From: a virus | Length of the DNA stretch: 64,000 bases | IMG/VR virus record: IMGVR_UViG_3300022916_000005 | Direction: 5' to 3' (one strand) | Part shown: positions 1-64,000 of the stretch, one piece after another | Numbering within the stretch: the stretch's first letter is position 1 | Layout of the letters: each line of letters opens with the position of its first letter | Position numbers and translations under genes: made by a program | The notes under the pieces: generated by a model | What the model was told of the DNA's origin: nothing | The model's input: only the letters and a program-made list of their open reading frames with translations | Database searches by the model: none

Positions 1-32
1 ATACAAGAGGCAAAGAGGCTCGCTGGTAATTT

Positions 33-869
33 ATGAGCGAGTATAAAGAAGTTAAAGTATTAGATAAGGGATTTGTGCAGCTAATTGACACGATGGGGGA
101 TGATCGCTCCATCTGTCAATCTGCACGAGTTTCCTACAGCGGAGGGAAGTTGAAAAACAAATCTTCGGACGAAAAGCTTATTCGATACTTAATGAGAAAT
201 TCTCATTGGTCTCCTTTCGAAATGTGTCAAATAAAGTTGCACATGAAGATGCCGATTTTTGTTGCAAGACAATTTTATACTTATCGGGCAAGTTCTCGAA
301 ACGAAATCTCTGGGAGATATTCAAAATTGGAAAGCAACTTTTTCATTCCCGAAGAGAGTCGTATTTTTGGGCAAGGAGTTTTAAATAAACAAGGTAGCGA
401 GAAACCCCTTGAGGAAGAAATTCAAAAGCAAAGTGTTGAATTAATACAAAAAAGCGTTAACGATTCGGCAAAAGCGTACGAAGCTTTATTGGAAAGCGGA
501 GTTTCAAGAGAGATTTCGAGAGTGGTACTCCCGACCTCTATTTATACAGAATTCTATTGGAGCATGAATCTTCGTAATATATTCAATTTTTTGAGTCAAA
601 GACTTGACGAACATGCCCAAATTGAAATTCGAGAGTATGCAAAAGTAATTTACGAAATTGTTAAAGAATGGGTTCCAATTGCTTTGAGTGCGTTTGAAGA
701 TTATAATCTAAATGCAACTACTTTCTCTGCACAAGAAATTGAGATTTTGAGAAGCGTGTTACAGTCACACATCATGGCAGAAACATTCAGTTCTGCCATC
801 AATAAAGAAAATAACTTAAAAGGTTCTGAAAAAGTTGAATTTTTGAAAAAAATAAACAAAATGGTGTAA
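33..869 (+). CDS. thyX: FAD-dependent thymidylate synthase ThyX
   Basis: ARVSY, H.SPFE, RQ..xxR..S.NEISGRY, E.SR.VLP and HAQ.EIR motifs. Confidence 0.92.
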   Translation: MSEYKEVKVLDKGFVQLIDTMGDDRSICQSARVSYSGGKLKNKSSDEKLIRYLMRNSHWSPFEMCQIKLHMKMPIFVARQFYTYRASSRNEISGRYSKLESNFFIPEESRIFGQGVLNKQGSEKPLEEEIQKQSVELIQKSVNDSAKAYEALLESGVSREISRVVLPTSIYTEFYWSMNLRNIFNFLSQRLDEHAQIEIREYAKVIYEIVKEWVPIALSAFEDYNLNATTFSAQEIEILRSVLQSHIMAETFSSAINKENNLKGSEKVEFLKKINKMV

Positions 870-917
870 AGATTCCCATCTTCGTTACTACTTAATGGTA
901 TAAGGGAGGAAGAGAAA

Positions 918-1958
918 ATGGAATATTATGTTTATTTATTGATCGACCCAAGAGACGAAACTGTATTTTACGTTGGGAAGGGAAGCGGAAATAGAATGAG
1001 GCACCATATCAATGCTGTGAAGAGAGGACAGTACCCAAACGGGACAAATGCTAAACTATATTCAAAAATTAAGAAAATATTAAATGAAGGATATGAGGAT
1101 GTTGAATATAAAAAGGAGTTTGAATGTTTGGATGAACAGACCGTGTATGACAGAGAAAAGGAAGAGATTGAAAAATATGGGTTAGGGAATTTGTGTAACC
1201 TCGAAGGTGGTGGAGGAAAAGCATATGAAGTTTCTAAAGAAACAAGAGAGAAATTAAGTCAAGCAACCAAAAATTACTACAAAAATCATCCAAATGAAAA
1301 GAGAAATCGAGATCCCCTCAAAGAGGATGAATGCAGGAAAAAAATTAGTGAATCATTAAAGAAGCATTACAAAGAACATCCAGAAGCAATCGAAAATCTT
1401 AGGAAGAAAGCAACAGGTAGACGACACAGCGAAGAGACGAAAGAAAAGATTTCAAAAAACTCAAGAAGGCCAGAAAATATAAAGATTTCTAGTGAAAATT
1501 TGAAAAAAGCTCGGGCAACTCCACAGACAAAGGAGCAAAGGGAACGAGCAACAGAGACGAAGAGAAATAACGGAAAACCCTGGCATTCGGAAGCGACTCT
1601 CGAAAAACTTAGAAAGCCCAGAAGCGAAGAGTTTAGAGAAAGTTGTCGAGGGAAAAACAATCACTTTTTTGGAAAAAAACATACAAAAGAAACTACAGAC
1701 AAAGCATCAGAAAAATTAAAGTTAGTTTATTATGTTCTAGATCCTTTGGGGAATTTGTATACGATTATAGGGACAAAAGGAATGAGAGATTTTTTTTACG
1801 GAGATGATGGAATAAACAAGAACGTAAAGAGTTGGAAAGATAAAGTTAATTTACAAGAGATAAAAAGAGTTGGAAATTATAAGGGTTGGGTAATTGAAAA
1901 AAAGATAAGCCTTTATGAACACAACTTGTTAACAAAAGGACAATATGACACATTTTGA
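918..1958 (+). CDS. Free-standing GIY-YIG homing endonuclease with NUMOD3-type DNA-binding repeats
   Basis: N-terminal YYVYLLIDPR...FYVGKG...R motif; repeated HSEETKEKIS / N.FFGKKHTKET motifs. Confidence 0.8.
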   Translation: MEYYVYLLIDPRDETVFYVGKGSGNRMRHHINAVKRGQYPNGTNAKLYSKIKKILNEGYEDVEYKKEFECLDEQTVYDREKEEIEKYGLGNLCNLEGGGGKAYEVSKETREKLSQATKNYYKNHPNEKRNRDPLKEDECRKKISESLKKHYKEHPEAIENLRKKATGRRHSEETKEKISKNSRRPENIKISSENLKKARATPQTKEQRERATETKRNNGKPWHSEATLEKLRKPRSEEFRESCRGKNNHFFGKKHTKETTDKASEKLKLVYYVLDPLGNLYTIIGTKGMRDFFYGDDGINKNVKSWKDKVNLQEIKRVGNYKGWVIEKKISLYEHNLLTKGQYDTF

Positions 1959-2124
1959 GCAATTTATCGATATGCTAGAATGGGCAGAAATTAAATATAC
2001 AACAACTACAAGATATGATTCTGTTTATGTTGTGTTTACAAAGGCAGATGCAGAGGCGTGTTTTACATTTGATGGTGATGGTAATTTAAATTATGTAGAT
2101 ACAGAATCATTAGTAGAAGACTAA
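1945..2124 (+). CDS. Hypothetical protein (59 aa)
   Basis: AAAGGA RBS, ATG overlapping the upstream gene, open frame filling the gap before the helicase. Confidence 0.5.
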   Translation: MTHFEQFIDMLEWAEIKYTTTTRYDSVYVVFTKADAEACFTFDGDGNLNYVDTESLVED

Positions 2125-2145
2125 CATTAATAAGGAAAAACATAT

Positions 2146-4095
2146 ATGACAAATAATGAAACATTTTCAAGATTTGGGAAGGGCTTTCAAGAGAATGTAG
2201 TACACTTGCTGTTACTTGACAGGGCCTTTGCGGATCAATTTGGGGAGTTGTTAGAGTATAGTTTTTTTGAGTATGAATATCTAAGAACATTTATTCATCT
2301 CATTTTTGACTATCGACATAAATACAAGACTCACCCAACATATAAAATTATTGAAGTTCTATTGAGAACAGAGTTGGATAAAGAAATTGAACTTGTTCAA
2401 GAACAGGTTAGGGGATTCTATGCCAAAATTAAGTTATCTGTAGAGATTGAGGGGGCAGAATATACAAAAGAGAAAGCTATTGACTTTGCCAAGGGGCAGA
2501 AGTTAAAGGCAGCTATTTTACAATCTGTTCCGTTGATTGAAGAGGCCAATGAGGCATCGTATGATAAGATTAAGAAGATTGTTAATGATGCTCTAAAGTT
2601 AGGTGTCGATAACAATCTGGGTCAAGATCTCATCATCGATTTCGAGAAGAGATACGAAGATAAGATGAGAAAAGAGATCCCTACTGGTTGGGAAGAAGTT
2701 GACAAGATTACTCAAGGTGGCCTTGGTAAGGGCGAAATGGGAGTGGTAATTTCGACCAGTGGGGGCGGAAAATGTCAATTTTACGATACAAATGTTGACA
2801 TTAAATGGAACAATACCAACAAGTTAGAAACAATCCAAATTGGTGAATTATTCAAAAAACTTGATATCAAAATTGAAGAAGATAATACAATTAAGAATGA
2901 CTTTGTCGATATTAGTGTAAGAACTCTCAATGGATATCGAAAGATTGAAGCGTTTTATAATTCTCCAAAATTAGCAAGTAGAGAGATCTTTCTTGAAAAT
3001 GGTATGAGTTTGAGAGGATCGTATGAACATCGAGTAATGTGTAAACTTAAAATTAACTTAAGAAAAGGTTTAGTTGCAAAAGATCAAGGAGGATATGTTC
3101 ACGTCCGAGCGGAAGATTTGACAATGGAAGATATCGCTTGTTCAGAAACTTTGACTACATATAATTACGTTCATATGAAGAATTTAAGTGTCGGGAGTCT
3201 TGTTGAAACAATTTCTGGCCTTTCGAGAATAAAAGAAATAAAAGATCACGAAGAAGAACACATCCTGTACGACTTTCAGGTAGAAGAAGTACATTGCTTA
3301 TATACTAATGGCATTTTAAGTCATAACTCAATGGCGATGGTTCACTTGGCCGCAACAGCACTTCAAGATGGGAAGAATGTAATTTATTATACATTAGAAT
3401 TGTCAGAGGAAGTTGTCGATTTGAGATTCGACAGTTTTTTTTCAGGAGTTCCTCTTAACGATTTGAAGACATTTAAGGATCTTGTATTTGAGGAGGTAAA
3501 AAAGAAATATAAGGGAAAGTTGCTGACAAAATATTACCCTCCAATGAGTGCAACTCTTAATACTTTACGTAATCATCTTGAAAAGGTTAAGCAAAGAGGA
3601 GTTAAAATTGATTTAATTATTGTAGATTATGCAGATCGAATCAAGCCAATGGGGAATAGAAATGGTGGAGAGAAAAGACACGAACTAGAAGAGATTTATG
3701 AAGAGTTGCGAGGTATTGCAGGGGAGAACGAGTGTACTCTTTATACCTGTTCACAGACAAATCGTGGAGGATTAAATGCCGAAGTCATTACAATGGACAG
3801 TATTAGCGAGGCATATAACAAGTGTTTCCCTGCCGACTTGATTGTCACTATTTCAAGAACTATTGAAGACAGAGCATCAAATAGTGGGAAGATGTTCATT
3901 GCAAAGAACAGATTTGGTGTTGATTCGATTGTCTACGATATGGAAATTGATACATCTCTTGTCAAATTGAAGGTTCTTGATAAGATTGATAAGTCAATTA
4001 AAGACATCAACAAGAAGAGCGAAGAAGAAGAAAAAGTAGCTTTGCTAGAGAAGTATAGAAAATTCAAAGAAGGAAGAGCAAAGAATGGCAGTTAA
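2146..4095 (+). CDS. DnaB/T4 gp41-like replicative helicase containing an intein
   Basis: IPTGW..D....GGL..GE, Walker A GGGK|S split by the intein, LIIVDYAD, SQTNR, KNRFG. Confidence 0.9.
   Translation: MTNNETFSRFGKGFQENVVHLLLLDRAFADQFGELLEYSFFEYEYLRTFIHLIFDYRHKYKTHPTYKIIEVLLRTELDKEIELVQEQVRGFYAKIKLSVEIEGAEYTKEKAIDFAKGQKLKAAILQSVPLIEEANEASYDKIKKIVNDALKLGVDNNLGQDLIIDFEKRYEDKMRKEIPTGWEEVDKITQGGLGKGEMGVVISTSGGGKCQFYDTNVDIKWNNTNKLETIQIGELFKKLDIKIEEDNTIKNDFVDISVRTLNGYRKIEAFYNSPKLASREIFLENGMSLRGSYEHRVMCKLKINLRKGLVAKDQGGYVHVRAEDLTMEDIACSETLTTYNYVHMKNLSVGSLVETISGLSRIKEIKDHEEEHILYDFQVEEVHCLYTNGILSHNSMAMVHLAATALQDGKNVIYYTLELSEEVVDLRFDSFFSGVPLNDLKTFKDLVFEEVKKKYKGKLLTKYYPPMSATLNTLRNHLEKVKQRGVKIDLIIVDYADRIKPMGNRNGGEKRHELEEIYEELRGIAGENECTLYTCSQTNRGGLNAEVITMDSISEAYNKCFPADLIVTISRTIEDRASNSGKMFIAKNRFGVDSIVYDMEIDTSLVKLKVLDKIDKSIKDINKKSEEEEKVALLEKYRKFKEGRAKNGS
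2773..3327 (+). mobile_element. Mini-intein (185 aa, no endonuclease domain) in the helicase P-loop
   Basis: Starts Cys after GGGK; block B-like GSYEH; block F/G LYDFQVEEVH..YTNGILSHN followed by Ser. Confidence 0.9.
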
Positions 4096-4438
4096 TTTCA
4101 AAGTAGGTGATATTGTCAAATTTGAAAAGATATTGGATGCATATGAAAAAGTTGTAAGTGATATGTCTCGTCAACTTGCAGAAGAAATTGATAAGATGAT
4201 TCTTGAAGATTTGCTTAGAATGTCTGGAGTAGACGAAACATTCTTAAATGACGAAAAGTTTACTACAGTAGAAGAAAAAGAGGAGACCCCTGACAACGTA
4301 GTCAAACAATATCAATATGGGATTATTGTAAAGATAAAGGAAGAATGGTATTGTGAAGTTAGAGTATTTGGTGAAAAGAAAATTGAGAATATTAGATTTG
4401 ATGAATTAACAAAAGCCAAGTGGATAAATTCTCCTTGA
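4085..4438 (+). CDS. Small KVGD-family hypothetical protein
   Basis: FKVGDIV start, YGIIV motif. Confidence 0.6.
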   Translation: MAVNFKVGDIVKFEKILDAYEKVVSDMSRQLAEEIDKMILEDLLRMSGVDETFLNDEKFTTVEEKEETPDNVVKQYQYGIIVKIKEEWYCEVRVFGEKKIENIRFDELTKAKWINSP

Positions 4439-4463
4439 CCTTTTGTTATAAATATATTATAAT
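4435..4463 (+). promoter_or_regulatory. sigma70-type promoter; leaderless start at 4470
   Basis: TTGACC-17-TATAAT with ATG 6 nt downstream. Confidence 0.75.
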
Positions 4464-4469
4464 GTATGT

Positions 4470-4688
4470 ATGGAAAACAAATATCTATTAAAGACTGGAG
4501 ATTTTATTGTCATAAGTGGGTATGATCAGTATGAAGATGAAAACCCACATTTGCAATACGGAATTGTGGTAGATAGGGAATGCGATCTTTTGAGAGTTAG
4601 GATTCTCGGGGAAAGTCGAGTGAAGAATATATATCTTGCGTTTCACAATTTTGAATATTGGAACATCTTGGAGGATAAGGATGATTGA
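4470..4688 (+). CDS. Small KVGD-family hypothetical protein
   Basis: KTGDFIV..YGIVV..YWNILEDK; paralog of the next gene. Confidence 0.6.
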   Translation: MENKYLLKTGDFIVISGYDQYEDENPHLQYGIVVDRECDLLRVRILGESRVKNIYLAFHNFEYWNILEDKDD

Positions 4689-4881
4689 CAAACCAAAGAT
4701 CGGAGATTTTATTGTTGCAGAATACAATTCTTTAAAATGGTATGGAATTATCACAGAGATAAGTAATACCAATGATTGGCATCATGTAAATTATTGTTGT
4801 AAACGTATTGGGAGTAAGAAAATATATAATTTGGGATGTAGAGAAAGTCTTTCATATTGGAACATCTTGGAGGACAAATGA
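4681..4881 (+). CDS. Small KVGD-family hypothetical protein
   Basis: KIGDFIV..YGII..YWNILEDK. Confidence 0.6.
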   Translation: MIDKPKIGDFIVAEYNSLKWYGIITEISNTNDWHHVNYCCKRIGSKKIYNLGCRESLSYWNILEDK

Positions 4882-5093
4882 GATCACTGTATAATGTAGG
4901 AGATTTTGTTAAGAGAGTTTCAACTTCGTCCTATTGGTCTTGGCACGGAGTCATAGTTGAGAAATATAGCTCAGAGTATTATGGGACTACTTACAAAGTA
5001 AGACAGCTCTTCCCATCAAATACAGAGATAGTTGTTTCAGACACTTATAATATGACGATTTGGTTTGACACAAAAGGAGAGCAAAATGATTAA
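4878..5093 (+). CDS. Small KVGD-family hypothetical protein
   Basis: YNVGDFV..HGVIV; overlaps the upstream stop. Confidence 0.55.
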   Translation: MRSLYNVGDFVKRVSTSSYWSWHGVIVEKYSSEYYGTTYKVRQLFPSNTEIVVSDTYNMTIWFDTKGEQND

Positions 5094-5433
5094 AAGAGAA
5101 TTAGAAGAAGCAATTAAACATATTGCAAATTATATTGAGAGTGAAGATTTGATATGGGACGAACAAGAGTTAGAAAATCTTACAAAATATAGAATCGAGA
5201 TCGAAACATTTGAAGAGAAGAAGTATGTAGTAATGGTAACATACCTAAACGATCAGTTATCAAGTTTAACAATCTCTGACAACAGAGGGGAAAGGATTAT
5301 TCATCAACCCACGTTTACCTTGGATGATGGGAACTTTATTCAAGACAGATTTGAAATTAAGACCAGAAATAAAAGACACCTTGCCTTTCTGGCATTCAAT
5401 GATGAAATGAAAGAATTGGCAAAATTATCATGA
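5086..5433 (+). CDS. Hypothetical protein
   Basis: AAGGAG RBS, coupled ORF. Confidence 0.55.
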   Translation: MIKRELEEAIKHIANYIESEDLIWDEQELENLTKYRIEIETFEEKKYVVMVTYLNDQLSSLTISDNRGERIIHQPTFTLDDGNFIQDRFEIKTRNKRHLAFLAFNDEMKELAKLS

Positions 5434-5639
5434 ATAGGGGCGATTTTGTTATTGCTTACAGCGAATCTGTCGGATACGCTAAACAGTTTTATGGAATAAA
5501 CACTACAGAACAAAATGGGGCTTTACGCCATCAAGTGATGTACTGTAGAGTGTGGGACTTAAAAGGCAGAATCCACAGATATATTCTACGTAAAGAAGTT
5601 AAGGTTTTGATTAAATATGAAAAGGGAGAAAATATATGA
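5430..5639 (+). CDS. Small hypothetical protein (RGDFV variant of the KVGD family)
   Basis: ATGA overlap with both neighbours. Confidence 0.5.
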   Translation: MNRGDFVIAYSESVGYAKQFYGINTTEQNGALRHQVMYCRVWDLKGRIHRYILRKEVKVLIKYEKGENI

Positions 5640-8071
5640 ATCAAGAAGAAGTATATAATAAAACATTAGAGTATTATGAAGGAGATATTTTAGCGACAGA
5701 ATCATGGATTAATAAATATGCATTAAGGGATAATGATAGCAACCTTGTAGAATCAACTCCTGACAACATGCACCGAAGACTTGCCAAAGAGTTTGCGAGA
5801 ATTGAACAGAATTATTCAAATCCTTTGACAGAAGAAGAGATCTATAGTTACTTTAAGGATTTCAATTCAATTGTTCCTCAAGGTTCTCCAATGTATGGAA
5901 TTGGGAACAATACGAGTTTGATGAGTTTGTCAAACTGTGTGGTTGTTGCTCCTCCAAAAGATAGTGTATCTGGGATCATCAATACTTCGAGAGACTTGGC
6001 AAACCTATACAAGAACAGATGTGGCGTTGGAACAGACATTTCAACATTAAGGCCAGAAGGAGAGAGGGTAAATAACTCGGCAGGAACTACAACTGGTGCT
6101 TGGAGTTTTGCAGATTTCTATTCGTATGTAACAAACATGATTGGGCAGAATGGTAGACGATCAGCGTTGATGCTTACAATGGATGTTTCTCACCCAGATA
6201 TTGAGAAGTTCATCACAATGAAGACAGATCTGTCAAAAGTGACAGGTGCCAATATTACTGTTAAACTATCAGACAAATTCATGAATGCCGTTTTTGCAGA
6301 CAAAATGTTTGATCTTGTATTCGATGGTAAAGTTTATAAGACAGTTAATGCCAGGAGTTTGTTTAAGTTAATTGGAGAGACTGCGACAACAACAGGCGAA
6401 CCTGGAGTTTCATTTTGGGATCGTATTCTTGAAGATAATCCTCTACAATGCTATAAGGATGATGGATTTAATCATGTTGGTTTAAATCCATGTGGAGAAT
6501 TATCCTTATCTCCTGACGATAGTTGTCGCTTAATTGCTATCAATCTTGTTAACTTTGTTCTTAATGCCTTTAGTGTCAAAGATGCAGTATTCGACATGAC
6601 ATCGTTCGAAAGAACTATCAGAGTTGCAACAAGACTGTCAGATGATCTTATCGACCTTGAGGTAGAAAAGCTTAACAAGATCATCAATCATGCAAGTGAA
6701 CAAGATGTAAAAGATGTCTTTATTCGCTTACGAGATACGGCACTGAAAGGTAGAAGAACAGGACTGGGTGTCTTTGGTTTGGCAGACATGCTTGCTAAAC
6801 TGACTCTCAAATATGATAGTCAAGAAGCCATTGATTTCGTAGAACATATGATGAACAGCTTCAAAAACACTGCCTATAGTGAAAGTACGAGACTTGCTAA
6901 AGAAAGAGGACCATTCCCAATTTGGAATTGGGAGAAGGAGAAGAACAATAAATTCATTAATAGCCTTGACAACGACGTTATTGAAGAGATTAAGACGTAT
7001 GGCAGGAGAAGTGGGGCTTCACTCACATGTGCCCCAAATGGCACCTCTGCCATCGTCTCAAGGGTATCTTCTGGTATTGAGCCAATGTTTAGATTCTCTT
7101 ATACGAGAAGACGTAAACTAAACGAAAATGAAAAAGATATTAGAGCAGACTTTGTTGATGATAGTGGTATTCGTTGGAAGGAGCATAAATACGTGCATCC
7201 TCTGATCGAAAAGTATATGAGAGATTTCGGCATCAAGGAAGAGAAAGATCTCCCAGAGTTCTTTACAACTTCAGATAAGATTGATTATACTCAAAGAATC
7301 AAGATGCAAGAGGCATTACAGAAGGGAATTGATCATCAAATTTCAAGTACGATCAATCTTCCAAAAGGAACCAAATCAGATGTTGTGTGTGACATCTATG
7401 AGAAGGCTTATGAGCACAACCTAAAGGGATTGACAGTATATGTTGATGGTTCAAGAGCAAACGTTCTTGTTGATAACACAACAGCAAGTGATGTAAACCA
7501 AGATAGATTTTCTCCCGACAGGCCAAAGGAGTTGCCGTGTAATATCTTTCAAACTGTCGTGTCTGGTAAGCCTTATATCTTCTTTGTTGGGTTATATGAT
7601 GGAAAGCCATTCGAGTTGTTTGGCGGAGAGCAGAAAAAAATTAGGTTGCCAAAGCGTTATGAATCTGGTACAATTATAAAGCATGAGAGGAAGACGGTAA
7701 GGAACAAGTATGATCTTGTTTTGACAGAAAAGAATTGTAAAGAGAATGGTACTGACTGTGATGAGATGGTTATTTCAGACATCGTTAATCAGTTCGACAA
7801 TGGGATTAATTTAGCTTTTGCGAGGATCATTTCGACGAGTTTGAGACACAAAGTACCAGTGAAGTTTATTGTTGAGCAGTTACAGAAGGAAACTGGCAAC
7901 ATGGATAATGATGGCTTGCACTCTTTTAATAAGGGTGCAGCAAGGGCATTAAAGCCTTATATTCTTGACAACGAGGGAGCAAATGGAGTCTGTGAAGAGT
8001 GTGGATCAACCAATCTCAGATATGAGGGAGGATGCATTATTTGTGAATGCGGAAGCAGTAAATGTGGGTGA
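5636..8071 (+). CDS. nrdJ: Class II (adenosylcobalamin-dependent) ribonucleotide reductase
   Basis: SLSNC, NPCGE active site, RRTGLG, APNGT..IEP, C-terminal TSCPD-like region and CxxC..CxC.SKC Zn ribbon; no NrdB in the window. Confidence 0.88.
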   Translation: MNQEEVYNKTLEYYEGDILATESWINKYALRDNDSNLVESTPDNMHRRLAKEFARIEQNYSNPLTEEEIYSYFKDFNSIVPQGSPMYGIGNNTSLMSLSNCVVVAPPKDSVSGIINTSRDLANLYKNRCGVGTDISTLRPEGERVNNSAGTTTGAWSFADFYSYVTNMIGQNGRRSALMLTMDVSHPDIEKFITMKTDLSKVTGANITVKLSDKFMNAVFADKMFDLVFDGKVYKTVNARSLFKLIGETATTTGEPGVSFWDRILEDNPLQCYKDDGFNHVGLNPCGELSLSPDDSCRLIAINLVNFVLNAFSVKDAVFDMTSFERTIRVATRLSDDLIDLEVEKLNKIINHASEQDVKDVFIRLRDTALKGRRTGLGVFGLADMLAKLTLKYDSQEAIDFVEHMMNSFKNTAYSESTRLAKERGPFPIWNWEKEKNNKFINSLDNDVIEEIKTYGRRSGASLTCAPNGTSAIVSRVSSGIEPMFRFSYTRRRKLNENEKDIRADFVDDSGIRWKEHKYVHPLIEKYMRDFGIKEEKDLPEFFTTSDKIDYTQRIKMQEALQKGIDHQISSTINLPKGTKSDVVCDIYEKAYEHNLKGLTVYVDGSRANVLVDNTTASDVNQDRFSPDRPKELPCNIFQTVVSGKPYIFFVGLYDGKPFELFGGEQKKIRLPKRYESGTIIKHERKTVRNKYDLVLTEKNCKENGTDCDEMVISDIVNQFDNGINLAFARIISTSLRHKVPVKFIVEQLQKETGNMDNDGLHSFNKGAARALKPYILDNEGANGVCEECGSTNLRYEGGCIICECGSSKCG

Positions 8072-9450
8072 TCTCTTTATTGAGAAAAATTTAAACATAT
8101 ATGCTGTTTTGATTGGAGAGGATGAATTAAGCTATGAATTCAAAGAGTATTATGGAAATGGGAAGACTGACATCTTCTTTGTTGGAAAGCGAAATGTTTT
8201 TCATTATTATAAAAAAATCGTATAGTTGGTAACTAATGGATACAGTAAATGTTGGAGATATCTTGAGAGAAAATGAAACAGGGAGAATTGCAGTAGTTGT
8301 TGGTGTTATTTATGAAAGACAGAAAAAGTACCTCATTGAAGAACACCGTTCATCTTATGGCATTTTTAAATTTCAATTTGTACAAGATGATGTTTGGTAT
8401 TTTTATGATAGGATTGTAGAATACAAAGTTGGCAATTGATGATTGACAAAACCAAGGTAAGAGTGGGTTCGATCTTGAGAGAAAAGACAAGTGGAAGAAT
8501 TGCTTTCGTTTATAAAATGGAATCTTGTACTTATTCGAAAATTGCTCATGTAAAAGAACTCTCTGCTCTTGGGAAACCTAATTGGTCCTTTTTTATAGAC
8601 AATTTACAATATTACTATTCACCAATTATGTATTGAGGGCAATGTGGAAGGTAAATACAAAATAGGGGACATCTTTCGAGAAAGAGAAAGTGAAAACATT
8701 GCCATAATTGTAGGTCGAGTTCTTGAGTGGGATGAATATTGGGTTGACGAGTATCGTAAAGATGGGGGCATAAGTGAACTTTTATTTACAGAATATGGGA
8801 TAGAAAAATATTATTACAAGATAGAGATCGAAGATGTTTAATGATGGAATAAAAATGCACACATTACTAAAAGATAAGATGAATCGCAATCATTTGGCAA
8901 TCATTATTAATGATAATGCTTCTTTTTCTGGGTATTATAGAGTATTAGGATATGATATTACAGTAAAGCGATGGATACAGTATAGTCTGCATTGGCAAGC
9001 GATTAACAATTATTACGAGGCTTGGTAGTATGAAAAATAAATATAAAGTAGGGGATGTTTTACTCGATCCTGAAAGAAAGAATTTTGCTGTAGTTTTATC
9101 TGTAGTTAGACTTTCGGGTGGAGGATTTGCAGCCAAGATTAAAGAGTACAATCGTAGTATAAAACGGATAGAATTCTAAGAATTCTTTACCTTGACGTTT
9201 GCATATCTTGTTGGTCACTTTTCAAAAGTGGATATTAATTATTAAGATGGATACTAACAAACTAAGAGTAGGATCGATCTTGCGTGAAGATATTTCTAAA
9301 TGCAATTGTGTTATAGTGAAAATTGACTTTTCAAAAAAGGATCAAGATGTCGATCTTGTCCGTATTAAAGAATCTGAGGAAGCTACAAGAGAATTCTGGA
9401 ATTTCACCAGAATAAGAGTAGAAAATTATTACACTATCCTTATTTATTAA
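8043..9450 (+). other. Tandem cluster of ~7 small paralogous ORFs (8043-8225, 8236-8439, 8439-8636, 8644-8841, 8834-9028, 9030-9179, 9247-9450)
   Basis: Shared V/IG(D/S)IL.RE....IA.(V/I) start and C-terminal YY motif. Confidence 0.6.
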
Positions 9451-9475
9451 GGATAAAAACAAAAAGGGGATCAAA

Positions 9476-9676
9476 ATGGCGAGAGTAACTAGCATGAAGA
9501 CATTCTATTTAACAGAGGAAGAGATGAAAACAATTGTTGTCGAACACCTAAAACATACGGTGTTGAGAAGGGATACCAAAACGTTAAGTCATCTATACGA
9601 CAATTGGGAAACAATTAATATGGAATGGGTAGATGGAGAGTTTGCAATTTCAGTAGATGGAGAAATGGAGGCATAA
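9476..9676 (+). CDS. Hypothetical protein
   Basis: RBS and ORF. Confidence 0.55.
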   Translation: MARVTSMKTFYLTEEEMKTIVVEHLKHTVLRRDTKTLSHLYDNWETINMEWVDGEFAISVDGEMEA

Positions 9677-9677
9677 A

Positions 9678-9953
9678 ATGAAAAAAGAAGCAAAGACACT
9701 AACTTACAACAAAGAGAAGACCGAAGAGTTTGCAAAGCGATTATTCGCGATTCGTAGAGAAAAGAAGATTCTACAAGAGGATGAGAAGGAACTAAAGGCA
9801 GAGTTTAAAGAACACGTTCCGGTAAAGCTCGTAAACAAGATTATCAGAGTAGTTAAGCTGAAGATTGATATGCAGTATGAGGCAGCATCAGAAGAAACTA
9901 TTGAAGAGATTGAGGATATCATTGCGGATAGTATTGGCGCAATTATTGAATAA
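9678..9953 (+). CDS. Small coiled-coil protein, possibly DsbA/GapR-like DNA-binding protein
   Basis: RL..I..EK..L.ED.KELK.EFK pattern; weak resemblance only. Confidence 0.4.
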   Translation: MKKEAKTLTYNKEKTEEFAKRLFAIRREKKILQEDEKELKAEFKEHVPVKLVNKIIRVVKLKIDMQYEAASEETIEEIEDIIADSIGAIIE

Positions 9954-9966
9954 ATAAGGAGAAATT

Positions 9967-10284
9967 ATGATTAACAATAAGTTGTGGCCTGCTGGAAAAT
10001 ATGTCCTACTGGAGCCATACAAAGAAACTGGAGATATCGAAAGAGAAGCTGATCTTATTTATCTTCCAAAAGATCCAGATAAAGAAGAAGAAAGATATCA
10101 AACATTTGTCATTGACAGTTCTGGAGATAAGTGTGATAATGTTGTGTCTGGCGATAATGGCAAGATTGCAATTATTGACGTTTCAGGATTAGAACAGATG
10201 ACGATATTTGGGGAAACTATTCATTTTTGTTTGGAAGGGTCTGTTGTGGCGATGTTCGATCATGACGCGGCAGAAGAAGAGTAA
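9967..10284 (+). CDS. GroES/Cpn10-like co-chaperonin
   Basis: LWPAGKYVLLEP...IYLP...G..C...; 105 aa; terminal E..VVA. Confidence 0.55.
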   Translation: MINNKLWPAGKYVLLEPYKETGDIEREADLIYLPKDPDKEEERYQTFVIDSSGDKCDNVVSGDNGKIAIIDVSGLEQMTIFGETIHFCLEGSVVAMFDHDAAEEE

Positions 10285-11093
10285 TGTTACCTTCTGTTTG
10301 TATTGGCTCAACTATGGGAGTGTTGATGCATTCTGTATTAACTGACATTCCTTTGATTTACACAAATGATAAGCCATTCACATTTCTCGACAGAATGCCT
10401 CCTCAATATTCAGAATTACTTGAGGAACATTTAGGAATTCCTTTTAAAAACGGAATACTCAGAACTCCACAAGGAGATGAAATTGTTGGTCCTCTTGAAG
10501 AAGATGCTGAAGAAGATTTATTATTAAAACTTAGTTTAAATGGTGCCAACCTTTCAGGAACAGGAGTTGAAATCGTTTTCGTAAATGGAACAAATAATGT
10601 CATAAAAGTTAATTACAAAAACAAGACAAGAACCACATTTTCCCCAAATAGAATGTTTATTTATGATGACTACAAGGTTCATGGATTAACAAATCGGATC
10701 ATCAGGATACAAGATCAGAAAAATAATGACGAAGTGGTGGATACATTTGAAGTCAGAACTTCATATGACTTGTTGAAGGAAGGCAAGTTTGACAGGTTCA
10801 ACATCCAAGGGGATGTTGAGACAAAAGCGTACGTTTTTGACAATAATATTGTCAAAGTGTATGGGGCATATAAAGATATTGAAGATTTCCCAATGCACTT
10901 CATTTCAAGAAGATTAAGATTTGCCATCAATTATGTGTATGGCATTAAGTCTGAAGATATGGACATTCTTCCAATTGATAGACAATCTTGGAATAGATCG
11001 AAAAACATTTATGAGAATTCAAAGTACATTAAATTTAAAAACAACATGAGGACAACAAAATCAATCAATGAGTATTTCAAGACGAAGTGTTAA
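10284..11093 (+). CDS. Hypothetical protein
   Basis: 269-aa coupled ORF. Confidence 0.6.
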   Translation: MLPSVCIGSTMGVLMHSVLTDIPLIYTNDKPFTFLDRMPPQYSELLEEHLGIPFKNGILRTPQGDEIVGPLEEDAEEDLLLKLSLNGANLSGTGVEIVFVNGTNNVIKVNYKNKTRTTFSPNRMFIYDDYKVHGLTNRIIRIQDQKNNDEVVDTFEVRTSYDLLKEGKFDRFNIQGDVETKAYVFDNNIVKVYGAYKDIEDFPMHFISRRLRFAINYVYGIKSEDMDILPIDRQSWNRSKNIYENSKYIKFKNNMRTTKSINEYFKTKC

Positions 11094-11961
11094 ACAGAGA
11101 AGAAACACCTATTTACGCAATATTTATCGAGACCTTAAAAATAACAGTATTGGGTACGATCATGTTGCAGGGATCATTCCTGTATCAAATTTGCTATTTG
11201 ATTACGAATTTCCTTGGCACGGATGTATGATGCCAATTGGAGATGGTAAATATCTTATAGACAGATCCATAACAGAGTGTTTGGCAGCGGGAGCAAAGAA
11301 TATCTGGATTGTTGCAGATGAAGATATTCAGCCTTTCATTAGAAAACATGTTGGCGAGAAAACAAAGAACGGTGTAAAAATATTTTATATTTCATTCAAA
11401 CCAGAAGACTATATCAGCAAAAGGGCAGGAAGTTTAAATTGGACAATTATTTCTGGCATGTTTGAGGCTCGCAAATTGACAAGACCAGTTGGAGAAGCAC
11501 TCGGACCAGCCTATTTTTATGTTTCATTCCCAAATGTAGTTCACAATTATCCAACAAAGATAGTTCTTGGAAAGGAGAGTAACTTCATTTTTGAGACAAA
11601 AGATGGGAAATCAATTTATGACAACCAACTGTTAGGATGTGGATTTGATGTTCAATCAATGGGAAGGTTTTGGAATTATGTATTTGGAGAGGCTCAAAAG
11701 CCTATCGAAGAACAAACACTAGAAGATATGTTGAAAGTGAGGAAGAAAGAGTTTGCAATTTTTGAAAAAGTAAGATATTATTATGATGTGTCTACTTGGG
11801 AAGGGTATACTGCATTTATAGGTTCTGGGGATGATTTGAAAGATGTGATGAGTAATGAAAATTGGGAGAACATCACTCACGAAGAAGATTGGACAGAACC
11901 GCCAAAAAGAAATAAGAATAAGTATGTTAAAAAGTGGAAGGTCAAAGATGACAGCAAATAA
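11068..11961 (+). CDS. Nucleotidyltransferase-like (NTP_transferase N-terminal fold) protein
   Basis: AGIIPV...MMPIG...I.ECLAAGAKNIWIV pattern. Confidence 0.5.
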   Translation: MSISRRSVKQRRNTYLRNIYRDLKNNSIGYDHVAGIIPVSNLLFDYEFPWHGCMMPIGDGKYLIDRSITECLAAGAKNIWIVADEDIQPFIRKHVGEKTKNGVKIFYISFKPEDYISKRAGSLNWTIISGMFEARKLTRPVGEALGPAYFYVSFPNVVHNYPTKIVLGKESNFIFETKDGKSIYDNQLLGCGFDVQSMGRFWNYVFGEAQKPIEEQTLEDMLKVRKKEFAIFEKVRYYYDVSTWEGYTAFIGSGDDLKDVMSNENWENITHEEDWTEPPKRNKNKYVKKWKVKDDSK

Positions 11962-12517
11962 AAAGTATAATATCATATATGCAGATCCTCCTTGGAGCTT
12001 TGGTAATAAGAAAACTGGAGGGAGTTTAATATCTGGAGCATCATCACAATATGATGTTATGTCTGTTACAGATATTAAAGAGTTACCACTAATTAAAGAA
12101 ATCACAGAAGATGATTGTTTTCTATTTATGTGGTGGGTAGCATCAATGCCAAAAGAGGCGTTGGATGTAGTAGATGCTTGGGGATTTACTTTAAAGACTA
12201 TGACTGCCTTTAGTTGGATCAAGAAGACAAAGAAGTTGAAAGATCATTTTGGTATGGGATTCTACACAAGACAACAACAAGAACATTGTCTCATTGCGGT
12301 CAAAGGAAAACCAAAAGTATTATCCCACTCAGTAAGACAAAATGTGAGAGAAGTAAACATTAAACATTCAAAGAAACCAATCATTGTAAGAGATAATATT
12401 ATCGAGTTATGTGGAGATATCCCAAGAATTGAACTGTTTGCCAGAGAGACGGCGAAAGGATGGGATTCTTGGGGGAACGAGGTGAACAACAAGGAGGAAG
12501 AAAATAATGACAAATAA
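11948..12517 (+). CDS. MT-A70 family adenine methyltransferase
   Basis: IIYADPPW, LFMW, W.K, G.G.YTR, HSKKP, RIELFAR, GWDSWGNE. Confidence 0.9.
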   Translation: MTANKKYNIIYADPPWSFGNKKTGGSLISGASSQYDVMSVTDIKELPLIKEITEDDCFLFMWWVASMPKEALDVVDAWGFTLKTMTAFSWIKKTKKLKDHFGMGFYTRQQQEHCLIAVKGKPKVLSHSVRQNVREVNIKHSKKPIIVRDNIIELCGDIPRIELFARETAKGWDSWGNEVNNKEEENNDK

Positions 12518-12782
12518 TGACAACTATTCAAACATTAGCCCGAGTCTGAAAGAAAGTTTAGGAATGCCAGTAGGATACGAAGAACTTTCTTTAGAGCAAA
12601 AAGAATTCATTAATGCGATCACGGTTCAAGAACGAACATCAATTTCGTTAGATGATATCCTCGATCAGATTAAAGAAATCAAATATGAATGTCACCATCT
12701 TGAAAGTGACGATGCAATACAAATCGAAGATAGTCTTCAAGATCTCGAAGATGAAGTCCGATACTTAATGAATAACAAATAA
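12507..12782 (+). CDS. Hypothetical acidic protein
   Basis: AGGAGG RBS and ORF. Confidence 0.55.
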   Translation: MTNNDNYSNISPSLKESLGMPVGYEELSLEQKEFINAITVQERTSISLDDILDQIKEIKYECHHLESDDAIQIEDSLQDLEDEVRYLMNNK

Positions 12783-12829
12783 TCCACATTTTCATTGCGT
12801 AACCATTCAAAGAGTGCTATAATCTTAGC

Positions 12830-13836
12830 ATGGGTAAAGAAACTTACAAAAAATTTCACCAACATGACATCTGGTATTATCCAAGATGGAAATTGTTTTA
12901 CCTTGTTACAAAGGTTGAAGGGGATCTTTGTCGATTTGTGCCGATTATGAAACTATGGCTGACAATGCGCTCTTTTCATGTTCTCGGAGAACTTTCTCAC
13001 AATAGCATTTTTATTTCGAGGGTAGATGAAAGCTTTTAAAAAATATGACATTTTTCATCATACATTTGCGAATTGTGGAAGCAGGGAAGGATATATTTTG
13101 ATATTAGATGTGGAAAGGGATCGTGTTGAATATCTTCAATTAACTGGGAATAAAAAAACACATGTTTTTAGAAATTATAGCATATTTGCTTCTCGTTGCA
13201 TTCTCATCTCAAGGATAGATAATGAAGTTTAAAGTAGGTGACATTTATTATAATTATTATCACGGATACATTGTCATACTGGAAGTAAGATTTCATACCA
13301 GTATCGTATTTTACAAAGGAACAAAAACTCTTAGGGATTGGTTTAGCATTTACGGGTCACTTGCAGAAGACTTAACCCTTGTTTATGGTGGATAATGAAC
13401 AGTTTTAAAACAAATGATTTCGTATGGATACAGTACTATGGAAGTTATGCTCTTGTCAAAGAGGTTGAGATGTATAAGGCTTGGAGTGCTCAAAAGATAA
13501 AAGTAAGGACTTGTAGGTATAAGTGCATCTTACTTCCAATAAGAAGCAGTTTGAGTGCCCACTTTGAACAAGGCTCTGCTGTTGCAAATAGTTGCATCTT
13601 GATTGCTAGGGATTATAATGAATAACTTTAAAGTAGGAAACATCTATTATCATAAAAACGAATACGTTAGTGAAGGATTTGTTGTAATAATCAAGATCGA
13701 GGACAGTTATGAGGACAGTTATAATGTAAATCATCGATTTTGTACTTACTACTCTTCTGTTGAGAGGAGAACAGTTCCTTTTGAAACTGGTAGTAGATTT
13801 GCAAATCAATTACAATTAATTTACGAGGAGAAATAA
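12830..13836 (+). other. Cluster of ~5 small paralogous ORFs (12830-13039, 13026-13232, ~13222, 13395-13625, 13618-13836) behind a promoter at 12795-12823
   Basis: F(K/H)..D(I/F) starts and S.FA....LI(S/A)R ends; TTGCGT-17-TATAAT. Confidence 0.6.
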
Positions 13837-16800
13837 ATGACATTAAAGAACTATGTAAACCTACACGGACATACGAATGACAGTATTGGTGATGCTATCG
13901 GCTCGCCAGTTGAGCATATTGATTTTGCCATTAGTAACGGAGCAAAGGCCATTGCTCTAACAGATCATGGGAACATGATTAACTTTTCTGCTGCCTACCT
14001 ATACTCACAAAAACTACAAGAGCAAGGACAAGATTTCAAGGTTATTTACGGCACAGAAGCATATTTTATTGACGATTTGGAGGAATGGCATGATGAGTAT
14101 CAAGAGTATAAGAAATCTCTTAAAAACAAGAAAACCAAAAAAGAAGAAAAAGGAATTGAAGATGATCGAACCAGAGGCAAGGTTGGCAGAAATCCCATCA
14201 ATCGACGTTATCATCTCGTTCTGCTAGCAAAAAACGAGACAGGTTTGAAGAATCTATTCAAACTGATCTCTCAATCTAACAGCGACTACAATTACTATAG
14301 ATATCCTCGTATTGATTATAAGATGCTTGAAGAGCATAGTGAGGGATTGATCTGTCTTTCTGCGTGTATGGGAAGTAGAATGGCAAATGTCTATTTCAAG
14401 TACAAAGATAAGAAGAACAAAGAAGAACAAATCATTAAAGAAATGACAGAAGTCGCAGAGAAGCACAGGTCTATCTTTGGAAAGGATTATTATCTTGAAT
14501 TGCAGTGGAATGCTTTTGAAGATCAACATACAATTAATCAATACATCATTCAGGTAGCACAAAAGTTGGACATCAAATTGGTATCAACAACGGATGCTCA
14601 CTACCATAAACCAGAGTTATGGCAGAGCAGAGAGATGTATAAAAGATTGGCATGGCTATCAAAAGGAAAGGGAGAACCACTTCCAGAGAGTATTGAAGAG
14701 TTGGGTATGGAATTGTACCCAAAGAATGGGGAACAAATGTGGGATTCCTATCTCAATTATGGGAATGGATACACATATGATGATAATACAATTGAAGATT
14801 CGATCACAAGGACAAAAGAAATTGCAGATGAGATTGAAGTAATTAAGGTCAAAACGGATGTAGAGTTTCCTGATTTCGTATCCCCAGAAGGGAAGGACGC
14901 AGGAGAATACTTGAAAGAATTGTGCTACAGTTCGATGATTGAAAAGAACCTTGATAATGACAAGTATTCAAGCAGACTTGAGTATGAACTTGATGTAATT
15001 ATCAAGAGAGGATTTGCAGAGTATTTCTTATTGATGAATGAAATTATCGAAGAAGCAAAGAGAACACAACTTGTCGGTCCTGGAAGAGGGAGTTGTGGAG
15101 GAAGTTTGATTGCCTATCTTCTTGAAATCACACAGATTGATCCAATTAGGTGGGGAATGCAGTTTGAAAGATTCCTCGACATTGAGGGGAACAGTTTTCC
15201 TGATATTGATGTAGACTTTGAAGATCGTGCAGGGTTAAGAGAGATCATCGAGAAGAAGTGGAAAGAAAAGTATGGAGTAGATGTAGTACAGATCTCAAAC
15301 TTTACAACATTAAAGTTGAAGTCTCTTATTAAAGATCTTTCAAAGTATCACGAAATTCCATACAAGGAAGTTAATATCGTAACTACAGCAATGTTTGAAG
15401 AATCAGAATCATCAATTAAAGAAGAAAGAGGAATTACAGCAGGTATTCTTGACAATCCAACTCTAGATGAGGTAAAGAAGCACAGCCCATCATTGAGGGA
15501 GTTCCTTGATAATCACCCAGAAGTGTCAAAACATATGGGGGCATTAGAAGGACAAAAACGTTCAATTGGCAAGCACGCAGCAGGGATCGTAATTGGGTCA
15601 AACATCACAGAGAAAATGCCTTTAGTCAGAAGTAAGGGAACATTGCAAACCCCTTGGACAGAAGGAATCTCCGCAAGACATCTTGAACCACTAGGTTTCT
15701 TGAAGTTTGACCTTCTTGGTCTTGAAACTTTGGGGATGATCAGAGGAGCTATTGAACATACTCTCAAAAGGCATTACAACATGCCAAACCCAGAATTCAA
15801 AGACATTCAGGATTATTATAACAAAAATTTGCATCCAGACGTTCTTGACTTTTCAGACAAGATGGTATATAATAATGTATATCAAGGTGGCAATTTTGTA
15901 GGAATCTTCCAGTTTGCCAGAGATAATGTCCAACAGTTTTGTATGGATGTTAACCCAAAAGGATTGAGAGATGTTTCTGCAGTTACTGCAATTCACAGAC
16001 CAGGACCACTGATCGCAGGAGTACATAGAAAATTCATTAAGAACAGGGCGAACTCTAACTCTATTGGGTATCAACATCCAATCACAAAGGAAGTTCTTAA
16101 AGACAATGCAGGATTGGTTATCTATCAAGAAGATATTGCCAATTTGACTCATAAGCTTGGGAAAGACCTGTCATTAGCTGAAGGCAACAAACTACGAAAG
16201 TTGTTGATGAAGAAGGGATTGGGGGAGACTGGAGGGAAGAAGGAACAAATTTACAAGAAGTTCTTGGCAGGCTGTCTTGAAAAGGGAATCACGAAGAAAG
16301 AAGCAGAGAAAATGTGGAAAGAGTTTGAGGGGCACTCAAAGTACAGTTTCAACTTTTCTCACAGTTTGATGTATTCGGCAATTTCGTACCAATGCTCTTG
16401 GTTGTTGACTCATTACCCTGCCGAATGGATTGCAAGTTATCTGCAAAGAGAGAAGCCCGCAAACAAAGAACAAGCCATTTCGTCGGCAAAGAAGGCTGGG
16501 TTCAAGATTGAAGATGTAAATATCAACACTTCTGGCAAGGTTTGGGAAATCTCTGAGGACGGAAAAACACTGATTCAGCCACTAAACTCCTTAAAAGGAG
16601 TTGGAGATGCTGCAGTTGAAGAGATCCTTAAATTCAGGCCGTTTAATACCGTCGAAGAACTACTTTTCAATAAAGAGATTAGGTATGGAAAGCTAAATAA
16701 AAAGGTGATGGATGCTTTTGCAAGAGTTGGAGCATTGAAAGATCTTTATAAAGATGACAGTAGATTCAATCACTTGAGGCATTTTTGGTCATCAACTATC

Positions 16801-17253
16801 CTTGTAAGACCAACGTCACTTAAAAAGATGTTGGAGGCAGTAGACGCATTCAAGGATGAAGATGACTTTTCTCAAGATGATATGATTACGATGAAGTCAG
16901 AATTGACAGGGATGTACCCAATTGAATTGATCATGTCAGATGAACTTGACACAAGATTAAAAAATAAAGAGATTCAATCATTAGGTTCGATCTCCAAGAA
17001 GGAGAATGGAGTACATCTTTGTTGGACAATCCCTAAAGAGATCAAGACATTAAGAACAACAAGAGGATCTCAATACCTTATTGTTACATGTATTGATGAT
17101 ACGTTTGAAATTGTAAAGATCAAGTGTTGGAACGTTAACCCCAAATCGGATACGATTGCATTGAATAGAGTATATGCGGTGAAGTTAAAATACGATAAGA
17201 AGTGGGGATATTCTTGCGATGACTTTGGCAAATGTTTTAAGAGGCTAACATGA
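13837..17253 (+). CDS. dnaE: DNA polymerase III alpha subunit (family C)
   Basis: PHP domain (LHGHT, TDHG, DAHY), GPGRGS, FERFL, PDIDVD, KHAAG, KFDLLGL, YQE, YSFN.SH. Confidence 0.95.
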   Translation: MTLKNYVNLHGHTNDSIGDAIGSPVEHIDFAISNGAKAIALTDHGNMINFSAAYLYSQKLQEQGQDFKVIYGTEAYFIDDLEEWHDEYQEYKKSLKNKKTKKEEKGIEDDRTRGKVGRNPINRRYHLVLLAKNETGLKNLFKLISQSNSDYNYYRYPRIDYKMLEEHSEGLICLSACMGSRMANVYFKYKDKKNKEEQIIKEMTEVAEKHRSIFGKDYYLELQWNAFEDQHTINQYIIQVAQKLDIKLVSTTDAHYHKPELWQSREMYKRLAWLSKGKGEPLPESIEELGMELYPKNGEQMWDSYLNYGNGYTYDDNTIEDSITRTKEIADEIEVIKVKTDVEFPDFVSPEGKDAGEYLKELCYSSMIEKNLDNDKYSSRLEYELDVIIKRGFAEYFLLMNEIIEEAKRTQLVGPGRGSCGGSLIAYLLEITQIDPIRWGMQFERFLDIEGNSFPDIDVDFEDRAGLREIIEKKWKEKYGVDVVQISNFTTLKLKSLIKDLSKYHEIPYKEVNIVTTAMFEESESSIKEERGITAGILDNPTLDEVKKHSPSLREFLDNHPEVSKHMGALEGQKRSIGKHAAGIVIGSNITEKMPLVRSKGTLQTPWTEGISARHLEPLGFLKFDLLGLETLGMIRGAIEHTLKRHYNMPNPEFKDIQDYYNKNLHPDVLDFSDKMVYNNVYQGGNFVGIFQFARDNVQQFCMDVNPKGLRDVSAVTAIHRPGPLIAGVHRKFIKNRANSNSIGYQHPITKEVLKDNAGLVIYQEDIANLTHKLGKDLSLAEGNKLRKLLMKKGLGETGGKKEQIYKKFLAGCLEKGITKKEAEKMWKEFEGHSKYSFNFSHSLMYSAISYQCSWLLTHYPAEWIASYLQREKPANKEQAISSAKKAGFKIEDVNINTSGKVWEISEDGKTLIQPLNSLKGVGDAAVEEILKFRPFNTVEELLFNKEIRYGKLNKKVMDAFARVGALKDLYKDDSRFNHLRHFWSSTILVRPTSLKKMLEAVDAFKDEDDFSQDDMITMKSELTGMYPIELIMSDELDTRLKNKEIQSLGSISKKENGVHLCWTIPKEIKTLRTTRGSQYLIVTCIDDTFEIVKIKCWNVNPKSDTIALNRVYAVKLKYDKKWGYSCDDFGKCFKRLT

Positions 17254-17453
17254 AAAGTGAAGGGTATAAAGTTGGGGATATTTACTATCATACCGAATGT
17301 CGAGAGTATGTGGTGATTGTTGGGCATCTTAAGAGCGGGAAGGTTAGAGCGCGTTGTTGGACAAGAAAAGGTATAGGTGAGAACACAGTTTTTAAGCCAA
17401 ATTTGAACATGTATGCAAGATGTCTTATCCCAATTGTGGAGCGTAAAGAGTGA
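17250..17453 (+). CDS. Small KVGD-family hypothetical protein
   Basis: YKVGDIYYH. Confidence 0.55.
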   Translation: MKSEGYKVGDIYYHTECREYVVIVGHLKSGKVRARCWTRKGIGENTVFKPNLNMYARCLIPIVERKE

Positions 17454-17653
17454 GATATAGAAAAGACATCATCTCTATTGGAGATATTCGTAGGTCACTA
17501 AACTCAGGTATATTCTATTATGTTTATGGAACATGTAGACACAGTGTTAAGACTTATACTCTTCTTATTTTGAGTGGGTTATCTAAAGGAAGATATGTCC
17601 ACATCTTGAAAGGATCAATGTTCGCACAGGATTTGAGGCTTGTTTCGAAATGA
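17450..17653 (+). CDS. Small KVGD-family hypothetical protein
   Basis: ISIGDI, GSMFA..L.LVS. Confidence 0.5.
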   Translation: MRYRKDIISIGDIRRSLNSGIFYYVYGTCRHSVKTYTLLILSGLSKGRYVHILKGSMFAQDLRLVSK

Positions 17654-17918
17654 AGGCAAAGATTATGGAGAGTAAAGATGGATAAGAAACAATTACTTAA
17701 GATCATCAAGAATTTAACAAACTCATATGAATGTCATTTGGCAAAGGAAAAAGATATCAATAATTGGGATGAGTATGATTATATGATGATCCCATATTGG
17801 AGAGAGGCATTGATGGCATTGCAAATTTGTGAGCGAGAAGAAAAATTATAATCATTTTTATGTTGCAAATCATTCCTGATCGGGGTATAATGTATTAAAC
17901 AATAAAGGATAAGACACG

Positions 17919-18140
17919 ATGTTTAAAGTAAACGACCTCCTTTATACCTCGATATATCGAGAATATTGGTTGGTTTTGGAGGTTTTGAGTGACTGTGATT
18001 TGTATGTTGTCTTAATCATAAACGGGCCTTTAAAAGGCAAAATTCACAATTTATATGCATTAAAAAATGCAACAAGCTTAATTAGCAGGGAGAATAAAAA
18101 TGGACATGACAATTGGAGCGTTCATCTTGGCAGCAAGTAG
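17919..18140 (+). CDS. Small KVGD-family hypothetical protein
   Basis: FKVNDL..LISR; promoter at 17863-17891. Confidence 0.55.
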   Translation: MFKVNDLLYTSIYREYWLVLEVLSDCDLYVVLIINGPLKGKIHNLYALKNATSLISRENKNGHDNWSVHLGSK

Positions 18141-18309
18141 TATCTTTTGGTTCTACAAAGGAAAGAGAGAAGGAGTACGAGAGGCAATCTCAACAGTGAC
18201 AGCTTTGTCAATGGAGCAGGATAAGTATCGAGAAGATAATGATGGAGAAGTAAGCGAAGAAACTCAAGAAGAATTGACACAATATATCCAGTCAGCGTTG
18301 AAGGATTAA
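18100..18309 (+). CDS. Small membrane-anchored hypothetical protein
   Basis: N-terminal hydrophobic helix. Confidence 0.5.
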   Translation: MDMTIGAFILAASSIFWFYKGKREGVREAISTVTALSMEQDKYREDNDGEVSEETQEELTQYIQSALKD

Positions 18310-18311
18310 AT

Positions 18312-18500
18312 ATGCTAGAACTTATTCTTATTGTAACTGCTATTTTCTTGAGTTTCGTTGGATGGATTTTTGGTTATAAGACAGGATACAACGCGGCAAT
18401 TGAGGTTTGCGAGGAATTAACAAAAAAGGAAAGAGAAAGACTGAGCATAACACCCGTATTGGATGGTTGGAAAGAAGGAAAGAATAAAAAGGAGAATTAA
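18312..18500 (+). CDS. Small membrane-anchored hypothetical protein
   Basis: N-terminal TM helix. Confidence 0.5.
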   Translation: MLELILIVTAIFLSFVGWIFGYKTGYNAAIEVCEELTKKERERLSITPVLDGWKEGKNKKEN

Positions 18501-18952
18501 TGTATATTAAGTTTTATAGTTTGAGACTAGGAGTCAAGACACCAGAGAAAGGACACCCAGGGGATGCGGGAATCGATCTGTTTTATAACCCCGAGAAAGA
18601 AGAGGTAAAATATATTGATGCACATAGTACAGTTCTACTTAAGACAGGAATTAAGGTAGAAGTTCCATTAGGGCATGTGTTAAAGATTCAGAACAGATCA
18701 AGTATGTCCTTAAAGAAAGGGTGTATTGTTGGAGCAGGAATTGTAGATCCCCTATACGAAGGGGAAATTGGAGTAGTTCTTCACAACATTAGTGGTAAGA
18801 GCATCCAGATCAATCCAAAAGATAAGATTGCTCAAATGATTTTGTTTCCAATTGTATCTTGTGAACCTATTGAAGCACTAGATGACGACCTTTACGAGAA
18901 TACTCCAACAAGGGAAAGAAAGGATAGCGGTTTTGGAAGTACAGGACGTTAA
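18500..18952 (+). CDS. dut: Trimeric dUTPase
   Basis: DAGIDL, NRSS, GIVD..Y.GEI, IAQ, R..SGFGSTG motifs. Confidence 0.95.
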   Translation: MYIKFYSLRLGVKTPEKGHPGDAGIDLFYNPEKEEVKYIDAHSTVLLKTGIKVEVPLGHVLKIQNRSSMSLKKGCIVGAGIVDPLYEGEIGVVLHNISGKSIQINPKDKIAQMILFPIVSCEPIEALDDDLYENTPTRERKDSGFGSTGR

Positions 18953-19179
18953 ATTATTAAACATTGGAGATATCTTTCACCATAACGGAAGGGGAAGGGG
19001 TACAAGTCCGTTTTTGGGAATTATTGTTGGAGACAGTGGAGGATATTATGATATAAAATGGAGATTTACCAAAAGGCAGAACCATAATGAGTGGACAATC
19101 GGATTTTGTTCCAATTCGGATATGGAAGGATGGCTTTATAACGACAATTTAACATTTCTTTCAGAAAAGCATTTATAAA

Positions 19180-20045
19180 ATGAAGAAACTTAAAGTAGGT
19201 GACATATTCTTTCTCAAATCATCGGATATTTCCTATTCAAAATCTCGTCACTTTGGTATAATTACAAAAATCAAGAATGGAAGTTACAGTCTTTTTTGGG
19301 TTCGTTTGGCAGAAAGTAGAAAGTTTTCTGCCACAATTTGCGCTTCTTCTTTAGAAAGGTGGGAGAGGGAAGGTCGTTTAAAAGTCGTTATTCGAGGATA
19401 GTATGAAGTACCCAATTGGAACGATATTTTGTTATCACGGAATCAATTGCCCACCAACTTATTGGAAGTTTTGCATAATTATTGGACATAAAAGTAATTC
19501 GTATAGTGTAAAGTGGATTCGATATAACGGATCAACTGCGAAGTATCTCTTAGAAGTGAACAGTGTAAATCGTTGGACAGAAGATTGCAAAGGAATAATA
19601 CTTAAAATAGCATGAAGTACTCAATTGGAACGATATTTTATCACAAACCCTACACCAAAGAAGATGAGCCATTCCTTATTGTTGTTACAAGAGATAGTGG
19701 GGAATTTTGCTTATGCAACGTAAATTGGGCCTTTATTAGGAAAAATATAGAATGGGTATCTGGGACAATGAACAAGGATTGGGCAAGAAGAGAATTTAAT
19801 AATAATAATATGTACTGTATTGTAGAGTGAACATGAAGTACCCAATTGGAACAGTATTTTGTTATCACGAAATCAATTGCCCACCAAATTATTGGAAGTT
19901 TTGCATAATTATTGGACATAAAGATGGAACGTACTCTACAAAAATGATTCGTTATGATGGAAAAGCATACGCTGATTATGGATTTTGTTGTAATATAGAC
20001 CTGTGGGAAACGAACAACAAAGGAACAATATTTAAAATAACATGA
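19180..20045 (+). other. Tandem small paralogs (19180-19401, 19403-19615, 19612-19830, 19833-20045) with an ~90-bp direct repeat at 19403 and 19833
   Basis: MKY(P/S)IGT.F starts; near-identical DNA for 'MKYPIGT.FCYH.INCPP.YWKFCIIIGHK'. Confidence 0.7.
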
Positions 20046-20227
20046 AGTACCCAATTGGAACGATTATAGGAATTCCTTTTAATAAAATGTATTTTCCAGA
20101 ACACCAGTGGAAATACTTGATCATCATTTCTCAAAATTATTTCAACTTTGCGCCTCGTTATGAAGGAATCGTTATCTCGCATAGTGGCAAAAAGAAGTAT
20201 TAAAAACATGGGAGGAAAAATATTAAT

Positions 20228-20527
20228 ATGAGCATTTTAAGAAAATTTAAAAGAAAGAAACAAATCAAGGAAAAGAACATCAAACGAAAGGCAGCAGAGA
20301 AAAAGTTGCAAGAGCAAGCAACAATGTTTGATAAATTACCAGAAGGATGTTCAATTTGCAAGACACCCTTCGACAAGCAAAATAGAGAACACGCTATGAC
20401 ATGGCGAGTTTTTATTAACAACAAAGAAAAAAGAGTATCTCTGTTTTGCCCAAATTGCTATCAGGAGGCAGAGGAAAAAAATGAAAAAAGGGATTCAAAC
20501 ACCGGACAAACACAAACCAAGAATTGA
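20228..20527 (+). CDS. Hypothetical Zn-binding protein
   Basis: CSIC...CPNC. Confidence 0.6.
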   Translation: MSILRKFKRKKQIKEKNIKRKAAEKKLQEQATMFDKLPEGCSICKTPFDKQNREHAMTWRVFINNKEKRVSLFCPNCYQEAEEKNEKRDSNTGQTQTKN

Positions 20528-20867
20528 TTTTAGTTTTGGACAAGAAGAATCAAGAGTAAGATGGGGCCACGTTACTTTTGTAGAAAAAAGACAATTACAA
20601 GAATTTGATATTTGTCTCTCCAGAGACAAAATGACTAGAGGTGAATTTGTAAGGAACTGCATTGATCTTTACATTTCAAGGGATAAATCTTTTAACGATG
20701 TCTTAGACAAAATGTTGATAAGAATGAATCGAAACATGGATCCAGATGAAACCAAAATCTCAAGAGAGATTTTAAAGAAGAGAGAGAAGCAGGCAGAACT
20801 TGATGATGAGATTTTAGGGGAAGGTGATATTAAAAGTTTCTTTGACAATGTTGAAGAGAATAGTTAA
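20481..20867 (+). CDS. Hypothetical protein
   Basis: 128-aa ORF. Confidence 0.55.
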   Translation: MKKGIQTPDKHKPRIDFSFGQEESRVRWGHVTFVEKRQLQEFDICLSRDKMTRGEFVRNCIDLYISRDKSFNDVLDKMLIRMNRNMDPDETKISREILKKREKQAELDDEILGEGDIKSFFDNVEENS

Positions 20868-20952
20868 TCTCTTTCTGTCTTTTTGCATATTGAATACTAT
20901 TTATTACAATAAAGCAAGTTTTATCTGCTATTAAAAAGGAGAAAGTACAACA

Positions 20953-21549
20953 ATGAGTAAGAAACTATTACTAACAGAGGCAACCACAAAGTCGTTTATG
21001 CGATTAGCTGGTTTGAAGTCTGGAGCATTCCTGACAGAGATGGCAGATGAAGGTTCTGACGTTGGCGAAGCACCAGAAGAGGGTGTTGTAGAGGAAGAAG
21101 TAATCCCAGGAGAAGATGAGGAGATTGACATCGAGGCCGATCTTGAAGGTGAGGCTCCTATGGACACTCCTGTTGAAGCTCCTGTTGAGGGTGGAGATAT
21201 GGCTCCAATTGACGATGTCCCTGTTGAGGATGGAAGTGCGGTCCCTAATGCGGAGGCTATCGCAGCAGCAGTAGCTACAGCAGTTGCTCAAGTAATTCAG
21301 GATGAGTTAGGTATTGAAGCTTCCGTAGAAGGTGGTGATGAGATGGGACTAGAAGGTGAGTTAGGAGAGGAACTTCCTGTAGAAGACGATCTTGGGCTAG
21401 ATACCGAAGTTCCTGTCGAAAGTGAAGAAATGCCTCCAATGGATGATGAACTTGTCAACGAAGTTACAGAGCGAGTATTTAAACGACTCAAAGGGATGCA
21501 AAGAAAGGCTCCTGCAAAACAGAAGCGAGTTATTCGACAAAAGAAGTAA
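20953..21549 (+). CDS. Highly acidic low-complexity protein, possible virion/scaffold-type late protein
   Basis: LLTE / FMRLAGL / LVNEV motifs; ACTATTTA motif upstream. Confidence 0.55.
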   Translation: MSKKLLLTEATTKSFMRLAGLKSGAFLTEMADEGSDVGEAPEEGVVEEEVIPGEDEEIDIEADLEGEAPMDTPVEAPVEGGDMAPIDDVPVEDGSAVPNAEAIAAAVATAVAQVIQDELGIEASVEGGDEMGLEGELGEELPVEDDLGLDTEVPVESEEMPPMDDELVNEVTERVFKRLKGMQRKAPAKQKRVIRQKK

Positions 21550-21598
21550 GACATTCGTTCTTATTTCGACATAATAAAAACAACAAAAAGAGGCTTAA

Positions 21599-22186
21599 AT
21601 GAACTATAGATGCAATCGAGAGCAAGAAAATCTCGAAGACGTACAGGAATGTCATTCTTCTGTCATTATTGTAGAAGAGGCACGCATTATTGGGATGTAT
21701 GGCGATATTGATTTTGAAAAGACGGCAGAAGTTATTCACGCCCTTGACCATTTTGGAATGGACGAAGATAATAAACAACCTGTTAGGTTTAACATTTCAA
21801 CTCCAGGTGGAGATCTTGTAAATGCTCTTGCGATTTATGACGCAATGATGGAACTAAGATCGAAAGGTGTTGAGATTCATACTAAAGGAGTGGGAGAAGT
21901 GTCTTCGGCAGGGGTTTGTTTAATAGCTGCTGGATCAAAGAGAGTGATGGGTCCAAATTGTCGCTTAATGATCCACGGTCTTTATTCTACTTTTAACGGA
22001 ACAATTGCAGAAATTGAAGACGAGATCAGAGAAACAAAGATCAGAGAAAAACAATATATTAAGATTCTAAAAGATCATAGCGAACTAACCGAAGAACAAT
22101 ATCAGCACTTTATTGATTCTGGCAAGAATGTGTTCATTTCTGCAGAATCTGCTTTAAAGTTCGGTTTAATTGACGAAATTCTATAA
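21599..22186 (+). CDS. ClpP-like protease subunit
   Basis: ISTPGG, AIYD, G.VSSAG, R.MIH, SAE.AL.FGLIDEI. Confidence 0.85.
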   Translation: MNYRCNREQENLEDVQECHSSVIIVEEARIIGMYGDIDFEKTAEVIHALDHFGMDEDNKQPVRFNISTPGGDLVNALAIYDAMMELRSKGVEIHTKGVGEVSSAGVCLIAAGSKRVMGPNCRLMIHGLYSTFNGTIAEIEDEIRETKIREKQYIKILKDHSELTEEQYQHFIDSGKNVFISAESALKFGLIDEIL

Positions 22187-22206
22187 AACAACAACAAGAG
22201 GAAGAA

Positions 22207-23766
22207 ATGAAACTATATTCAAGAGAAGAAGAGTTAAAGGCATCCTTGATTAAGGGTGCAGAACAAATTGCAAGCATTGTATCAAGCACTTTGGGTCCAA
22301 ATGGTTGTCCTGTCATTTTAAAAGCAAAGGGAGAAAAACCTTTAATTACGAAAGATGGAGTAACTGTTGCAAGATTTACAACATACGAAGACCCTTTTGA
22401 GAATGTCGCTGCATCAATCATCAAACAAGCATCAGAAGAAACAAATACCACTTGTGGAGATGGAACAACAACTACAACAATCTTGGCTAGTGCTATCTTT
22501 AAAGAGTCACAAAAATATATCTCTCTTGGTATTTCTCCTTACAAGTTAAAGAGGGAGATTGATGTAGTTGTAGAAAAGATCGTTACTCAAATTGCAGAAC
22601 TTGCAAAACCAATTGGTTCATTAAAAGAGATTCGAGATATTGCAAGGATTTCTGCAAACAACGATTCAAAGATTGGAGATCTTGTTGCAGATGCTATCGA
22701 TCAGATCGGTAGAGATGGAGCAATCACTATTGAAGAGGCCAGATCATTAGAGACAACGCTAGAGATTGCTGAAGGGTATAGATTCGATTCAGGATATGTT
22801 GCAAAAGATTTTATTACAGACACAAAGAATGGCTTGGCAAAGTTAGACAATCCTTACATTCTTGTCACTGATGAATCAATTGACAACATCAAATCAATTG
22901 CAAAGATTTTAGAGACTGTTGCAAGAGATGAATCGTCAATTGTTCTTATTGCAAACGATTTTGGGAAAGAAGTGTTGTCAACATTATTGATTAACCATAT
23001 TCGAGGAACAATCAAGAATGTAGCAATTAAGGCTCCAAGATACGGAGAAGAAAGAAGAGCAATTCTAGAAGATATTGCATTGGCAACTGGTTCAACGTTT
23101 ATTAACAAATTGGCAGGACTTAAAGTATCTGCCGTAGAGTTGAAGGATCTTGGAAGGGCAAAATCTATTGAGATTTCAAGTACAGAAACGATCATTGCCG
23201 AAGCTAATGGAGAACAAGGAAAGATCGAAGAACAGGTAGAGAAGTTAAAGTCATTGATTAAGCAGACAAATAATATGAAGGAAGCAGAGCGGATTCAAGA
23301 CAGAATTAATCAATTGTCTGCTGCTGTTGGGATCATCAAGGTAGGTGGTAGAACTGAAGTAGAAGTGACAGAGAAGAAATTTAGAATTGAAGATGCCTTA
23401 GAAGCTGCAAAATCTGCCATCGAAGAAGGAATTGTCCCTGGTGGTGGTACAACATATTTAAGAGCGATTTTAGACATTAATGACCATTCCGATGTAGAGT
23501 ATGGATACAAAATTGTTTACAATGCAGTAATGGAACCGCTGAAGATCATGGCTGCAAGAACAAAAGACACATCAGAAAGACAAATTTTTAACAAGTTGAC
23601 CAACGATGACACGAGCGGATATGACTTTGCAAATGAAGAATTTGTAGATGACATGTTTGAAATTGGAATTGTGGATCCTGCAAAAGTATTGAAATATGCA
23701 TTAAGAAATGCAGCAAGTGCAGCAACTACATTACTCATTACAAATCATGCCGCGATAGAAGAATAA
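22207..23766 (+). CDS. groEL: Phage-encoded GroEL-like chaperonin
   Basis: TLGP.G, ITKDGVTVA, GDGTTT, FDSGY, KAP..GE.R, EEGIVPGGG, GIVDP.KV. Confidence 0.93.
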   Translation: MKLYSREEELKASLIKGAEQIASIVSSTLGPNGCPVILKAKGEKPLITKDGVTVARFTTYEDPFENVAASIIKQASEETNTTCGDGTTTTTILASAIFKESQKYISLGISPYKLKREIDVVVEKIVTQIAELAKPIGSLKEIRDIARISANNDSKIGDLVADAIDQIGRDGAITIEEARSLETTLEIAEGYRFDSGYVAKDFITDTKNGLAKLDNPYILVTDESIDNIKSIAKILETVARDESSIVLIANDFGKEVLSTLLINHIRGTIKNVAIKAPRYGEERRAILEDIALATGSTFINKLAGLKVSAVELKDLGRAKSIEISSTETIIAEANGEQGKIEEQVEKLKSLIKQTNNMKEAERIQDRINQLSAAVGIIKVGGRTEVEVTEKKFRIEDALEAAKSAIEEGIVPGGGTTYLRAILDINDHSDVEYGYKIVYNAVMEPLKIMAARTKDTSERQIFNKLTNDDTSGYDFANEEFVDDMFEIGIVDPAKVLKYALRNAASAATTLLITNHAAIEE

Positions 23767-23807
23767 TTAATATAACTATATAGTATATAACTGAAGGGTA
23801 AAGATGT

Positions 23808-24992
23808 ATGGCAAATATTGAAGAAATGATAAAAAATATAATGAATGCTGCCGAGGTGTTTGACAGGATCCCAATTACATTAGGGAAACCAATGTTAAAA
23901 GAAGAATATAGAGATGTTCAAGGGAAATCTGAAAAGTCTGGAGGAGATCTTGGTATTCGTTTACCCGTTATTGGATGGTCAGAGGCAAGGTTGGGAACTC
24001 TTGGGACAAAAGAAAGGGATGTCTTTAAGAAGTACCTTGATAACATTGGAAAAGGTGGAGATTCTGCAAAAGAGATCATCAAGAATAAGTTCAATGCTTT
24101 AAATAAGTTTGTTCAAAGAGGACCAATTCCAGGGGCCAGTGCTGGAGAAAAGTTATCACACTTGTTGTTCATTGATTTATTTATGACATTATTGAATGAA
24201 TTTAGTGCTGGTGCATCTGGCATGTTGACAGAAGCTTTTGTTGCTGCCATGATTGACGGGATTCAAAAGGCAGGTAGAACAATTGTTGATATTGTCGGAC
24301 CAAATGGGGAACCCTTGTCATTAAAAGTAATTGAACCAAAGACTCCAATTAGAGGTAGTGCAGCAAACTTGTCAGTTGGAATTCTCGCAAGTGGGAAGGG
24401 AAGTATTGATTACCTCATCTTCGAGAAATCAGGAACACAAGGAAATATCAACGCAATTGAAGCATATTATCTTCCAATTACAAGAGAAAACTTTTTAAGA
24501 ACAACAACCGCAAAGGTGAATCAAAAGTATATCAATTTGACAAGTGAAAAGTTGTTTGCAGAAATTGAGAGGTTTGTTGATCAGAATGTTACGCCCGAGG
24601 ATAGTGATGACGAGATTGACAGAGATGTATCACGACCTCCAAGACAGGAAAGATTGTTACAAGAGGGATATGAAGAAAAGATTGGCAGAAGTATTGCCAA
24701 AGAGTTTTTTGTAAAGTCTCAATTGCTGATCAAGAAAGCAGAAGTAAAGAGAAATTTACCGTTTGCTGTTCTTAACCTCGGAGAAAAAGAAGAATATTTA
24801 AATAACATCCAATCATATACTGCCTCAATCGAGAAAGATGTTAAAACAATTTATGATGGAGTATATTGGTTAGGAGTTTATATCAGCAGATACTTCATTG
24901 ACAACAAAACAGAAGCAGTGAACGAAGCCTCAAAAGAATTAGACAAGCTAAAAGATGCTGTTGACTCCGTTGTTCAAGGTACGGTAGAATAA
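23808..24992 (+). CDS. Hypothetical protein (possible late/virion protein)
   Basis: 394-aa ORF with an ACTATATA motif upstream. Confidence 0.6.
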   Translation: MANIEEMIKNIMNAAEVFDRIPITLGKPMLKEEYRDVQGKSEKSGGDLGIRLPVIGWSEARLGTLGTKERDVFKKYLDNIGKGGDSAKEIIKNKFNALNKFVQRGPIPGASAGEKLSHLLFIDLFMTLLNEFSAGASGMLTEAFVAAMIDGIQKAGRTIVDIVGPNGEPLSLKVIEPKTPIRGSAANLSVGILASGKGSIDYLIFEKSGTQGNINAIEAYYLPITRENFLRTTTAKVNQKYINLTSEKLFAEIERFVDQNVTPEDSDDEIDRDVSRPPRQERLLQEGYEEKIGRSIAKEFFVKSQLLIKKAEVKRNLPFAVLNLGEKEEYLNNIQSYTASIEKDVKTIYDGVYWLGVYISRYFIDNKTEAVNEASKELDKLKDAVDSVVQGTVE

Positions 24993-25057
24993 AAGTCCTT
25001 GACAATCCCCTCCATTCGTATTATAATATGACATAACTTGATATAGGTAGGTCCAAA

Positions 25058-25312
25058 ATGATTCAATTCCTTCTCGCTTGTTTGGGTCTTTTTCTGATCA
25101 TATTCCTCATTTTGGTAAGTCGTTATTATGAGGAAAAATTGGAGGAAGAAGTCCATAAAACAAGATGCCCAAAATGTGGTGGAATGTGGAAGATACACAA
25201 CTGGTTTCGCGGTATGGTGGTTCTTTCTTGCCCCAAATATCACGAGTTAAACCATGTCAGCCTTTCCTCATTTGAACAATTTGAAAAATATTGCAACAAC
25301 AAGGAAGGATAA
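25058..25312 (+). CDS. Membrane-anchored Zn-ribbon protein (paralog of 28117)
   Basis: N-terminal TM, CPKC...CPK; promoter at 24999-25027. Confidence 0.6.
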   Translation: MIQFLLACLGLFLIIFLILVSRYYEEKLEEEVHKTRCPKCGGMWKIHNWFRGMVVLSCPKYHELNHVSLSSFEQFEKYCNNKEG

Positions 25313-25830
25313 TGATCAAGCCATATCAAATTTGGGCAGATGGCACCGTCATTTATAATCGCGATCACTATACTCCAAGACCTGATGGTTGTGCCATTAG
25401 TATCCCAGAGAAGATAATCATTTGGTATCAAAATAACAAGTATCACCGCACTGATGGTCCTGCCATTGAATATGCCAATGGTGGCAAAGAATGGTATCAA
25501 AATAACAAGCGTCACCGCTTTGACGGCCCTGCCATTGAATTTGCCAATGGCGACAAATCTTGGTACATTGATGGCAAGTGTCACCGCATTGACGGCCCTG
25601 CCATTGAATATGCCAATGGTACCAAATTTTGGTTTCAAAATGGCAAATATCACCGCATTGACGGCCCTGCCATTGAATATGCCAATGGTGACAAATTTTG
25701 GTATCAAAATGGCAAACATCACCACATTGACGGCCCTGCCGTTGAATATGCCAATGGTACCAAATTTTGGTATATTGATGGTGTCGAATATTCCGAGCAT
25801 GACTATAAAATTGAGATGAGCAACAAATGA
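25312..25830 (+). CDS. MORN-like HRxDGPA repeat protein, class I (5 repeats)
   Basis: 23-aa/69-bp repeats; [16 protein letters not shown]-cap. Confidence 0.85.
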   Translation: MIKPYQIWADGTVIYNRDHYTPRPDGCAISIPEKIIIWYQNNKYHRTDGPAIEYANGGKEWYQNNKRHRFDGPAIEFANGDKSWYIDGKCHRIDGPAIEYANGTKFWFQNGKYHRIDGPAIEYANGDKFWYQNGKHHHIDGPAVEYANGTKFWYIDGVEYSEHDYKIEMSNK

Positions 25831-26450
25831 AAAATAAAAATAAAAATAACAGCAGCAGTAACAATCATTTAGATCGAATTAATGCACTTCTTATTGATAA
25901 GCTTGAATATCTTGATGACAAAACAAAAGAAGTATTGACATCTTTTGAGAATCATGTTACAAATAGAGGGAGCTTAACGATGAATCAAGAAAAATGGTTC
26001 ATCAAGATGGAAGAAGAATATAGTGATGAGAATATCGCTATTATGGATGAATGGGAATATGGAGACGAAGAAAAAGAAAACGCTACAATTGCTGCACATT
26101 ACAATTCTGCGGGAAGATGGCACACAGATCTGTCAGCTAAGATTCTGATCGATTATGTTCCAACATACACGGAATATAGAAGCTTGACAGAGAATTCTTA
26201 TGCCAAGAAAGTAATTGAAGAAACAAAGAAGACTCCTAGATTTGCAGTTGGTAATTTGGTTCAAGCAAGGGCAACAGCAAGCTTGGGATATAAAAATAAA
26301 CCAGGGATGATTGTAAAGATAGTTAATGATCCTATTCTTGTTTCTGCTCGTGGAGCAAAAGAATATATGGTAAAGTTTTATCATGGCCCTCTTTTGACAG
26401 TTCAAGAGAGGTGGCTAAAATTTCAAAAGGGAGAAAAGAAGGGGAAATAA
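25827..26450 (+). CDS. Hypothetical protein with a C-terminal KOW/SH3-like segment
   Basis: PRFAVGNLV...G.K.Y.V. Confidence 0.6.
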   Translation: MKNKNKNNSSSNNHLDRINALLIDKLEYLDDKTKEVLTSFENHVTNRGSLTMNQEKWFIKMEEEYSDENIAIMDEWEYGDEEKENATIAAHYNSAGRWHTDLSAKILIDYVPTYTEYRSLTENSYAKKVIEETKKTPRFAVGNLVQARATASLGYKNKPGMIVKIVNDPILVSARGAKEYMVKFYHGPLLTVQERWLKFQKGEKKGK

Positions 26451-26672
26451 ATGAATTTAATAACAATACAAGAAGAAGAAAATCCACCAGAAACAGTGTA
26501 TCTGCCAGCGAACACATTGGTTCTAAATAAGGACAATAGCCTTGAATTTTATACAGAAGGGGAACCACAAACGGCAATTATGATCAATTGGATGGAAAAT
26601 TATAGAAAGTGTTTGGTAATGATAAAACACAACAGATTAGTTTACGTAGACAAAAATAAAATATATAAATAA
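26451..26672 (+). CDS. Hypothetical protein
   Basis: Coupled ORF. Confidence 0.5.
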   Translation: MNLITIQEEENPPETVYLPANTLVLNKDNSLEFYTEGEPQTAIMINWMENYRKCLVMIKHNRLVYVDKNKIYK

Positions 26673-26684
26673 AAAGGAGATATA

Positions 26685-26951
26685 ATGGTCAATTTAACAA
26701 GAGTAGTAAAAATTACAACGTACGATTGTTCTGGAGAAAGTTGCTATAGATTAAGCTCGATTGATGTGAACCCGAAAAATGTAGAAACAATTGAAGAAGA
26801 TGTGTCGATGACTAATCTTCATAGTAAAACTCCGATTAGTAAAGAGATTGATAAGTATGCAAGGTTTACCAAAATTGCATTAACAAGCGGAAAAGAAATC
26901 ACAGTAATCGGGGAAAATGGCAAAATTTTAAGCAAAATCAAACTAGGATAA
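26685..26951 (+). CDS. FlbD-family-like small protein
   Basis: MV.LTR...VNP..VETIEE...T.I.L.SG....V pattern. Confidence 0.5.
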   Translation: MVNLTRVVKITTYDCSGESCYRLSSIDVNPKNVETIEEDVSMTNLHSKTPISKEIDKYARFTKIALTSGKEITVIGENGKILSKIKLG

Positions 26952-26958
26952 TCAAAAG

Positions 26959-27369
26959 ATGAAATGGTATCAGATCTTCTCAGATGGAACCGTTATTTAT
27001 GATGATGATTTAAAACAGGATACGATATACCCTGACGGTTGTTCCATTGAAATTCCAACAAAATCTTTGAGATGGTTTAAGAACAACAAGCTTCATCGAG
27101 ATGGTGGTCCTGCCGCCGTTTATACCGATGGTACCAAACATTGGTTTCAAAATGGCAAACATCACCGCATTGACGGCCCTGCCATTGAACGTGCCAATGG
27201 TGACAAATTTTGGTATCAAAATGGCAAACATCACCGCATTGACGGCCCTGCCTGTGAATATGCCAATGGTGGCAAATATTGGTACATCGAAGGGATCAAA
27301 TACACAAAGGAAGGACATCAAATTGTTGTCGATTCAATGACAAAGGAGAATGAGAATGAAAACACCTGA
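26959..27369 (+). CDS. MORN-like HRxDGPA repeat protein, class I divergent (3 repeats)
   Basis: YQIFSDGTVIY N-cap and repeats. Confidence 0.85.
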   Translation: MKWYQIFSDGTVIYDDDLKQDTIYPDGCSIEIPTKSLRWFKNNKLHRDGGPAAVYTDGTKHWFQNGKHHRIDGPAIERANGDKFWYQNGKHHRIDGPACEYANGGKYWYIEGIKYTKEGHQIVVDSMTKENENENT

Positions 27370-27565
27370 TTACAGTACGTATATTGTTTTTGCAGATGGT
27401 GTAGTTGTTTTCCCTAGAAATTGTAGTTCACTTTCTAGGATCAATCCTTCTTCGTGGAATATTGTCAATTCAAAGTACGAAGTGTTTATTTATTGTGTAG
27501 ATGGGAAGACAGTGACAAAAAAGGTGTGGATAAAGTCTAACCTTTCTTGTGATGAAGAAACGTAA
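27350..27565 (+). CDS. Hypothetical protein, possible repeat-less relative of the class I family
   Basis: YIVFADGVVVF and YCVDGK resemble the class I caps. Confidence 0.4.
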   Translation: MRMKTPDYSTYIVFADGVVVFPRNCSSLSRINPSSWNIVNSKYEVFIYCVDGKTVTKKVWIKSNLSCDEET

Positions 27566-27621
27566 TTCAAAACTATTTATATCGTATGAATAAGCATTCA
27601 AAATAAGGATGAACATGCGAT

Positions 27622-27882
27622 ATGAACGAACATGACTTTGATGAAAAAGAATTATATGAATGGATTGGTTCTGTAAAAGAATCTTTGTCAACATTAAAAG
27701 AAAATTCATTAGATGTAAAAGATCAGATAACAAAGTTGGCAACCAGTGTCAGCGTATTGTGTACCAAACATGCTACTTTAGAAAATGACGTTAAGAACAA
27801 GGCAAGATTTTGGGGAGCGATTGCTTCGGGTGTTGTAAGTGTTGGAATGGGTCTCATTTTCGTCCTAATAAAAATCGTATAA
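27622..27882 (+). CDS. Coiled-coil protein with a C-terminal TM helix (holin/XhlA-like topology)
   Basis: Heptad region followed by FWGAIASGVVSVGMGLIFVLI; ACTATTTA upstream. Confidence 0.5.
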   Translation: MNEHDFDEKELYEWIGSVKESLSTLKENSLDVKDQITKLATSVSVLCTKHATLENDVKNKARFWGAIASGVVSVGMGLIFVLIKIV

Positions 27883-28116
27883 AAACAGCAGCATAAGGAG
27901 TATAACGATATGGATATATTATTCATTATTGTATTTATTATTGCATTGACACATATAGAACAAGAACGAAATAACAACAAATATAAAGAAGAATGTAAAA
28001 CATCAAGAGCGGCAAGATTACTTAACAGACACTACCCAGATCGTCAATAGAACTACCTTGACAACCCTTTCAGTTTGAGATATAATAAGACATAAATTGA
28101 TACAGGTAGGTCTAAA

Positions 28117-28359
28117 ATGTTAGGTTATTTTCTTATTGGTTTGATTATCTTTTCGTTAATTTATGCAATTTGGGGAGAAATCGATCTAAATAAAAGAATT
28201 GAAGAATGCAAATGTCCAGAATGTAACGTAAACTTTATGATCTTTGCAAAAATTCATAGTGTTGCGTTTGTGCAGTGTCCAAAGTGTGGATTGCATAATC
28301 AGTATGTTAGTAGGTATACCATCAAAGATTTTGAAAAGCGTTACAACAATGGCATTTAA
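28117..28359 (+). CDS. Membrane-anchored Zn-ribbon protein (paralog of 25058)
   Basis: TM, CPEC...CPKC; promoter at 28058-28086. Confidence 0.6.
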   Translation: MLGYFLIGLIIFSLIYAIWGEIDLNKRIEECKCPECNVNFMIFAKIHSVAFVQCPKCGLHNQYVSRYTIKDFEKRYNNGI

Positions 28360-28756
28360 TTCTTACCAAATATGGGCAGATGGCACCGTCATTTATGATG
28401 GCGATTATGATACTCCAAAGCCTGACGGTTGTGCCATTGGTATCCCAGACAAGGCAATTGCTTGGTATCAAAATAACAAGTATCACCGCATTGACGGCCC
28501 TGCCGTTGAATGTGCCAGTGGTGACAAATTTTGGTATCAAAATGGCGAGTATCACCGCATTGACGGCCCTGCCATTGAATATATCAATGGTACCAAATAT
28601 TGGTTTCAAAATGGCAAACATCACCGCATTGACGGCCCTGCCCGCGAATATGCCAATGGTGAAAAATATTGGTACATTGAAGGTGTCTGTTATTTCGAGC
28701 ACAAATACAACATCAAGATGAAAACTTATCACAATGAAAAAGAAAAAGAAGCATAA
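28349..28756 (+). CDS. MORN-like HRxDGPA repeat protein, class I (3 repeats)
   Basis: Repeats and class I N-cap. Confidence 0.85.
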   Translation: MAFNSYQIWADGTVIYDGDYDTPKPDGCAIGIPDKAIAWYQNNKYHRIDGPAVECASGDKFWYQNGEYHRIDGPAIEYINGTKYWFQNGKHHRIDGPAREYANGEKYWYIEGVCYFEHKYNIKMKTYHNEKEKEA

Positions 28757-28913
28757 CCCATACAACGTCTTGAAAGGGAAGATTAGAGAGGATCACTTCA
28801 AAGATGGTGGAACTTTGGCAGAATGGCGAGGAAAAGCAGCAACATTCCCAGATAAAAAGAAAAAGGAGAGTAAAAACAAATGCAGAGGAAAATTACGTAT
28901 TCCTTCAAAATAG
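28734..28913 (+). CDS. Small very basic protein (59 aa)
   Basis: Open frame MKKKKK...WRGK...DKKKK..K.KCRGK. Confidence 0.45.
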   Translation: MKKKKKHNPYNVLKGKIREDHFKDGGTLAEWRGKAATFPDKKKKESKNKCRGKLRIPSK

Positions 28914-29772
28914 GTGACATCATCTTTGACCAACTTAGTGGATGTCATCTTGTCGTGGTCAAAAAAGATGAATATGGAAATTTTATCCTACAGTCATTAA
29001 CGACAAAATATAGATTACCGATGCCTCCTACAGATTGGTTTGATGAATTCATTCTTATTTTTGAGACAAAAGATGAAGAATAAAAAAGTCAGTCACTACA
29101 ATCTACATGACATCATTTGGGATGATTATCTTGGTGGATATTACTTCGTTGTCAAAATGATTAATAAAAATGCTATACTTGGAGAAAGAATTTCAAACAG
29201 ATTAGATGAGGGTGATAATCAAATATCTGTCCTTCTTAGCGAATGGCTTGAGGAATTTACATTAATATCGAGGATCCCAAAATGAAATTTCCAAGATTAC
29301 AAAAAGATGATATTATTCTATGGTATAACGTTAATAAAAGCTTTCACAAAACGTATCTTGTCAATACTATATGTGTGGTTTCTTCCGTTTGTGGTGAGGA
29401 ACAGTATGAGACAAACAGAGGAGGGACTCTTTATCGCAGAGATCTGATCGATTATGTAAACTTAACAAACCAAAAAACAAATTGGCGCATTTTGTTTATC
29501 TTTTCAAAAGAGAAGGGGATCGTTTGGCAAAGCGATTGGAGAGTAACATGAATACTGATGAAGTAGCGACCCTTTTTTGTGAAGAAGGAGACATCCTTAG
29601 ATATTCGTATTTAAATGGCGAGACCTATTATTGCTATATAACTTCTGTCAAAGATGGCTATGCAAGAGGAATTCGTTGTGGTGGTAGAGTTGGTGGACCT
29701 TACATGTTTTATGAGAATTGTATTTCGATTGGTAAATGGAAATTGGTGGCAAGATTGTCTGATGGAGAATAA
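28880..29772 (+). other. Cluster of small KVGD-family ORFs (28880-29083, 29073-29285, 29282-29551, 29548-29772)
   Basis: FKIGDII / LHDIIWD / KDDII / EGDIL starts. Confidence 0.55.
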
Positions 29773-30116
29773 GATGTATCATTCCGTTATTCTAAAAAAG
29801 TACAAACACTTGAGACAAAAAGTAAGACAGAATATTCACAAATATGTTCCAAAGAAGTATCATAAACATATTCAGTATTTGATCAATAAGAAGATTCTAT
29901 AACAACAAAAGGAGGTAACAAGCATGAAGCGATTTATGATTCCAAGAATTGCAAACTGTTGCAACGGTTCTATAATTTGGGCTGGCATCCCATCAACTGC
30001 CAAATTCTTCCATTGACCATCCGTTCAGAATGGGTTATAATCTACCTATGAAAGACAAAAAAGTACACATTTAAAGATGTTGCTTAGTAAAACTGATTGG
30101 AGAATCTTGGTCAAAT

Positions 30117-30374
30117 ATGAAAACTGATTACAAAATGAAGTTCAAAGATGTGGCAATTGGTGATATCTTTTATACCAAGTTTTTTGGACCTTTTTTTATT
30201 GTAGAAGTTATCAAACAAGAGAGAGGATATTATAAAAATAAATATGTCATTCGCACTCCAAAAGGGATTGATTACGCATATGCCAATGATGACGAAAGGG
30301 TAAATTGGTTTAAGATTAAGACATCAGACTACTATGCAAAAGTGAAATCTGACAAAGAACAGGATACGAAATAA
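30117..30374 (+). CDS. Small KVGD-family hypothetical protein
   Basis: VAIGDIF. Confidence 0.55.
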   Translation: MKTDYKMKFKDVAIGDIFYTKFFGPFFIVEVIKQERGYYKNKYVIRTPKGIDYAYANDDERVNWFKIKTSDYYAKVKSDKEQDTK

Positions 30375-30375
30375 A

Positions 30376-30678
30376 ATGTCATCATTTATTCCAAAAAAAC
30401 ATTCAATTCTTAAGATCCAAGATTCTCTTTTTCACAACCCATCCACGCATAGTCTTATCTTTGTTCTTGAACGTTATGAGGATGGATTATGCAAAAGACA
30501 AAATTGTGAAACTCCATGTAATCGAAACGTGTCTCCTTTAGAAAGTGATGACCCTATTACTATTGTCTATATAATGTCTGGGAAGGATAAGGGTACTACA
30601 AAATGTTGGTCATCTTATGCCTTCAATCATGTAGAGAAAGTTACAACTATTTTTGAGATAGATCAAGATGAAGTATAA
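30376..30678 (+). CDS. Hypothetical Cys-containing protein
   Basis: ORF. Confidence 0.5.
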   Translation: MSSFIPKKHSILKIQDSLFHNPSTHSLIFVLERYEDGLCKRQNCETPCNRNVSPLESDDPITIVYIMSGKDKGTTKCWSSYAFNHVEKVTTIFEIDQDEV

Positions 30679-31189
30679 AGACATCAAGGTAGGAGATATA
30701 TTTCGTGTCATTAATAATGATAAGACTTTTTCTACGACTCCTTTTCTAATTAATTTTGTCATGGAGACTTCGGCACCTTATTTCGAAATTGGATACATAT
30801 TGGTTGGTTCTCATCTTGGCAGATTAAGTCTTAATAAAGAAGATGGTGTACGGTGGCACAGAGTTGCAACATCATATGACAGAGAGAGGAATAGGATGAG
30901 TCGTAGTGTAAAAAAGAATGCCGTTCATTCTTTTACAACTAGAGGTTCGAGAGCAGGAGCACAAAAAAAGTGGAAAAAGGGAAATAACAAGAAAAGTAGG
31001 CGTGATGTAAATGAAATCACCAAACTTGTTTCTTTGTTGACGGAAGAGGGAATCGACGAAGTTGAAGATAAACTTGATCTGCCATTGACAAGAAAGAAAA
31101 AGACTGGAGACATTTGGGATTCTCCTTGTGATGGAAAGACACGAGTATATCAAGATGAAGATTATTACGAAGAGGCACTAAGAAAGTGA
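30668..31189 (+). CDS. Hypothetical protein; apparently a KVGD ORF in frame with a basic 'MSRSVKK..W..DGK' protein (internal start ~30896)
   Basis: Internal AGGA RBS plus ATG, and a composition shift. Confidence 0.5.
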   Translation: MKYKDIKVGDIFRVINNDKTFSTTPFLINFVMETSAPYFEIGYILVGSHLGRLSLNKEDGVRWHRVATSYDRERNRMSRSVKKNAVHSFTTRGSRAGAQKKWKKGNNKKSRRDVNEITKLVSLLTEEGIDEVEDKLDLPLTRKKKTGDIWDSPCDGKTRVYQDEDYYEEALRK

Positions 31190-31986
31190 TCAAGCTATAT
31201 CAAATTTGGGCAGATGGCACCGTTATTTACGATGACGATCATGATACTCCAAAGCCTGACGGTTGTGCCATTGGTATCCCAGACAAGACAATCACTTGGT
31301 ATCAAAATGGCAAACTTCACCGCACTGACGGCCCTGCCATTGAATATGCCAATGGTGACAAATCTTGGTATCAAAATAGCAAACTTTACCGCATTGACGG
31401 CCCTGCCATTGAATATGCCAATGGTGACAAACATTGGTATCAAAATGGCAAGCGTCACCGCATTGACGGCCCTGCCGTTGAACATGCCAATGGTGACAAA
31501 TCTTGGTGTCAAAATGACAAGTGTCACCGCATTGACGGCCCTGCCGTTGAATTTGCCAATGGCGACAAATCTTGGTACATTGATGGCAAGTGTCACCGCA
31601 TTGACGGCCCTGCCATTGAACATGCCAATGGTGCCAAATATTGGTATCAAAATGACACACTTCACCGCATTGACGGCCCTGCCGCCATTTATGTCAATGG
31701 TACCAAACATTGGTTTCAAAATGGCAAATATCACCGCATTGACGGCCCTGCCCGCGAATATGCCAATGGTGGCAAAGAATGGTATCAAAATAACAAGCGT
31801 CACCGCATTGACGGCCCTGCCATTGAATCTGCCAATGGTGCCAAATTTTGGTATCAAAATAACAAGCGTCACCGCATTGACGGCCCTGCCATTGAACATG
31901 TCAATGGTGACAAATCTTGGTACATTGATGGGAAGCGCTATTCCGAGCATGACTACAACATCAAAATAAGGAAACTAAATGATTAA
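31186..31986 (+). CDS. MORN-like HRxDGPA repeat protein, class I (9 repeats)
   Basis: Nine 69-bp units. Confidence 0.88.
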   Translation: MIKLYQIWADGTVIYDDDHDTPKPDGCAIGIPDKTITWYQNGKLHRTDGPAIEYANGDKSWYQNSKLYRIDGPAIEYANGDKHWYQNGKRHRIDGPAVEHANGDKSWCQNDKCHRIDGPAVEFANGDKSWYIDGKCHRIDGPAIEHANGAKYWYQNDTLHRIDGPAAIYVNGTKHWFQNGKYHRIDGPAREYANGGKEWYQNNKRHRIDGPAIESANGAKFWYQNNKRHRIDGPAIEHVNGDKSWYIDGKRYSEHDYNIKIRKLND

Positions 31987-32386
31987 TAATGAAGTAAAAT
32001 GTTCTTTTAACCCAATTCCAAAGAGGAAGAGAGGGAAAGATCAAGAAACAAAAAAAGCAGGAAGGTACTTTCGTTCCATAATCCGTGTAAAAGGACTACA
32101 AGACAGCAAGTGGGCAATTCTTGCAAATCTTGATATTCCAGAGTTTAATAGCCTTCTTGAAGAAGGGCACACAAAGGAAGATATTGTCAAAGCAGGACTA
32201 AAATATCTTAACGAAGAGCAAATTCCAAAAACGAAGGATGGAACTCCAAAAAAGGGTGGCAAACTTCCTTATGGAAAAATCCAATTTTACAAGATGGTTC
32301 CAAATGATCAGGACAAAATTCAGTGTCTATTGACGACAAATAACAGAAGCAGTTCTCACTTTTGGGGAGAAGGGGTCAAATTGTAA
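31979..32386 (+). CDS. Hypothetical basic protein
   Basis: Coupled ORF. Confidence 0.55.
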   Translation: MINNEVKCSFNPIPKRKRGKDQETKKAGRYFRSIIRVKGLQDSKWAILANLDIPEFNSLLEEGHTKEDIVKAGLKYLNEEQIPKTKDGTPKKGGKLPYGKIQFYKMVPNDQDKIQCLLTTNNRSSSHFWGEGVKL

Positions 32387-32862
32387 TGATTGAGTCTTAC
32401 CAAATATGGGCAGATGGCACCGTCATTTATGATGACAATAATGACATTCCAAAGCCTGACGGTTGTGCCATTAGTATCCCAAGCAAGACAATCATTTGGT
32501 ATCAAAATGGCAAACATCACCGCATTGACGGCCCTGCCATTGAACATGCCAATGGTACCAAATATTGGTTTCAAAATGGCAAACTTCACCGCATTGACGG
32601 CCCTGCCCGCGAATATGCCAATGGTGACGAACTTTGGTATCAAAATGGCAAGCGTCACCGCATTGACGGCCCTGCCGTTGAATATGTCAATGGTGACAAA
32701 CATTGGTATCAAAATGGCAAGCGTCACCGCATTGACGGCCCTGCCGTTGAACGTGCCAATGGTGGCAAATATTGGTACATCGAAGGGATCAAATATTCCG
32801 AGCATGACTACAATATTAAAATCATTAATTTAAGCAAGGGCAAAAATAATGACTCACTATGA
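32386..32862 (+). CDS. MORN-like HRxDGPA repeat protein, class I (4 repeats)
   Basis: Repeats and N-cap. Confidence 0.85.
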
Positions 32863-33445
32863 CACTTTAGAGATTAATGAAAACTCTTCCAAAAAAGAGA
32901 TCAAAAGTTCATACAAGAGACTTGCAAAGATCTATCATCCCGACAAAGATACCGGAGATGAAGAGACATTCAAAGAGATCAATGTTGCCTACACTATCTT
33001 GTCTGATGAGGAAAAGAGAAAACAATATGACAACCAACTGAATGTTGAGAAGTATCATGACTACCAAGAGCAAATGTTTCGAGAGAGAATTCAGAGAAAC
33101 AATAAACCGAAAGAGTGGAAACCCTCAACAGAAAAAGATGTCAAAATCAATTTAAGGACAGATGTTAAAGCTATTCAAGAAGGGTTTGAAGGAGAAGTTG
33201 AATACGTATTAAGAGTAATTTGTAAAGATTGTAATGGTGAAGGTGGAGAAGGAAAGAAAGACTGTGCTGATTGTAATGGAAGCGGAGTTGTCGTAAACTC
33301 TAATGGACCTTTCTTCCAAGCTTCAATGTGTCGCAAATGTGATGGCAAAGGGAAAACGTTTGACAATCCGTGCGATACCTGTTATACTACAGGAGTAACA
33401 ATGGAAAAACATACAATCAAATTTGATGTCAAAGAAAGGAAATAA
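32849..33445 (+). CDS. dnaJ: Compact DnaJ-like co-chaperone (J domain plus Zn finger)
   Basis: HPD motif; four CxxCxGxG-like motifs; lacks the G/F region and CTD-II. Confidence 0.85.
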
Positions 33446-33895
33446 ATGATCAAGCCATATCAAATTTGGGTAGATGGCACCGTCATTTACGATGACAATA
33501 AAGACATTCCAAAGCCTGACGGATGTGCCATTAGTATCCCAGACAAGACAATTAAATGGTATCAAAATGACAAACTTCACCGCACTGACGGCCCTGCCAT
33601 TGAATGTGCCAATGGTACCAAAATTTGGTATCAAAATGGCAAGTGTCACCGCATTGACGGCCCTGCCATTGAACATGCCAATGGTACCAAATATTGGTAT
33701 CAAAATGGCAAGTGTCACCGCATTGACGGCCCTGCCATTGAATATACCAATGGTGCCAAATTTTGGTATCAAAATAACAAGCGTCACCGCATTGACGGCC
33801 CTGCCATTGAATCTGCCAATGGTGACAAATCTTGGTACATTGATGGGAAGCGCTATTCCAAGCATGACTACAAAATTAAGATAAGTAACAAATGA
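33446..33895 (+). CDS. MORN-like HRxDGPA repeat protein, class I (4 repeats)
   Basis: Repeats and N-cap. Confidence 0.85.
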   Translation: MIKPYQIWVDGTVIYDDNKDIPKPDGCAISIPDKTIKWYQNDKLHRTDGPAIECANGTKIWYQNGKCHRIDGPAIEHANGTKYWYQNGKCHRIDGPAIEYTNGAKFWYQNNKRHRIDGPAIESANGDKSWYIDGKRYSKHDYKIKISNK

Positions 33896-34362
33896 ACATA
33901 GTTAATATTCGTCAACATTATCATTGTAGGGCAATTTTGTCAAAGGATTATACAATTGTTGATGCCTTTGGAGAAGGAAAAGGAGGGAAAGAAGAGGAAC
34001 ACTTTGACTTTTCAGATATTCAAAGAGAATACAATGACTTCCTAAATATTGTAAATGCAGCAGTTCCTTATGGATATGATTCATTTGATCTTCCAACTTT
34101 TCAGTTATTTTGGGAAGATCTGATCGGCACTGTTGGGTTTCATGTTGATGATTTTTTATATATTCTTGCAAGAAAGATGGGTGGGGATCTTACAATTTTA
34201 GTTCAAGATAAAGAGAAAGGAAGGTTGGAAACAATTGACAAATTCATTGAGCTAAATAAAGAGTTACGATATAATATTGATTCATTTGTCAATTATTTTG
34301 ATATTTGTGAAAAGACAAAAACAGAAAACACAACACTAAGAATGGGTTGGGATGAGCTTTAA
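33892..34362 (+). CDS. Hypothetical protein
   Basis: Coupled ORF. Confidence 0.55.
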   Translation: MNIVNIRQHYHCRAILSKDYTIVDAFGEGKGGKEEEHFDFSDIQREYNDFLNIVNAAVPYGYDSFDLPTFQLFWEDLIGTVGFHVDDFLYILARKMGGDLTILVQDKEKGRLETIDKFIELNKELRYNIDSFVNYFDICEKTKTENTTLRMGWDEL

Positions 34363-34597
34363 TAAAGTAAAGGAAGGATGTTTATATCGCTTTGCAGGAA
34401 CTAATCATACTTACTATTATTATGTTGTAAAACGAGAAGAAGCACGGTCTTTTCCCAATTCCAACATTCATGTTATTATCATTCATCCTAAAAAACATGG
34501 GTTGCTGAGTAGAGAATGCACCATTAAAGGATGTCCTTGTACGTCTACAATTGGAAAAGGTTCGCTATTTGAAATTGACAGTGTTTTAATGGCATGA
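34352..34597 (+). CDS. Small hypothetical protein (KVGD-like)
   Basis: KEGCLY..YYYVV..GSLFE. Confidence 0.5.
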   Translation: MSFNKVKEGCLYRFAGTNHTYYYYVVKREEARSFPNSNIHVIIIHPKKHGLLSRECTIKGCPCTSTIGKGSLFEIDSVLMA

Positions 34598-34639
34598 TAT
34601 GATACAAGCAAGAAGAGAAAAAGAAGGAGAAAATAAATA

Positions 34640-35332
34640 ATGGCATGTAGTATTTGTGGTCAGAAAGGTCATAACAAAACAAAATGCCCACACGTTTCAG
34701 AAGAACAAAGAAAGGAATTGTCAATTCGTAGGTGTGGATATTGCAGAGAAGAAGGACATACAAGACTAAAGTGTAAGGCTTTAAAAGAAGATCTAAAAGG
34801 CTTACACGATTACGAAAGATTAGCAAGAAGTGCAATGAAAAGTTTGATGATCGAAAAAGGGGTTGGAGCGGGGACAATCGTGTCATTGACAAAGCAATGG
34901 CCAAATCAAGATCCCAACTTAAGGGATAACTATATCATTTCCCATATCGAATGGAGCAAAATCTTATTTAAAGATGCTTCAAGAAGTTGGGGATCAGTAA
35001 ACTCAATCATTTTGAAGAAATTTGAGGATAAATCTATAAGAAGAGTTGCACTTCGTTTGTTTTTTGGCACTTCAGATTTTTTAAGAATTATTGTGCCTTT
35101 GTCTGAAAGACAGGTAGAGATTCAAATTCCGAGTAATTGGGAAAGTATCGTTCAGATTGAAGACAGATATTTTGAAACATATTTTAATTACAAGAAGAGA
35201 GAAAGAAATACACTTTATAAGTGGTGGGAATCTGTGCAGTTTTCGTCAGAAATGCAAAGGAGAACTCATATTGTAGAGGGGCTTTTGTCTGTCGAAAATT
35301 ATCCTTGCAAGTTCCTCAAGACTAATGTATAA
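34640..35332 (+). CDS. Protein with two CCHC zinc knuckles
   Basis: CSICGQKGHNKTKC and CGYCREEGHTRLKC. Confidence 0.75.
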   Translation: MACSICGQKGHNKTKCPHVSEEQRKELSIRRCGYCREEGHTRLKCKALKEDLKGLHDYERLARSAMKSLMIEKGVGAGTIVSLTKQWPNQDPNLRDNYIISHIEWSKILFKDASRSWGSVNSIILKKFEDKSIRRVALRLFFGTSDFLRIIVPLSERQVEIQIPSNWESIVQIEDRYFETYFNYKKRERNTLYKWWESVQFSSEMQRRTHIVEGLLSVENYPCKFLKTNV

Positions 35333-35649
35333 TGTATCTAGAAGTCGAGGGGGTTTAAAATGGTAGCTGCAGCGTTGCTGTTACTTCTCATTGTTGTTGT
35401 TTATTAGGTGGTGGAATTTTTCCCTTGACCATCTGGCAAGGATGGGGTATAATGGGGTACACCAAATGAGGGAAGGGGTTGAAAATGATTGAGAATTTGA
35501 TGTTGCGATGTTGGTTTGGATGCCCGGCAATTTTACGTTGTACGTATCTTCATCTCATGGTATCATGTATCTAGAAGTTGAGGGGATGGGTTGACAGGGT
35601 GTTGACTCGTTGTGGTTGATTGGTTCAAGAAAGAAAAGGAAGAATAAAA

Positions 35650-36870
35650 ATGGCTGGTATTAGTTTCAAGGCATTTCATGCAAGCGTTCGTGACGTGATT
35701 GAGTTCCCCGTACTTATCCGTGGTGCTCACGGAATCGGTAAGTCTGAGGTTGTCTATGCGTTTGCCCGAGATACAGCATATGACGAAGAGACGGGGCGAC
35801 CTGTCGTTTTGGTTGACGGGATGACTCCGTACTCTGTGGTGGAGCGACGAGCGTCACAAATGACGGAAGGTGACTTGATTGGTATGCCAGATGCCAATCC
35901 TGATCTTTCTCCAATCCTCCAGTACAAGACTACTGCGTGGTGTGCTCCCGACTGGCTCGTCGAGGCTTGTGAGAAGCCTGTCCTACTCTTCCTTGACGAG
36001 GTTGACCGAGCGACGACAGAGGTACGGCAGGGCTTGTTCGAGCTTGCCGACTCTCGGAAGATCTATGGCAAAAAGTTGCACAAAGGAACGATGATCTTTG
36101 CAGCAGTCAATGGCGGGCAGAATGGCGACGCCTATCAGGTGAATGACATGGACCCTGCCGAGCTTGACCGTTGGACCGTGTTTGATGTCGATCCTACCGT
36201 TGAGGACTGGCTCAACTGGGCGAAGGATGATGGAAAGGGTAATCGTCGGATTAGTCCTGTCATCTACGACTTCATCGTTCACAACAACGGACACTTGGAG
36301 CACAATGGGGCTTATGATCCGAAGAATGTGTATCCTTCTCGCCGGTCTTGGGATCGGCTTGACAGGGCACTGAAGTTGAACGGGCTCATTGACGATGTTC
36401 TCGAAAACAAGGACGCTCATATCGTGCGTGTCGTCAACATCGCCACCGGCTTTGTTGGATTCGAGGCTGCGATGTCCTTCTCGGACCATATCCGAAAGTA
36501 CAAGTCGGTTGTCAAGTTCGAGGATATTCTTGATAGGGGCAAGTTCGAGTTGACCAAGGATTTCCTCTTGAACGATCACTTGGCGATGATTGACAAGATG
36601 GATGCGGCCAAAGTCTTCGAGAGTAACATCCCCGAGGCTCGGATGAAGAACTTGTGCGAGTACTTTGTCAGCCTTCCTTCCGAGATCGGAATGAAGCTCA
36701 CCGACTTGTTGATGGCCAAGGATACCTTGGATGTCAGCGGGAAGGATGGGGATGGAAACATTCGGAGGTTCATGAACACCGAGACGAGCAAGGGGCTTAC
36801 CCACAAGATCTTCGTCGAAGTGCTCCTTGGAGAACAGTCCAAGAAGGAGAATGAAGATAAGAGCGAGTAG
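35650..36870 (+). CDS. MoxR/dynein-related AAA+ ATPase
   Basis: GAHGIGKS Walker A, LFLDEVDRA Walker B, AAVN, MDPA..DRW, PSRRSW. Confidence 0.88.
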   Translation: MAGISFKAFHASVRDVIEFPVLIRGAHGIGKSEVVYAFARDTAYDEETGRPVVLVDGMTPYSVVERRASQMTEGDLIGMPDANPDLSPILQYKTTAWCAPDWLVEACEKPVLLFLDEVDRATTEVRQGLFELADSRKIYGKKLHKGTMIFAAVNGGQNGDAYQVNDMDPAELDRWTVFDVDPTVEDWLNWAKDDGKGNRRISPVIYDFIVHNNGHLEHNGAYDPKNVYPSRRSWDRLDRALKLNGLIDDVLENKDAHIVRVVNIATGFVGFEAAMSFSDHIRKYKSVVKFEDILDRGKFELTKDFLLNDHLAMIDKMDAAKVFESNIPEARMKNLCEYFVSLPSEIGMKLTDLLMAKDTLDVSGKDGDGNIRRFMNTETSKGLTHKIFVEVLLGEQSKKENEDKSE

Positions 36871-36880
36871 TAACTATTTC

Positions 36881-36931
36881 CCCGTACAGATGGAAAGGGC
36901 AACATTATAGTGCAACATTCATCTGTACGGG
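36881..36931 (+). terminator. 14-bp stem-loop between the AAA gene and tRNA-Asn (terminator or processing stem)
   Basis: CCCGTACAGATGGA / TTCATCTGTACGGG followed by CATTTT. Confidence 0.45.
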
Positions 36932-36938
36932 CATTTTC

Positions 36939-37011
36939 TGATCCATATCCCAATTGGCAGGGAGCTTCACTGTTAATGAAGAGGTTGTTAGTTCGAGTCT
37001 AACTGGATCAG
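36939..37011 (+). tRNA. tRNA-Asn(GTT)
   Basis: TGATCCA/TGGATCA acceptor, CTTCA-CTGTTAA-TGAAG, TTCGA T-loop. Confidence 0.9.
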
Positions 37012-37013
37012 CC

Positions 37014-37715
37014 TTAAATTCTTTTTGGGATTTCTTTTAAAGAGATAAGTTCGTGATCGAATTCCCAATGACAATTACGACACAAGACTAATAAATTTGA
37101 AGGATCGTTTACTTCTTTTATAAGGGCCTCGTCAGGATATGAAGAAACTGGCTTGATGTGACACAATTCGATGTGTTTATCATACCCACAATTTTGACAA
37201 GGTTGTTTTGTAAGTGACTTGTTCCAAGATCGACAAAAGGCCCTGACATGAGCGTGAGCCCAAGAAGGATGTTTGTCTTTAACAGATGATGTTTCTCTAT
37301 ATTTTTTGATAGGAGTGTTCTTTGTTTTTTCTTTTGTGCTATTATGAGTACAATCGATGCAAATTCCGCTCTTATTTCTAGAAGGGTCTCTTGAGATTTC
37401 TTTGTTACATTGAGTACAATATCTCTTTGGTAAGTTTGGTCCTCTTTTTCTTGTTTGTCTAATTGTTCTTTGGTCTAGCTCTTCCTTTTGTTTGGACTTG
37501 CACGAAGAACATACGATTCTTTGGTCTTTGTAGTTTTTTCTATCAACAGGATTCCCGCAATGAGTGCATGTAATTGTTTTTAATTTGCACTTTGGATATT
37601 TTTTGTTATTATAGGAGGCAGCACAACTACGGTTACAAAAGTGATTGGGGGATTTTCTAATTTCAGTATCGCTTTTATCAAATTCGGTTCCACAATGAAG
37701 ACAGGTTACTAACAT
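37014..37715 (-). CDS. HNH homing endonuclease with Zn-finger repeats
   Basis: Multiple CxxC, CHIKP, NLLVLCRNCHWEFD. Confidence 0.85.
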   Translation of the reverse strand: MLVTCLHCGTEFDKSDTEIRKSPNHFCNRSCAASYNNKKYPKCKLKTITCTHCGNPVDRKNYKDQRIVCSSCKSKQKEELDQRTIRQTRKRGPNLPKRYCTQCNKEISRDPSRNKSGICIDCTHNSTKEKTKNTPIKKYRETSSVKDKHPSWAHAHVRAFCRSWNKSLTKQPCQNCGYDKHIELCHIKPVSSYPDEALIKEVNDPSNLLVLCRNCHWEFDHELISLKEIPKRI

Positions 37716-37787
37716 ATTATATTTTCCTTTTGTTGTTATATAGTAAATAGTTTGCAATAAAGGAAACGACCTAACATTTTTACTTAT

Positions 37788-37860
37788 GCCCTCGTTGTCT
37801 AATGGATAAGGCCCTGCGCTTCTATCGCAGTTTTTGAAGGTTCGAGTCCTTCCGAGGGTA
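37788..37860 (+). tRNA. tRNA-Arg(TCT)
   Basis: GCCCTCG/CGAGGGT acceptor, CTGCG-CTTCTAT-CGCAG, GAAGG-TTCGAGT-CCTTC. Confidence 0.88.
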
Positions 37861-37961
37861 CTCTAAGTCGTTGATATCATTACACATTTTCCCATTGACA
37901 ATTGGTTCCACTCGTGGTAAGATGTGTATACCAAGTGAGGGACAACATCACCGAGGACAAA

Positions 37962-38523
37962 ATGAAAAGTATCTTATCATATCTATTAGGAGCAGCAACG
38001 ACTTCTTCTGTGTTTCTGGCGGTAATGTTTGGAGTGCTTGGACAACTTACGACACTTTTATGGATATTAGCAGCAATGTTTGTAATACTTTCGTTCTCAT
38101 TTCTGGTAAAGTATATCGACAAGAAGTATCAAGAAGAAGAAGGTAATTAAATGTTGAACAAGGTTGTGTGTGCATTTACACTAGTTTTCATCGCACTAAT
38201 TGCTCTCAATTTTGGAATCGCCTTATTGTGGTATGCATTCCCCGCAGTAAAGACGCTTCCATATAGTGTTGCGGTCTCTAGTATCTCGGCGGGATTTCTG
38301 GTATCACTTGCTGTAGATTCTCCTTTCAGGAGGTAATTAAATGTTGAACAAGGTTGTCTTCGTTATCGCACTTTTGGTAATTTGTCTTTGTGCGTTTATA
38401 TTTGGGTTGATGATATTGGTTATGGTATTCCCAGTAATTGAAACAATACCATATTCAAGTCTGGTGGTTGGATTTTTAATTGGAACAATGTTGTCAATGG
38501 TAGTTCCTTGGCATCGAGAATAG
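37962..38523 (+). other. Three small two-TM membrane proteins (37962-38150, 38151-38336, 38341-38523)
   Basis: Hydrophobic ORFs; the last two share GGTAATTAAATGTTGAACAAGGTTGT. Confidence 0.6.
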
Positions 38524-38637
38524 AGATCATATTAAATGAAGTTACCCTTATTGTATGGGGTGGGCGAGGTATATATAAGGTGCCTTGCACGATAGATGGG
38601 TGGTTATCTATCACATTTTCATCATCGAGAACAAAAA

Positions 38638-38826
38638 ATGGAACAAAACATCAGAGTAGGAACAATCATCTATCACAAAACAAATAAACAATATGGTGTT
38701 GTTTATAAGATAGATAATTACAGTCGTACTGTGCGGATTTTGTGGGGAAAATCCAAATTCTTGGTAGGGCATTCTATTAGGTGTCTTTACGAGTATCATA
38801 ACTATTATCAAATCATCATCGAATAA
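38638..38826 (+). CDS. Small KVGD-family hypothetical protein
   Basis: IRVGTIIYH..YGVV. Confidence 0.55.
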   Translation: MEQNIRVGTIIYHKTNKQYGVVYKIDNYSRTVRILWGKSKFLVGHSIRCLYEYHNYYQIIIE

Positions 38827-38892
38827 TTTTCCATTGACCATCCAGGTAGGATGTGCTATTATAGGGTACACCAATTGAGGAGTATTTTCAAG

Positions 38893-39243
38893 ATGAAGTA
38901 TGAAAAGGAAATCCATGAAGCTATGGATAATGAAAAGTTTGGATTTCTTAGCGGGCTTTCGTTAAAAGAACAAGAAGAAGTTGTCAATGATTTTATTGAT
39001 CTAAAGATTTCGAGCCGAAAAGACTTGACAGACAAGCAGTTTGTCAATCTTGCAGAACTATATGTTCGTTTGACAAAAGATCTTTCAATCAAATTTATGG
39101 ACAGCTTTTTGCAAACTCCTTCTCTTACTTTTAAAGAAATTGTTCATAATGTTTCTCGACTCATGAGGGTTCAAACTACCCTCGGTATTTGCCATACAAT
39201 TTATGTCGAGAGAACTTTCGATCCGAAATTCATCATCGAATAG
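38893..39243 (+). CDS. Stand-alone paralog of the C-terminal domain of the 35650 AAA ATPase
   Basis: NLAELYVRL..LSIKF vs NLCEYFVSL..IGMKL; NVSRLM..T..G..H.IYVE vs NIRRFM..T..G..H.IFVE. Confidence 0.6.
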   Translation: MKYEKEIHEAMDNEKFGFLSGLSLKEQEEVVNDFIDLKISSRKDLTDKQFVNLAELYVRLTKDLSIKFMDSFLQTPSLTFKEIVHNVSRLMRVQTTLGICHTIYVERTFDPKFIIE

Positions 39244-39309
39244 TTTCCCATTGACCATCCAGGTAGGATGTGCTATTATAGGGTACACCAATTGAGACAG
39301 AGGCAGAAC

Positions 39310-40560
39310 ATGGCTTACGATCTTCAGAAAAGCATTTACTCTTTACTTAGGGACCAGCCCTTTTTTAGTGTCTTCTCTCGCATGGTCGAGAAGAAGGCAA
39401 CCAAAGGGATCCCAACGGCAGGAGTACGAGTAACTAATGATGGTTATTTCGAGATGGCATACAATCCCGACTTCTTTGAGAACATTGGGGGAGAAGGGGT
39501 TAGTGAGGAAGTTCGTGATCGATATCGCAAGGGCGTTTTGATGCACGAATTCTATCACATCATTCTTGGTCACATTACAACTCGCAGGCCAGGAGAGAAG
39601 GATGATGCTCATACTGCCAAGTTGTGGAATTATGCCACAGACATGGCAATCAACTCCCACATCCCTAATGAGCTACCTGATTTTGCGCTTCTTCCTGGGC
39701 GTGGTCCGTTTGCGGACTTCCCAACTATGCAAAGTTCCGAGTTCTACTACAACAAGATTCGAGAGATGTCAGACGAAGAGCAGAAGAACAAGATGGGAGA
39801 AGGTGAAGAAGGCCAGATGGACGATCATGGCGAGTGGGGAGAAGGAAATGGGAATGGAGAAGGAGAAGGAAAAGAAGGTAATGGGCCTGTTACTGACGGG
39901 AGCACTTTGAAGGAAATGGCAGAAAATCGCCTGAAGGAGATGTTGAAGAAGTCCACTCAGGAAGTATCACAGTCTTCGCAGGGTTGGGGAAATATCAGTC
40001 AGGAAATCCAGAAGCACATTATGGATATGATTCGTCCTGCCGTTGTTGATTGGGCTCGCTATCTTCGATACTTTGTCAAGAAGTCGCAAAGGACAAGTAG
40101 GCGAAGCACTGTAAGGCGATTGAGTAGGCGAACGCCTTACATCCATCCTGGAAAGGTCGTCAAGCGACAGGCAAAGATCGCTGTTAGCATTGATCAGTCT
40201 GGCTCTGTTGATGATCTGTTGCTTGCCAAGTTCTTCAATGAACTCAACGGCTTGGCAGAACACGCAGACTTCACCGTAGTTCCTTTCGATCATGTTGTCC
40301 AGACGGATGAGGTTTTTGAGTGGAAGCAGGGGAAAAAGATGATGCCGAAGCGCGTTAGTTGTGGAGGTACAGATTTTGACGCTCCTACAGATTATGTCAA
40401 TGGTCTTGTCTTTGATGGGCATATCGTCTTGACAGATATGTATGCGCCTAAGCCTGGGCCGTCAAAATGTCAGAGAATGTGGATTGTACCAATGGAACAG
40501 AAGGAGCGTCCTTTCTTTGATACCAATGAAGTAAAGATTTATATTCCACACGATATGTAG
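39310..40560 (+). CDS. DUF2201-type metallopeptidase plus vWA domain protein (MoxR partner)
   Basis: HEFYH (HExxH), N.ATD.AIN, DQSGS MIDAS, GGTDF, LTD. Confidence 0.85.
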   Translation: MAYDLQKSIYSLLRDQPFFSVFSRMVEKKATKGIPTAGVRVTNDGYFEMAYNPDFFENIGGEGVSEEVRDRYRKGVLMHEFYHIILGHITTRRPGEKDDAHTAKLWNYATDMAINSHIPNELPDFALLPGRGPFADFPTMQSSEFYYNKIREMSDEEQKNKMGEGEEGQMDDHGEWGEGNGNGEGEGKEGNGPVTDGSTLKEMAENRLKEMLKKSTQEVSQSSQGWGNISQEIQKHIMDMIRPAVVDWARYLRYFVKKSQRTSRRSTVRRLSRRTPYIHPGKVVKRQAKIAVSIDQSGSVDDLLLAKFFNELNGLAEHADFTVVPFDHVVQTDEVFEWKQGKKMMPKRVSCGGTDFDAPTDYVNGLVFDGHIVLTDMYAPKPGPSKCQRMWIVPMEQKERPFFDTNEVKIYIPHDM

Positions 40561-40566
40561 GGAAAG

Positions 40567-41783
40567 ATGAAATCTGCAGGAAATGTCAAGGCTGGCGATA
40601 TTATTGTCTGGAAAAGTGGTAATAATATCGCCAACTCTGTGGTAATTAAAGTTGAACTAGACCGTTTTGCATTAAGTGAAGTTATAGAAATCAAAAACTA
40701 TGGAGAGAAGCGAAGTGGATTTTTAAATAAAGAGAAAACAAAAATTAGTATAAAAACTTTGAAGACTACAAAAGACTAAAGTGGAACGACTATGCCTCCA
40801 ATTTTTGGCAAGTTATTGACGTATATGGACCCAAAGAATAATGAATAAAAGAGTTAGACAATTGGTTCATGACATAAAGTCTCTTAAAGTTGGAGATGTC
40901 GTTATCTACAGGAGAGGTTCAGATAGGTGTATTGGGTATACAATTATAACAGAAGTTGGAGAACTTATTCGTTGGAAGACCAACATTATATCGAATAGAA
41001 ACGACTTCTTCCTTGGAAAAGGTTGTGAAGAAAAGTATCGTTTGATCAGTTATGCCAAAAGACAAAACAGTTCTACTCCTGGATTAGTTTGGGATCCTAT
41101 TTATGTGATTAAAGTTGATGAAGATGTTTGATGTCAAAAACTTAAATGTAGGAGACATCCTCGTTTGGAAAACCATAGGTGGAAAAGTTACTTACACCAC
41201 AATTTTAGGCATGTACGGAGAAGACCTCTCCAAAAAATATGTAGCTAGGAGTTTTTTAATTAATGTTGGCATGTTCGATGAAGTGGATAAGATATTCTCC
41301 ATAATAAACTTAGAAGAGTGGCAAGAAAAAAGAGTAGACTTGGAAGATTATTGGCAGTTAGTTGACATTATCACTTCGGAGAAGAAGCAATGAATCAAAC
41401 ATTACGACAATTTGCAATCGTGAACCTATCCCTCATCTTGTCAAAGCTTTCGGTTGCAGAAGAAAAGGCATCAGCCCCAACAACCGAATTGTCAGGATCT
41501 GTTGAACAACCGGCACAACAGACAGAACCTCCAAAGAAGAGTAATCCTATCGGGTTTTGCAGGTAAAACCATGAATCATCGAGATATTATGTTAAAGGTA
41601 GGAGATATTATTTGCTTCCATGTCGAAAGTTTCGACACTAAAGAACAAGAGACATATGAAACATATATTGTCATCTTTGCAGATGAAAAAAAGGTCAAGA
41701 CAAGGTGTGTGCAAACTGAGAAAATTGACATAGATAGTCAAGGTCTTCACGAGGGTGAAATTTTAATTAAAATTGCTCATTGA
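40567..41783 (+). other. Cluster of small KVGD-family ORFs (40567-40779, 40841-41131, 41124-41393, 41571-41783)
   Basis: KAGDII / KVGDVV / NVGDIL / KVGDII. Confidence 0.55.
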
Positions 41784-41851
41784 CAATCGGTCTCTGCCAT
41801 GGTATGATGTTCTTGATTGGTAAGGGAAATAAACAATAAGGACATCAAAAA

Positions 41852-42259
41852 ATGAAGATAAAGCATCTTTCCAATAAGCAGAGAGCATACATAGAGCTTT
41901 GTAAGCGGGTTGCACTACAGAGTGATCATCCATTTCAGAAGCACGGAGCAGCACTCGTCAAGGGAGGAAAAGTAATTAACACTTCCTTTAATCGAAATCA
42001 GTTCAACAAGTTTGCACAGAGGTTTTGGTACAAAGATAATGGACATGGGACAATCCATGCAGAGATTGGAGCAATCTTGAATGTTGATCGTTCCATCACA
42101 GAAGGGGCAACCATCTATGTTGTAAGAATTGGTAGAGCAGATGGGATTATGAAAAACAGTAAGCCATGCGATATGTGTGCTGCCGTAATGAAGTTTGCAG
42201 GGATCAAGAGAGTTATTTATTCCTACAAGGATGGTGTGTTTTGTCAGAACAAGATCTAA
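41852..42259 (+). CDS. Zn-dependent cytidine/dCMP-deaminase-fold protein
   Basis: HGAALV, HAE, SKPCDMC motifs. Confidence 0.85.
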   Translation: MKIKHLSNKQRAYIELCKRVALQSDHPFQKHGAALVKGGKVINTSFNRNQFNKFAQRFWYKDNGHGTIHAEIGAILNVDRSITEGATIYVVRIGRADGIMKNSKPCDMCAAVMKFAGIKRVIYSYKDGVFCQNKI

Positions 42260-43180
42260 AATTCAAAGTAGGAGATATCATATGGGACATTGACATAAAA
42301 TGTTATGGGTATATCTTCAAAATTGACAGTGACAAGGAATACAGAAGATTTCCTCTCTATTGTTGTCGTTATTTCCCTAAGATTAGACATTCCAATTTCT
42401 CTCATACCTCCATCAGAGAGAAAGAATCAATTCTCATTTCAAGGTTGAATTGACATGGATGATATGAAGTTCAAAGTAGGAGATTTAATATGGAATGACA
42501 ATCATGAATGTTATTGTTACATCCTCGATATTGATTCAGTAAGATTTCGCTTTGTCTATTATCACAATACTCTTTTCACTAAAACAGGAAATGTCGATAA
42601 TTATTTCTCAAAAGGCTCTCCAACAGAAAAAGAAAGCTTTCTTATTTCAAGGTTGAATCGATATGAATGATTTGAAGTTCAAAATAGGAGACATTATATG
42701 CGATTCTTATGATGGTTCTCTATATTATATTCGAGGATTTACCCCGCGTGCTGGCAGTGGGTCTGGGGAATATAATATTGTCTTCATTGTTTCAAATTCG
42801 ATTGGTATGGTTAATTCGTGTAATTATGATCATCTTGTAGTTGGAGGAACAGCATATGAAGAGTCATTTTTGGTCTTAAGGATTGGCAAGTAATGCGTTG
42901 CGAAGAACTAAAACTACACGACTTTGTCATATCAACAGATAATAAAGGAGAATTTAATGAAGAAAGTCATTATGAGATAGTTGTGATGGTTTCGACTGAC
43001 GGGACACACATCTCTCACGATGGCAAGGTAAAAAATTACGCTCAAAATAAAATAAAAAACTATTGCTATGTGACATTTTATAGGTTCTCTGATAAAAGAT
43101 ACTATCTTGATGTTTACAAAGAAGAAAGTAGGAACAAAGAGAATCAAGATATGTATATTTTAATTTCGAGAGCACAATAG
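42226..43180 (+). other. Tandem small paralogs ending in ES.LISR (to 42453, 42455-42670, 42663-42893, 42893-43180)
   Basis: LKFK(V/I)GD(I/L)I starts. Confidence 0.55.
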
Positions 43181-43265
43181 AAACATCTTGACAACCTGTT
43201 CAAGATGGGTTATGATACTATATACAAATGGTGCGATACAAAACAACGTGAGGAGAATCACAACA

Positions 43266-43529
43266 ATGGCGAGTAACAAGAAGACCAATCCAAATCAGAT
43301 CACTGTACGCAACTTCGAGAAGGACAGTAGGCACGACACCTATGACAAGGCAGAACTTCGTCTTGTCGAACTAAAGACGAAGAGTCCCTTCGCTAATGTC
43401 AAGATTCGACGACGTACAGATGGATATCGAGTAATGGTGCAGAACGGAAAAAAGAACATCCCAGCACCAAAGGAACGGTTCAACATCCTTCCAGACGTTC
43501 CAACACTTGAAGAGATCCTTAATACATGA
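43266..43529 (+). CDS. Hypothetical basic protein
   Basis: Promoter at 43188-43216; GAGGAG RBS. Confidence 0.55.
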   Translation: MASNKKTNPNQITVRNFEKDSRHDTYDKAELRLVELKTKSPFANVKIRRRTDGYRVMVQNGKKNIPAPKERFNILPDVPTLEEILNT

Positions 43530-43712
43530 TGTTCCCGACATCAAACAGAGAAAGGAAGCAAAAAGCAGAACAAAAAATTGATGATGAGTTATATCGAGGA
43601 TTTGATTTACATTCATTATTGGTAGAAGCTTATCAAAGAATCGAAATTCTTGAAAGAAAAAATAAATCATTAATGAGTTCGTCAGATCACCTTGTAGACC
43701 AAATTAGTTAAG

Positions 43713-43952
43713 ATGACAATACAAAAACTAGGATATAACTTAAAAGTTGGTTCTGTAATTTACTATTATGACGAAAGTAATTACAGAACCAATTCTCAAT
43801 ATGGGGTAGTTATCAAAGCTTTTGAAGTATCTGATCTTTATTCCAATTGTGTGATTGTATCGTGGGAAAAAGGCGCTCAATACAAATATACTGTAAGGGA
43901 TTTGAATAGATTTTTCCTAGAAGATAAATCCTTTATAATTATCATTTCTTGA
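43713..43952 (+). CDS. Small KVGD-family hypothetical protein
   Basis: LKVGSVI..YGVVI..W. Confidence 0.55.
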   Translation: MTIQKLGYNLKVGSVIYYYDESNYRTNSQYGVVIKAFEVSDLYSNCVIVSWEKGAQYKYTVRDLNRFFLEDKSFIIIIS

Positions 43953-44019
43953 CATCCTTTTCTCTTGACAATCCATACCTTCCATGTTACAATATCTCAT
44001 AACCAATCAAGGAACTGCC

Positions 44020-44757
44020 ATGCTTATCCATTATATGAGCGATCTACATTTCGAGCACATGACGGGTGAACAGACAATCCAGTTTATCAAGTATCTTCCG
44101 TATGGCGAAACTGTTGTAATTGCTGGAGATATCTGTGCAGAGCATGATAGGTTGCCAATGTGTATTACTGGCATCGCGACACACTTTGAGAACACCATCT
44201 TCGTTCTTGGTAATCATGAATATTACAGCATCGATAAGCCTTTGTTGTATTCGATTGCCAATAAAATTGACAAAATTGATGGCATTCATTGGTTGCAGAA
44301 GTATCGACCAGTCACTATCAATGGTGTAACTTTTATTGGTGATACCATGTGGTTTTCTGACGATCCGTTGAACTCTATTTATCGTGGATGGATGAATGAT
44401 TTTAAGTATATTCCCAAATTCACCAGTTGGGTATATGACGAGAATGCAAACACAATCGACAGAATCAAGCAACTATCAAACAATGAGACGATTGTTGTTT
44501 CTCACCATGCCCCTTCGACACTGAGCATCTCCGAGAATTATAAGACATCGAATCTTAATAGGTATTACTACACAGATATGACAGGCTTGATGTTGAGCGA
44601 TAATGCTCCAAAGTTGTGGATTCATGGACACATGCACGATCCTATTGATTACAAAATTGGAGGAACACGAGTAGTTGCCAATCCTTTTGGATACATTCAT
44701 CACGCAGAAACTGGCAGCTTTGATGGGAATCGATATTGTGATACGAATCAAGTTTAA
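44020..44757 (+). CDS. Calcineurin-like metallophosphoesterase
   Basis: SDLH, AGD, GNHE, SHHAP, HGHMH, NPFGY. Confidence 0.9.
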   Translation: MLIHYMSDLHFEHMTGEQTIQFIKYLPYGETVVIAGDICAEHDRLPMCITGIATHFENTIFVLGNHEYYSIDKPLLYSIANKIDKIDGIHWLQKYRPVTINGVTFIGDTMWFSDDPLNSIYRGWMNDFKYIPKFTSWVYDENANTIDRIKQLSNNETIVVSHHAPSTLSISENYKTSNLNRYYYTDMTGLMLSDNAPKLWIHGHMHDPIDYKIGGTRVVANPFGYIHHAETGSFDGNRYCDTNQV

Positions 44758-45164
44758 GGTAGGCGATCTGATCAGGTTCGGCTTTGCCAATAATATTGAT
44801 ATATTATATTATGCCATTATTGTTAGAGTTGATAAACATAGAAAAATGTATCGAGTTAGGTTTTTTGGGAATAGAAGAGGTGAGCCCAAAGAAAGAGATA
44901 TTTATGTAGGATTAAAAATCACAAAGCTTAATTGGGGACTTTAGATATGACTCCTAAATTACTTAAAGTGGGAGATGTTGTCAGATCTCTGTACAAACAC
45001 GGTCTTGATAAAGTTAAGATTGGAACCATCATTAAAGCATCATTAATAGAGAGTTTAAGCTCTAATTACAACCTTTATTGGGTAGTCTATCCTAATCAAA
45101 ACCAAGAACTTATCAACACTATTGGTTGGAATATTGAACTCGTTTATTCCAAGGACGACAACGA

Positions 45165-45533
45165 ATGATCTACCTACATCAAGTAATGCCATATGTCCGA
45201 GGAGCACAAAAGAAAAAAAAGCCCTTTATCACAATTGAAGGACATCAAGTATCTACAGCAACGCTACCATTAAGGTTGTTTGTCAAGAAGGGAACAACTT
45301 GTTATGAATGTGGAGCACAAGGGACACATTTTGAATTAGTTAAGAGTAATCCAACACAAGAGAAGATCGTGTATTCTGTCAAGCTTATAATCAATTCGAC
45401 AGAAAAGAAAGATATCTTTATGACAGTTGATCATATTAGACCAAAGAGCAAGGGTGGAAAGAACGGAATGTATAATCTTCAGCCAATGTGTAACATCTGC
45501 AATCTAAGAAAAGGTAATTCAAGATGTCACTAA
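45165..45533 (+). CDS. HNH endonuclease-domain protein
   Basis: CYECG, MTVDHIRPKSKGG, NLQPMC..CN..K. Confidence 0.85.
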   Translation: MIYLHQVMPYVRGAQKKKKPFITIEGHQVSTATLPLRLFVKKGTTCYECGAQGTHFELVKSNPTQEKIVYSVKLIINSTEKKDIFMTVDHIRPKSKGGKNGMYNLQPMCNICNLRKGNSRCH

Positions 45534-45560
45534 AGGTCGAAGTTTTAATAAGGGAAAACA

Positions 45561-45758
45561 ATGAACTTTAAAGTAGGAACAATATTTCTCTATACAACTA
45601 TTGGGAAGAAATATAACGGATTGGCCTTGATCGAAGAGAAGTGTGATAAAAATTGCATCGTTAGGATTCGGTGGAAAGAGGACAATAATCTATACAATTA
45701 TAGTTTTGAGTATTTTCAAAGAATTATTGATAACGGTACGATCAGAATCGTTGTTTAA
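45561..45758 (+). CDS. Small KVGD-family hypothetical protein
   Basis: FKVGTIF. Confidence 0.55.
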   Translation: MNFKVGTIFLYTTIGKKYNGLALIEEKCDKNCIVRIRWKEDNNLYNYSFEYFQRIIDNGTIRIVV

Positions 45759-45826
45759 TTTTTCCCTTGACTGCCACGCCATCTTGTGGTATCATATACT
45801 TACAAATCGACAGGAGAAAATACAAC

Positions 45827-46474
45827 ATGGGAAAGGGATTAGTTTTTTTAGGATCATTATTTTTGATATTTATGTGTCTTGGAGGATTTTCAAAAAATAA
45901 ACATGTTAGTAATATTAAATTGGTACAAACAAATAAAAAGATTGTAGCGACAAAGGTTAAAAAAGAATGTAATGGATATAAAAATGATGGAACTTATTTG
46001 GCAATATCAAATACGAATTCCAATTTTGCAGATTGGCAAAAGGAAAATTCAATCTTACAGTCAGGGAAGTGGATTGTGAACAAAGGAGATCATTGCTATA
46101 TGAGTTCTGCGGGAGAAGACGACCATAATATTAATTTAACAAGCGTATCTGTTCGAAAAGATAAAATCACATTATATTTGTCAAAGCATAACGTAGTTGA
46201 ACAATTTCATTTGTCAGTAGATGATGGGGATTATGGTAAACAGTTTTCAAAAGAAGATTTGGTTAAGATTAAAGAAGACGACAAATATGGAAACTATACC
46301 CTTCCCAACGATCTACTTCCTTTCCTAAAGTCTGGGTCTAAATTGCAAATAACAGTGATGGTAATGTATCATTATCCTTTGTGTGCCTATGAAACACACA
46401 ACTACGAATTGGACTTGAAGGGATTTACCAGAGCATTTAAAGCATTGTCCTCTTCAAAATGTCTGTCACATTGA
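45827..46474 (+). CDS. Secreted or membrane-anchored hypothetical protein
   Basis: N-terminal signal-like hydrophobic stretch; promoter at 45767. Confidence 0.6.
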   Translation: MGKGLVFLGSLFLIFMCLGGFSKNKHVSNIKLVQTNKKIVATKVKKECNGYKNDGTYLAISNTNSNFADWQKENSILQSGKWIVNKGDHCYMSSAGEDDHNINLTSVSVRKDKITLYLSKHNVVEQFHLSVDDGDYGKQFSKEDLVKIKEDDKYGNYTLPNDLLPFLKSGSKLQITVMVMYHYPLCAYETHNYELDLKGFTRAFKALSSSKCLSH

Positions 46475-46536
46475 AATTATTTTACTGGAAAAGTTCAAGT
46501 TGATGGACTTTTTCTTATCTCGGTACTATTTACTAT

Positions 46537-47538
46537 ATGAAGAAAATAAACTATTGCCCATTTTGTAATCAAGAAATGCAGATGCCAAAAGATTCTCGTC
46601 ATCATTTCTATTGCAAATCAAAACCAAAAGAGATAACAGAATCCAAAGAAGTTAGATACTCATTTTTGACACACAACTTTCCAGAACTTGACGAAGAAAC
46701 TGTCAAAAGGTTGTACCTTGAGGAGTTTTATTCATTACCAGATTTCAAGAGAGAACACGGAATTGGGTATACTCAAACCAAGTTTCTTTTGGAGTATTAT
46801 GACATCAAAACGAGGAACATCTCTCAATCAACCCTTCTCGACAAAACGAGAAATAAATATAAAGCAACATGTCTGAAGAACTTTGGAGCAGAGCACAATC
46901 TTGCCAAAGGAACTGAAGGGTACGAGAAGAGGAACAGAACAGTAAGAGAAAGATATGGTGTCGATAATATTTTCCAGACGGAGAAGGTAAAGAAACAAAT
47001 TGCAGATGATTCTTTATGGATTGAAAAGTACGGACATACACTAAGAGAGCACAGAGGATTAAAATCAAAAGAAGTGTGGACAGCATTAAATGACGAACAA
47101 AAGACGAAATGGTTAGATAATAGTATTAGATCTGATTCTTGTCGAACCAATTGTAAAGGACCACATTCTAAATTAGAAACAAGAGTAGCTCAAGTTCTCG
47201 ATTCACAATCAATTCAGTATGAACGTAACTTTGTCATTAAATACAACAAAGGAAAGAATCATTATCACTATGATTTCATGATCAAATCTCTTAACGTGAT
47301 TATCGAAGTTAATGGAGATTTCTGGCACGCTAACTCAAAGAAATACAACAAAGAACAAGAAGTCAATTACCCAGCAGGATTCGTTAAAGCAAGGGATATT
47401 TGGAAGAAGGATTTCAAGAAGACAAAGAAAGCAGTAAACAATGGGCACAAGATCGTTTTCATTTGGGAAGATGAAATGAAATATATGAGCGAAGATCAGT
47501 TAAGGAGCCTGTTGTTTGAAAGGTTGGGAATCTCTTGA
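46537..47538 (+). CDS. Putative homing endonuclease with a Vsr/DUF559-like PD-(D/E)xK domain
   Basis: RYGV-type repeats, SKLE, YDF, IIEVNGDFWH, IWEDE. Confidence 0.75.
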   Translation: MKKINYCPFCNQEMQMPKDSRHHFYCKSKPKEITESKEVRYSFLTHNFPELDEETVKRLYLEEFYSLPDFKREHGIGYTQTKFLLEYYDIKTRNISQSTLLDKTRNKYKATCLKNFGAEHNLAKGTEGYEKRNRTVRERYGVDNIFQTEKVKKQIADDSLWIEKYGHTLREHRGLKSKEVWTALNDEQKTKWLDNSIRSDSCRTNCKGPHSKLETRVAQVLDSQSIQYERNFVIKYNKGKNHYHYDFMIKSLNVIIEVNGDFWHANSKKYNKEQEVNYPAGFVKARDIWKKDFKKTKKAVNNGHKIVFIWEDEMKYMSEDQLRSLLFERLGIS

Positions 47539-47605
47539 AACTTCCCCCTTGACAAGGCAATATGTTCGTGATAGAATGTAATTACAAATCGACAGGAGTT
47601 ACAAC

Positions 47606-48511
47606 ATGGGATACATGCATATTGACAATCTTGAGAAGCCGAGGGCACAAAGGATTTTAGACTTTAAAGAGGTTTACGTAGTTGAGAAAATTCACGGCAC
47701 GAGTTCAAATTTATCCTTTAAAATCAATGAGTTAGGAGAAGAAGAATTGAGGTTCTTTTCTGGAGGGATGAGTCATCAACTCTTCATTAACATTTTTGAT
47801 CAGGATGCTCTTCTTGCCAATTTCCGCAATCTTGGTGTGCAAGCGATTACCATCTATGGCGAAGCGTATGGCGGAAGTATGCAAAAGATGTCGCATTCAT
47901 ATGGCAAGGAGGCCAAGTTCATTGCATTTGATGTCAAAATTGTTGATCATTGGCTCGATTTCGACAAGGCCCATAAACTAGTGACAGACGACATGAATCT
48001 TGAATTCGTATGGTTTACCAAGTCGAGTACAGACATTGAAGAGTTGATCAAGTGGCGTAATCAGGAATGTCAGCAGGCAATCCGTAATGGTATGGGTCAC
48101 GGGCATAAGAGTGAAGGGATCGTAATTCGACCATTGTGGGAATGTGCTACCAACAATGGAAAGCGAATGCTTGTCAAGTTCAAGAATGCCGATTTCCAAG
48201 AAAGAAAGAACCCTCCATCGGTTGAGGATATGCTCAAGAAAGAAGAGAAGCTCAAAGTTCTTGCAGATGCGAGAAAGATTGCAGATGAGTGGGTAACAGA
48301 AATGAGGCTCACTCACGTACTTGACAAGATTGTGGGTGAAATTGATATGACTCGTACTGGCGAAATTATCAAGGCAATGCAAGAAGATGTTCTCCGAGAG
48401 GCAGAGGGAGAAATTATTGTATCAAAGAATACGTTAGGGCAGATTGCCGCAACAACGGCAAAGATGCTCAAGCGTCGATTGAATGACAATTTGATGAATA
48501 AAGAAAGATAA
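47606..48511 (+). CDS. RNA ligase, Rnl2-like nucleotidyltransferase family
   Basis: EKIHGT motif I, IYGE, FIAFDV, EGIVIRP, K.KN. Confidence 0.8.
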   Translation: MGYMHIDNLEKPRAQRILDFKEVYVVEKIHGTSSNLSFKINELGEEELRFFSGGMSHQLFINIFDQDALLANFRNLGVQAITIYGEAYGGSMQKMSHSYGKEAKFIAFDVKIVDHWLDFDKAHKLVTDDMNLEFVWFTKSSTDIEELIKWRNQECQQAIRNGMGHGHKSEGIVIRPLWECATNNGKRMLVKFKNADFQERKNPPSVEDMLKKEEKLKVLADARKIADEWVTEMRLTHVLDKIVGEIDMTRTGEIIKAMQEDVLREAEGEIIVSKNTLGQIAATTAKMLKRRLNDNLMNKER

Positions 48512-48897
48512 TGATCAAGCCATATCAAATTTGGGTAGATGGCACCGTTATTTACGATGACGATTATGATACTCCAAAGCCTGACGGATGTGCCATTAGT
48601 ATCCCAGACAAGACAATTAAATGGTATCAAAATGGCAAACTTCACCGCATTGACGGCCCTGCCATCGAATATGCCGATGGTGGCAAATCTTGGTATCAAA
48701 ATGGCAAACATCACCGCATTGACGGCCCTGCCATTGAATATGTCAATGGTGACAAATGTTGGTATCAAAATGGCAAGTGTCACCGCATTGGCGGCCCTGC
48801 TCTTGAATATATTGATAGTTACAAATTTTGGTATATTGATGGTATCAAATATTCCGAGCAAGACTATAGTATTGAAATTGCTAGGAGAAGTAAATGA
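48511..48897 (+). CDS. MORN-like HRxDGPA repeat protein, class I (3 repeats)
   Basis: Repeats and N-cap; TAATG overlap with the ligase. Confidence 0.85.
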   Translation: MIKPYQIWVDGTVIYDDDYDTPKPDGCAISIPDKTIKWYQNGKLHRIDGPAIEYADGGKSWYQNGKHHRIDGPAIEYVNGDKCWYQNGKCHRIGGPALEYIDSYKFWYIDGIKYSEQDYSIEIARRSK

Positions 48898-49178
48898 AAA
48901 AGAGAACTAAAACAATATTGGGAACATTGAGCACAATTGGAAGTTTTATCTTCTTAGTTTGGTTTATCGGAACATGCAACAGGTCATGTGAACGATATGC
49001 AGAATATCAGAGGTGCGAAATTTCTGTAGTCTCGGAATTCTGTAAAACACAAGGATATTTGACAGGGAACGGAGATATTTATCGTGAGCAATTCCAATGT
49101 GTAAATAAAGATGGAACTATAAGTAAAAATCTGTCTGCAAAAGTTCTTGTTAATCTTAAATCTCGATGTCCTAGATAA
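48894..49178 (+). CDS. Membrane-anchored Cys-rich hypothetical protein
   Basis: N-terminal TM. Confidence 0.55.
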   Translation: MKKRTKTILGTLSTIGSFIFLVWFIGTCNRSCERYAEYQRCEISVVSEFCKTQGYLTGNGDIYREQFQCVNKDGTISKNLSAKVLVNLKSRCPR

Positions 49179-49187
49179 AATAACTAT

Positions 49188-49261
49188 TCTCCGATAACTT
49201 AGTTGGTCAAAGTATTCTCCTTATAAGAGAAAAATCGTCGGTTCGATCCCGACTCGGAGAA
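49188..49261 (+). tRNA. tRNA-Ile(TAT)
   Basis: TCTCCGA/TCGGAGA acceptor, TTCTC-CTTATAA-GAGAA, GTCGG-TTCGATC-CCGAC, A73. Confidence 0.85.
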
Positions 49262-49620
49262 CCTTTCCACCTTGACAACTCGTTTCCCTCGTGATATCAT
49301 GTACTTGTGAATGGGAACCTCCATCATCGAGAACGATATGTACAATGAACTAGAAAAAATAAAAAGTTACAAAAGAATGTTGTTCTTTGATACCCACTCA
49401 GAACAGTACTTTGTTGTAAAAGATGTTGTTTTGTTCCCTAAATTGTATTGTCGAAATGTGTCATGCAGAGACAACAAGAACGAGAATTGTCATTCTTGGA
49501 ATTCAAGTGGAATCAGGATGTTCTGCTTTTACAAAAATAACTCAGCTAGTACAACTTGCATTTCGTCAACAAGTTTCTTAAACAAAGTTGAAATTGGAGA
49601 ATACGATGTCATCTCAAGAA

Positions 49621-50085
49621 ATGAATAATCATGTCAAAAAGCTGTATCTAGAGATTCAACAGGCAGAGGAAATGAAGAAACTTCTTAACGTTATTTCTGG
49701 AGGGATTTCTTATCAAAATGGATATCACCAAGACCAATCGGAAGAGACAACTCGTGCCTTCTCTGTTTTGAGCGCAGAACTTAACAAAAAGCAGAATCGT
49801 TTATGGGCGTATCTTGCTCAAGTTTCCTTTGTTAGTGGAGAACTCGAAAAAGAAACAAGAGATAAGGTGACAGAGAAGTTTGTCAAAATTGCTTTAAAGA
49901 CAGGGACAGACATCCCAGGTTATCTCGGATATGACAGATATAACAAAGATGGCAAATTGTTTCGTAAAGAAGTAAACGACAAGTTTGAAGAATTTGTTGA
50001 AGAAAACGATATTCAAGAAGAGGAAGAGGATTCTAATTCCTATAGAGTTTGGCAAGATTTGGATGATGAAGAGAAAAAAGAATGA
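49621..50085 (+). CDS. Hypothetical protein
   Basis: ORF; start uncertain (49588-49621). Confidence 0.55.
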   Translation: MNNHVKKLYLEIQQAEEMKKLLNVISGGISYQNGYHQDQSEETTRAFSVLSAELNKKQNRLWAYLAQVSFVSGELEKETRDKVTEKFVKIALKTGTDIPGYLGYDRYNKDGKLFRKEVNDKFEEFVEENDIQEEEEDSNSYRVWQDLDDEEKKE

Positions 50086-50545
50086 AATATCCAATAGGAA
50101 CAATCTTTTACTACAACAATAATGGAGTTTCTGACTATTGCTATGCGGTGAGTTATAACTCCTTTACACTTTCATATAAAATAAAGTGGAATAAGATACT
50201 TTGTGGGGCATATTTTGATTATAGTGAGACATCTATCACTGGAGGAATTAAGAGGAAATGTTGGGAGATAATCATATGAAAGTAAATATTATCGGAATGA
50301 TCTTGTATGATCCTAACTTTAAGGGTGGGGAGTTTGGAGTAGTTATAGAAGGAAGTCGCGATATGGAAGGAGAGGTTTCGATTCTTTGGCAAAAATATGG
50401 CAATCAATCTGGAGTTTCAAGATCGGGCATTATTGACTCTATTGCTGATAAAGGTTTTATTATTATTTCTCCGTTAAGTGAAAAGGAAAAAGAAAGTATC
50501 CATCTAGAGATTTATGAAACAACAGACCTTTCGGAGCACCTTTAG
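50082..50545 (+). other. Two small KVGD-family ORFs (50082-50279, 50276-50545)
   Basis: MKYPIGTIF; IIGMILYD..EFGVV. Confidence 0.55.
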
Positions 50546-50620
50546 CCAATCTTTTTCCTTGACTGCCACGTCATCCTGTGGTATCATGTATCTAGAAACG
50601 GTCGAAAGAGTGGAGAGAAA

Positions 50621-51016
50621 ATGAAGCGTCAATACAAAAGATTAAGCCTTAAAGAACATTTTTGTCTTGGACACTTTTATTATGTTGAGGAACTTCTTGA
50701 TGAAGGAAGCATCAAACCTTGTACTCCTATCTTTAATAAAAATGGATGGTTTTACGATAGGTTTGAAGATGTTTCTTGGATTGAATTTGATGGGAAAGCC
50801 TATGTTGACGAAAATTCTGATCGTTTTAAAAGGAAGGTCTACTCTTTTAAACTTCTTCGCAAGTGCGAACTAGATTCGATTAAGGTCTTGGTTGATAATA
50901 AGATTCTCAAGAATGAGAATCCTTTATGGAAGTGTTATTGCGATAACCATGAGTACCTTTACCACAGAAGTCTAATGGTAGAGACGAGGATTTCTGTCAA
51001 TAGGATGAGAAAGTAA
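50621..51016 (+). CDS. Hypothetical protein
   Basis: Behind the promoter cassette at 50559. Confidence 0.55.
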   Translation: MKRQYKRLSLKEHFCLGHFYYVEELLDEGSIKPCTPIFNKNGWFYDRFEDVSWIEFDGKAYVDENSDRFKRKVYSFKLLRKCELDSIKVLVDNKILKNENPLWKCYCDNHEYLYHRSLMVETRISVNRMRK

Positions 51017-51166
51017 ATGAAAAGGTTATGAGATGAAGCGCCAAAAGAACGACAAGAGAAAGAGTAAGCGTAAAAAGAAAAAGATAGACAAAGCCTTTGA
51101 AGATTGTAGGAAAAGAGAAGAAGGGCAAGACGCTCAGTGGAGAGAATTGAGGAAGTGGGGAGAAAA

Positions 51167-52318
51167 ATGATTCCAACATATAATGAATGTCTCGAAATCG
51201 TGAAAGCCAACGATTCCTTCTTTATGTCGATTGTAGAAGTGCAAGGATATAAGGTTGTGATGTTCAATTATCGTATTGCATCGTACGGAGATTTCAATTG
51301 TCCGATCAAGGACAAACCAGAGATCAAGGCTTACGAGTTGAGAGGTCTTACATTCGTCCAACAGAATGATGGTAGCATGAAACGATTTATCATGCTTCAC
51401 AAGTTTTTCAATATGGGCGAGACAGAAGGATATCTTCTTAAAGATGTGAAGGACAAGAAGATTGTCTCTGTTCAAAATAAGTTTGATGGCAGTCTTATTC
51501 GATTCATTCGACTTCCTAATGGAAATGTCGTTGCCAAGACAAAGATGAGTTTTGACAACGATCAGAGTCGTATGGCACAAGAGATTTACGACAATGATGA
51601 GAAACTACAGGAATTCATTAACACATCCTTGAAACTTAATCGTTCTGCCTTGTTCGAGTTTGTTGGACCTTCTAACAGGATTGTGTTGAGATACAAAGAG
51701 CACAAACTTGTACTACTCCAAGAAAGGAGTGAGAACGGAAAGTATAGAAACATTGAATTGGTGAACAAGATTTATGGTATCAACATTGCCGAGGCAGAAG
51801 AATATCCTGATTATACTGTAGAGGATCTGAAGGAGAGGGCAAAGACAGAAGAAAATATTGAAGGATGGGTTGTTACTCTTGATGATGGACAGATCCTAAA
51901 GATCAAGACAGCGCAGTATTTTCAACTACACCATCTTCGTACCAATTGTATGGACAAAGAGAACTACATCATTCAGGCCATTATTGACGAGAATGTAGAC
52001 GACATCTTTGCCCAGCTTGATGAAAATGATGATGATGTTCGTGATAATATCCGAGACATCGAAAAGAAAATCAGTCAGTATTACAACACTACTGCATCTA
52101 AAATATACGATACGGTATTCTACGAGTTCGATCCAAACAAGCGAAAGAAGTTTGCATTGAAATACAAGGACACTCCAGAATTCCCTATGATGATGGCCCT
52201 TGTTGCCAAAGGAGAGGTTACTGTTCAGAATGCAACAGATGTTGTAAAGGAGCACATCTTGAAAAGGACAAAGAAGCTCATTGGTGCAGTCAAGTTCCTT
52301 AATGACCTTGACAAGTAA
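51167..52318 (+). CDS. T4 Rnl1 (RnlA)-like RNA ligase
   Basis: ELRGL, HKFFN, KFDGSLI motif I, FEF..P.NRIV, EGWV, KIKT..Y...H. Confidence 0.88.
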   Translation: MIPTYNECLEIVKANDSFFMSIVEVQGYKVVMFNYRIASYGDFNCPIKDKPEIKAYELRGLTFVQQNDGSMKRFIMLHKFFNMGETEGYLLKDVKDKKIVSVQNKFDGSLIRFIRLPNGNVVAKTKMSFDNDQSRMAQEIYDNDEKLQEFINTSLKLNRSALFEFVGPSNRIVLRYKEHKLVLLQERSENGKYRNIELVNKIYGINIAEAEEYPDYTVEDLKERAKTEENIEGWVVTLDDGQILKIKTAQYFQLHHLRTNCMDKENYIIQAIIDENVDDIFAQLDENDDDVRDNIRDIEKKISQYYNTTASKIYDTVFYEFDPNKRKKFALKYKDTPEFPMMMALVAKGEVTVQNATDVVKEHILKRTKKLIGAVKFLNDLDK

Positions 52319-52593
52319 TGGTGGCACATTTGTTAACAACATTTGATGAAATGCGAAGCAAAGTGATCGGAACAATAATTTACGACTACAAGTCAAGAGA
52401 ATACGGAACAGTTTATGGATTGAAAAAGGTAAAAGGACATTTCTTTTTCGAGATTGATTGGGTTGATTATTATTATGATGAATTTTATGCAAGCGATCTT
52501 AAGTTTGAAATGATAGATGATAGACATTGGGTTATGGTTGCATCAAGTATCAAAGAAGAAGAGTTTCTATCAATTGTAATCGACTTGCTATAA
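52318..52593 (+). CDS. Small KVGD-family hypothetical protein
   Basis: IGTIIYD...EYG.V. Confidence 0.55.
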   Translation: MVAHLLTTFDEMRSKVIGTIIYDYKSREYGTVYGLKKVKGHFFFEIDWVDYYYDEFYASDLKFEMIDDRHWVMVASSIKEEEFLSIVIDLL

Positions 52594-52665
52594 CTTTCTC
52601 CTTGACTGCCACGTCATCCTGTGGTATCATGTATCTAGAAACGGTCGAGAACAAGAGAGGAAAGA

Positions 52666-52998
52666 ATGAGTAATACTATCCGAAAGGTTCCTCTTTGGGT
52701 CAAAAACGCCAAACCAGAAGATTTTCTTAGCATTGAAGCGTATCGTAAGTGTAAGTGTGGAGATTATTCCCACAGTTACGTTAGTGCTGTTCACCGTAGG
52801 GATGATTGGAGGGATACTAATTCTCCCAAAGGGAAGGTTGTTGCCAAAAAGAGTGTTCGTCGTCTTGAGCGTCGGATCGATAAGGTCGTTATTGCCGAAA
52901 ATGTCAACATCAAGGCTGATGACGATCATCTCGACTATGTAGAATTTTGTGAGATGATGGAACACATGGAGCAAGAAATGAGCGAATACGACTTCTAG
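52666..52998 (+). CDS. Hypothetical protein
   Basis: Behind the promoter cassette at 52602; GAGG RBS. Confidence 0.6.
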   Translation: MSNTIRKVPLWVKNAKPEDFLSIEAYRKCKCGDYSHSYVSAVHRRDDWRDTNSPKGKVVAKKSVRRLERRIDKVVIAENVNIKADDDHLDYVEFCEMMEHMEQEMSEYDF

Positions 52999-53145
52999 GA
53001 GAAAGAAATGAATAGAGAAAAGAACCATGCAATCTTTGGAGTCATGATGATCATTGGATCCTTTGGTTTTACTTTTTATTTGCAATTTTGACAAAACTAT
53101 CTGTTGGAACCAAAACTCACCTATCTTTCACAAGTTGTATAGAAA

Positions 53146-53349
53146 ATGCCACCAGAAGATAAATCAATTCAATATAAAATAGGAGATATCCTGTGTTTAG
53201 GAGGAGAGATCCTTCTAGTGGTAGACATTTCAATTTCCTATTCAAGGAAAAAGGTTAAAATCAGAAATATAAAAAACAAAATGACAGATTGGTATCAAAC
53301 AAGTTTTGTTCGATCTTTCCCTAGCATTGTAATTATTATATCATCATGA
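53146..53349 (+). CDS. Small KVGD-family hypothetical protein
   Basis: YKIGDIL. Confidence 0.55.
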   Translation: MPPEDKSIQYKIGDILCLGGEILLVVDISISYSRKKVKIRNIKNKMTDWYQTSFVRSFPSIVIIISS

Positions 53350-53954
53350 CAAGTACTTGGTTTACATCGGATAATCATTTTTGCCACTATAACATTATAA
53401 AACTATGCAATCGACCTTTCTCTTCTCTAGAAGAAATGAATGAGACAATGATTGAAAGGTGGAACGAACTTGTCAAGGATGGAGATACAATCTATCATCT
53501 TGGAGATTTTGGCTGGACAAGGTATCAAGAAGAGTTATCTGATATCGTCAGAAACAGGCTAAATGGCCACATCATTTTGATTAAGGGCAACCACGACCTA
53601 TCTCTGAGAAAGATGGCCAATATGGGCATTCCCGAGACATACAGATCATTCGTATTCGAGAACAGATACATGTTGAATCATTATCCTGCTCATAATCACA
53701 CAATGACGGTAGATGATGTACTCAATCGTAAGGTGGGATTTCTTCTTCAAGATATCGAAGACAAAGCTTTGAGAAGAAGGATGAAAACCATGCAATTGCT
53801 AATTCAGCATAACTGTGATCGAGTTATCCATGGTCACATTCATAACTCGAATGAGAATAACTATCCAAAGCATTTTAACGTGGGAGTTGATGTAAATGAT
53901 TTCTATCCCTTCTCTTGGGAAGAAGTAAAGAAACAACTTAATCAAGAAGGATAA
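53346..53954 (+). CDS. Calcineurin-like metallophosphoesterase (phage type)
   Basis: FTSDNHF.H.NI, HLGDF, GNHD, HYP, HGHIH, NVGVD. Confidence 0.9.
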   Translation: MTSTWFTSDNHFCHYNIIKLCNRPFSSLEEMNETMIERWNELVKDGDTIYHLGDFGWTRYQEELSDIVRNRLNGHIILIKGNHDLSLRKMANMGIPETYRSFVFENRYMLNHYPAHNHTMTVDDVLNRKVGFLLQDIEDKALRRRMKTMQLLIQHNCDRVIHGHIHNSNENNYPKHFNVGVDVNDFYPFSWEEVKKQLNQEG

Positions 53955-54050
53955 GCTTTGTAATTTTATGGTAATTTTTTCCCCCTTGACTTGACGGTCA
54001 AGCCGTGGTATGATGTAGCATAACCAGTTGAGAACAGGTGAGGTTATAAT

Positions 54051-54245
54051 ATGGCGTTTTATTTTATCTTTGGATGCTTTTTTGCTTTGATTGCAGGGAT
54101 CATGTATCTTGTCAAGACCGACGAGGACACACCAACGAAGGCATTGACACTTTTTATTATGTTTCTGTGTTTACCATTTGCTTGGCCTATTGTTAGTTTA
54201 ATCCTTATTCTGATTAGGGTAGTAGACTACTTTAAAAATCGATAA
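54051..54245 (+). CDS. Small two-TM membrane protein
   Basis: Two hydrophobic helices; promoter at 53986. Confidence 0.6.
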   Translation: MAFYFIFGCFFALIAGIMYLVKTDEDTPTKALTLFIMFLCLPFAWPIVSLILILIRVVDYFKNR

Positions 54246-54329
54246 TTTTTTCTCCTTGACTGCCACGTCATCCTGTGGTACTATAGGGCATGAGGTTGAG
54301 GAATTGAGTCAAGGTTTGGAGGAAAGAGA

Positions 54330-54488
54330 ATGAAGTTCAAATGTAACAAGTGTAAGAGAACCTTGACCGTGAAATCGGACAACATCTTTGAAGACGAGGA
54401 AACAGTTTTCTTTGTCGAACCTTGCGAGTGTGTTGAAGATCGAGTAGACGAAGCCTTTGAGGATGGGAATCTTTCTGCGTTTTTGTGA
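54330..54488 (+). CDS. Small Zn-finger-like protein (52 aa)
   Basis: CNKC...CEC; GGAGG RBS; promoter at 54256. Confidence 0.5.
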   Translation: MKFKCNKCKRTLTVKSDNIFEDEETVFFVEPCECVEDRVDEAFEDGNLSAFL

Positions 54489-54588
54489 TTAAATTTTCTC
54501 CTTGACTGCCACGTCATCCTGTGGTACTATAGGGCATGAGGTTGGGGATGAAGGGTCATTCTTGGATAAGGTTGAGACAAAGGAGTTA

Positions 54589-54774
54589 ATGATGTTTGTA
54601 CTTCAAAATAGGCAAGATGGTCTTTACCTTGCACAGAATTATTGTGGTTGGACCGAAGACCTCAATTGTGCCAAGATTTTCGATACTGTCAAAGATGCAG
54701 GACTAAGGCGTGGAGAGGATTTTACCCTTGAGATCTTTTCTGTCAAGATCGAGAAGGTCAAGCAAGTCGGTTAA
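54589..54774 (+). CDS. Small hypothetical protein
   Basis: AAGGAG RBS; promoter at 54502. Confidence 0.55.
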   Translation: MMFVLQNRQDGLYLAQNYCGWTEDLNCAKIFDTVKDAGLRRGEDFTLEIFSVKIEKVKQVG

Positions 54775-55043
54775 ACTTTTTCGTTGACAGGGCCTTCGGG
54801 CTGTGGTACGATGTGCTTGTCCTGGTGAGGGAAGGCCGTTGAAACGACGAAAACTTTTTCGTTGACAGGGCCTTCGGGCTGTGGTACGATGTACTTGTCC
54901 TGGTGAGGGAAGGTCGTTGAAACGATGAAAACTTTCTCCTTGACAGGGCGGTAGGTTCGTGGTACTATGTTCTTGGAAGTTAGGGGCCGTCAAAGAGGCG
55001 GTTGATTTTTCCCCTTGACAAGCGGCCCTGTTTGATGTAGAAT
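54773..55043 (+). promoter_or_regulatory. Stack of four tandem sigma70 promoters (-35 at 54784, 54862, 54940, 55015) including a 78-bp direct repeat
   Basis: TTGACA-17-TACGAT x2, TTGACA-17-TACTAT, TTGACA-17-TAGAAT. Confidence 0.85.
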
Positions 55044-55115
55044 GGGTCATGAAGTTGGTGGAGCGGGTGCTTTGCCGACACGAAATGTTCGTTTAGGTTC
55101 TTTGGAGGTTCTGTT

Positions 55116-55601
55116 ATGACGTTTACTGGTTTTGATTCGGTCAAGGCGTTTCGTGAGGCTCACACCACTGCCGAGGGTACTTTCTTCAATAAGGAGGATT
55201 TCGCCGCTCGCAAGGTTGCGCTCGGTCGCAAGGTTTTTGCGGATCGGTTCTTCATGTCGAGCGTTCCTGTTGATGTGTCGCGAGAAGAGGCGGGTGGGAA
55301 TCGTCTGTTTACCCTGCTTTTCATCGAGGATGACCTTTCGGTGACTGTCCTCGGTACGCCCGATGGCCTGGAGAGTCGCTATAAGGCGAACAAGGGCAAG
55401 GATCTGGCGATTAAGGCGTTCTCGAAGGATGGCACGCTGGATCGCTTCGTCGAGACGGATGCGGATTCCGACCTTGACGTGGAGGTCGAGCTTGAGGCGG
55501 ATTCCACCGATGGCGAGCCTGTCGAGATTCTCGACGCTGACGATGCTATCTCGGAGTTCTCGGATGAGGTCGCGGAGCAGATCACCAATCTGAACGGTTA
55601 G
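55116..55601 (+). CDS. GC-rich early protein with a long acidic C-terminal tail
   Basis: GGAGG RBS; D/E-rich tail. Confidence 0.75.
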   Translation: MTFTGFDSVKAFREAHTTAEGTFFNKEDFAARKVALGRKVFADRFFMSSVPVDVSREEAGGNRLFTLLFIEDDLSVTVLGTPDGLESRYKANKGKDLAIKAFSKDGTLDRFVETDADSDLDVEVELEADSTDGEPVEILDADDAISEFSDEVAEQITNLNG

Positions 55602-55605
55602 TATC

Positions 55606-56046
55606 TGACCTGGGCATTGTCGCTAAACTGCCCATCATCGACTGTTGACCTGCATTATTATTTAGGGGTTAGATTGTGGACAGTCTTGGTTTAGTTTAGA
55701 CCTCAAACAAGTCTCAAAACTGTTTGAAATTGTTTGTAGTATCAATTTGTGTCGTGGTTATAAAGGTTGACGAAAAATGCATTGTTCACTATGTAATAGA
55801 TAGACCTAAGTAAGTCCTCTTAAACTACTTCGTCCATGTGACGTTAAATGGGTCAAGAGCCCCATTGGTTATTACGGTCAAAGATCTCCGATCAACAATC
55901 TTCACTCTATTGACCTTTCGCGCTTTTGATAAAGGCATTAATAATTACTAGGCTTAGGTAGGATTATGGAACCATTTCGTTAGCTACTGCAAGTTTAATT
56001 TTAATTTTGAGATGCTGATTATGCCTGGGCAAGCTTTAACTGCCCA
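55606..56046 (+). ncRNA. Non-coding interval with repeated H-type pseudoknot motifs (55606-55634, 55698-55727, 55803-55830, 56023-56046)
   Basis: GAC-C-[X]-GTC-..AAAC-[X'] with compensatory changes in X. Confidence 0.6.
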
Positions 56047-56053
56047 TTTTTAT

Positions 56054-56129
56054 TGCTGGTTAGGGAAATGCCACATCCCGCCTGGGGCAACATTTCAGGA
56101 GATAGCTGGTTGGATTCCAGCACCAGCAA
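56054..56129 (+). ncRNA. tRNA-like element with an aberrant anticodon arm
   Basis: TGCTGGT/ACCAGCA acceptor, GGGA/TCCC D-stem, GCTGG-TTGGATT-CCAGC T-arm. Confidence 0.6.
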
Positions 56130-56352
56130 CTTCATTCATATTGGGTATTTTTTGCTTTTGGGGTTCAATTCCCCTTTGGCTCGTGGAGAGCCAGTCTGAA
56201 CCTAGAATGACAAGTGATAATATAGAGTTGGCCGCTCGAAGAACTGCATAATGTCTAGAAGCAGTTTACCGATATTTCTTTTCCCTTGACAGTGGGACGA
56301 TCTTGTGTTACCATAGTGCATGAGGTTGAGGAAATAACGAAGGAGAAAGGAA

Positions 56353-56556
56353 ATGGAACTTAAAATAGGTTCGGTCATATGCTATAGATTTTCGGGCAGA
56401 AAATCTACAGGTGTCATCGTCGGGAAATCTCGTAAGAAGTTCTATATTGAGTGGAAGATCTTAAATGATCAGATCGTTTTATTCCCAGATAAGCCTAAAA
56501 CTTTCTCCATTGGATTCCTGCAAAACAACGTAAATGTGACAAAACTTTTCCCTTGA
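56353..56556 (+). CDS. Small KVGD-family hypothetical protein
   Basis: LKIGSVI..GVIV..W; promoter at 56286. Confidence 0.6.
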   Translation: MELKIGSVICYRFSGRKSTGVIVGKSRKKFYIEWKILNDQIVLFPDKPKTFSIGFLQNNVNVTKLFP

Positions 56557-56633
56557 CTCCCAGCCCGATTTGGGTTATGATGTACTTGTCCTGGTGAGGG
56601 AAGCAACAAAAACTGAGTGATCGAGGTAACATT

Positions 56634-56951
56634 ATGAGCGCAGACCGAATTCTCCTTGACAAGTGCCGCGATATGTTCAACGACATTCTTGAGGATCCTT
56701 TTGATACTGAAGATGGTATGCGAGACCTTCGAAACGAGATCGATCTCTATTTGGAGATGACCGCCAACGTCATTGAGCTTGGCGATACTGTCATCTTCGG
56801 GACAAAGACGGGAGAGAAGACAAAGGGAAAGGTTGTCAAGATCAATCAGAAGACCTACAATCTGGAGCTTCTTGAGATTCGCGGCAAGAACGGTCGTTAT
56901 CCGATTGGCACACCTTGGCGCGTAGCCAAGGCCATGTGCGAGAAGTGCTAG
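56634..56951 (+). CDS. Hypothetical protein with an SH3/KOW-like C-terminus (paralog of 57937)
   Basis: FGT..GEKT..KV.KIN.KT...ELLE.RGKNGRYPIG..W. Confidence 0.7.
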   Translation: MSADRILLDKCRDMFNDILEDPFDTEDGMRDLRNEIDLYLEMTANVIELGDTVIFGTKTGEKTKGKVVKINQKTYNLELLEIRGKNGRYPIGTPWRVAKAMCEKC

Positions 56952-56964
56952 AGAGGAAGTAAAA

Positions 56965-57360
56965 ACAATACCCTTGGTGAGATGCCCAAGTTCGTATTGT
57001 AGATAAGATACCAACTAGAATAGATGATGATGACTTTAGTTGGAACCATTCATCACGGCTCTTATAGAAGAATAGATTAAAATCCTGTCTATCGACCATT
57101 TGGTTGATTGTGTGATGTTGCCCCAAAGGCCAAGAGTAATCCTTGAATCACATGAAACTACACCAAATCGTCACGAGTAAAGGTTATCTTTGAATCGGGG
57201 TAAGGTTGTCAAGCGCGCTTTGTATTGTTATGAAGCAGTTTCGTAAGTGACAACCCGTTGTTAGGCGTGTTTGGGGCCATAACAGCAGAGAAGGAAAGAT
57301 CATCTATTATACTCTATAGTGGGATGATCAGTTTAAAGGCGATGTGGGGGCCATTTAAGC
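56965..57360 (+). ncRNA. Candidate ~400-nt structured RNA immediately upstream of the tRNA cluster
   Basis: No + strand ORF; many stems plus long-range pairings. Confidence 0.55.
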
Positions 57361-57387
57361 AAATTTGATACTATGTAGGGGATATAA

Positions 57388-57472
57388 GGCGCAGTGGTGG
57401 AAATGGAAATACACGAGAGACTCAAAATCTCTTGCCTTTAGCGGATTGAGAGTTCAAGTCTCTCCTGCGTCA
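57388..57472 (+). tRNA. tRNA-Leu(CAA)
   Basis: AGAGA-CTCAAAA-TCTCT, long variable arm, A73. Confidence 0.9.
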
Positions 57473-57486
57473 CTATTGACAATTAT

Positions 57487-57573
57487 GGCCCGTTGGTGGA
57501 ATTTTGGTATACGCAGTGGTCTTAGAAACCACCGGAGAAATCCATGAAGGTTCGATCCCTTCACGGGCCACCA
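57487..57573 (+). tRNA. tRNA-Leu(TAG)
   Basis: GTGGT-CTTAGAA-ACCAC, long variable arm, encoded CCA. Confidence 0.93.
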
Positions 57574-57580
57574 TTTTTGT

Positions 57581-57653
57581 TCTTCCTTAGCTCAGTTGGC
57601 TAGAGCGCAGGACTCTGAATCCTGATAGGTTGATTCAAATTCAACAGGAAGAT
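57581..57653 (+). tRNA. tRNA-Gln(CTG)
   Basis: TCTTCCT/AGGAAGA acceptor, CAGGA-CTCTGAA-TCCTG. Confidence 0.82.
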
Positions 57654-57663
57654 CTATTTTTAT

Positions 57664-57737
57664 GCCTGTTCAAGTTCATTAGGCTGAACGCTAGACTGTG
57701 AATCTAGAGGTAGTTGATTCGATTTCAACGGCAGGTA
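57664..57737 (+). tRNA. tRNA-His(GTG), atypical
   Basis: CTAGA-CTGTGAA-TCTAG; T-arm GTTGA-TTCGATT-TCAAC. Confidence 0.72.
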
Positions 57738-57748
57738 CTTTAATTTAT

Positions 57749-57820
57749 CAGAACATGATGTAATTGGGAACATCTCACGTCTGGATCGTGATTTTTTAGG
57801 TTCGAGTCCTAATGTTCTGA
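57749..57820 (+). tRNA. tRNA-Pro(TGG) with C33
   Basis: CAGAACA/TGTTCTG acceptor (C1-G72, A73), TCACG-TCTGGAT-CGTGA. Confidence 0.8.
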
Positions 57821-57936
57821 CTTGGAAGGTAGTTCAAAACTTGTTTGTCTCGCCAATTCTTTTCCCTTGACTTGTGGACTGCCTTGTGATACTATAGGGC
57901 ATGAGGTTGAGGGATTGAACGAGTTTGGAGAATAAG

Positions 57937-58272
57937 ATGACTAACGAAATGGCTTTGATGATTCGAGCAACTGGATTGCTTGACGCTCTTTGTGAAAGAC
58001 CTGCCGAAGCCAATCACATGATGGAAATTATCAAATCTCTCAAAGAGGAGATTGATATCTACATCGGGATGATGGCCAAAACCATTAATGTCGGAGATAT
58101 CGTTCGCTTCGGAACAGAGAATGGGGAAAAGACAAGAGCCAAAGTTCTCAAGATTAACGTCAAAACGTTCAGAGTCGAACTACTTGAGAAGCGCGGTAAG
58201 AATGGTCGTTATCCTATTGGCGACATTTGGAATGCCAGAAAGGAAGGTTGTGTCAAGATTGGCAATAAATGA
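57937..58272 (+). CDS. Hypothetical protein (paralog of 56634)
   Basis: Shared C-terminal domain; promoter at 57867. Confidence 0.7.
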   Translation: MTNEMALMIRATGLLDALCERPAEANHMMEIIKSLKEEIDIYIGMMAKTINVGDIVRFGTENGEKTRAKVLKINVKTFRVELLEKRGKNGRYPIGDIWNARKEGCVKIGNK

Positions 58273-58296
58273 TAACAGATAGAAGAGCAAGAGGCA

Positions 58297-58692
58297 ATGA
58301 TGGCGAATTTCGAGACATATGAAGTGAGAGTGTATGCCAATGGTACCAAATGTTGGTATCAAAATGGCAATTGTCACCGCATTGACGGCCCTGCCGTTGA
58401 ATGTGCCAGTGGTGACAAATTTTGGTATCAAAATGGCGAGTATCACCGCATTGACGGCCCTGCCATTGAATATATCAATGGTACCAAAGTTTGGTATCAA
58501 AATGGCAAGTTTCACCGCATTGACGGCCCTGCCATTGAATATGTCAATGGTGACAAATATTGGTATCTTGATGGAGAATGCTATACCGAGCATGACTATA
58601 ACACCGAGATTGCCAAGCGAAATGCCAATACTTGCGAAGATCGCCTTGTCGAGATTGACGGTATCAAGTACAAGCTGATCAAGGCTTGCTAA
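58297..58692 (+). CDS. MORN-like HRxDGPA repeat protein, class II (3 repeats)
   Basis: MANFETYEVRVY N-cap; EIAKRNANTCEDRLVEIDG C-cap. Confidence 0.85.
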   Translation: MMANFETYEVRVYANGTKCWYQNGNCHRIDGPAVECASGDKFWYQNGEYHRIDGPAIEYINGTKVWYQNGKFHRIDGPAIEYVNGDKYWYLDGECYTEHDYNTEIAKRNANTCEDRLVEIDGIKYKLIKAC

Positions 58693-58778
58693 TCCTGCCA
58701 AAACTTTCTCCTTGACTTGACGGTCATCCTGTGGTATCATGTATTATCTAGAAACGGTCGAGAAGAGAGGAAAAAGAA

Positions 58779-59057
58779 ATGGATAAAATCAAAGCTATCT
58801 TGTGGGATAAGTTTGTAGAGGATAAATTCCTTGAAGATGCTACTTTAGGACAGATTCAGGCAGAACTACGAACTATAGAGAAAGAACTTGTAATTGCAAA
58901 CTGTGAACAAGCATCAGAAGAAAACGATTATCGACCTGGAGTGGAAACTTATGGTTACTTCGATTTAGAGCAAATCAAGCTCACTCTTGAGTATATCTCT
59001 GATCGTTGGAATTGTCAGTTTAGGGTCAGATGGCTACTAGACCTCATTAACATTTAA
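58779..59057 (+). CDS. Hypothetical protein
   Basis: Behind the promoter cassette at 58712. Confidence 0.6.
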   Translation: MDKIKAILWDKFVEDKFLEDATLGQIQAELRTIEKELVIANCEQASEENDYRPGVETYGYFDLEQIKLTLEYISDRWNCQFRVRWLLDLINI

Positions 59058-59131
59058 ACTTTCCCCTTGACTTGACGGTCATCCCGTAGTATCATGTATC
59101 TAGAAACGGTCAAGAAATAACAAACGAGGCA

Positions 59132-59662
59132 ATGATGGCGAATTTCGAGACATATGAAGTGAGAGTGTATGCCAATGGTGACAAATTTTGGTGTCAAAAT
59201 GACAAGTTTCACCGCATTGACGGCCCTGCCGTTGAATATGTCAATGGTGACAAACATTGGTATCAAAATGGCAAGCGTCACCGCATTGACGGCCCTGCCG
59301 TTGAATATGTCAATGGTGACAAACATTGGTATCAAAATGGCAAGCGTCACCGCATTGACGGCCCTGCCGTTGAACATGCCAATGGTGACAAATCTTGGTA
59401 TCAAAATGGCAAGTGTCACCGCATTGACGGCCCTGCCGTTGAATCTGCCAATGGTGACAAATTTTGGTATCAAAATGACAAGTGTCACCGCATTGACGGC
59501 CCTGCCTGTGAATATGCCAATGGTGACAAAGATTGGTATCTTGATGGAGAATGTTATACCGAGCATGACTATAACACCGAGATTGCCAAGCGAAATGCCA
59601 ATACTTGCGAAGATCGCCTTGTCGAGATTGACGGTATCAAGTACAAGTTGCTCAAGGTCTGA
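59132..59662 (+). CDS. MORN-like HRxDGPA repeat protein, class II (5 repeats)
   Basis: Repeats and caps; own promoter at 59067. Confidence 0.88.
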   Translation: MMANFETYEVRVYANGDKFWCQNDKFHRIDGPAVEYVNGDKHWYQNGKRHRIDGPAVEYVNGDKHWYQNGKRHRIDGPAVEHANGDKSWYQNGKCHRIDGPAVESANGDKFWYQNDKCHRIDGPACEYANGDKDWYLDGECYTEHDYNTEIAKRNANTCEDRLVEIDGIKYKLLKV

Positions 59663-59749
59663 CAATCCTGCCAAAACTTTCCCCTTGACTTGACGGTCAT
59701 CCTGTGGTATCATGTATCTAGAAACGGTCAAGAAATAACAAACGAGGCA

Positions 59750-60142
59750 ATGATGGCGAATTTCGAGACATATGAAGTGAGAGTGTATGCCAATGGTACC
59801 AAATGTTGGTGTCAAAATGACAAGTTTCACCGCATTGACGGCCCTGCTGTTGAACATGCCAGTGGTTTCAAAGTTTGGTATCAAAATGGCAAGTTTCACC
59901 GCATTGACGGCCCTGCCGTTGAACGTGCCAATGGTGACAAATTTTGGTTTCAAAATGGCAAATATCACCGCATTGACGGCCCTGCCGTTGAATCTGCCAA
60001 TGGTGACAAATATTGGTATCTTGATGGTGTCGAATATTTCGAGCATGACTATAACACCGAGATTGCCAAGCGAAATGCCAATACTTGCGAAGATCGCCTT
60101 GTCGAGATTGACGGTATCAAGTACAAGTTGCTCAAGGTCTGA
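59750..60142 (+). CDS. MORN-like HRxDGPA repeat protein, class II (3 repeats)
   Basis: Tandem cassette copy; promoter at 59685. Confidence 0.88.
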   Translation: MMANFETYEVRVYANGTKCWCQNDKFHRIDGPAVEHASGFKVWYQNGKFHRIDGPAVERANGDKFWFQNGKYHRIDGPAVESANGDKYWYLDGVEYFEHDYNTEIAKRNANTCEDRLVEIDGIKYKLLKV

Positions 60143-60230
60143 CAATCCTGCCAAAACTTCCCCTTGACTTGACGGTCATCCTGTGGTATCATGTATCTAG
60201 AAACGGTCGAGAAGAAGGAAGGAAATATAA

Positions 60231-61358
60231 ATGGGTATGTTAGACGATAAGCGACTAAAGTTGATGATTGATCTGAAGGATATTGAATCCAAGGCAATCG
60301 ATCAGATCGAAAACATCTTGAAGATGGACTTTATCGTCAAGCTCGCCATTATGCCCGACGTTCACATGGGTTACACCTTACCAATTGGAGGTGTGGCTTT
60401 GACGAAAGATGTTATCTCTCCTGTTTTCGTAGGATATGACATTGGGTGCGGAATGTGCCTTGTCGAGACCAACATTAAGGCATCAAAGTGGAATCAGGGA
60501 AAGAAAGAGAGAATCTACAAGGCAATCTGTGAGGCAATTCCTGTCGGAAAAACGTCTCACGAGGATTCCCAGGATTATGTAGATTTTGTCTCGGAATCCA
60601 AGAACAAAAACCTTGACAAGAAGGTCAATAGTCGTCTTAAGATTCAGCTAGGAACGTTAGGATCGGGAAACCACTTCATCGAGTTAGGCGAGAACAAAGA
60701 AGGAAAGATTTGTATCACCATTCATTCAGGTTCTAGGAACATCGGACATTCTATTGCAACCTACTACATGAACATCAAACAGGACGGGCTAGACAAGGGA
60801 TTCTTGCATCTTGATTCTGTAGAAGGTCGTCAGTATGCCGCAGACCTTCTATTCGCTCAGAACTACGCATTAGACAATCGTAAGCACATGATGAAGGCTG
60901 TCCTTGAGATCCTTAATGTTAAAGATGTTGATGGTGCGATAAAGGGGATGATCAATGAAAACCACAACCATGCCATTGTTCTTGATGGTGGACTTGTTTT
61001 GCATAGGAAGGGAGCGACTCCGGCAGACAAAGGTCAGTTAGGTGTAATTCCTGCCAACATGCGAGATGGCGTGTATGTGACGAAAGGTCTTGGCAACGAT
61101 GAGTATCTTAACTCTGCCTCTCACGGATGCGGGCGAACGATGGGGAGAAATGATGCAAAGAGAAACCTTGATGTAGATGTCTTTAAGAAGGGCATGAAGG
61201 GAATTGTTGCAAGCGTTGATAAGTCGTCTTTGGATGAAGCCCCGATGGCATACAAGGATGCAAATTTTGTCATTGATGCTCAGAAGGGTATTGCGGTAGA
61301 TGTCATCGATCATATCAAGACCCTTATCGTTGTGAAAGGTACGTCAAGACCTTTATAA
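60231..61358 (+). CDS. rtcB: RtcB RNA 3'-phosphate/5'-OH ligase
   Basis: MPDVH.G, DIGCG, GTLGSGNHFIE, HSGSR, HNH, HRKGAT, SHG.GR, DEAP.AYK. Confidence 0.95.
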   Translation: MGMLDDKRLKLMIDLKDIESKAIDQIENILKMDFIVKLAIMPDVHMGYTLPIGGVALTKDVISPVFVGYDIGCGMCLVETNIKASKWNQGKKERIYKAICEAIPVGKTSHEDSQDYVDFVSESKNKNLDKKVNSRLKIQLGTLGSGNHFIELGENKEGKICITIHSGSRNIGHSIATYYMNIKQDGLDKGFLHLDSVEGRQYAADLLFAQNYALDNRKHMMKAVLEILNVKDVDGAIKGMINENHNHAIVLDGGLVLHRKGATPADKGQLGVIPANMRDGVYVTKGLGNDEYLNSASHGCGRTMGRNDAKRNLDVDVFKKGMKGIVASVDKSSLDEAPMAYKDANFVIDAQKGIAVDVIDHIKTLIVVKGTSRPL

Positions 61359-61393
61359 AACAAAATAGAGAAGAACAACATAACGAGGCAATT

Positions 61394-61786
61394 ATGGCGA
61401 ATTTCGAGACATATGAAGTGAAAGTGTATGACAATGGTGACAAATCTTGGTATCAAAATGGCAAGTGTCACCGCATTGACGGCCCTGCCATTGAATATGC
61501 CGATGGTGACAAATCTTGGTATCAAAATGGCAAGTGTCACCGCATTGACGGCCCTGCTGCCGAATATGCCGATGGTGACAAATTTTGGTATCAAAATGGC
61601 AAGCGTCACCGCATTGACGGCCCTGCCATTGAACGTGCCAATGGTGACAAATGTTGGTACATTGATGATAAGTACTATTCCGAGCATGACTACAATGCCG
61701 AGATTACCAAGCGCAATGCCAATACCTGCGAAGATCGCCTTGTCGAGATTGACGGCATCAAGTACAAGCTGATCAAGGCTTGCTAA
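61394..61786 (+). CDS. MORN-like HRxDGPA repeat protein, class II (3 repeats)
   Basis: Repeats and caps. Confidence 0.88.
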   Translation: MANFETYEVKVYDNGDKSWYQNGKCHRIDGPAIEYADGDKSWYQNGKCHRIDGPAAEYADGDKFWYQNGKRHRIDGPAIERANGDKCWYIDDKYYSEHDYNAEITKRNANTCEDRLVEIDGIKYKLIKAC

Positions 61787-61888
61787 TCCTGCCAAAACTT
61801 TCCCCTTGACTGCCACGTCATCCTGTGGTACTATAGGGCATGAGGTTGAGGGATTGAGTCAAAACGAACGAACTGAGAGGGATATATC

Positions 61889-62191
61889 ATGACGACGATT
61901 GGACGTGGAATGTTTGCGAAAGGGATCAAGTCGAGCACAGCGAACAGCAAGGTGACGGTCAAGACACCGGACGGAAAGGTGCGAACGATGCACAAGAACG
62001 GCAAGATGGCGAAGGAAGGCGGAATCGTCGGCCCGAAGGCCCACGCGCGCAATTTGCGAACGTCCGTCAAGTCCGAGAAGGTCGTCAACCGTGTCAATAC
62101 GGTTAGCGGTAGCAAGGCCGCGAAGGTCGTCATTCGCAAGCGCAACGAGGAAGCCGTCACCTTCATCACGGGTCGCATTGCCGATAACTAA
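61889..62191 (+). CDS. GC-rich, highly basic small early protein
   Basis: K/R-rich 100 aa; promoter at 61806. Confidence 0.7.
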   Translation: MTTIGRGMFAKGIKSSTANSKVTVKTPDGKVRTMHKNGKMAKEGGIVGPKAHARNLRTSVKSEKVVNRVNTVSGSKAAKVVIRKRNEEAVTFITGRIADN

Positions 62192-62362
62192 GAAATAAAC
62201 ATCATGAAGAAGATAAACCCATATAAGCTCAACGATCAAGAGGCCATTAGATTTCTTATCTTTTTGGGAATTACAGGAATGTTTGACCCATTCATGGTAT
62301 GTATCTTTCTTTCAGTTATGTGGAAGCACCTGGATTAGTAGTAGAAGCAACATAACGAGGCA

Positions 62363-62755
62363 ATGATGGCAAATTTCGAGACATATGAAGTGAGAGTGTA
62401 TGCCAATGGTGACAAACATTGGTATCAAAATGGCAAACATCACCGCATTGACGGCCCTGCCATTGAATATGTCAATGGTGACAAATATTGGTATCAAAAT
62501 GGCAAACATTACCGCATTGACGGTCCTGCTGTTGAATATGCCAATGGTGAGAAACATTGGTATCAAAATGGCAAACATCACCGCATTGACGGCCCTGCCG
62601 TTGAATATGCCAATGGTGACAAATCTTGGTATCTTGATGGTGTCGAATATTTCGAGCATGACCACAACAACGAGATTGCCAAGCGAAATGGCAATTCCTG
62701 CGAAAATCGCCTTGTCGAGATTGAAGGCGTCAAGTACAAGTTGCTCAAGGTCTGA
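62363..62755 (+). CDS. MORN-like HRxDGPA repeat protein, class II (3 repeats)
   Basis: Repeats and caps. Confidence 0.88.
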   Translation: MMANFETYEVRVYANGDKHWYQNGKHHRIDGPAIEYVNGDKYWYQNGKHYRIDGPAVEYANGEKHWYQNGKHHRIDGPAVEYANGDKSWYLDGVEYFEHDHNNEIAKRNGNSCENRLVEIEGVKYKLLKV

Positions 62756-63003
62756 CAATCCTGCCATGAATAACGATACACGATTCATTATCATATTCTC
62801 TGTTTAGCAACAATCCTCCTTGACAATCCCTCCCCTCTATGATATCATATATATACCAGATAAGGAAGAAGCGCAAAGAAGGAAGTATGTCGTTATTTGT
62901 CGATAATTGGATGGATATGAAACAGTTTAGAAAGGGAAACTCTTTGGTTAAGGACAGAACCTTGATCTGTGATAGATATCCCCGAGAAGGACAAAATAAA
63001 ACA

Positions 63004-63452
63004 ATGAGATATAAGATAGGAACAATACTGTACGATACAGGAAAGAACTATAGAGAGTACGGAGTAATAAGAAGAACAAAAGACTATGCTTATAGTCATG
63101 TGAAGTACTATGAGATATATTGGTATAAGACAAAATCAATAGAACAGTATTCAAAAGAAGGATTAAGAGAACTAGTATTAAGTGATAGATTCAGGGTAAT
63201 ATTAGAAGGAAAGGAAGAAGAAAAAACTTAATGAATCTAAAAGAATATAAGATAAAGGTAGGAACTGTATTGTATGATACAGATGAAGGGTATAAAGAGT
63301 ATGGAGTAGTAATAGATGAGAGGGTAGAAAAAGATTATGGAAGTATAATCTATAAGGTCTATTGGTATGGACTAAGAACAAGAGAAGATTACTATAAAAC
63401 AGTCTTAGAATCTACAATTAGAATGGGTCGATATGAGGTTATTGTAGTGTAA
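63004..63452 (+). other. Two small KVGD-family paralogs (63004-63231, 63231-63452)
   Basis: K(I/V)GT(I/V)LYDT...EYGVI...YWY. Confidence 0.6.
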
Positions 63453-63460
63453 ATGGGGAA

Positions 63461-63506
63461 CTGTGGGAAGATGTGGGAAGATGTGGTAAAATGTGGTAAA
63501 ATGTGG
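63461..63506. repeat. 10-bp tandem repeat (ATGTGG(G/T)AA(G/A)) x~4.5
   Basis: ctgtgggaag atgtgggaag atgtggtaaa atgtggtaaa atgtgg. Confidence 0.8.
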
Positions 63507-64000
63507 AGTGTCAAAAAAACATACCAAAAGATGTAATAAAAACAGGGACTTACGCGATTTTGGAAAAAAATTTACATCCAGATTTACGTCCAAATTAGGG
63601 CATTTTAGGGCATATTATAGCATACACTAACAACACTCCAAAAGTAGGAACAATATACTACGATACCGTATATAAAGAGTATGGTATCGTCTTGTCAACA
63701 GATATAGAACATGAAATTGTCACAATAAAGTGGATACCGATAAAAGGTACAGAAACCTTTGAAAGAATAGACCATAAATTCCCAATAGATTATCTGGATA
63801 GTCATATGTGTGTTATCTTAACATAGAAAAGGAATAGAATGTCAAGTCCTAAATTCAGAATAGGCACGATTTTGCTCTGTGAACACCAAAGCCACAGAGC
63901 ATTTGGAGTTGTCATAGGTATAGATGCTGTAAGTTATACTATAAGTTGGCCACATTATGGCATTAAAAAGCATCCTACTGATATTATGGACAGGATATAT

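What the first reader, a model, noticed from the sequence alone, without database searches (positions are those of the whole stretch)
25312..62755. Candidate new system: a 12-gene combinatorial repertoire of 69-bp/23-aa MORN-like repeat proteins
Seen: twelve dispersed genes (25312, 26959, 28349, 31186, 32386, 33446, 48511 = class I cap; 58297, 59132, 59750, 61394, 62363 = class II caps). They carry 5,3,3,9,4,4,3,3,5,3,3,3 = 48 copies of one unit, xHRIDGPAxExxNGxKxWxQNGK, between two alternative constant caps. Copy number and unit composition differ in every gene. Known: 23-aa beta-hairpin MORN/YwqK-type repeats are protein-binding scaffolds, and HRxDGPA repeats occur in large viruses. Inference: constant caps plus a shared pool of interchangeable variable modules resembles a VLR/TALE-like programmable binder library. 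Several members have their own early promoters, so they may act against host defence proteins or toxins.
Basis: partly seen in the sequence, partly recalled or inferred. Interest (0 to 1): 0.88.

Follow-up and report, generated by a model that had tools for sequence, protein, structure and literature searches.

The report
Fast-evolving repeat-protein gene family in phage
A large uncultured marine phage carries at least 13 genes built from one 23-residue repeat, a repeat that is very common in phage metagenomes but unstudied; a few fixed positions of the repeat change far faster than silent sites and the genes swap pieces, which fits a rapidly evolving set of binding proteins, though nothing shows a programmed, VLR- or TALE-like system.

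Summary
Twelve + strand genes carry 5,3,3,9,4,4,3,3,5,3,3,3 = 48 in-phase 23-aa units between two cap architectures, and a 13th member lies 7.5 kb upstream of the window.

The host genome is a large uncultured marine phage with DnaE polymerase, GroEL, ClpP, DnaJ and RNA-repair genes. The repeat is not new as a sequence: 26,615 cluster representatives match it, mostly viral. Pfam covers it only through a short motif of DUF6745. MORN and MORN_2 models do not match the window's proteins.

Four results stand out:
- Silent sites of the units are nearly frozen, in codons the genome otherwise avoids, while six codons (unit positions 1, 9, 11, 12, 15, 17) vary about five-fold more, at codon positions 1-2 only.
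- The caps have diverged normally (pS 0.17-0.28), so the arrays are being homogenised.
- Exact 115-119-nt tracts cross the two cap classes.
- Independent assemblies of this otherwise near-clonal phage differ in unit number, in a conversion-like patch and in cross-class chimeras.

No reverse transcriptase or template copy was found, so this is not a DGR. All genes are complete, so it is not VLR-like. Both structure models failed, and read mapping was unavailable. First-reader notes of this scan describe similar families in other genomes.

The parts
25312..25830 (+). g1, class I, 5 units (172 aa). Its ATG overlaps the stop of the upstream 84-aa ORF.
   Evidence: A 3-unit allele occurs in other assemblies.
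26959..27369 (+). g2, diverged class I, 3 units (136 aa)
28349..28756 (+). g3, class I, 3 units (135 aa). It shares an exact 115-nt tract with class II gene g8.
31186..31986 (+). g4, class I, 9 units (266 aa). GTG start overlaps the upstream ORF by 4 nt.
   Evidence: A g4/g9 chimera occurs in two assemblies.
32386..32862 (+). g5, class I, 4 units (158 aa). It overlaps the start of the phage DnaJ gene. Unit 3 is identical to g9 unit 2 (119-nt exact tract).
   Evidence: A 3-unit allele occurs in L044.
33446..33895 (+). g6, class I, 4 units (149 aa). It starts one base after the DnaJ stop.
48511..48897 (+). g7, class I, 3 units (128 aa). Its ATG overlaps the stop of the Rnl2-type RNA ligase gene.
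58297..58692 (+). g8, class II, 3 units (131 aa)
   Evidence: An allele with a roughly 100-bp conversion-like patch occurs in L046.
59132..59662 (+). g9, class II, 5 units (176 aa)
   Evidence: The gene is absent from L046 through a 618-bp deletion across a 91-nt homology.
59750..60142 (+). g10, class II, 3 units (130 aa)
   Evidence: 25 nt upstream identical to g9
61394..61786 (+). g11, class II, 3 units (130 aa)
   Evidence: A 2-unit allele occurs in L049, with a clean 69-bp deletion.
62363..62755 (+). g12, class II, 3 units (130 aa)
59067..59095 (+). sigma-70-like site TTGACT-17-TATCAT upstream of g9. The same motif recurs at 59685-59713 (g10), 58712-58740 and 60164-60192 (RtcB).
   Evidence: consensus matches only; 68 sites against 42.7 +/- 7.8 in shuffles for 47-64 kb
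24999..25027 (+). perfect TTGACA-17-TATAAT site upstream of the 84-aa ORF + g1 pair. Similar sites lie at 28058-28086 (before the ORF + g3 pair) and at 33360-33388 (58 nt before g6).
   Evidence: consensus matches only; the count does not exceed shuffles in this stretch

Best explanation
This is a lineage-specific expansion (at least 13 genes, 50 units) of a very widespread, uncharacterised, mostly phage-borne 23-residue repeat family with the motif HRxDGPA...WYxNG. Pfam catches it only as a short motif of DUF6745. Homologous recombination between the 69-bp units keeps the arrays alike (concerted evolution). The same recombination moves tracts between genes, changes unit number and makes chimeras. 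Selection meanwhile keeps six positions per unit different. The most likely role is a set of small cytoplasmic binding proteins made from early or middle transcripts. In this reading each protein presents a different surface built from the variable positions, and the conserved caps (especially the class II tail) give a common function or partner. Shown: the family, its evolutionary signature, the mosaicism and the differences between assemblies. Inferred: the strand-and-turn architecture, the binding function, the timing of expression and any link to host defence.
For: (1) Anatomy. (2) Family size and range. There are 26,615 representatives at E<=1e-3 and 13,510 at E<=1e-10, and more than 7,600 near-length homologues. 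The nearest ESM Atlas clusters are about 95% viral, mainly Uroviricota. Smaller multigene sets occur in other large marine phage contigs, one of which has a DnaE 47% identical to the window's. (3) Selection. Third-base diversity within one amino acid averages 0.084, against 0.46 at codon positions 1-2 of the six variable codons, whose own third bases stay fixed. Parsimony gives 9.0 changes per site against 1.2-2.0 (Mann-Whitney p = 6e-6). The frozen codons are not the genome's preferred ones: CGC 76% against 4%, GCC 95% against 20%. Positions 4, 20 and 23 vary freely across the family but are fixed in this genome, so the units share recent ancestry or homogenisation. (4) The caps diverged normally: pS 0.275 and 0.173, pN/pS 0.4-0.5. 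(5) The same positions (1, 9, 11, 15, 17) vary in four other phage contigs, each with its own 'house' codons. (6) Exchange. Exact 119-nt (g5/g9) and 115-nt (g3/g8) tracts cross the cap classes, and the nearest unit lies in another gene for at least 43 of 48 units. (7) Population. Assemblies from other samples are 99.99-100% identical over 10-18 kb outside the repeats. Inside them they show g1 with 3 or 5 units, g5 with 3 or 4, g11 with 2 or 3, loss of g9, a 9-nt patch in g8 and a g4/g9 cross-class chimera with a 28-kb deletion. The 3-unit g1 allele is on 3 contigs and the chimera on 2 contigs, from different samples. (8) Shine-Dalgarno-like sequences precede most members, with translational coupling or promoter-like sites.
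Against: No structure is available: both AlphaFold2 models have mean pLDDT 46-49 and Foldseek found nothing significant. No ligand, partner or expression data exist. Short-read assemblers can collapse or mis-join repeats, although the shared exact tracts (89-119 nt) are shorter than the final k-mers. The unit tree used for parsimony ignores recombination. By simple strand alternation the variable positions fall on both faces (1, 12, 15, 17 on one; 9, 11 on the other), so a single binding face is not established.
Confidence: 0.6

Rival explanations
1. A neutral accordion. The genes are dispensable, recombination-prone repeat DNA. The variable positions are simply unconstrained surface residues, and the unit-number changes and chimeras are by-products of repeat instability or assembly errors, with no adaptive diversification.
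For: The same positions are among the most variable across the whole family. Variants include loss of g9 and a 28-kb deletion, which suggests the genes can be lost. Contigs often end inside these genes, as expected for repeats that are hard to assemble.
Against: Relaxed constraint gives dN/dS near 1, not the roughly five-fold excess over silent sites inside the same 69-bp units and even inside the same codons. Positions 4, 20 and 23 are just as free family-wide yet are fixed here. All 48 units and 12 genes keep open frames and intact caps, and the caps are under purifying selection. The pattern recurs in other phages.
Confidence: 0.15
2. A programmed diversification system. Dedicated machinery shuffles or mutates the cassettes within an infection cycle or lineage. 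It could resemble VLR assembly, pilin or VSG-type cassette conversion, or a DGR, with the 12 genes acting both as expressed copies and as donors.
For: There are mosaic tracts across cap classes, a conversion-like patch in g8, reciprocal-looking chimeras, NNY-type variable codons, and repeated promoter plus N-cap cassettes at breakpoints.
Against: No ORF of 250 aa or more in the window looks like a reverse transcriptase. No non-coding template copy exists. The A-rich scaffold codons AAA, AAT, GAA and CAA are invariant, and the variable first bases are almost only T or C, which does not fit adenine-directed mutagenesis. All members are complete genes with their own starts, unlike an incomplete germline VLR gene. 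Most assemblies from different samples carry identical arrays, so change is occasional, not per-generation. The phage's general recombination genes (a RecA/UvsX-like gene, and SbcCD per an earlier scan note) are enough to explain the exchanges.
Confidence: 0.1
3. Structural or envelope-binding proteins. The repeats would bind cell wall or membrane, as MORN-type repeats do in some endolysins and eukaryotic membrane proteins, or would decorate the virion.
For: MORN repeats are reported in phage endolysins and are common in marine viral long reads (PMC9238414). One distant homologue carries a phage tail collar domain.
Against: The window's proteins have no lytic, signal or tail domains. They are 128-266 aa long and lie among replication, chaperone and RNA-repair genes behind sigma-70-like sites. 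MORN and MORN_2 models do not match them.
Confidence: 0.07

Closest known systems
Pfam DUF6745 (PF20530) and the metagenomic 'DUF6745 domain-containing' phage protein clusters
   Same: It is the only curated model that matches: g1 scores 30.6 bits and g4 31.1 bits against a cut-off of 27. Most homologues carry the same label, and the nearest ESM Atlas clusters are named after it and are about 95% viral.
   Different: Only about 18-30 of the 206 profile positions (roughly 57-93) are matched, repeatedly. What is shared is a short WYxNGxxHRxDGPA-type motif, not the domain. The other window members score below the cut-off. No paper in the searched library mentions DUF6745.
MORN (PF02493) and MORN variant / YwqK-type repeats (PF07661)
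   Same: Both have a 23-residue period, Gly-rich turns with aromatic residues, and predicted short beta strands. A few homologues reach the edge of the MORN_2 threshold: P0070 scores 29.5 bits against 29.6. Weak, non-significant Foldseek rows include MORN1 and SET7/9.
   Different: The window's proteins give no MORN or MORN_2 match even at E<=5, no YwqK-family NCBIfam match and no PDB sequence match. Three Asn-Gly or Asp-Gly dipeptides per unit, spaced 8, 8 and 7 residues, suggest three short strands per unit rather than one long hairpin. This is inference.
Expanded repeat-protein multigene families of large DNA viruses (ankyrin, MORN, FNIP, F-box and BTB-Kelch families of giant viruses and poxviruses)
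   Same: Both show many paralogues of a binding-type repeat, lineage-specific expansion, copy-number change by recombination, and a presumed role in host interaction (PMC5753266; PMC6418002, listed).
   Different: Here the virus is a tailed phage, the proteins are very small, and the units are homogenised at silent sites while six codons diversify. In addition, the variation is seen between assemblies of one near-clonal population.
Diversity-generating retroelement (DGR) targets
   Same: Both have variable codons of NNY type at fixed positions in an otherwise constant scaffold.
   Different: There is no RT, no template repeat and no adenine specificity, and there are 48 variable units in 12 genes instead of one C-terminal variable region.
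Lamprey VLR and TALE repeat arrays
   Same: Both are capped arrays of near-identical modules that differ at a few positions, with modules exchanged between loci.
   Different: There is no incomplete germline gene, no sign of somatic or within-cycle assembly, no two-residue code and no evidence of DNA binding. The exchange fits ordinary homologous recombination at 55-119-nt identities.

Membership tests
MORN / MORN_2 (PF02493, PF07661) | Match to the Pfam repeat models at or above the gathering score | tested here: not met
   No MORN or MORN_2 hit for 7 members at E<=0.01, nor for g4 at E<=5. Only some distant homologues reach about 29.5 bits.
MORN / MORN_2 (PF02493, PF07661) | Repeat of about 23 residues that forms beta hairpins in an extended sheet | tested here: inconclusive
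   The 23-aa period is exact. AlphaFold2 predicts repeated short strands, but at pLDDT 46-49, and Foldseek gives no hit at E<=0.001.
DUF6745 (PF20530) | Whole-protein score above the gathering cut-off (27 bits) | tested here: inconclusive
   Met by g1 (30.6) and g4 (31.1). Not met by g2 (16.3), g7 (25.6), g9 (20.4) or g12 (19.6). g8 has no hit.
DUF6745 (PF20530) | Coverage of the 206-position domain model | tested here: not met
   The best stretches cover only profile positions of about 59-93.
DGR variable protein | Reverse transcriptase and a template repeat near the variable repeats | tested here: not met
   No RT among the ORFs of 250 aa or more. No extra unit copy by nhmmer. The rest of the roughly 157-kb genome could not be scanned.
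DGR variable protein | Differences confined to template adenines | tested here: not met
   Invariant A-rich codons (AAA 47/48; AAT 40/48 and GAA 46/48, each with no synonymous alternative used). Variable first bases are almost only T or C.
VLR-type assembled receptor | Incomplete expressed gene completed by copying from flanking cassettes | tested here: not met
   All 12 members are complete ORFs with start, caps and stop. Most assemblies from other samples carry identical arrays.
TALE-type coded repeat | One repeat reads one base through a two-residue code, with DNA binding | not testable with these tools
   Six variable positions per unit, not two adjacent ones. No binding data.
Viral expanded repeat-protein multigene family (descriptive class) | Many paralogues in one genome, lineage-specific units, copy-number change by recombination | tested here: met
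   At least 13 genes. Each genome has its own 'house' codons. Unit and gene number vary among assemblies.

The most novel reading that the evidence does not exclude
The family is a phage-side repertoire of target adaptors. The conserved caps would dock on a common effector. Candidates are the truncated phage J-protein (J domain plus zinc finger, no substrate-binding domain on record) that is translationally coupled to g5 and g6, the nearby ClpP/GroEL/MoxR set, or, for class II, the RNA-repair genes. The variable arrays would pick different host proteins. Interparalogue recombination would continually reshuffle specificities in the population as an arms-race device. That would make it a prokaryotic-virus counterpart of the poxvirus and giant-virus ankyrin/F-box families, and a natural scaffold for engineered binders.
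Probability: 0.15. Interest if true: 0.85.

Novelty: new variant of a known kind. Interest (0 to 1): 0.6.

Why it matters
The repeat is one of the commoner uncharacterised protein motifs in phage metagenomes, with tens of thousands of clusters, yet the searched papers contain no description of it. This window gives an unusually clean case. Inside one near-clonal marine phage population the only loci that differ structurally are these genes. Inside the genes, a handful of codons change several-fold faster than silent sites, while recombination keeps everything else identical. That marks the family as a prime candidate for phage-host interaction proteins and identifies the residues to mutate. 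It also warns that such loci break or mis-join metagenome assemblies. If the proteins prove to be specific binders, they would be a small, modular, naturally diversified scaffold.

Tried and rejected
- Two AlphaFold2 jobs, one per cap class with paralogue alignments, gave mean pLDDT 48.8 and 46.1. The 'one face' test could therefore not be done.
- Foldseek against the PDB gave no hit at E<=0.001. The weak top rows (CPAP G-box, MORN1, SET7/9, OspA) are not evidence.
- phmmer against PDB sequences gave only chance-level hits. NCBIfam and PHROGs gave nothing for the repeat proteins.
- Complex prediction (phage DnaJ with a class I member) was not available.
- No whole genome is held for the window, and the JGI record behind L001 is not searchable.
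- An exact 30-mer of the window is absent from IMG/VR. Megablast of 12 kb against cultured phages found nothing.
- The neighbouring 394-aa protein has no relative in viral contigs. RtcB relatives come from unrelated phages without the repeats.
- tblastn against cultured phages found the family only in Celeribacter phage P12053L, Agrobacterium phage Atu_ph07 and one uncultured 642-kb phage, all annotated as hypothetical.
- Literature searches for DUF6745 and for the motif strings returned nothing.
- The DGR reading was considered and rejected.
- Codon bias as the cause of the frozen silent sites was rejected.
- Domain fusions in long homologues (LRV/HEAT, EF-hand, tail collar, DUF3310, DUF7666) gave no consistent functional hint.
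Full report
**Observation.** The window is almost entirely coded on the + strand, with about 36-45% G+C. Translating the twelve stated ORFs gives proteins of 128-266 aa. A six-frame scan for the core motif finds 48 units. All lie inside these twelve genes and all are spaced exactly 23 residues apart, with 5,3,3,9,4,4,3,3,5,3,3,3 units per gene. An nhmmer profile of the 69-bp unit finds the 48 copies, the half-units in the caps, and nothing else on either strand. Seven genes (g1-g7) share a 43-44-aa N-cap and a short C-cap. Five genes (g8-g12) share a 24-25-aa N-cap and a 36-37-aa C-cap. 47 of the 48 units differ in protein sequence. A 13th, more diverged 2-unit member lies about 7.5 kb upstream of the window (L035 2457-2759). 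I followed up an earlier scan note for that one.

**What the DNA is.** The window encodes:
- ThyX, a GIY-YIG endonuclease, a DnaB-type helicase, class I RNR, an MT-A70 methylase and a DnaE-type polymerase;
- dUTPase, ClpP, GroEL, a short DnaJ, a MoxR-type AAA protein with a DUF2201/VWA partner, and HNH endonucleases;
- two metallophosphoesterases, Rnl2- and Rnl1-type RNA ligases, RtcB and nine tRNAs.

It is a large uncultured tailed phage. A JGI seawater-metagenome contig (L001) is 99.995% identical over 20.4 kb. The longest matching assembly is a 157-kb ENA contig. No cultured phage is close.

**Family identity.** Pfam gives only DUF6745. Scores exceed the cut-off for g1 and g4 but cover only about 18-30 of the 206 profile positions. 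MORN and MORN_2 do not match even at E<=5. NCBIfam, PHROGs and PDB sequences give nothing. The repeat is nevertheless extremely common:
- more than 7,600 near-length homologues;
- 26,615 50%-identity representatives at E<=1e-3, up to 1,900 aa long;
- nearest ESM Atlas clusters about 95% viral, mainly Uroviricota.

It is rare in cultured phages and always annotated as hypothetical there. It occurs sporadically in bacterial genomes such as Micavibrio, Bdellovibrio and Janthinobacterium. Hits start at about residue 37 of g7, so the class I N-cap is largely specific to this lineage. The class II architecture, with a short N-cap, the array, a helix and a conserved C-terminal strand pair, recurs in other large marine phage contigs (L019, L022, L023, L024). 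Those contigs carry their own sets of 4-10 matches. One of them (G002, 176 kb) has a DnaE 47% identical to the window's. First-reader notes of this scan report similar multigene arrays in other genomes. I did not check those notes.

**Evolutionary signature.** Across the 48 units the silent sites are nearly frozen. Examples are CAC 45/46 of the His codons, CGC 46/47 of the Arg codons, CCT 48/48, GCC 44/48 and GAA 46/46 of the Glu codons. In contrast, unit positions 1, 9, 11, 12, 15 and 17 vary at codon positions 1-2 with a fixed third base.
- Third-base diversity within one amino acid averages 0.084. Diversity at positions 1-2 of the six variable codons averages 0.46.
- Fitch parsimony on a unit tree gives 9.0 changes per site there, 1.2-2.0 at third positions and 1.2 at the other first and second positions (p = 6e-6). 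The tree ignores recombination, but it is fitted to the variable sites, so the count is conservative.
- The frozen codons are not the phage's preferred ones: CGC 76% against 4% in reference genes, GCC 95% against 20%, GGC 57% against 12%. Codon bias is therefore excluded.
- The caps of the same genes have diverged normally: pS 0.275 and pN 0.110 for the class I N-cap, pS 0.173 and pN 0.084 for the class II C-cap. The arrays are therefore homogenised relative to their own caps.
- Across 1,025 units from 264 homologues, positions 4, 20 and 23 are as variable as 1, 9 and 17. In this genome they are fixed.

Relaxed constraint alone cannot explain why only six codons differ. The simplest reading is concerted evolution plus diversifying selection at those codons. 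The same positions vary in L019, L020, L022 and L023, each with its own 'house' codons.

**Exchange and population variation.** Exact tracts of 119 nt (g5/g9) and 115 nt (g3/g8) join genes of different cap classes that lie 27-30 kb apart. For at least 43 of 48 units the nearest unit is in another gene. For 13 units the nearest is only in the other class, and 12 more are tied with a unit of the other class. Assemblies of the same phage from other samples are 99.99-100% identical over 10-18 kb outside the repeats. Inside the repeats they differ as follows:
- g1 has 3 units instead of 5, through an in-frame fusion of units 3 and 5 (L038). This allele is on 3 contigs.
- g5 lacks unit 3 (L044).
- g11 lacks one unit, with a clean 69-bp deletion across a 55-nt identity (L049).
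- g9 is deleted across a 91-nt identity that covers the promoter-like site and the N-cap (L046).
- g8 carries a 9-nt patch within about 100 bp that makes its unit 2 closer to g3.
- One 194-aa gene joins the class I N-cap and g4 units 1-2 to g9 units 3-5 and the class II C-cap, with 28 kb missing (L047). It is seen in two samples.
- A JGI contig, for which no DNA was available, has the gene order expected for the reciprocal g9/g5 chimera next to DnaJ.

These are assemblies, not reads. The shared identities are, however, shorter than the final k-mers, and two variants recur in different samples.

**What it is not.** It is not a DGR. No ORF of 250 aa or more resembles a reverse transcriptase and there is no template copy. 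A-rich scaffold codons are invariant, and the variable first bases are almost only T or C. It is not VLR-like, because every member is a complete gene and most assemblies carry identical arrays. It is not demonstrably TALE-like, because there are six variable positions, no code and no sign of DNA binding.

**Structure (inferred).** Both AlphaFold2 models are unreliable, but they agree on short strands at unit positions 16-20 and 23-4, with a bridge at 9-10. Each unit has three Asn-Gly or Asp-Gly dipeptides, at positions 5-6, 13-14 and 21-22, spaced 8, 8 and 7 residues. These are the classic two-residue type I' turn sequences (textbook knowledge). A three-strand meander per unit is therefore likely. 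Simple strand alternation then places positions 1, 12, 15 and 17, together with R3, A8, E10 and Y19, on one face. It places 9 and 11, together with H2, I4, P7, K16, W18 and Q20, on the other, more hydrophobic face. Substitutions at 9 and 11 are mostly conservative (I/V, Y/H/F). The three most variable positions would thus share a polar face, and their residues are the Tyr/His/Ser/Arg/Phe/Cys types common in binding sites. This is inference, not a result.

**Function.** Most members are preceded by Shine-Dalgarno-like sequences. Five class I genes overlap or abut the stop of the upstream gene. g9 and g10 carry an identical upstream region with a TTGACT-17-TATCAT site. The 47-64 kb stretch has more sigma-70-like sites than shuffles do (68 against 42.7 +/- 7.8). 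Perfect consensus sites precede the small operons that contain g1 and g3. The genes lie among replication, chaperone or protease and RNA-repair genes. Relatives place them near a MoxR-type AAA gene, a metallophosphoesterase and an RNA-repair HAD domain. I conclude, with moderate confidence, that these are small cytoplasmic binding proteins of the early or middle programme. Their specificity surfaces are under diversifying selection, most plausibly because they engage variable host (or competing-element) proteins. Targets and mechanism are unknown.

**Verdict.** The sequence family is known only as a DUF and is very widespread, and expanded repeat families are known in large viruses. The novel part is the clear combination, in a phage, of three things: silent-site homogenisation, codon-specific diversification, and recombinational variation visible within one population. 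Interest is 0.6.

Noticed in passing
L035 2457-2759 (about 7.5 kb upstream of window position 1): A 13th family member of 100 aa with 2 units, a class II-like N-cap and more diverged units. It lies next to gp32-like and RecA/UvsX-like genes.
   Followed up: partly
window 32849-33445: The phage DnaJ is only 198 aa, with a J domain and a CXXCXGXG zinc finger but no substrate-binding C-terminal domain on record. g5 overlaps its start and g6 starts one base after its stop. ClpP (21599-22186), GroEL (22207-23766), a MoxR-type AAA gene (35620-36870) and a DUF2201/VWA gene (39268-40560 region) lie nearby.
   Followed up: partly
window 43984-61358: A full RNA-repair set: two metallophosphoesterases (43984-44757, 53346-53954), an Rnl2-type ligase (47606-48511), an Rnl1/gp63-type ligase (51137-52318), RtcB (60231-61358) and a tRNA cluster (57388-57821). 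This suggests defence against host anticodon nucleases. The class II repeat genes are interleaved with it.
   Followed up: no
window 47000-64000: An excess of sigma-70-like promoter matches on the + strand (68 against 42.7 +/- 7.8 in shuffles). Many share TTGACT/TTGACA-17-TATCAT with an upstream TG, including a stack at 54784-55043.
   Followed up: no
window 59054-60154 (-) and 31195-31950 (-): Long antisense open frames of 366 and 251 aa run through the repeat genes. They are most likely a by-product of the stop-free repeated codon pattern, not genes.
   Followed up: no
L047 (ENA ERZ27250245 k141_658446, 74 kb) against window 31.5-59.4 kb: This assembly lacks about 28 kb between g4 and g9, including DnaJ, the MoxR gene, tRNAs and both RNA ligases. 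It is either a natural deletion variant made by recombination between repeat genes or an assembly chimera. The same chimeric gene occurs in a second sample.
   Followed up: partly
window 918-1958, 2146-4095, 37014-37757 (-), 39268-40560: Several selfish elements: a GIY-YIG/NUMOD3 homing endonuclease, a DnaB helicase with a weak intein-splicing hit in the JGI annotation, and two HNH endonuclease genes.
   Followed up: no
window 63450-63630: A second small patch of microdiversity between assemblies (clustered SNPs and a 1-nt indel), outside the repeat genes.
   Followed up: no
L020/L021 8400-11250: Another phage contig has six tandem family members. Their C-terminal module is different (a helix-rich tail in place of the class II strand pair), so the arrays combine with alternative tails in different lineages.
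   Followed up: partly

Follow-up and report, generated by a model that had tools for sequence, protein, structure and literature searches.

Twelve genes encoded in the 64,000-nucleotide stretch of viral DNA considered in the current analysis (the window) contain 48 in-frame copies of a repeat unit of 69 nt, and these 48 units act as one exchanging DNA pool. The family is probably one of binding proteins that evolves by gene conversion together with diversifying selection. The initial annotation of this DNA, which was centred on one of the twelve genes and took in all 48 units, had proposed diversifying selection coupled with homogenising conversion as the first of two readings, and this reading is now supported by a 3.8-fold ratio of amino acid altering to silent diversity at the variable codons, by silent divergence of the units that is uniform across the genes and by strain-specific patches that match donors elsewhere in the window.

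The unit encodes the 23 residues HRIDGPAxExANGxKxWYQNGKx. A search with the 21-nt anchor CACCGCATTGACGGCCCTGCC, in which up to 5 mismatches were allowed, has revealed 47 occurrences, all of them in frame and on the plus strand, and a protein-level pattern adds one degenerate unit, which brings the count to the 48 originally claimed. The 12 genes that carry them are all encoded on the plus strand, are intact ORFs, several of them with a promoter-like site of their own, and fall into two classes.

Class A comprises seven genes located between 25 and 49 kb, with a common N-terminal cap and a short C-terminal tail. The first of them (25312..25830) has 5 units, with anchors at 25444-25720, and a consensus sigma-70-like site at 24999-25027 is tied to it. 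It is followed by genes at 26959..27369 (3 units, one of them degenerate), 28304..28756 (3 units) and 31186..31986, the locus of the initial annotation, which has 9 units (anchors 31318-31870) in the order given by the metagenome assembly. The remaining members are located at 32386..32862 and 33446..33895 (4 units each; the protein of the latter has been modelled) and at 48511..48897 (3 units). Class B comprises five genes between 58 and 63 kb whose caps (MMANFETYEV... and ...CEDRLVEIDGIKYKL) are unrelated to those of class A. Four of these genes, at 58297..58692, 59750..60142, 61394..61786 and 62363..62755, have 3 units each, and the fifth (59132-59662, 5 units) is part of a 618-nt plus-strand cassette (59056..59673) along with a promoter-like site at 59067-59095. 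Near 25441, the repeat core continues upstream, in contigs of two sequencing runs, into an unrelated sequence from outside the window, which suggests at least one further paralog with a third type of N-terminal cap elsewhere in the genome or in the population.

Between units of class A and class B, the silent divergence of the scaffold (pS) is 0.071, a value indistinct from those within the two classes (0.052 and 0.079), and the units differ by 9.96 nt per 69 within a gene and by 9.09 between genes. The caps are much more diverged; in class A the pS of the N-cap is 0.263 and that of the C-tail 0.557, and the class B C-cap has a pS of 0.215. The range for these caps, 0.21-0.56, stands against 0.05-0.08 for the unit scaffolds, a pattern of concerted evolution. 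Judged by these values, the caps are older than the units of their own genes. The exception is the class B N-cap (16 codons), whose pS is 0, and some of the gene duplications are therefore very recent. Exact runs of 115, 119 and 89 nt are common to genes with unrelated caps that are situated 26-30 kb apart, and the runs shared between class A and class B genes include rare variants. The segment 28483-28597 of a class A gene is identical over 115 nt to 58374-58488 of a class B gene, and 32634-32752 is identical over 119 nt to 59257-59375, which is the longest exact run between any pair of paralogs in the window.

Low silent divergence, N-caps with a pS of 0 as in class B and variable codons that are all one step away from a common ancestor codon would also be left if units and genes had been duplicated in one recent burst and point mutations had then come under positive selection, without ongoing exchange between genes. 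Such a history is unlikely, because silent divergence in the caps exceeds that in the units of the same genes by a factor of four to nine, units of genes with unrelated caps are not differentiated from each other, and strains that are identical over 10 kb flanks differ by multi-site patches with exact donors elsewhere.

These patches have been identified by comparison of the window with contigs of the same phage, which represent near-identical strains from other seawater samples. The four strain comparisons are mutually non-independent and all of them involve metagenome assemblies. Unique DNA has 4 mismatches in 43.0 kb and repeat-gene DNA has 51 in 8.3 kb, with six of the nine events located in repeat genes (binomial p 0.001). 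Another 23 kb of unique sequence, situated upstream of the window, adds a single mismatch. The strain differences of this phage are almost only in the repeat genes. The only mismatch of the window to contig L001, at 28472, also falls within a repeat gene (28304..28756), a single event which proves nothing alone.

Contig L092 (ENA, k=141) has three bases changed within 7 nt (27224, 27227 and 27230) in the three-unit gene at 26959..27369, and over 43 nt the changed stretch matches 31641-31683 of the nine-unit gene, 4 kb off, without a mismatch. Contig L093 (ENA, k=141) has no mismatches over 48300-58413 and then nine in 98 nt (58414-58511) in the first of the class B genes. Six of the nine changes are found in a 63-nt stretch identical to 31690-31752, again in the nine-unit gene and 27 kb away. 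Both the k=141 variants have thus an exact paralogous donor, of 43 nt and 63 nt, as in segmental gene conversion. The 618-nt cassette is missing in L093, a difference by gain or loss. A third contig, L091, has no mismatches over 49753-59797 and then a different allele at the 59750 locus (37 mismatches at 59798-60143) that is 98.3% identical to the L093 allele at the 58297 locus; this allele is given less weight because it is situated 125 nt from the contig end and could be a misjoin.

An artefact of short-read assembly through repeats has been considered, as the Logan contigs from four runs are all interrupted within each of the repeat genes. MORN-repeat proteins, to which the present proteins are structurally similar as described below, have been found to be 37 times under-represented in marine viral assemblies as compared with long reads (PMC9238414). 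It is nevertheless extremely unlikely that the pattern is an artefact of this kind. Errors of assembly may permute units and cannot create variant codons or fix silent sites, and the independent JGI and ENA assemblies agree by 99.94-100% over most of the repeat genes. Since the paralogs share at most 119 nt exactly, it is improbable that the k=141 contigs represent graph chimeras. The 'other letters' of Logan contigs inside the repeats were also considered as micro-diversity and have been set aside as misplaced pieces of paralogs, as exemplified by 31378/31385, which match the 62441/62510 junction. The repeat genes disrupt assembly from short reads and are under-counted, which is a caution for metagenomics.

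The codons that vary have been analysed in 35 internal units by the method of Nei and Gojobori. Scaffold codons 1-17 have a pS of 0.064 and a pN of 0.030, and the hypervariable codons 8, 10, 11, 14, 16 and 23 have a pS of 0.075 and a pN of 0.389. The ratio of the hypervariable pN to the silent pS of all 23 codons (0.103) is 3.78, with a confidence interval of 2.75-5.65 by bootstrap over units. When the changes are placed on a minimum spanning tree of the units, the hypervariable nonsynonymous sites (14.3) receive 83 nonsynonymous events, as compared with 17 silent events at 13.4 silent sites. The diversity at positions 10, 16 and 23, and less so at 8, 11 and 14, is about four to five times that of silent sites. 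A dN/dS near or below 1 at these codons had been named at the outset as a result that removes the argument for selection, and the argument has survived this test.

A fit over 49 distinct related phage loci, with scaffold pS from 0.05 to 0.90, gives a hypervariable pN of 0.398 + 0.17 x scaffold pS and a scaffold pN of 0.007 + 0.15 x scaffold pS. The hypervariable diversity of these loci thus holds at 0.40 as the silent divergence nears zero. A sequence from a 316-kb contig (L016) represents a second extreme case, with a pS of 0.051 and a hypervariable pN of 0.396. Both L016 and another relative, L059, have nucleotide scaffolds of their own with the variable positions unchanged, and L059 uses an NNC series at codon 14. 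The nonsynonymous diversity at defined codons therefore exceeds the synonymous diversity within the window, as given by the ratio, and across the 49 loci, as given by the intercept.

At codons 10, 16 and 23 the first position is almost only T or C and the second position has all four bases. The residues found there are Tyr, His, Phe, Cys, Arg, Ser and Leu, with Asn, Asp, Thr, Ala, Gly and Pro almost missing. This first-position pyrimidine bias with a free second position is a filter on residue type. The variable positions might be taken as free of constraint or as mutational hot spots that do not reflect any selection for diversity, and the diverged relatives, in which a hypervariable pN of about 0.5 is found near a pS of 0.3-0.7, are compatible with neutrality. 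This explanation is very unlikely, because both the window and L016 have 5-8 times as much diversity at the hypervariable codons as at silent sites, because codons 10, 16 and 23 are nearly purine-free at position 1 despite many transversions at position 2, and because the variability tracks the protein position and not the local DNA across differing nucleotide scaffolds. From the diversity ratios we infer that the excess diversity is maintained by selection for differing residues on a ligand-binding surface. Fast re-diversification after homogenisation and retention of old variants cannot be separated by these data, and both amount to diversifying selection with conversion.

The variants also retain traces of their origin. 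Hypervariable Arg is encoded by CGY in 19 of 19 cases, yet CGY makes up 14% of the Arg codons of this phage; Ser is TCT in 14 of 14 cases and Leu is CTT in 5 of 5. All the variable codons are one-step neighbours of each other, and the variants therefore arose in place by point mutation. Conversion spreads and re-assorts the variants so born. Codon preference has been considered as a cause of the fixed silent sites and rejected, as the scaffold is written in the rarest codons of the phage (CGC, 4% of Arg; GGC, 13% of Gly; GCC, 18% of Ala).

A tally of the unit codons agrees with the codon lists of the initial annotation. Codons after GAA are all NNT, namely TAT (27), CAT (7), CGT (4), TCT (4), TGT (3) and TTT (2). 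Nine NNT codons precede TGG, along with GAA in two units. Codons after GGT are GAC, ACC, GGC, GCC, TAC and TTC and also GAA and GAG, and those before CAC are TGT, CGT, CAT, TAT, CTT and TTT with a few others, mostly in terminal units. Among the scaffold codons, CCT is conserved in 47 of 47 units, CGC, GAA and AAA in 46, GGC in 45 and GCC in 43, and CAA is found in 33. The silent sites had been described as frozen in the repeat units; this stands for the nearly fixed scaffold codons 1-17 and does not extend to codon 18 (TAT/TAC, 33/8), codon 21, where all four GGN codons are used, mainly in the last units, or codon 22 (24 AAG and 11 AAA).

The variation in the hypervariable codons falls at codon positions 1 and 2, and their third bases are exactly as quiet as the other silent sites. 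Since they are no quieter, the NNY look of these codons is accounted for by low silent divergence and an excess of change at positions 1 and 2, and no separate rule is involved. The third base is still T or C because the variable codons go back, by single-base steps, to one ancestral codon. The possibility that NNY represents a designed, stop-free set of codons has been rejected, as relatives carry NNG and NNA codons at the same positions.

Variation at positions 1 and 2 with a fixed third base, which avoids stop codons, resembles the AAY-codon diversification by a DGR, and the second reading in the initial annotation was a non-canonical templated mutagenesis. A DGR or other RT-templated mutator that rewrites the variable codons from a template repeat is close to refuted by the present data. 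The hallmarks looked for, namely an RT, a template repeat and variation confined to adenines, are all absent from the DNA examined. The substitution spectrum is not adenine-directed, as 32 of the 87 hypervariable changes on the tree (37%) are C/T, with 54 transitions against 33 transversions. At half of the variable nucleotide positions A is rare or absent, and it is never found at codon 10 position 1 or codon 11 position 2. Silent adenines are invariant in GAA (46/46), AAA (46/46) and CAA (33/33), and the absence of GAA>GAG and CAA>CAG changes noticed earlier is borne out by counts of 0 GAG and 0 CAG at these scaffold positions of the units. With a profile of the unit (nhmmer), no further copy beyond those in the 12 genes is found on either strand of the window (best E 0.15). 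No RT family is found among the 20 window ORFs of 135-649 aa that were scanned, and RVT_1 has no match in five related phage records of 29-318 kb with similarly homogenised arrays, in a search for which control genomes were positive. These searches covered the window and relatives, and about 100 kb or more of the phage genome lies outside. The same positions also vary in related phages with differing scaffolds, whose variable codons use every third base, and the targets here are many as against the one variable repeat of a DGR. Templated mutagenesis applies here only trivially, in that homologous recombination lets one paralogous unit serve as the template for another. No new mutator is needed, because the DGR-like codon signature has an ordinary cause.

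The fold of these proteins has been analysed with an AF2 model of the 149-residue product of the gene at 33446-33895, built with a 38-sequence alignment (pLDDT 88.8). The model has short strands recurring every 23 residues and a C-terminal helix, a beta-hairpin array of MORN type. In a Foldseek search, the six best matches (E below 1e-3) are to chains of MORN1 and to junctophilin-2, followed by MORN4 (E 1.7e-3). The twelve genes encode small cap-repeat-cap proteins in which, according to this model, each unit forms one turn of a MORN-type beta-hairpin array. Strands are predicted at unit positions 8-9, 15-16, 18-19 and 22-23, which places the variable residues in or beside strands with i/i+2 spacing (8/10 and 14/16). 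These strand positions and the spacing fit an arrangement of the variable residues on one exposed face.

At the level of sequence, protein P0001 is assigned to DUF6745 (PF20530) with 31.1 bits against a curated cut-off of 27, the shorter paralogs score under this cut-off, and most of the homologues carry PF20530. No match to the MORN profiles (PF02493 / PF07661) is found; MORN_2 gives an E of 8.3 and 7.4 bits against a cut-off of 29.6. The 23-residue period and the elongated beta-hairpin array are shared with eukaryotic MORN1, MORN4 and junctophilins, which are the best structural matches, whereas the sequence profiles fail, the conserved Gly, Trp and His are spaced differently and about 95% of the atlas clusters of the DUF6745 repeat family are viral. 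The family comprises more than 7,600 proteins at E 1e-3 and at least 529 stretches in viral contigs. Its members are encoded also by the cultured Celeribacter phage P12053L and Agrobacterium phage Atu_ph07, in which they are annotated as hypothetical. DUF6745 arrays reach 1,900 residues, and the extra length of the longer homologues is mostly due to the array itself. Fusions (Fic, PTPS, RING and others) have been considered as a clue to function and set aside, as they are occasional and have no consistent partner.

Several repeat genes are preceded by sigma-70-like sites, three of which have 11-12 of 12 consensus matches, and 38 promoter-like sites are observed over 54-64 kb against 22 expected. 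The position of such sites upstream of the repeat genes points to early expression. The proteins may be viewed as early-expressed cytoplasmic binders of host or phage targets, and these targets would change fast, as host defence proteins do. A binder role against changing host targets is our best guess for the function of the family.

Ectopic homologous recombination between units copies short patches, from at least 7 nt to at least 63 nt, from gene to gene, and the same process moves whole promoter-gene cassettes and alters the number of units and genes. Such exchange keeps the silent sites near-identical throughout the pool while the variable codons are reshuffled. The invariant cores of 21 nt and 18 nt could supply the required homology, and the RecA-family recombinase of the phage itself would drive the exchange. 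The gene of this recombinase (384 aa, RecA_N) is encoded along with gp32-like and 5'-3' exonuclease genes at 2773-7351 of contig L094, 3-7 kb upstream of the window. The contigs of this region are 99.99-100% identical to the window, and the RecA-family gene is situated about 6 kb upstream.

TAL effector repeats of Xanthomonas are made up of near-identical tandem DNA units with few variable codons and variable unit number, and their paralogs recombine. The present units are likewise near-identical and vary at a few fixed codons, with the difference that they encode a 23-residue beta-hairpin and not a helical unit of 34 residues, have five or six variable positions as against two, and belong to a phage-encoded family with no evidence for a code of one unit to one base or for DNA binding. 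As in Neisseria pilE/pilS and Borrelia vlsE, short patches are derived from paralogous donors at a rate far above point mutation. Those systems have a single expression site fed by silent donor cassettes, whereas here the twelve copies are all intact ORFs. The logic of surface antigens is not applicable to these repeat proteins, because they have no signal peptide or virion context. The evolutionary mode is that of TAL effector repeats and of gene-conversion variation systems, and its cause is ordinary in kind. Multigene families of repeat proteins in giant viruses (ankyrin, MORN, FNIP) and the K3L accordions of poxviruses are thought to serve host interaction (PMC5753266). The present family is similarly an expanded, virus-encoded repeat family that changes copy number between strains, as seen with the 618-nt cassette, though the host here is a bacterium and the repeat is of DUF6745 type. 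In the literature searched, neither DUF6745 proteins nor MORN-like proteins of phages are described as evolving in concert, with hypervariable codons and with patches that match donors. A literature search on MORN with phage or jumbo phage gave a passing mention only, and one on DUF6745 gave 0 papers.

The family is very large and almost entirely viral, and it bears the hallmarks of a repertoire of binders that is subject to diversifying selection. As the strain differences of this phage concentrate in the repeat genes, the DUF6745 repeat family is a candidate for proteins of the phage-host arms race. The repeat is in addition a natural small beta-hairpin scaffold with a cysteine-poor core and with its variable positions already mapped. 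As a tentative proposal, which we consider possible and rather less than probable, the DUF6745 genes may constitute a widespread phage repertoire of customisable binders, with a pool of hairpin units continuously re-assorted by the phage recombination system. Sister virions would then differ in their sets of binding surfaces, which would be directed against rapidly changing targets in the host, for example defence proteins, and the system would be an RT-free, recombination-based counterpart of DGRs and of the assembly of VLRs in jawless vertebrates.

The window is part of the genome of a large marine myovirus that is present in at least 17 seawater or marine metagenome runs. It has 36-43% GC, and nearly all its genes are encoded on the plus strand. 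Contig walking extends the phage genome by at least 97 kb upstream of the window, and genes for a tail sheath and a T4-type baseplate are located further upstream (contig L096). A megablast search with 20 kb has identified no close phage relative in GenBank, and the exact 21-nt anchor has no match in IMG/VR. The window encodes ThyX, ribonucleotide reductase, a DnaB-type helicase and a PolIII-alpha-type polymerase. It also encodes a GroEL-like protein, ClpP, DnaJ, RtcB and two RNA ligases.

The ClpP, the GroEL-like chaperonin and the DnaJ, which has a zinc-finger domain, are encoded at 21599-23766 and 32849-33445, and the DnaJ gene is sandwiched by the repeat genes 32386-32862 and 33446-33895. 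The DnaB-type helicase gene (2146-4095; DnaB_C, 49 bits) has a weak internal match to intein splicing (24.6 bits, below the cut-off) and adjoins a GIY-YIG/NUMOD3 homing-endonuclease gene at 918-1958. Within 36939-57821, nine tRNA genes have been identified, with those for Ile(TAT) and Val(AAC) among them. An Rnl2-type ligase (47606-48511), an Rnl1-type ligase (51137-52318) and RtcB (60231-61358) are encoded near them, and together with the tRNAs they look like a set for tRNA supply and repair. An HNH endonuclease gene (37014-37757), one of the few minus-strand genes of the window, is situated between two tRNA genes.

A second expanded family is made up of dozens of ORFs of 55-100 residues that start with (K/R)(V/I)GD(I/V) and form several tandem runs, at 8236-8841, 13026-13836, 17250-17653, 19180-19615, 40567-41393, 42455-42893 and other places; no family match was obtained for them in the look-ups that covered them. 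A 78-nt unit is repeated 2.3 times at 54773-54949, and every copy has TTGACA-17-TACGAT with an upstream TG, which results in stacked strong promoter-like sites. A 10-nt tandem repeat of 5.3 copies at 63454-63506 contains two (63477 and 63480) of the four strain mismatches in unique DNA.
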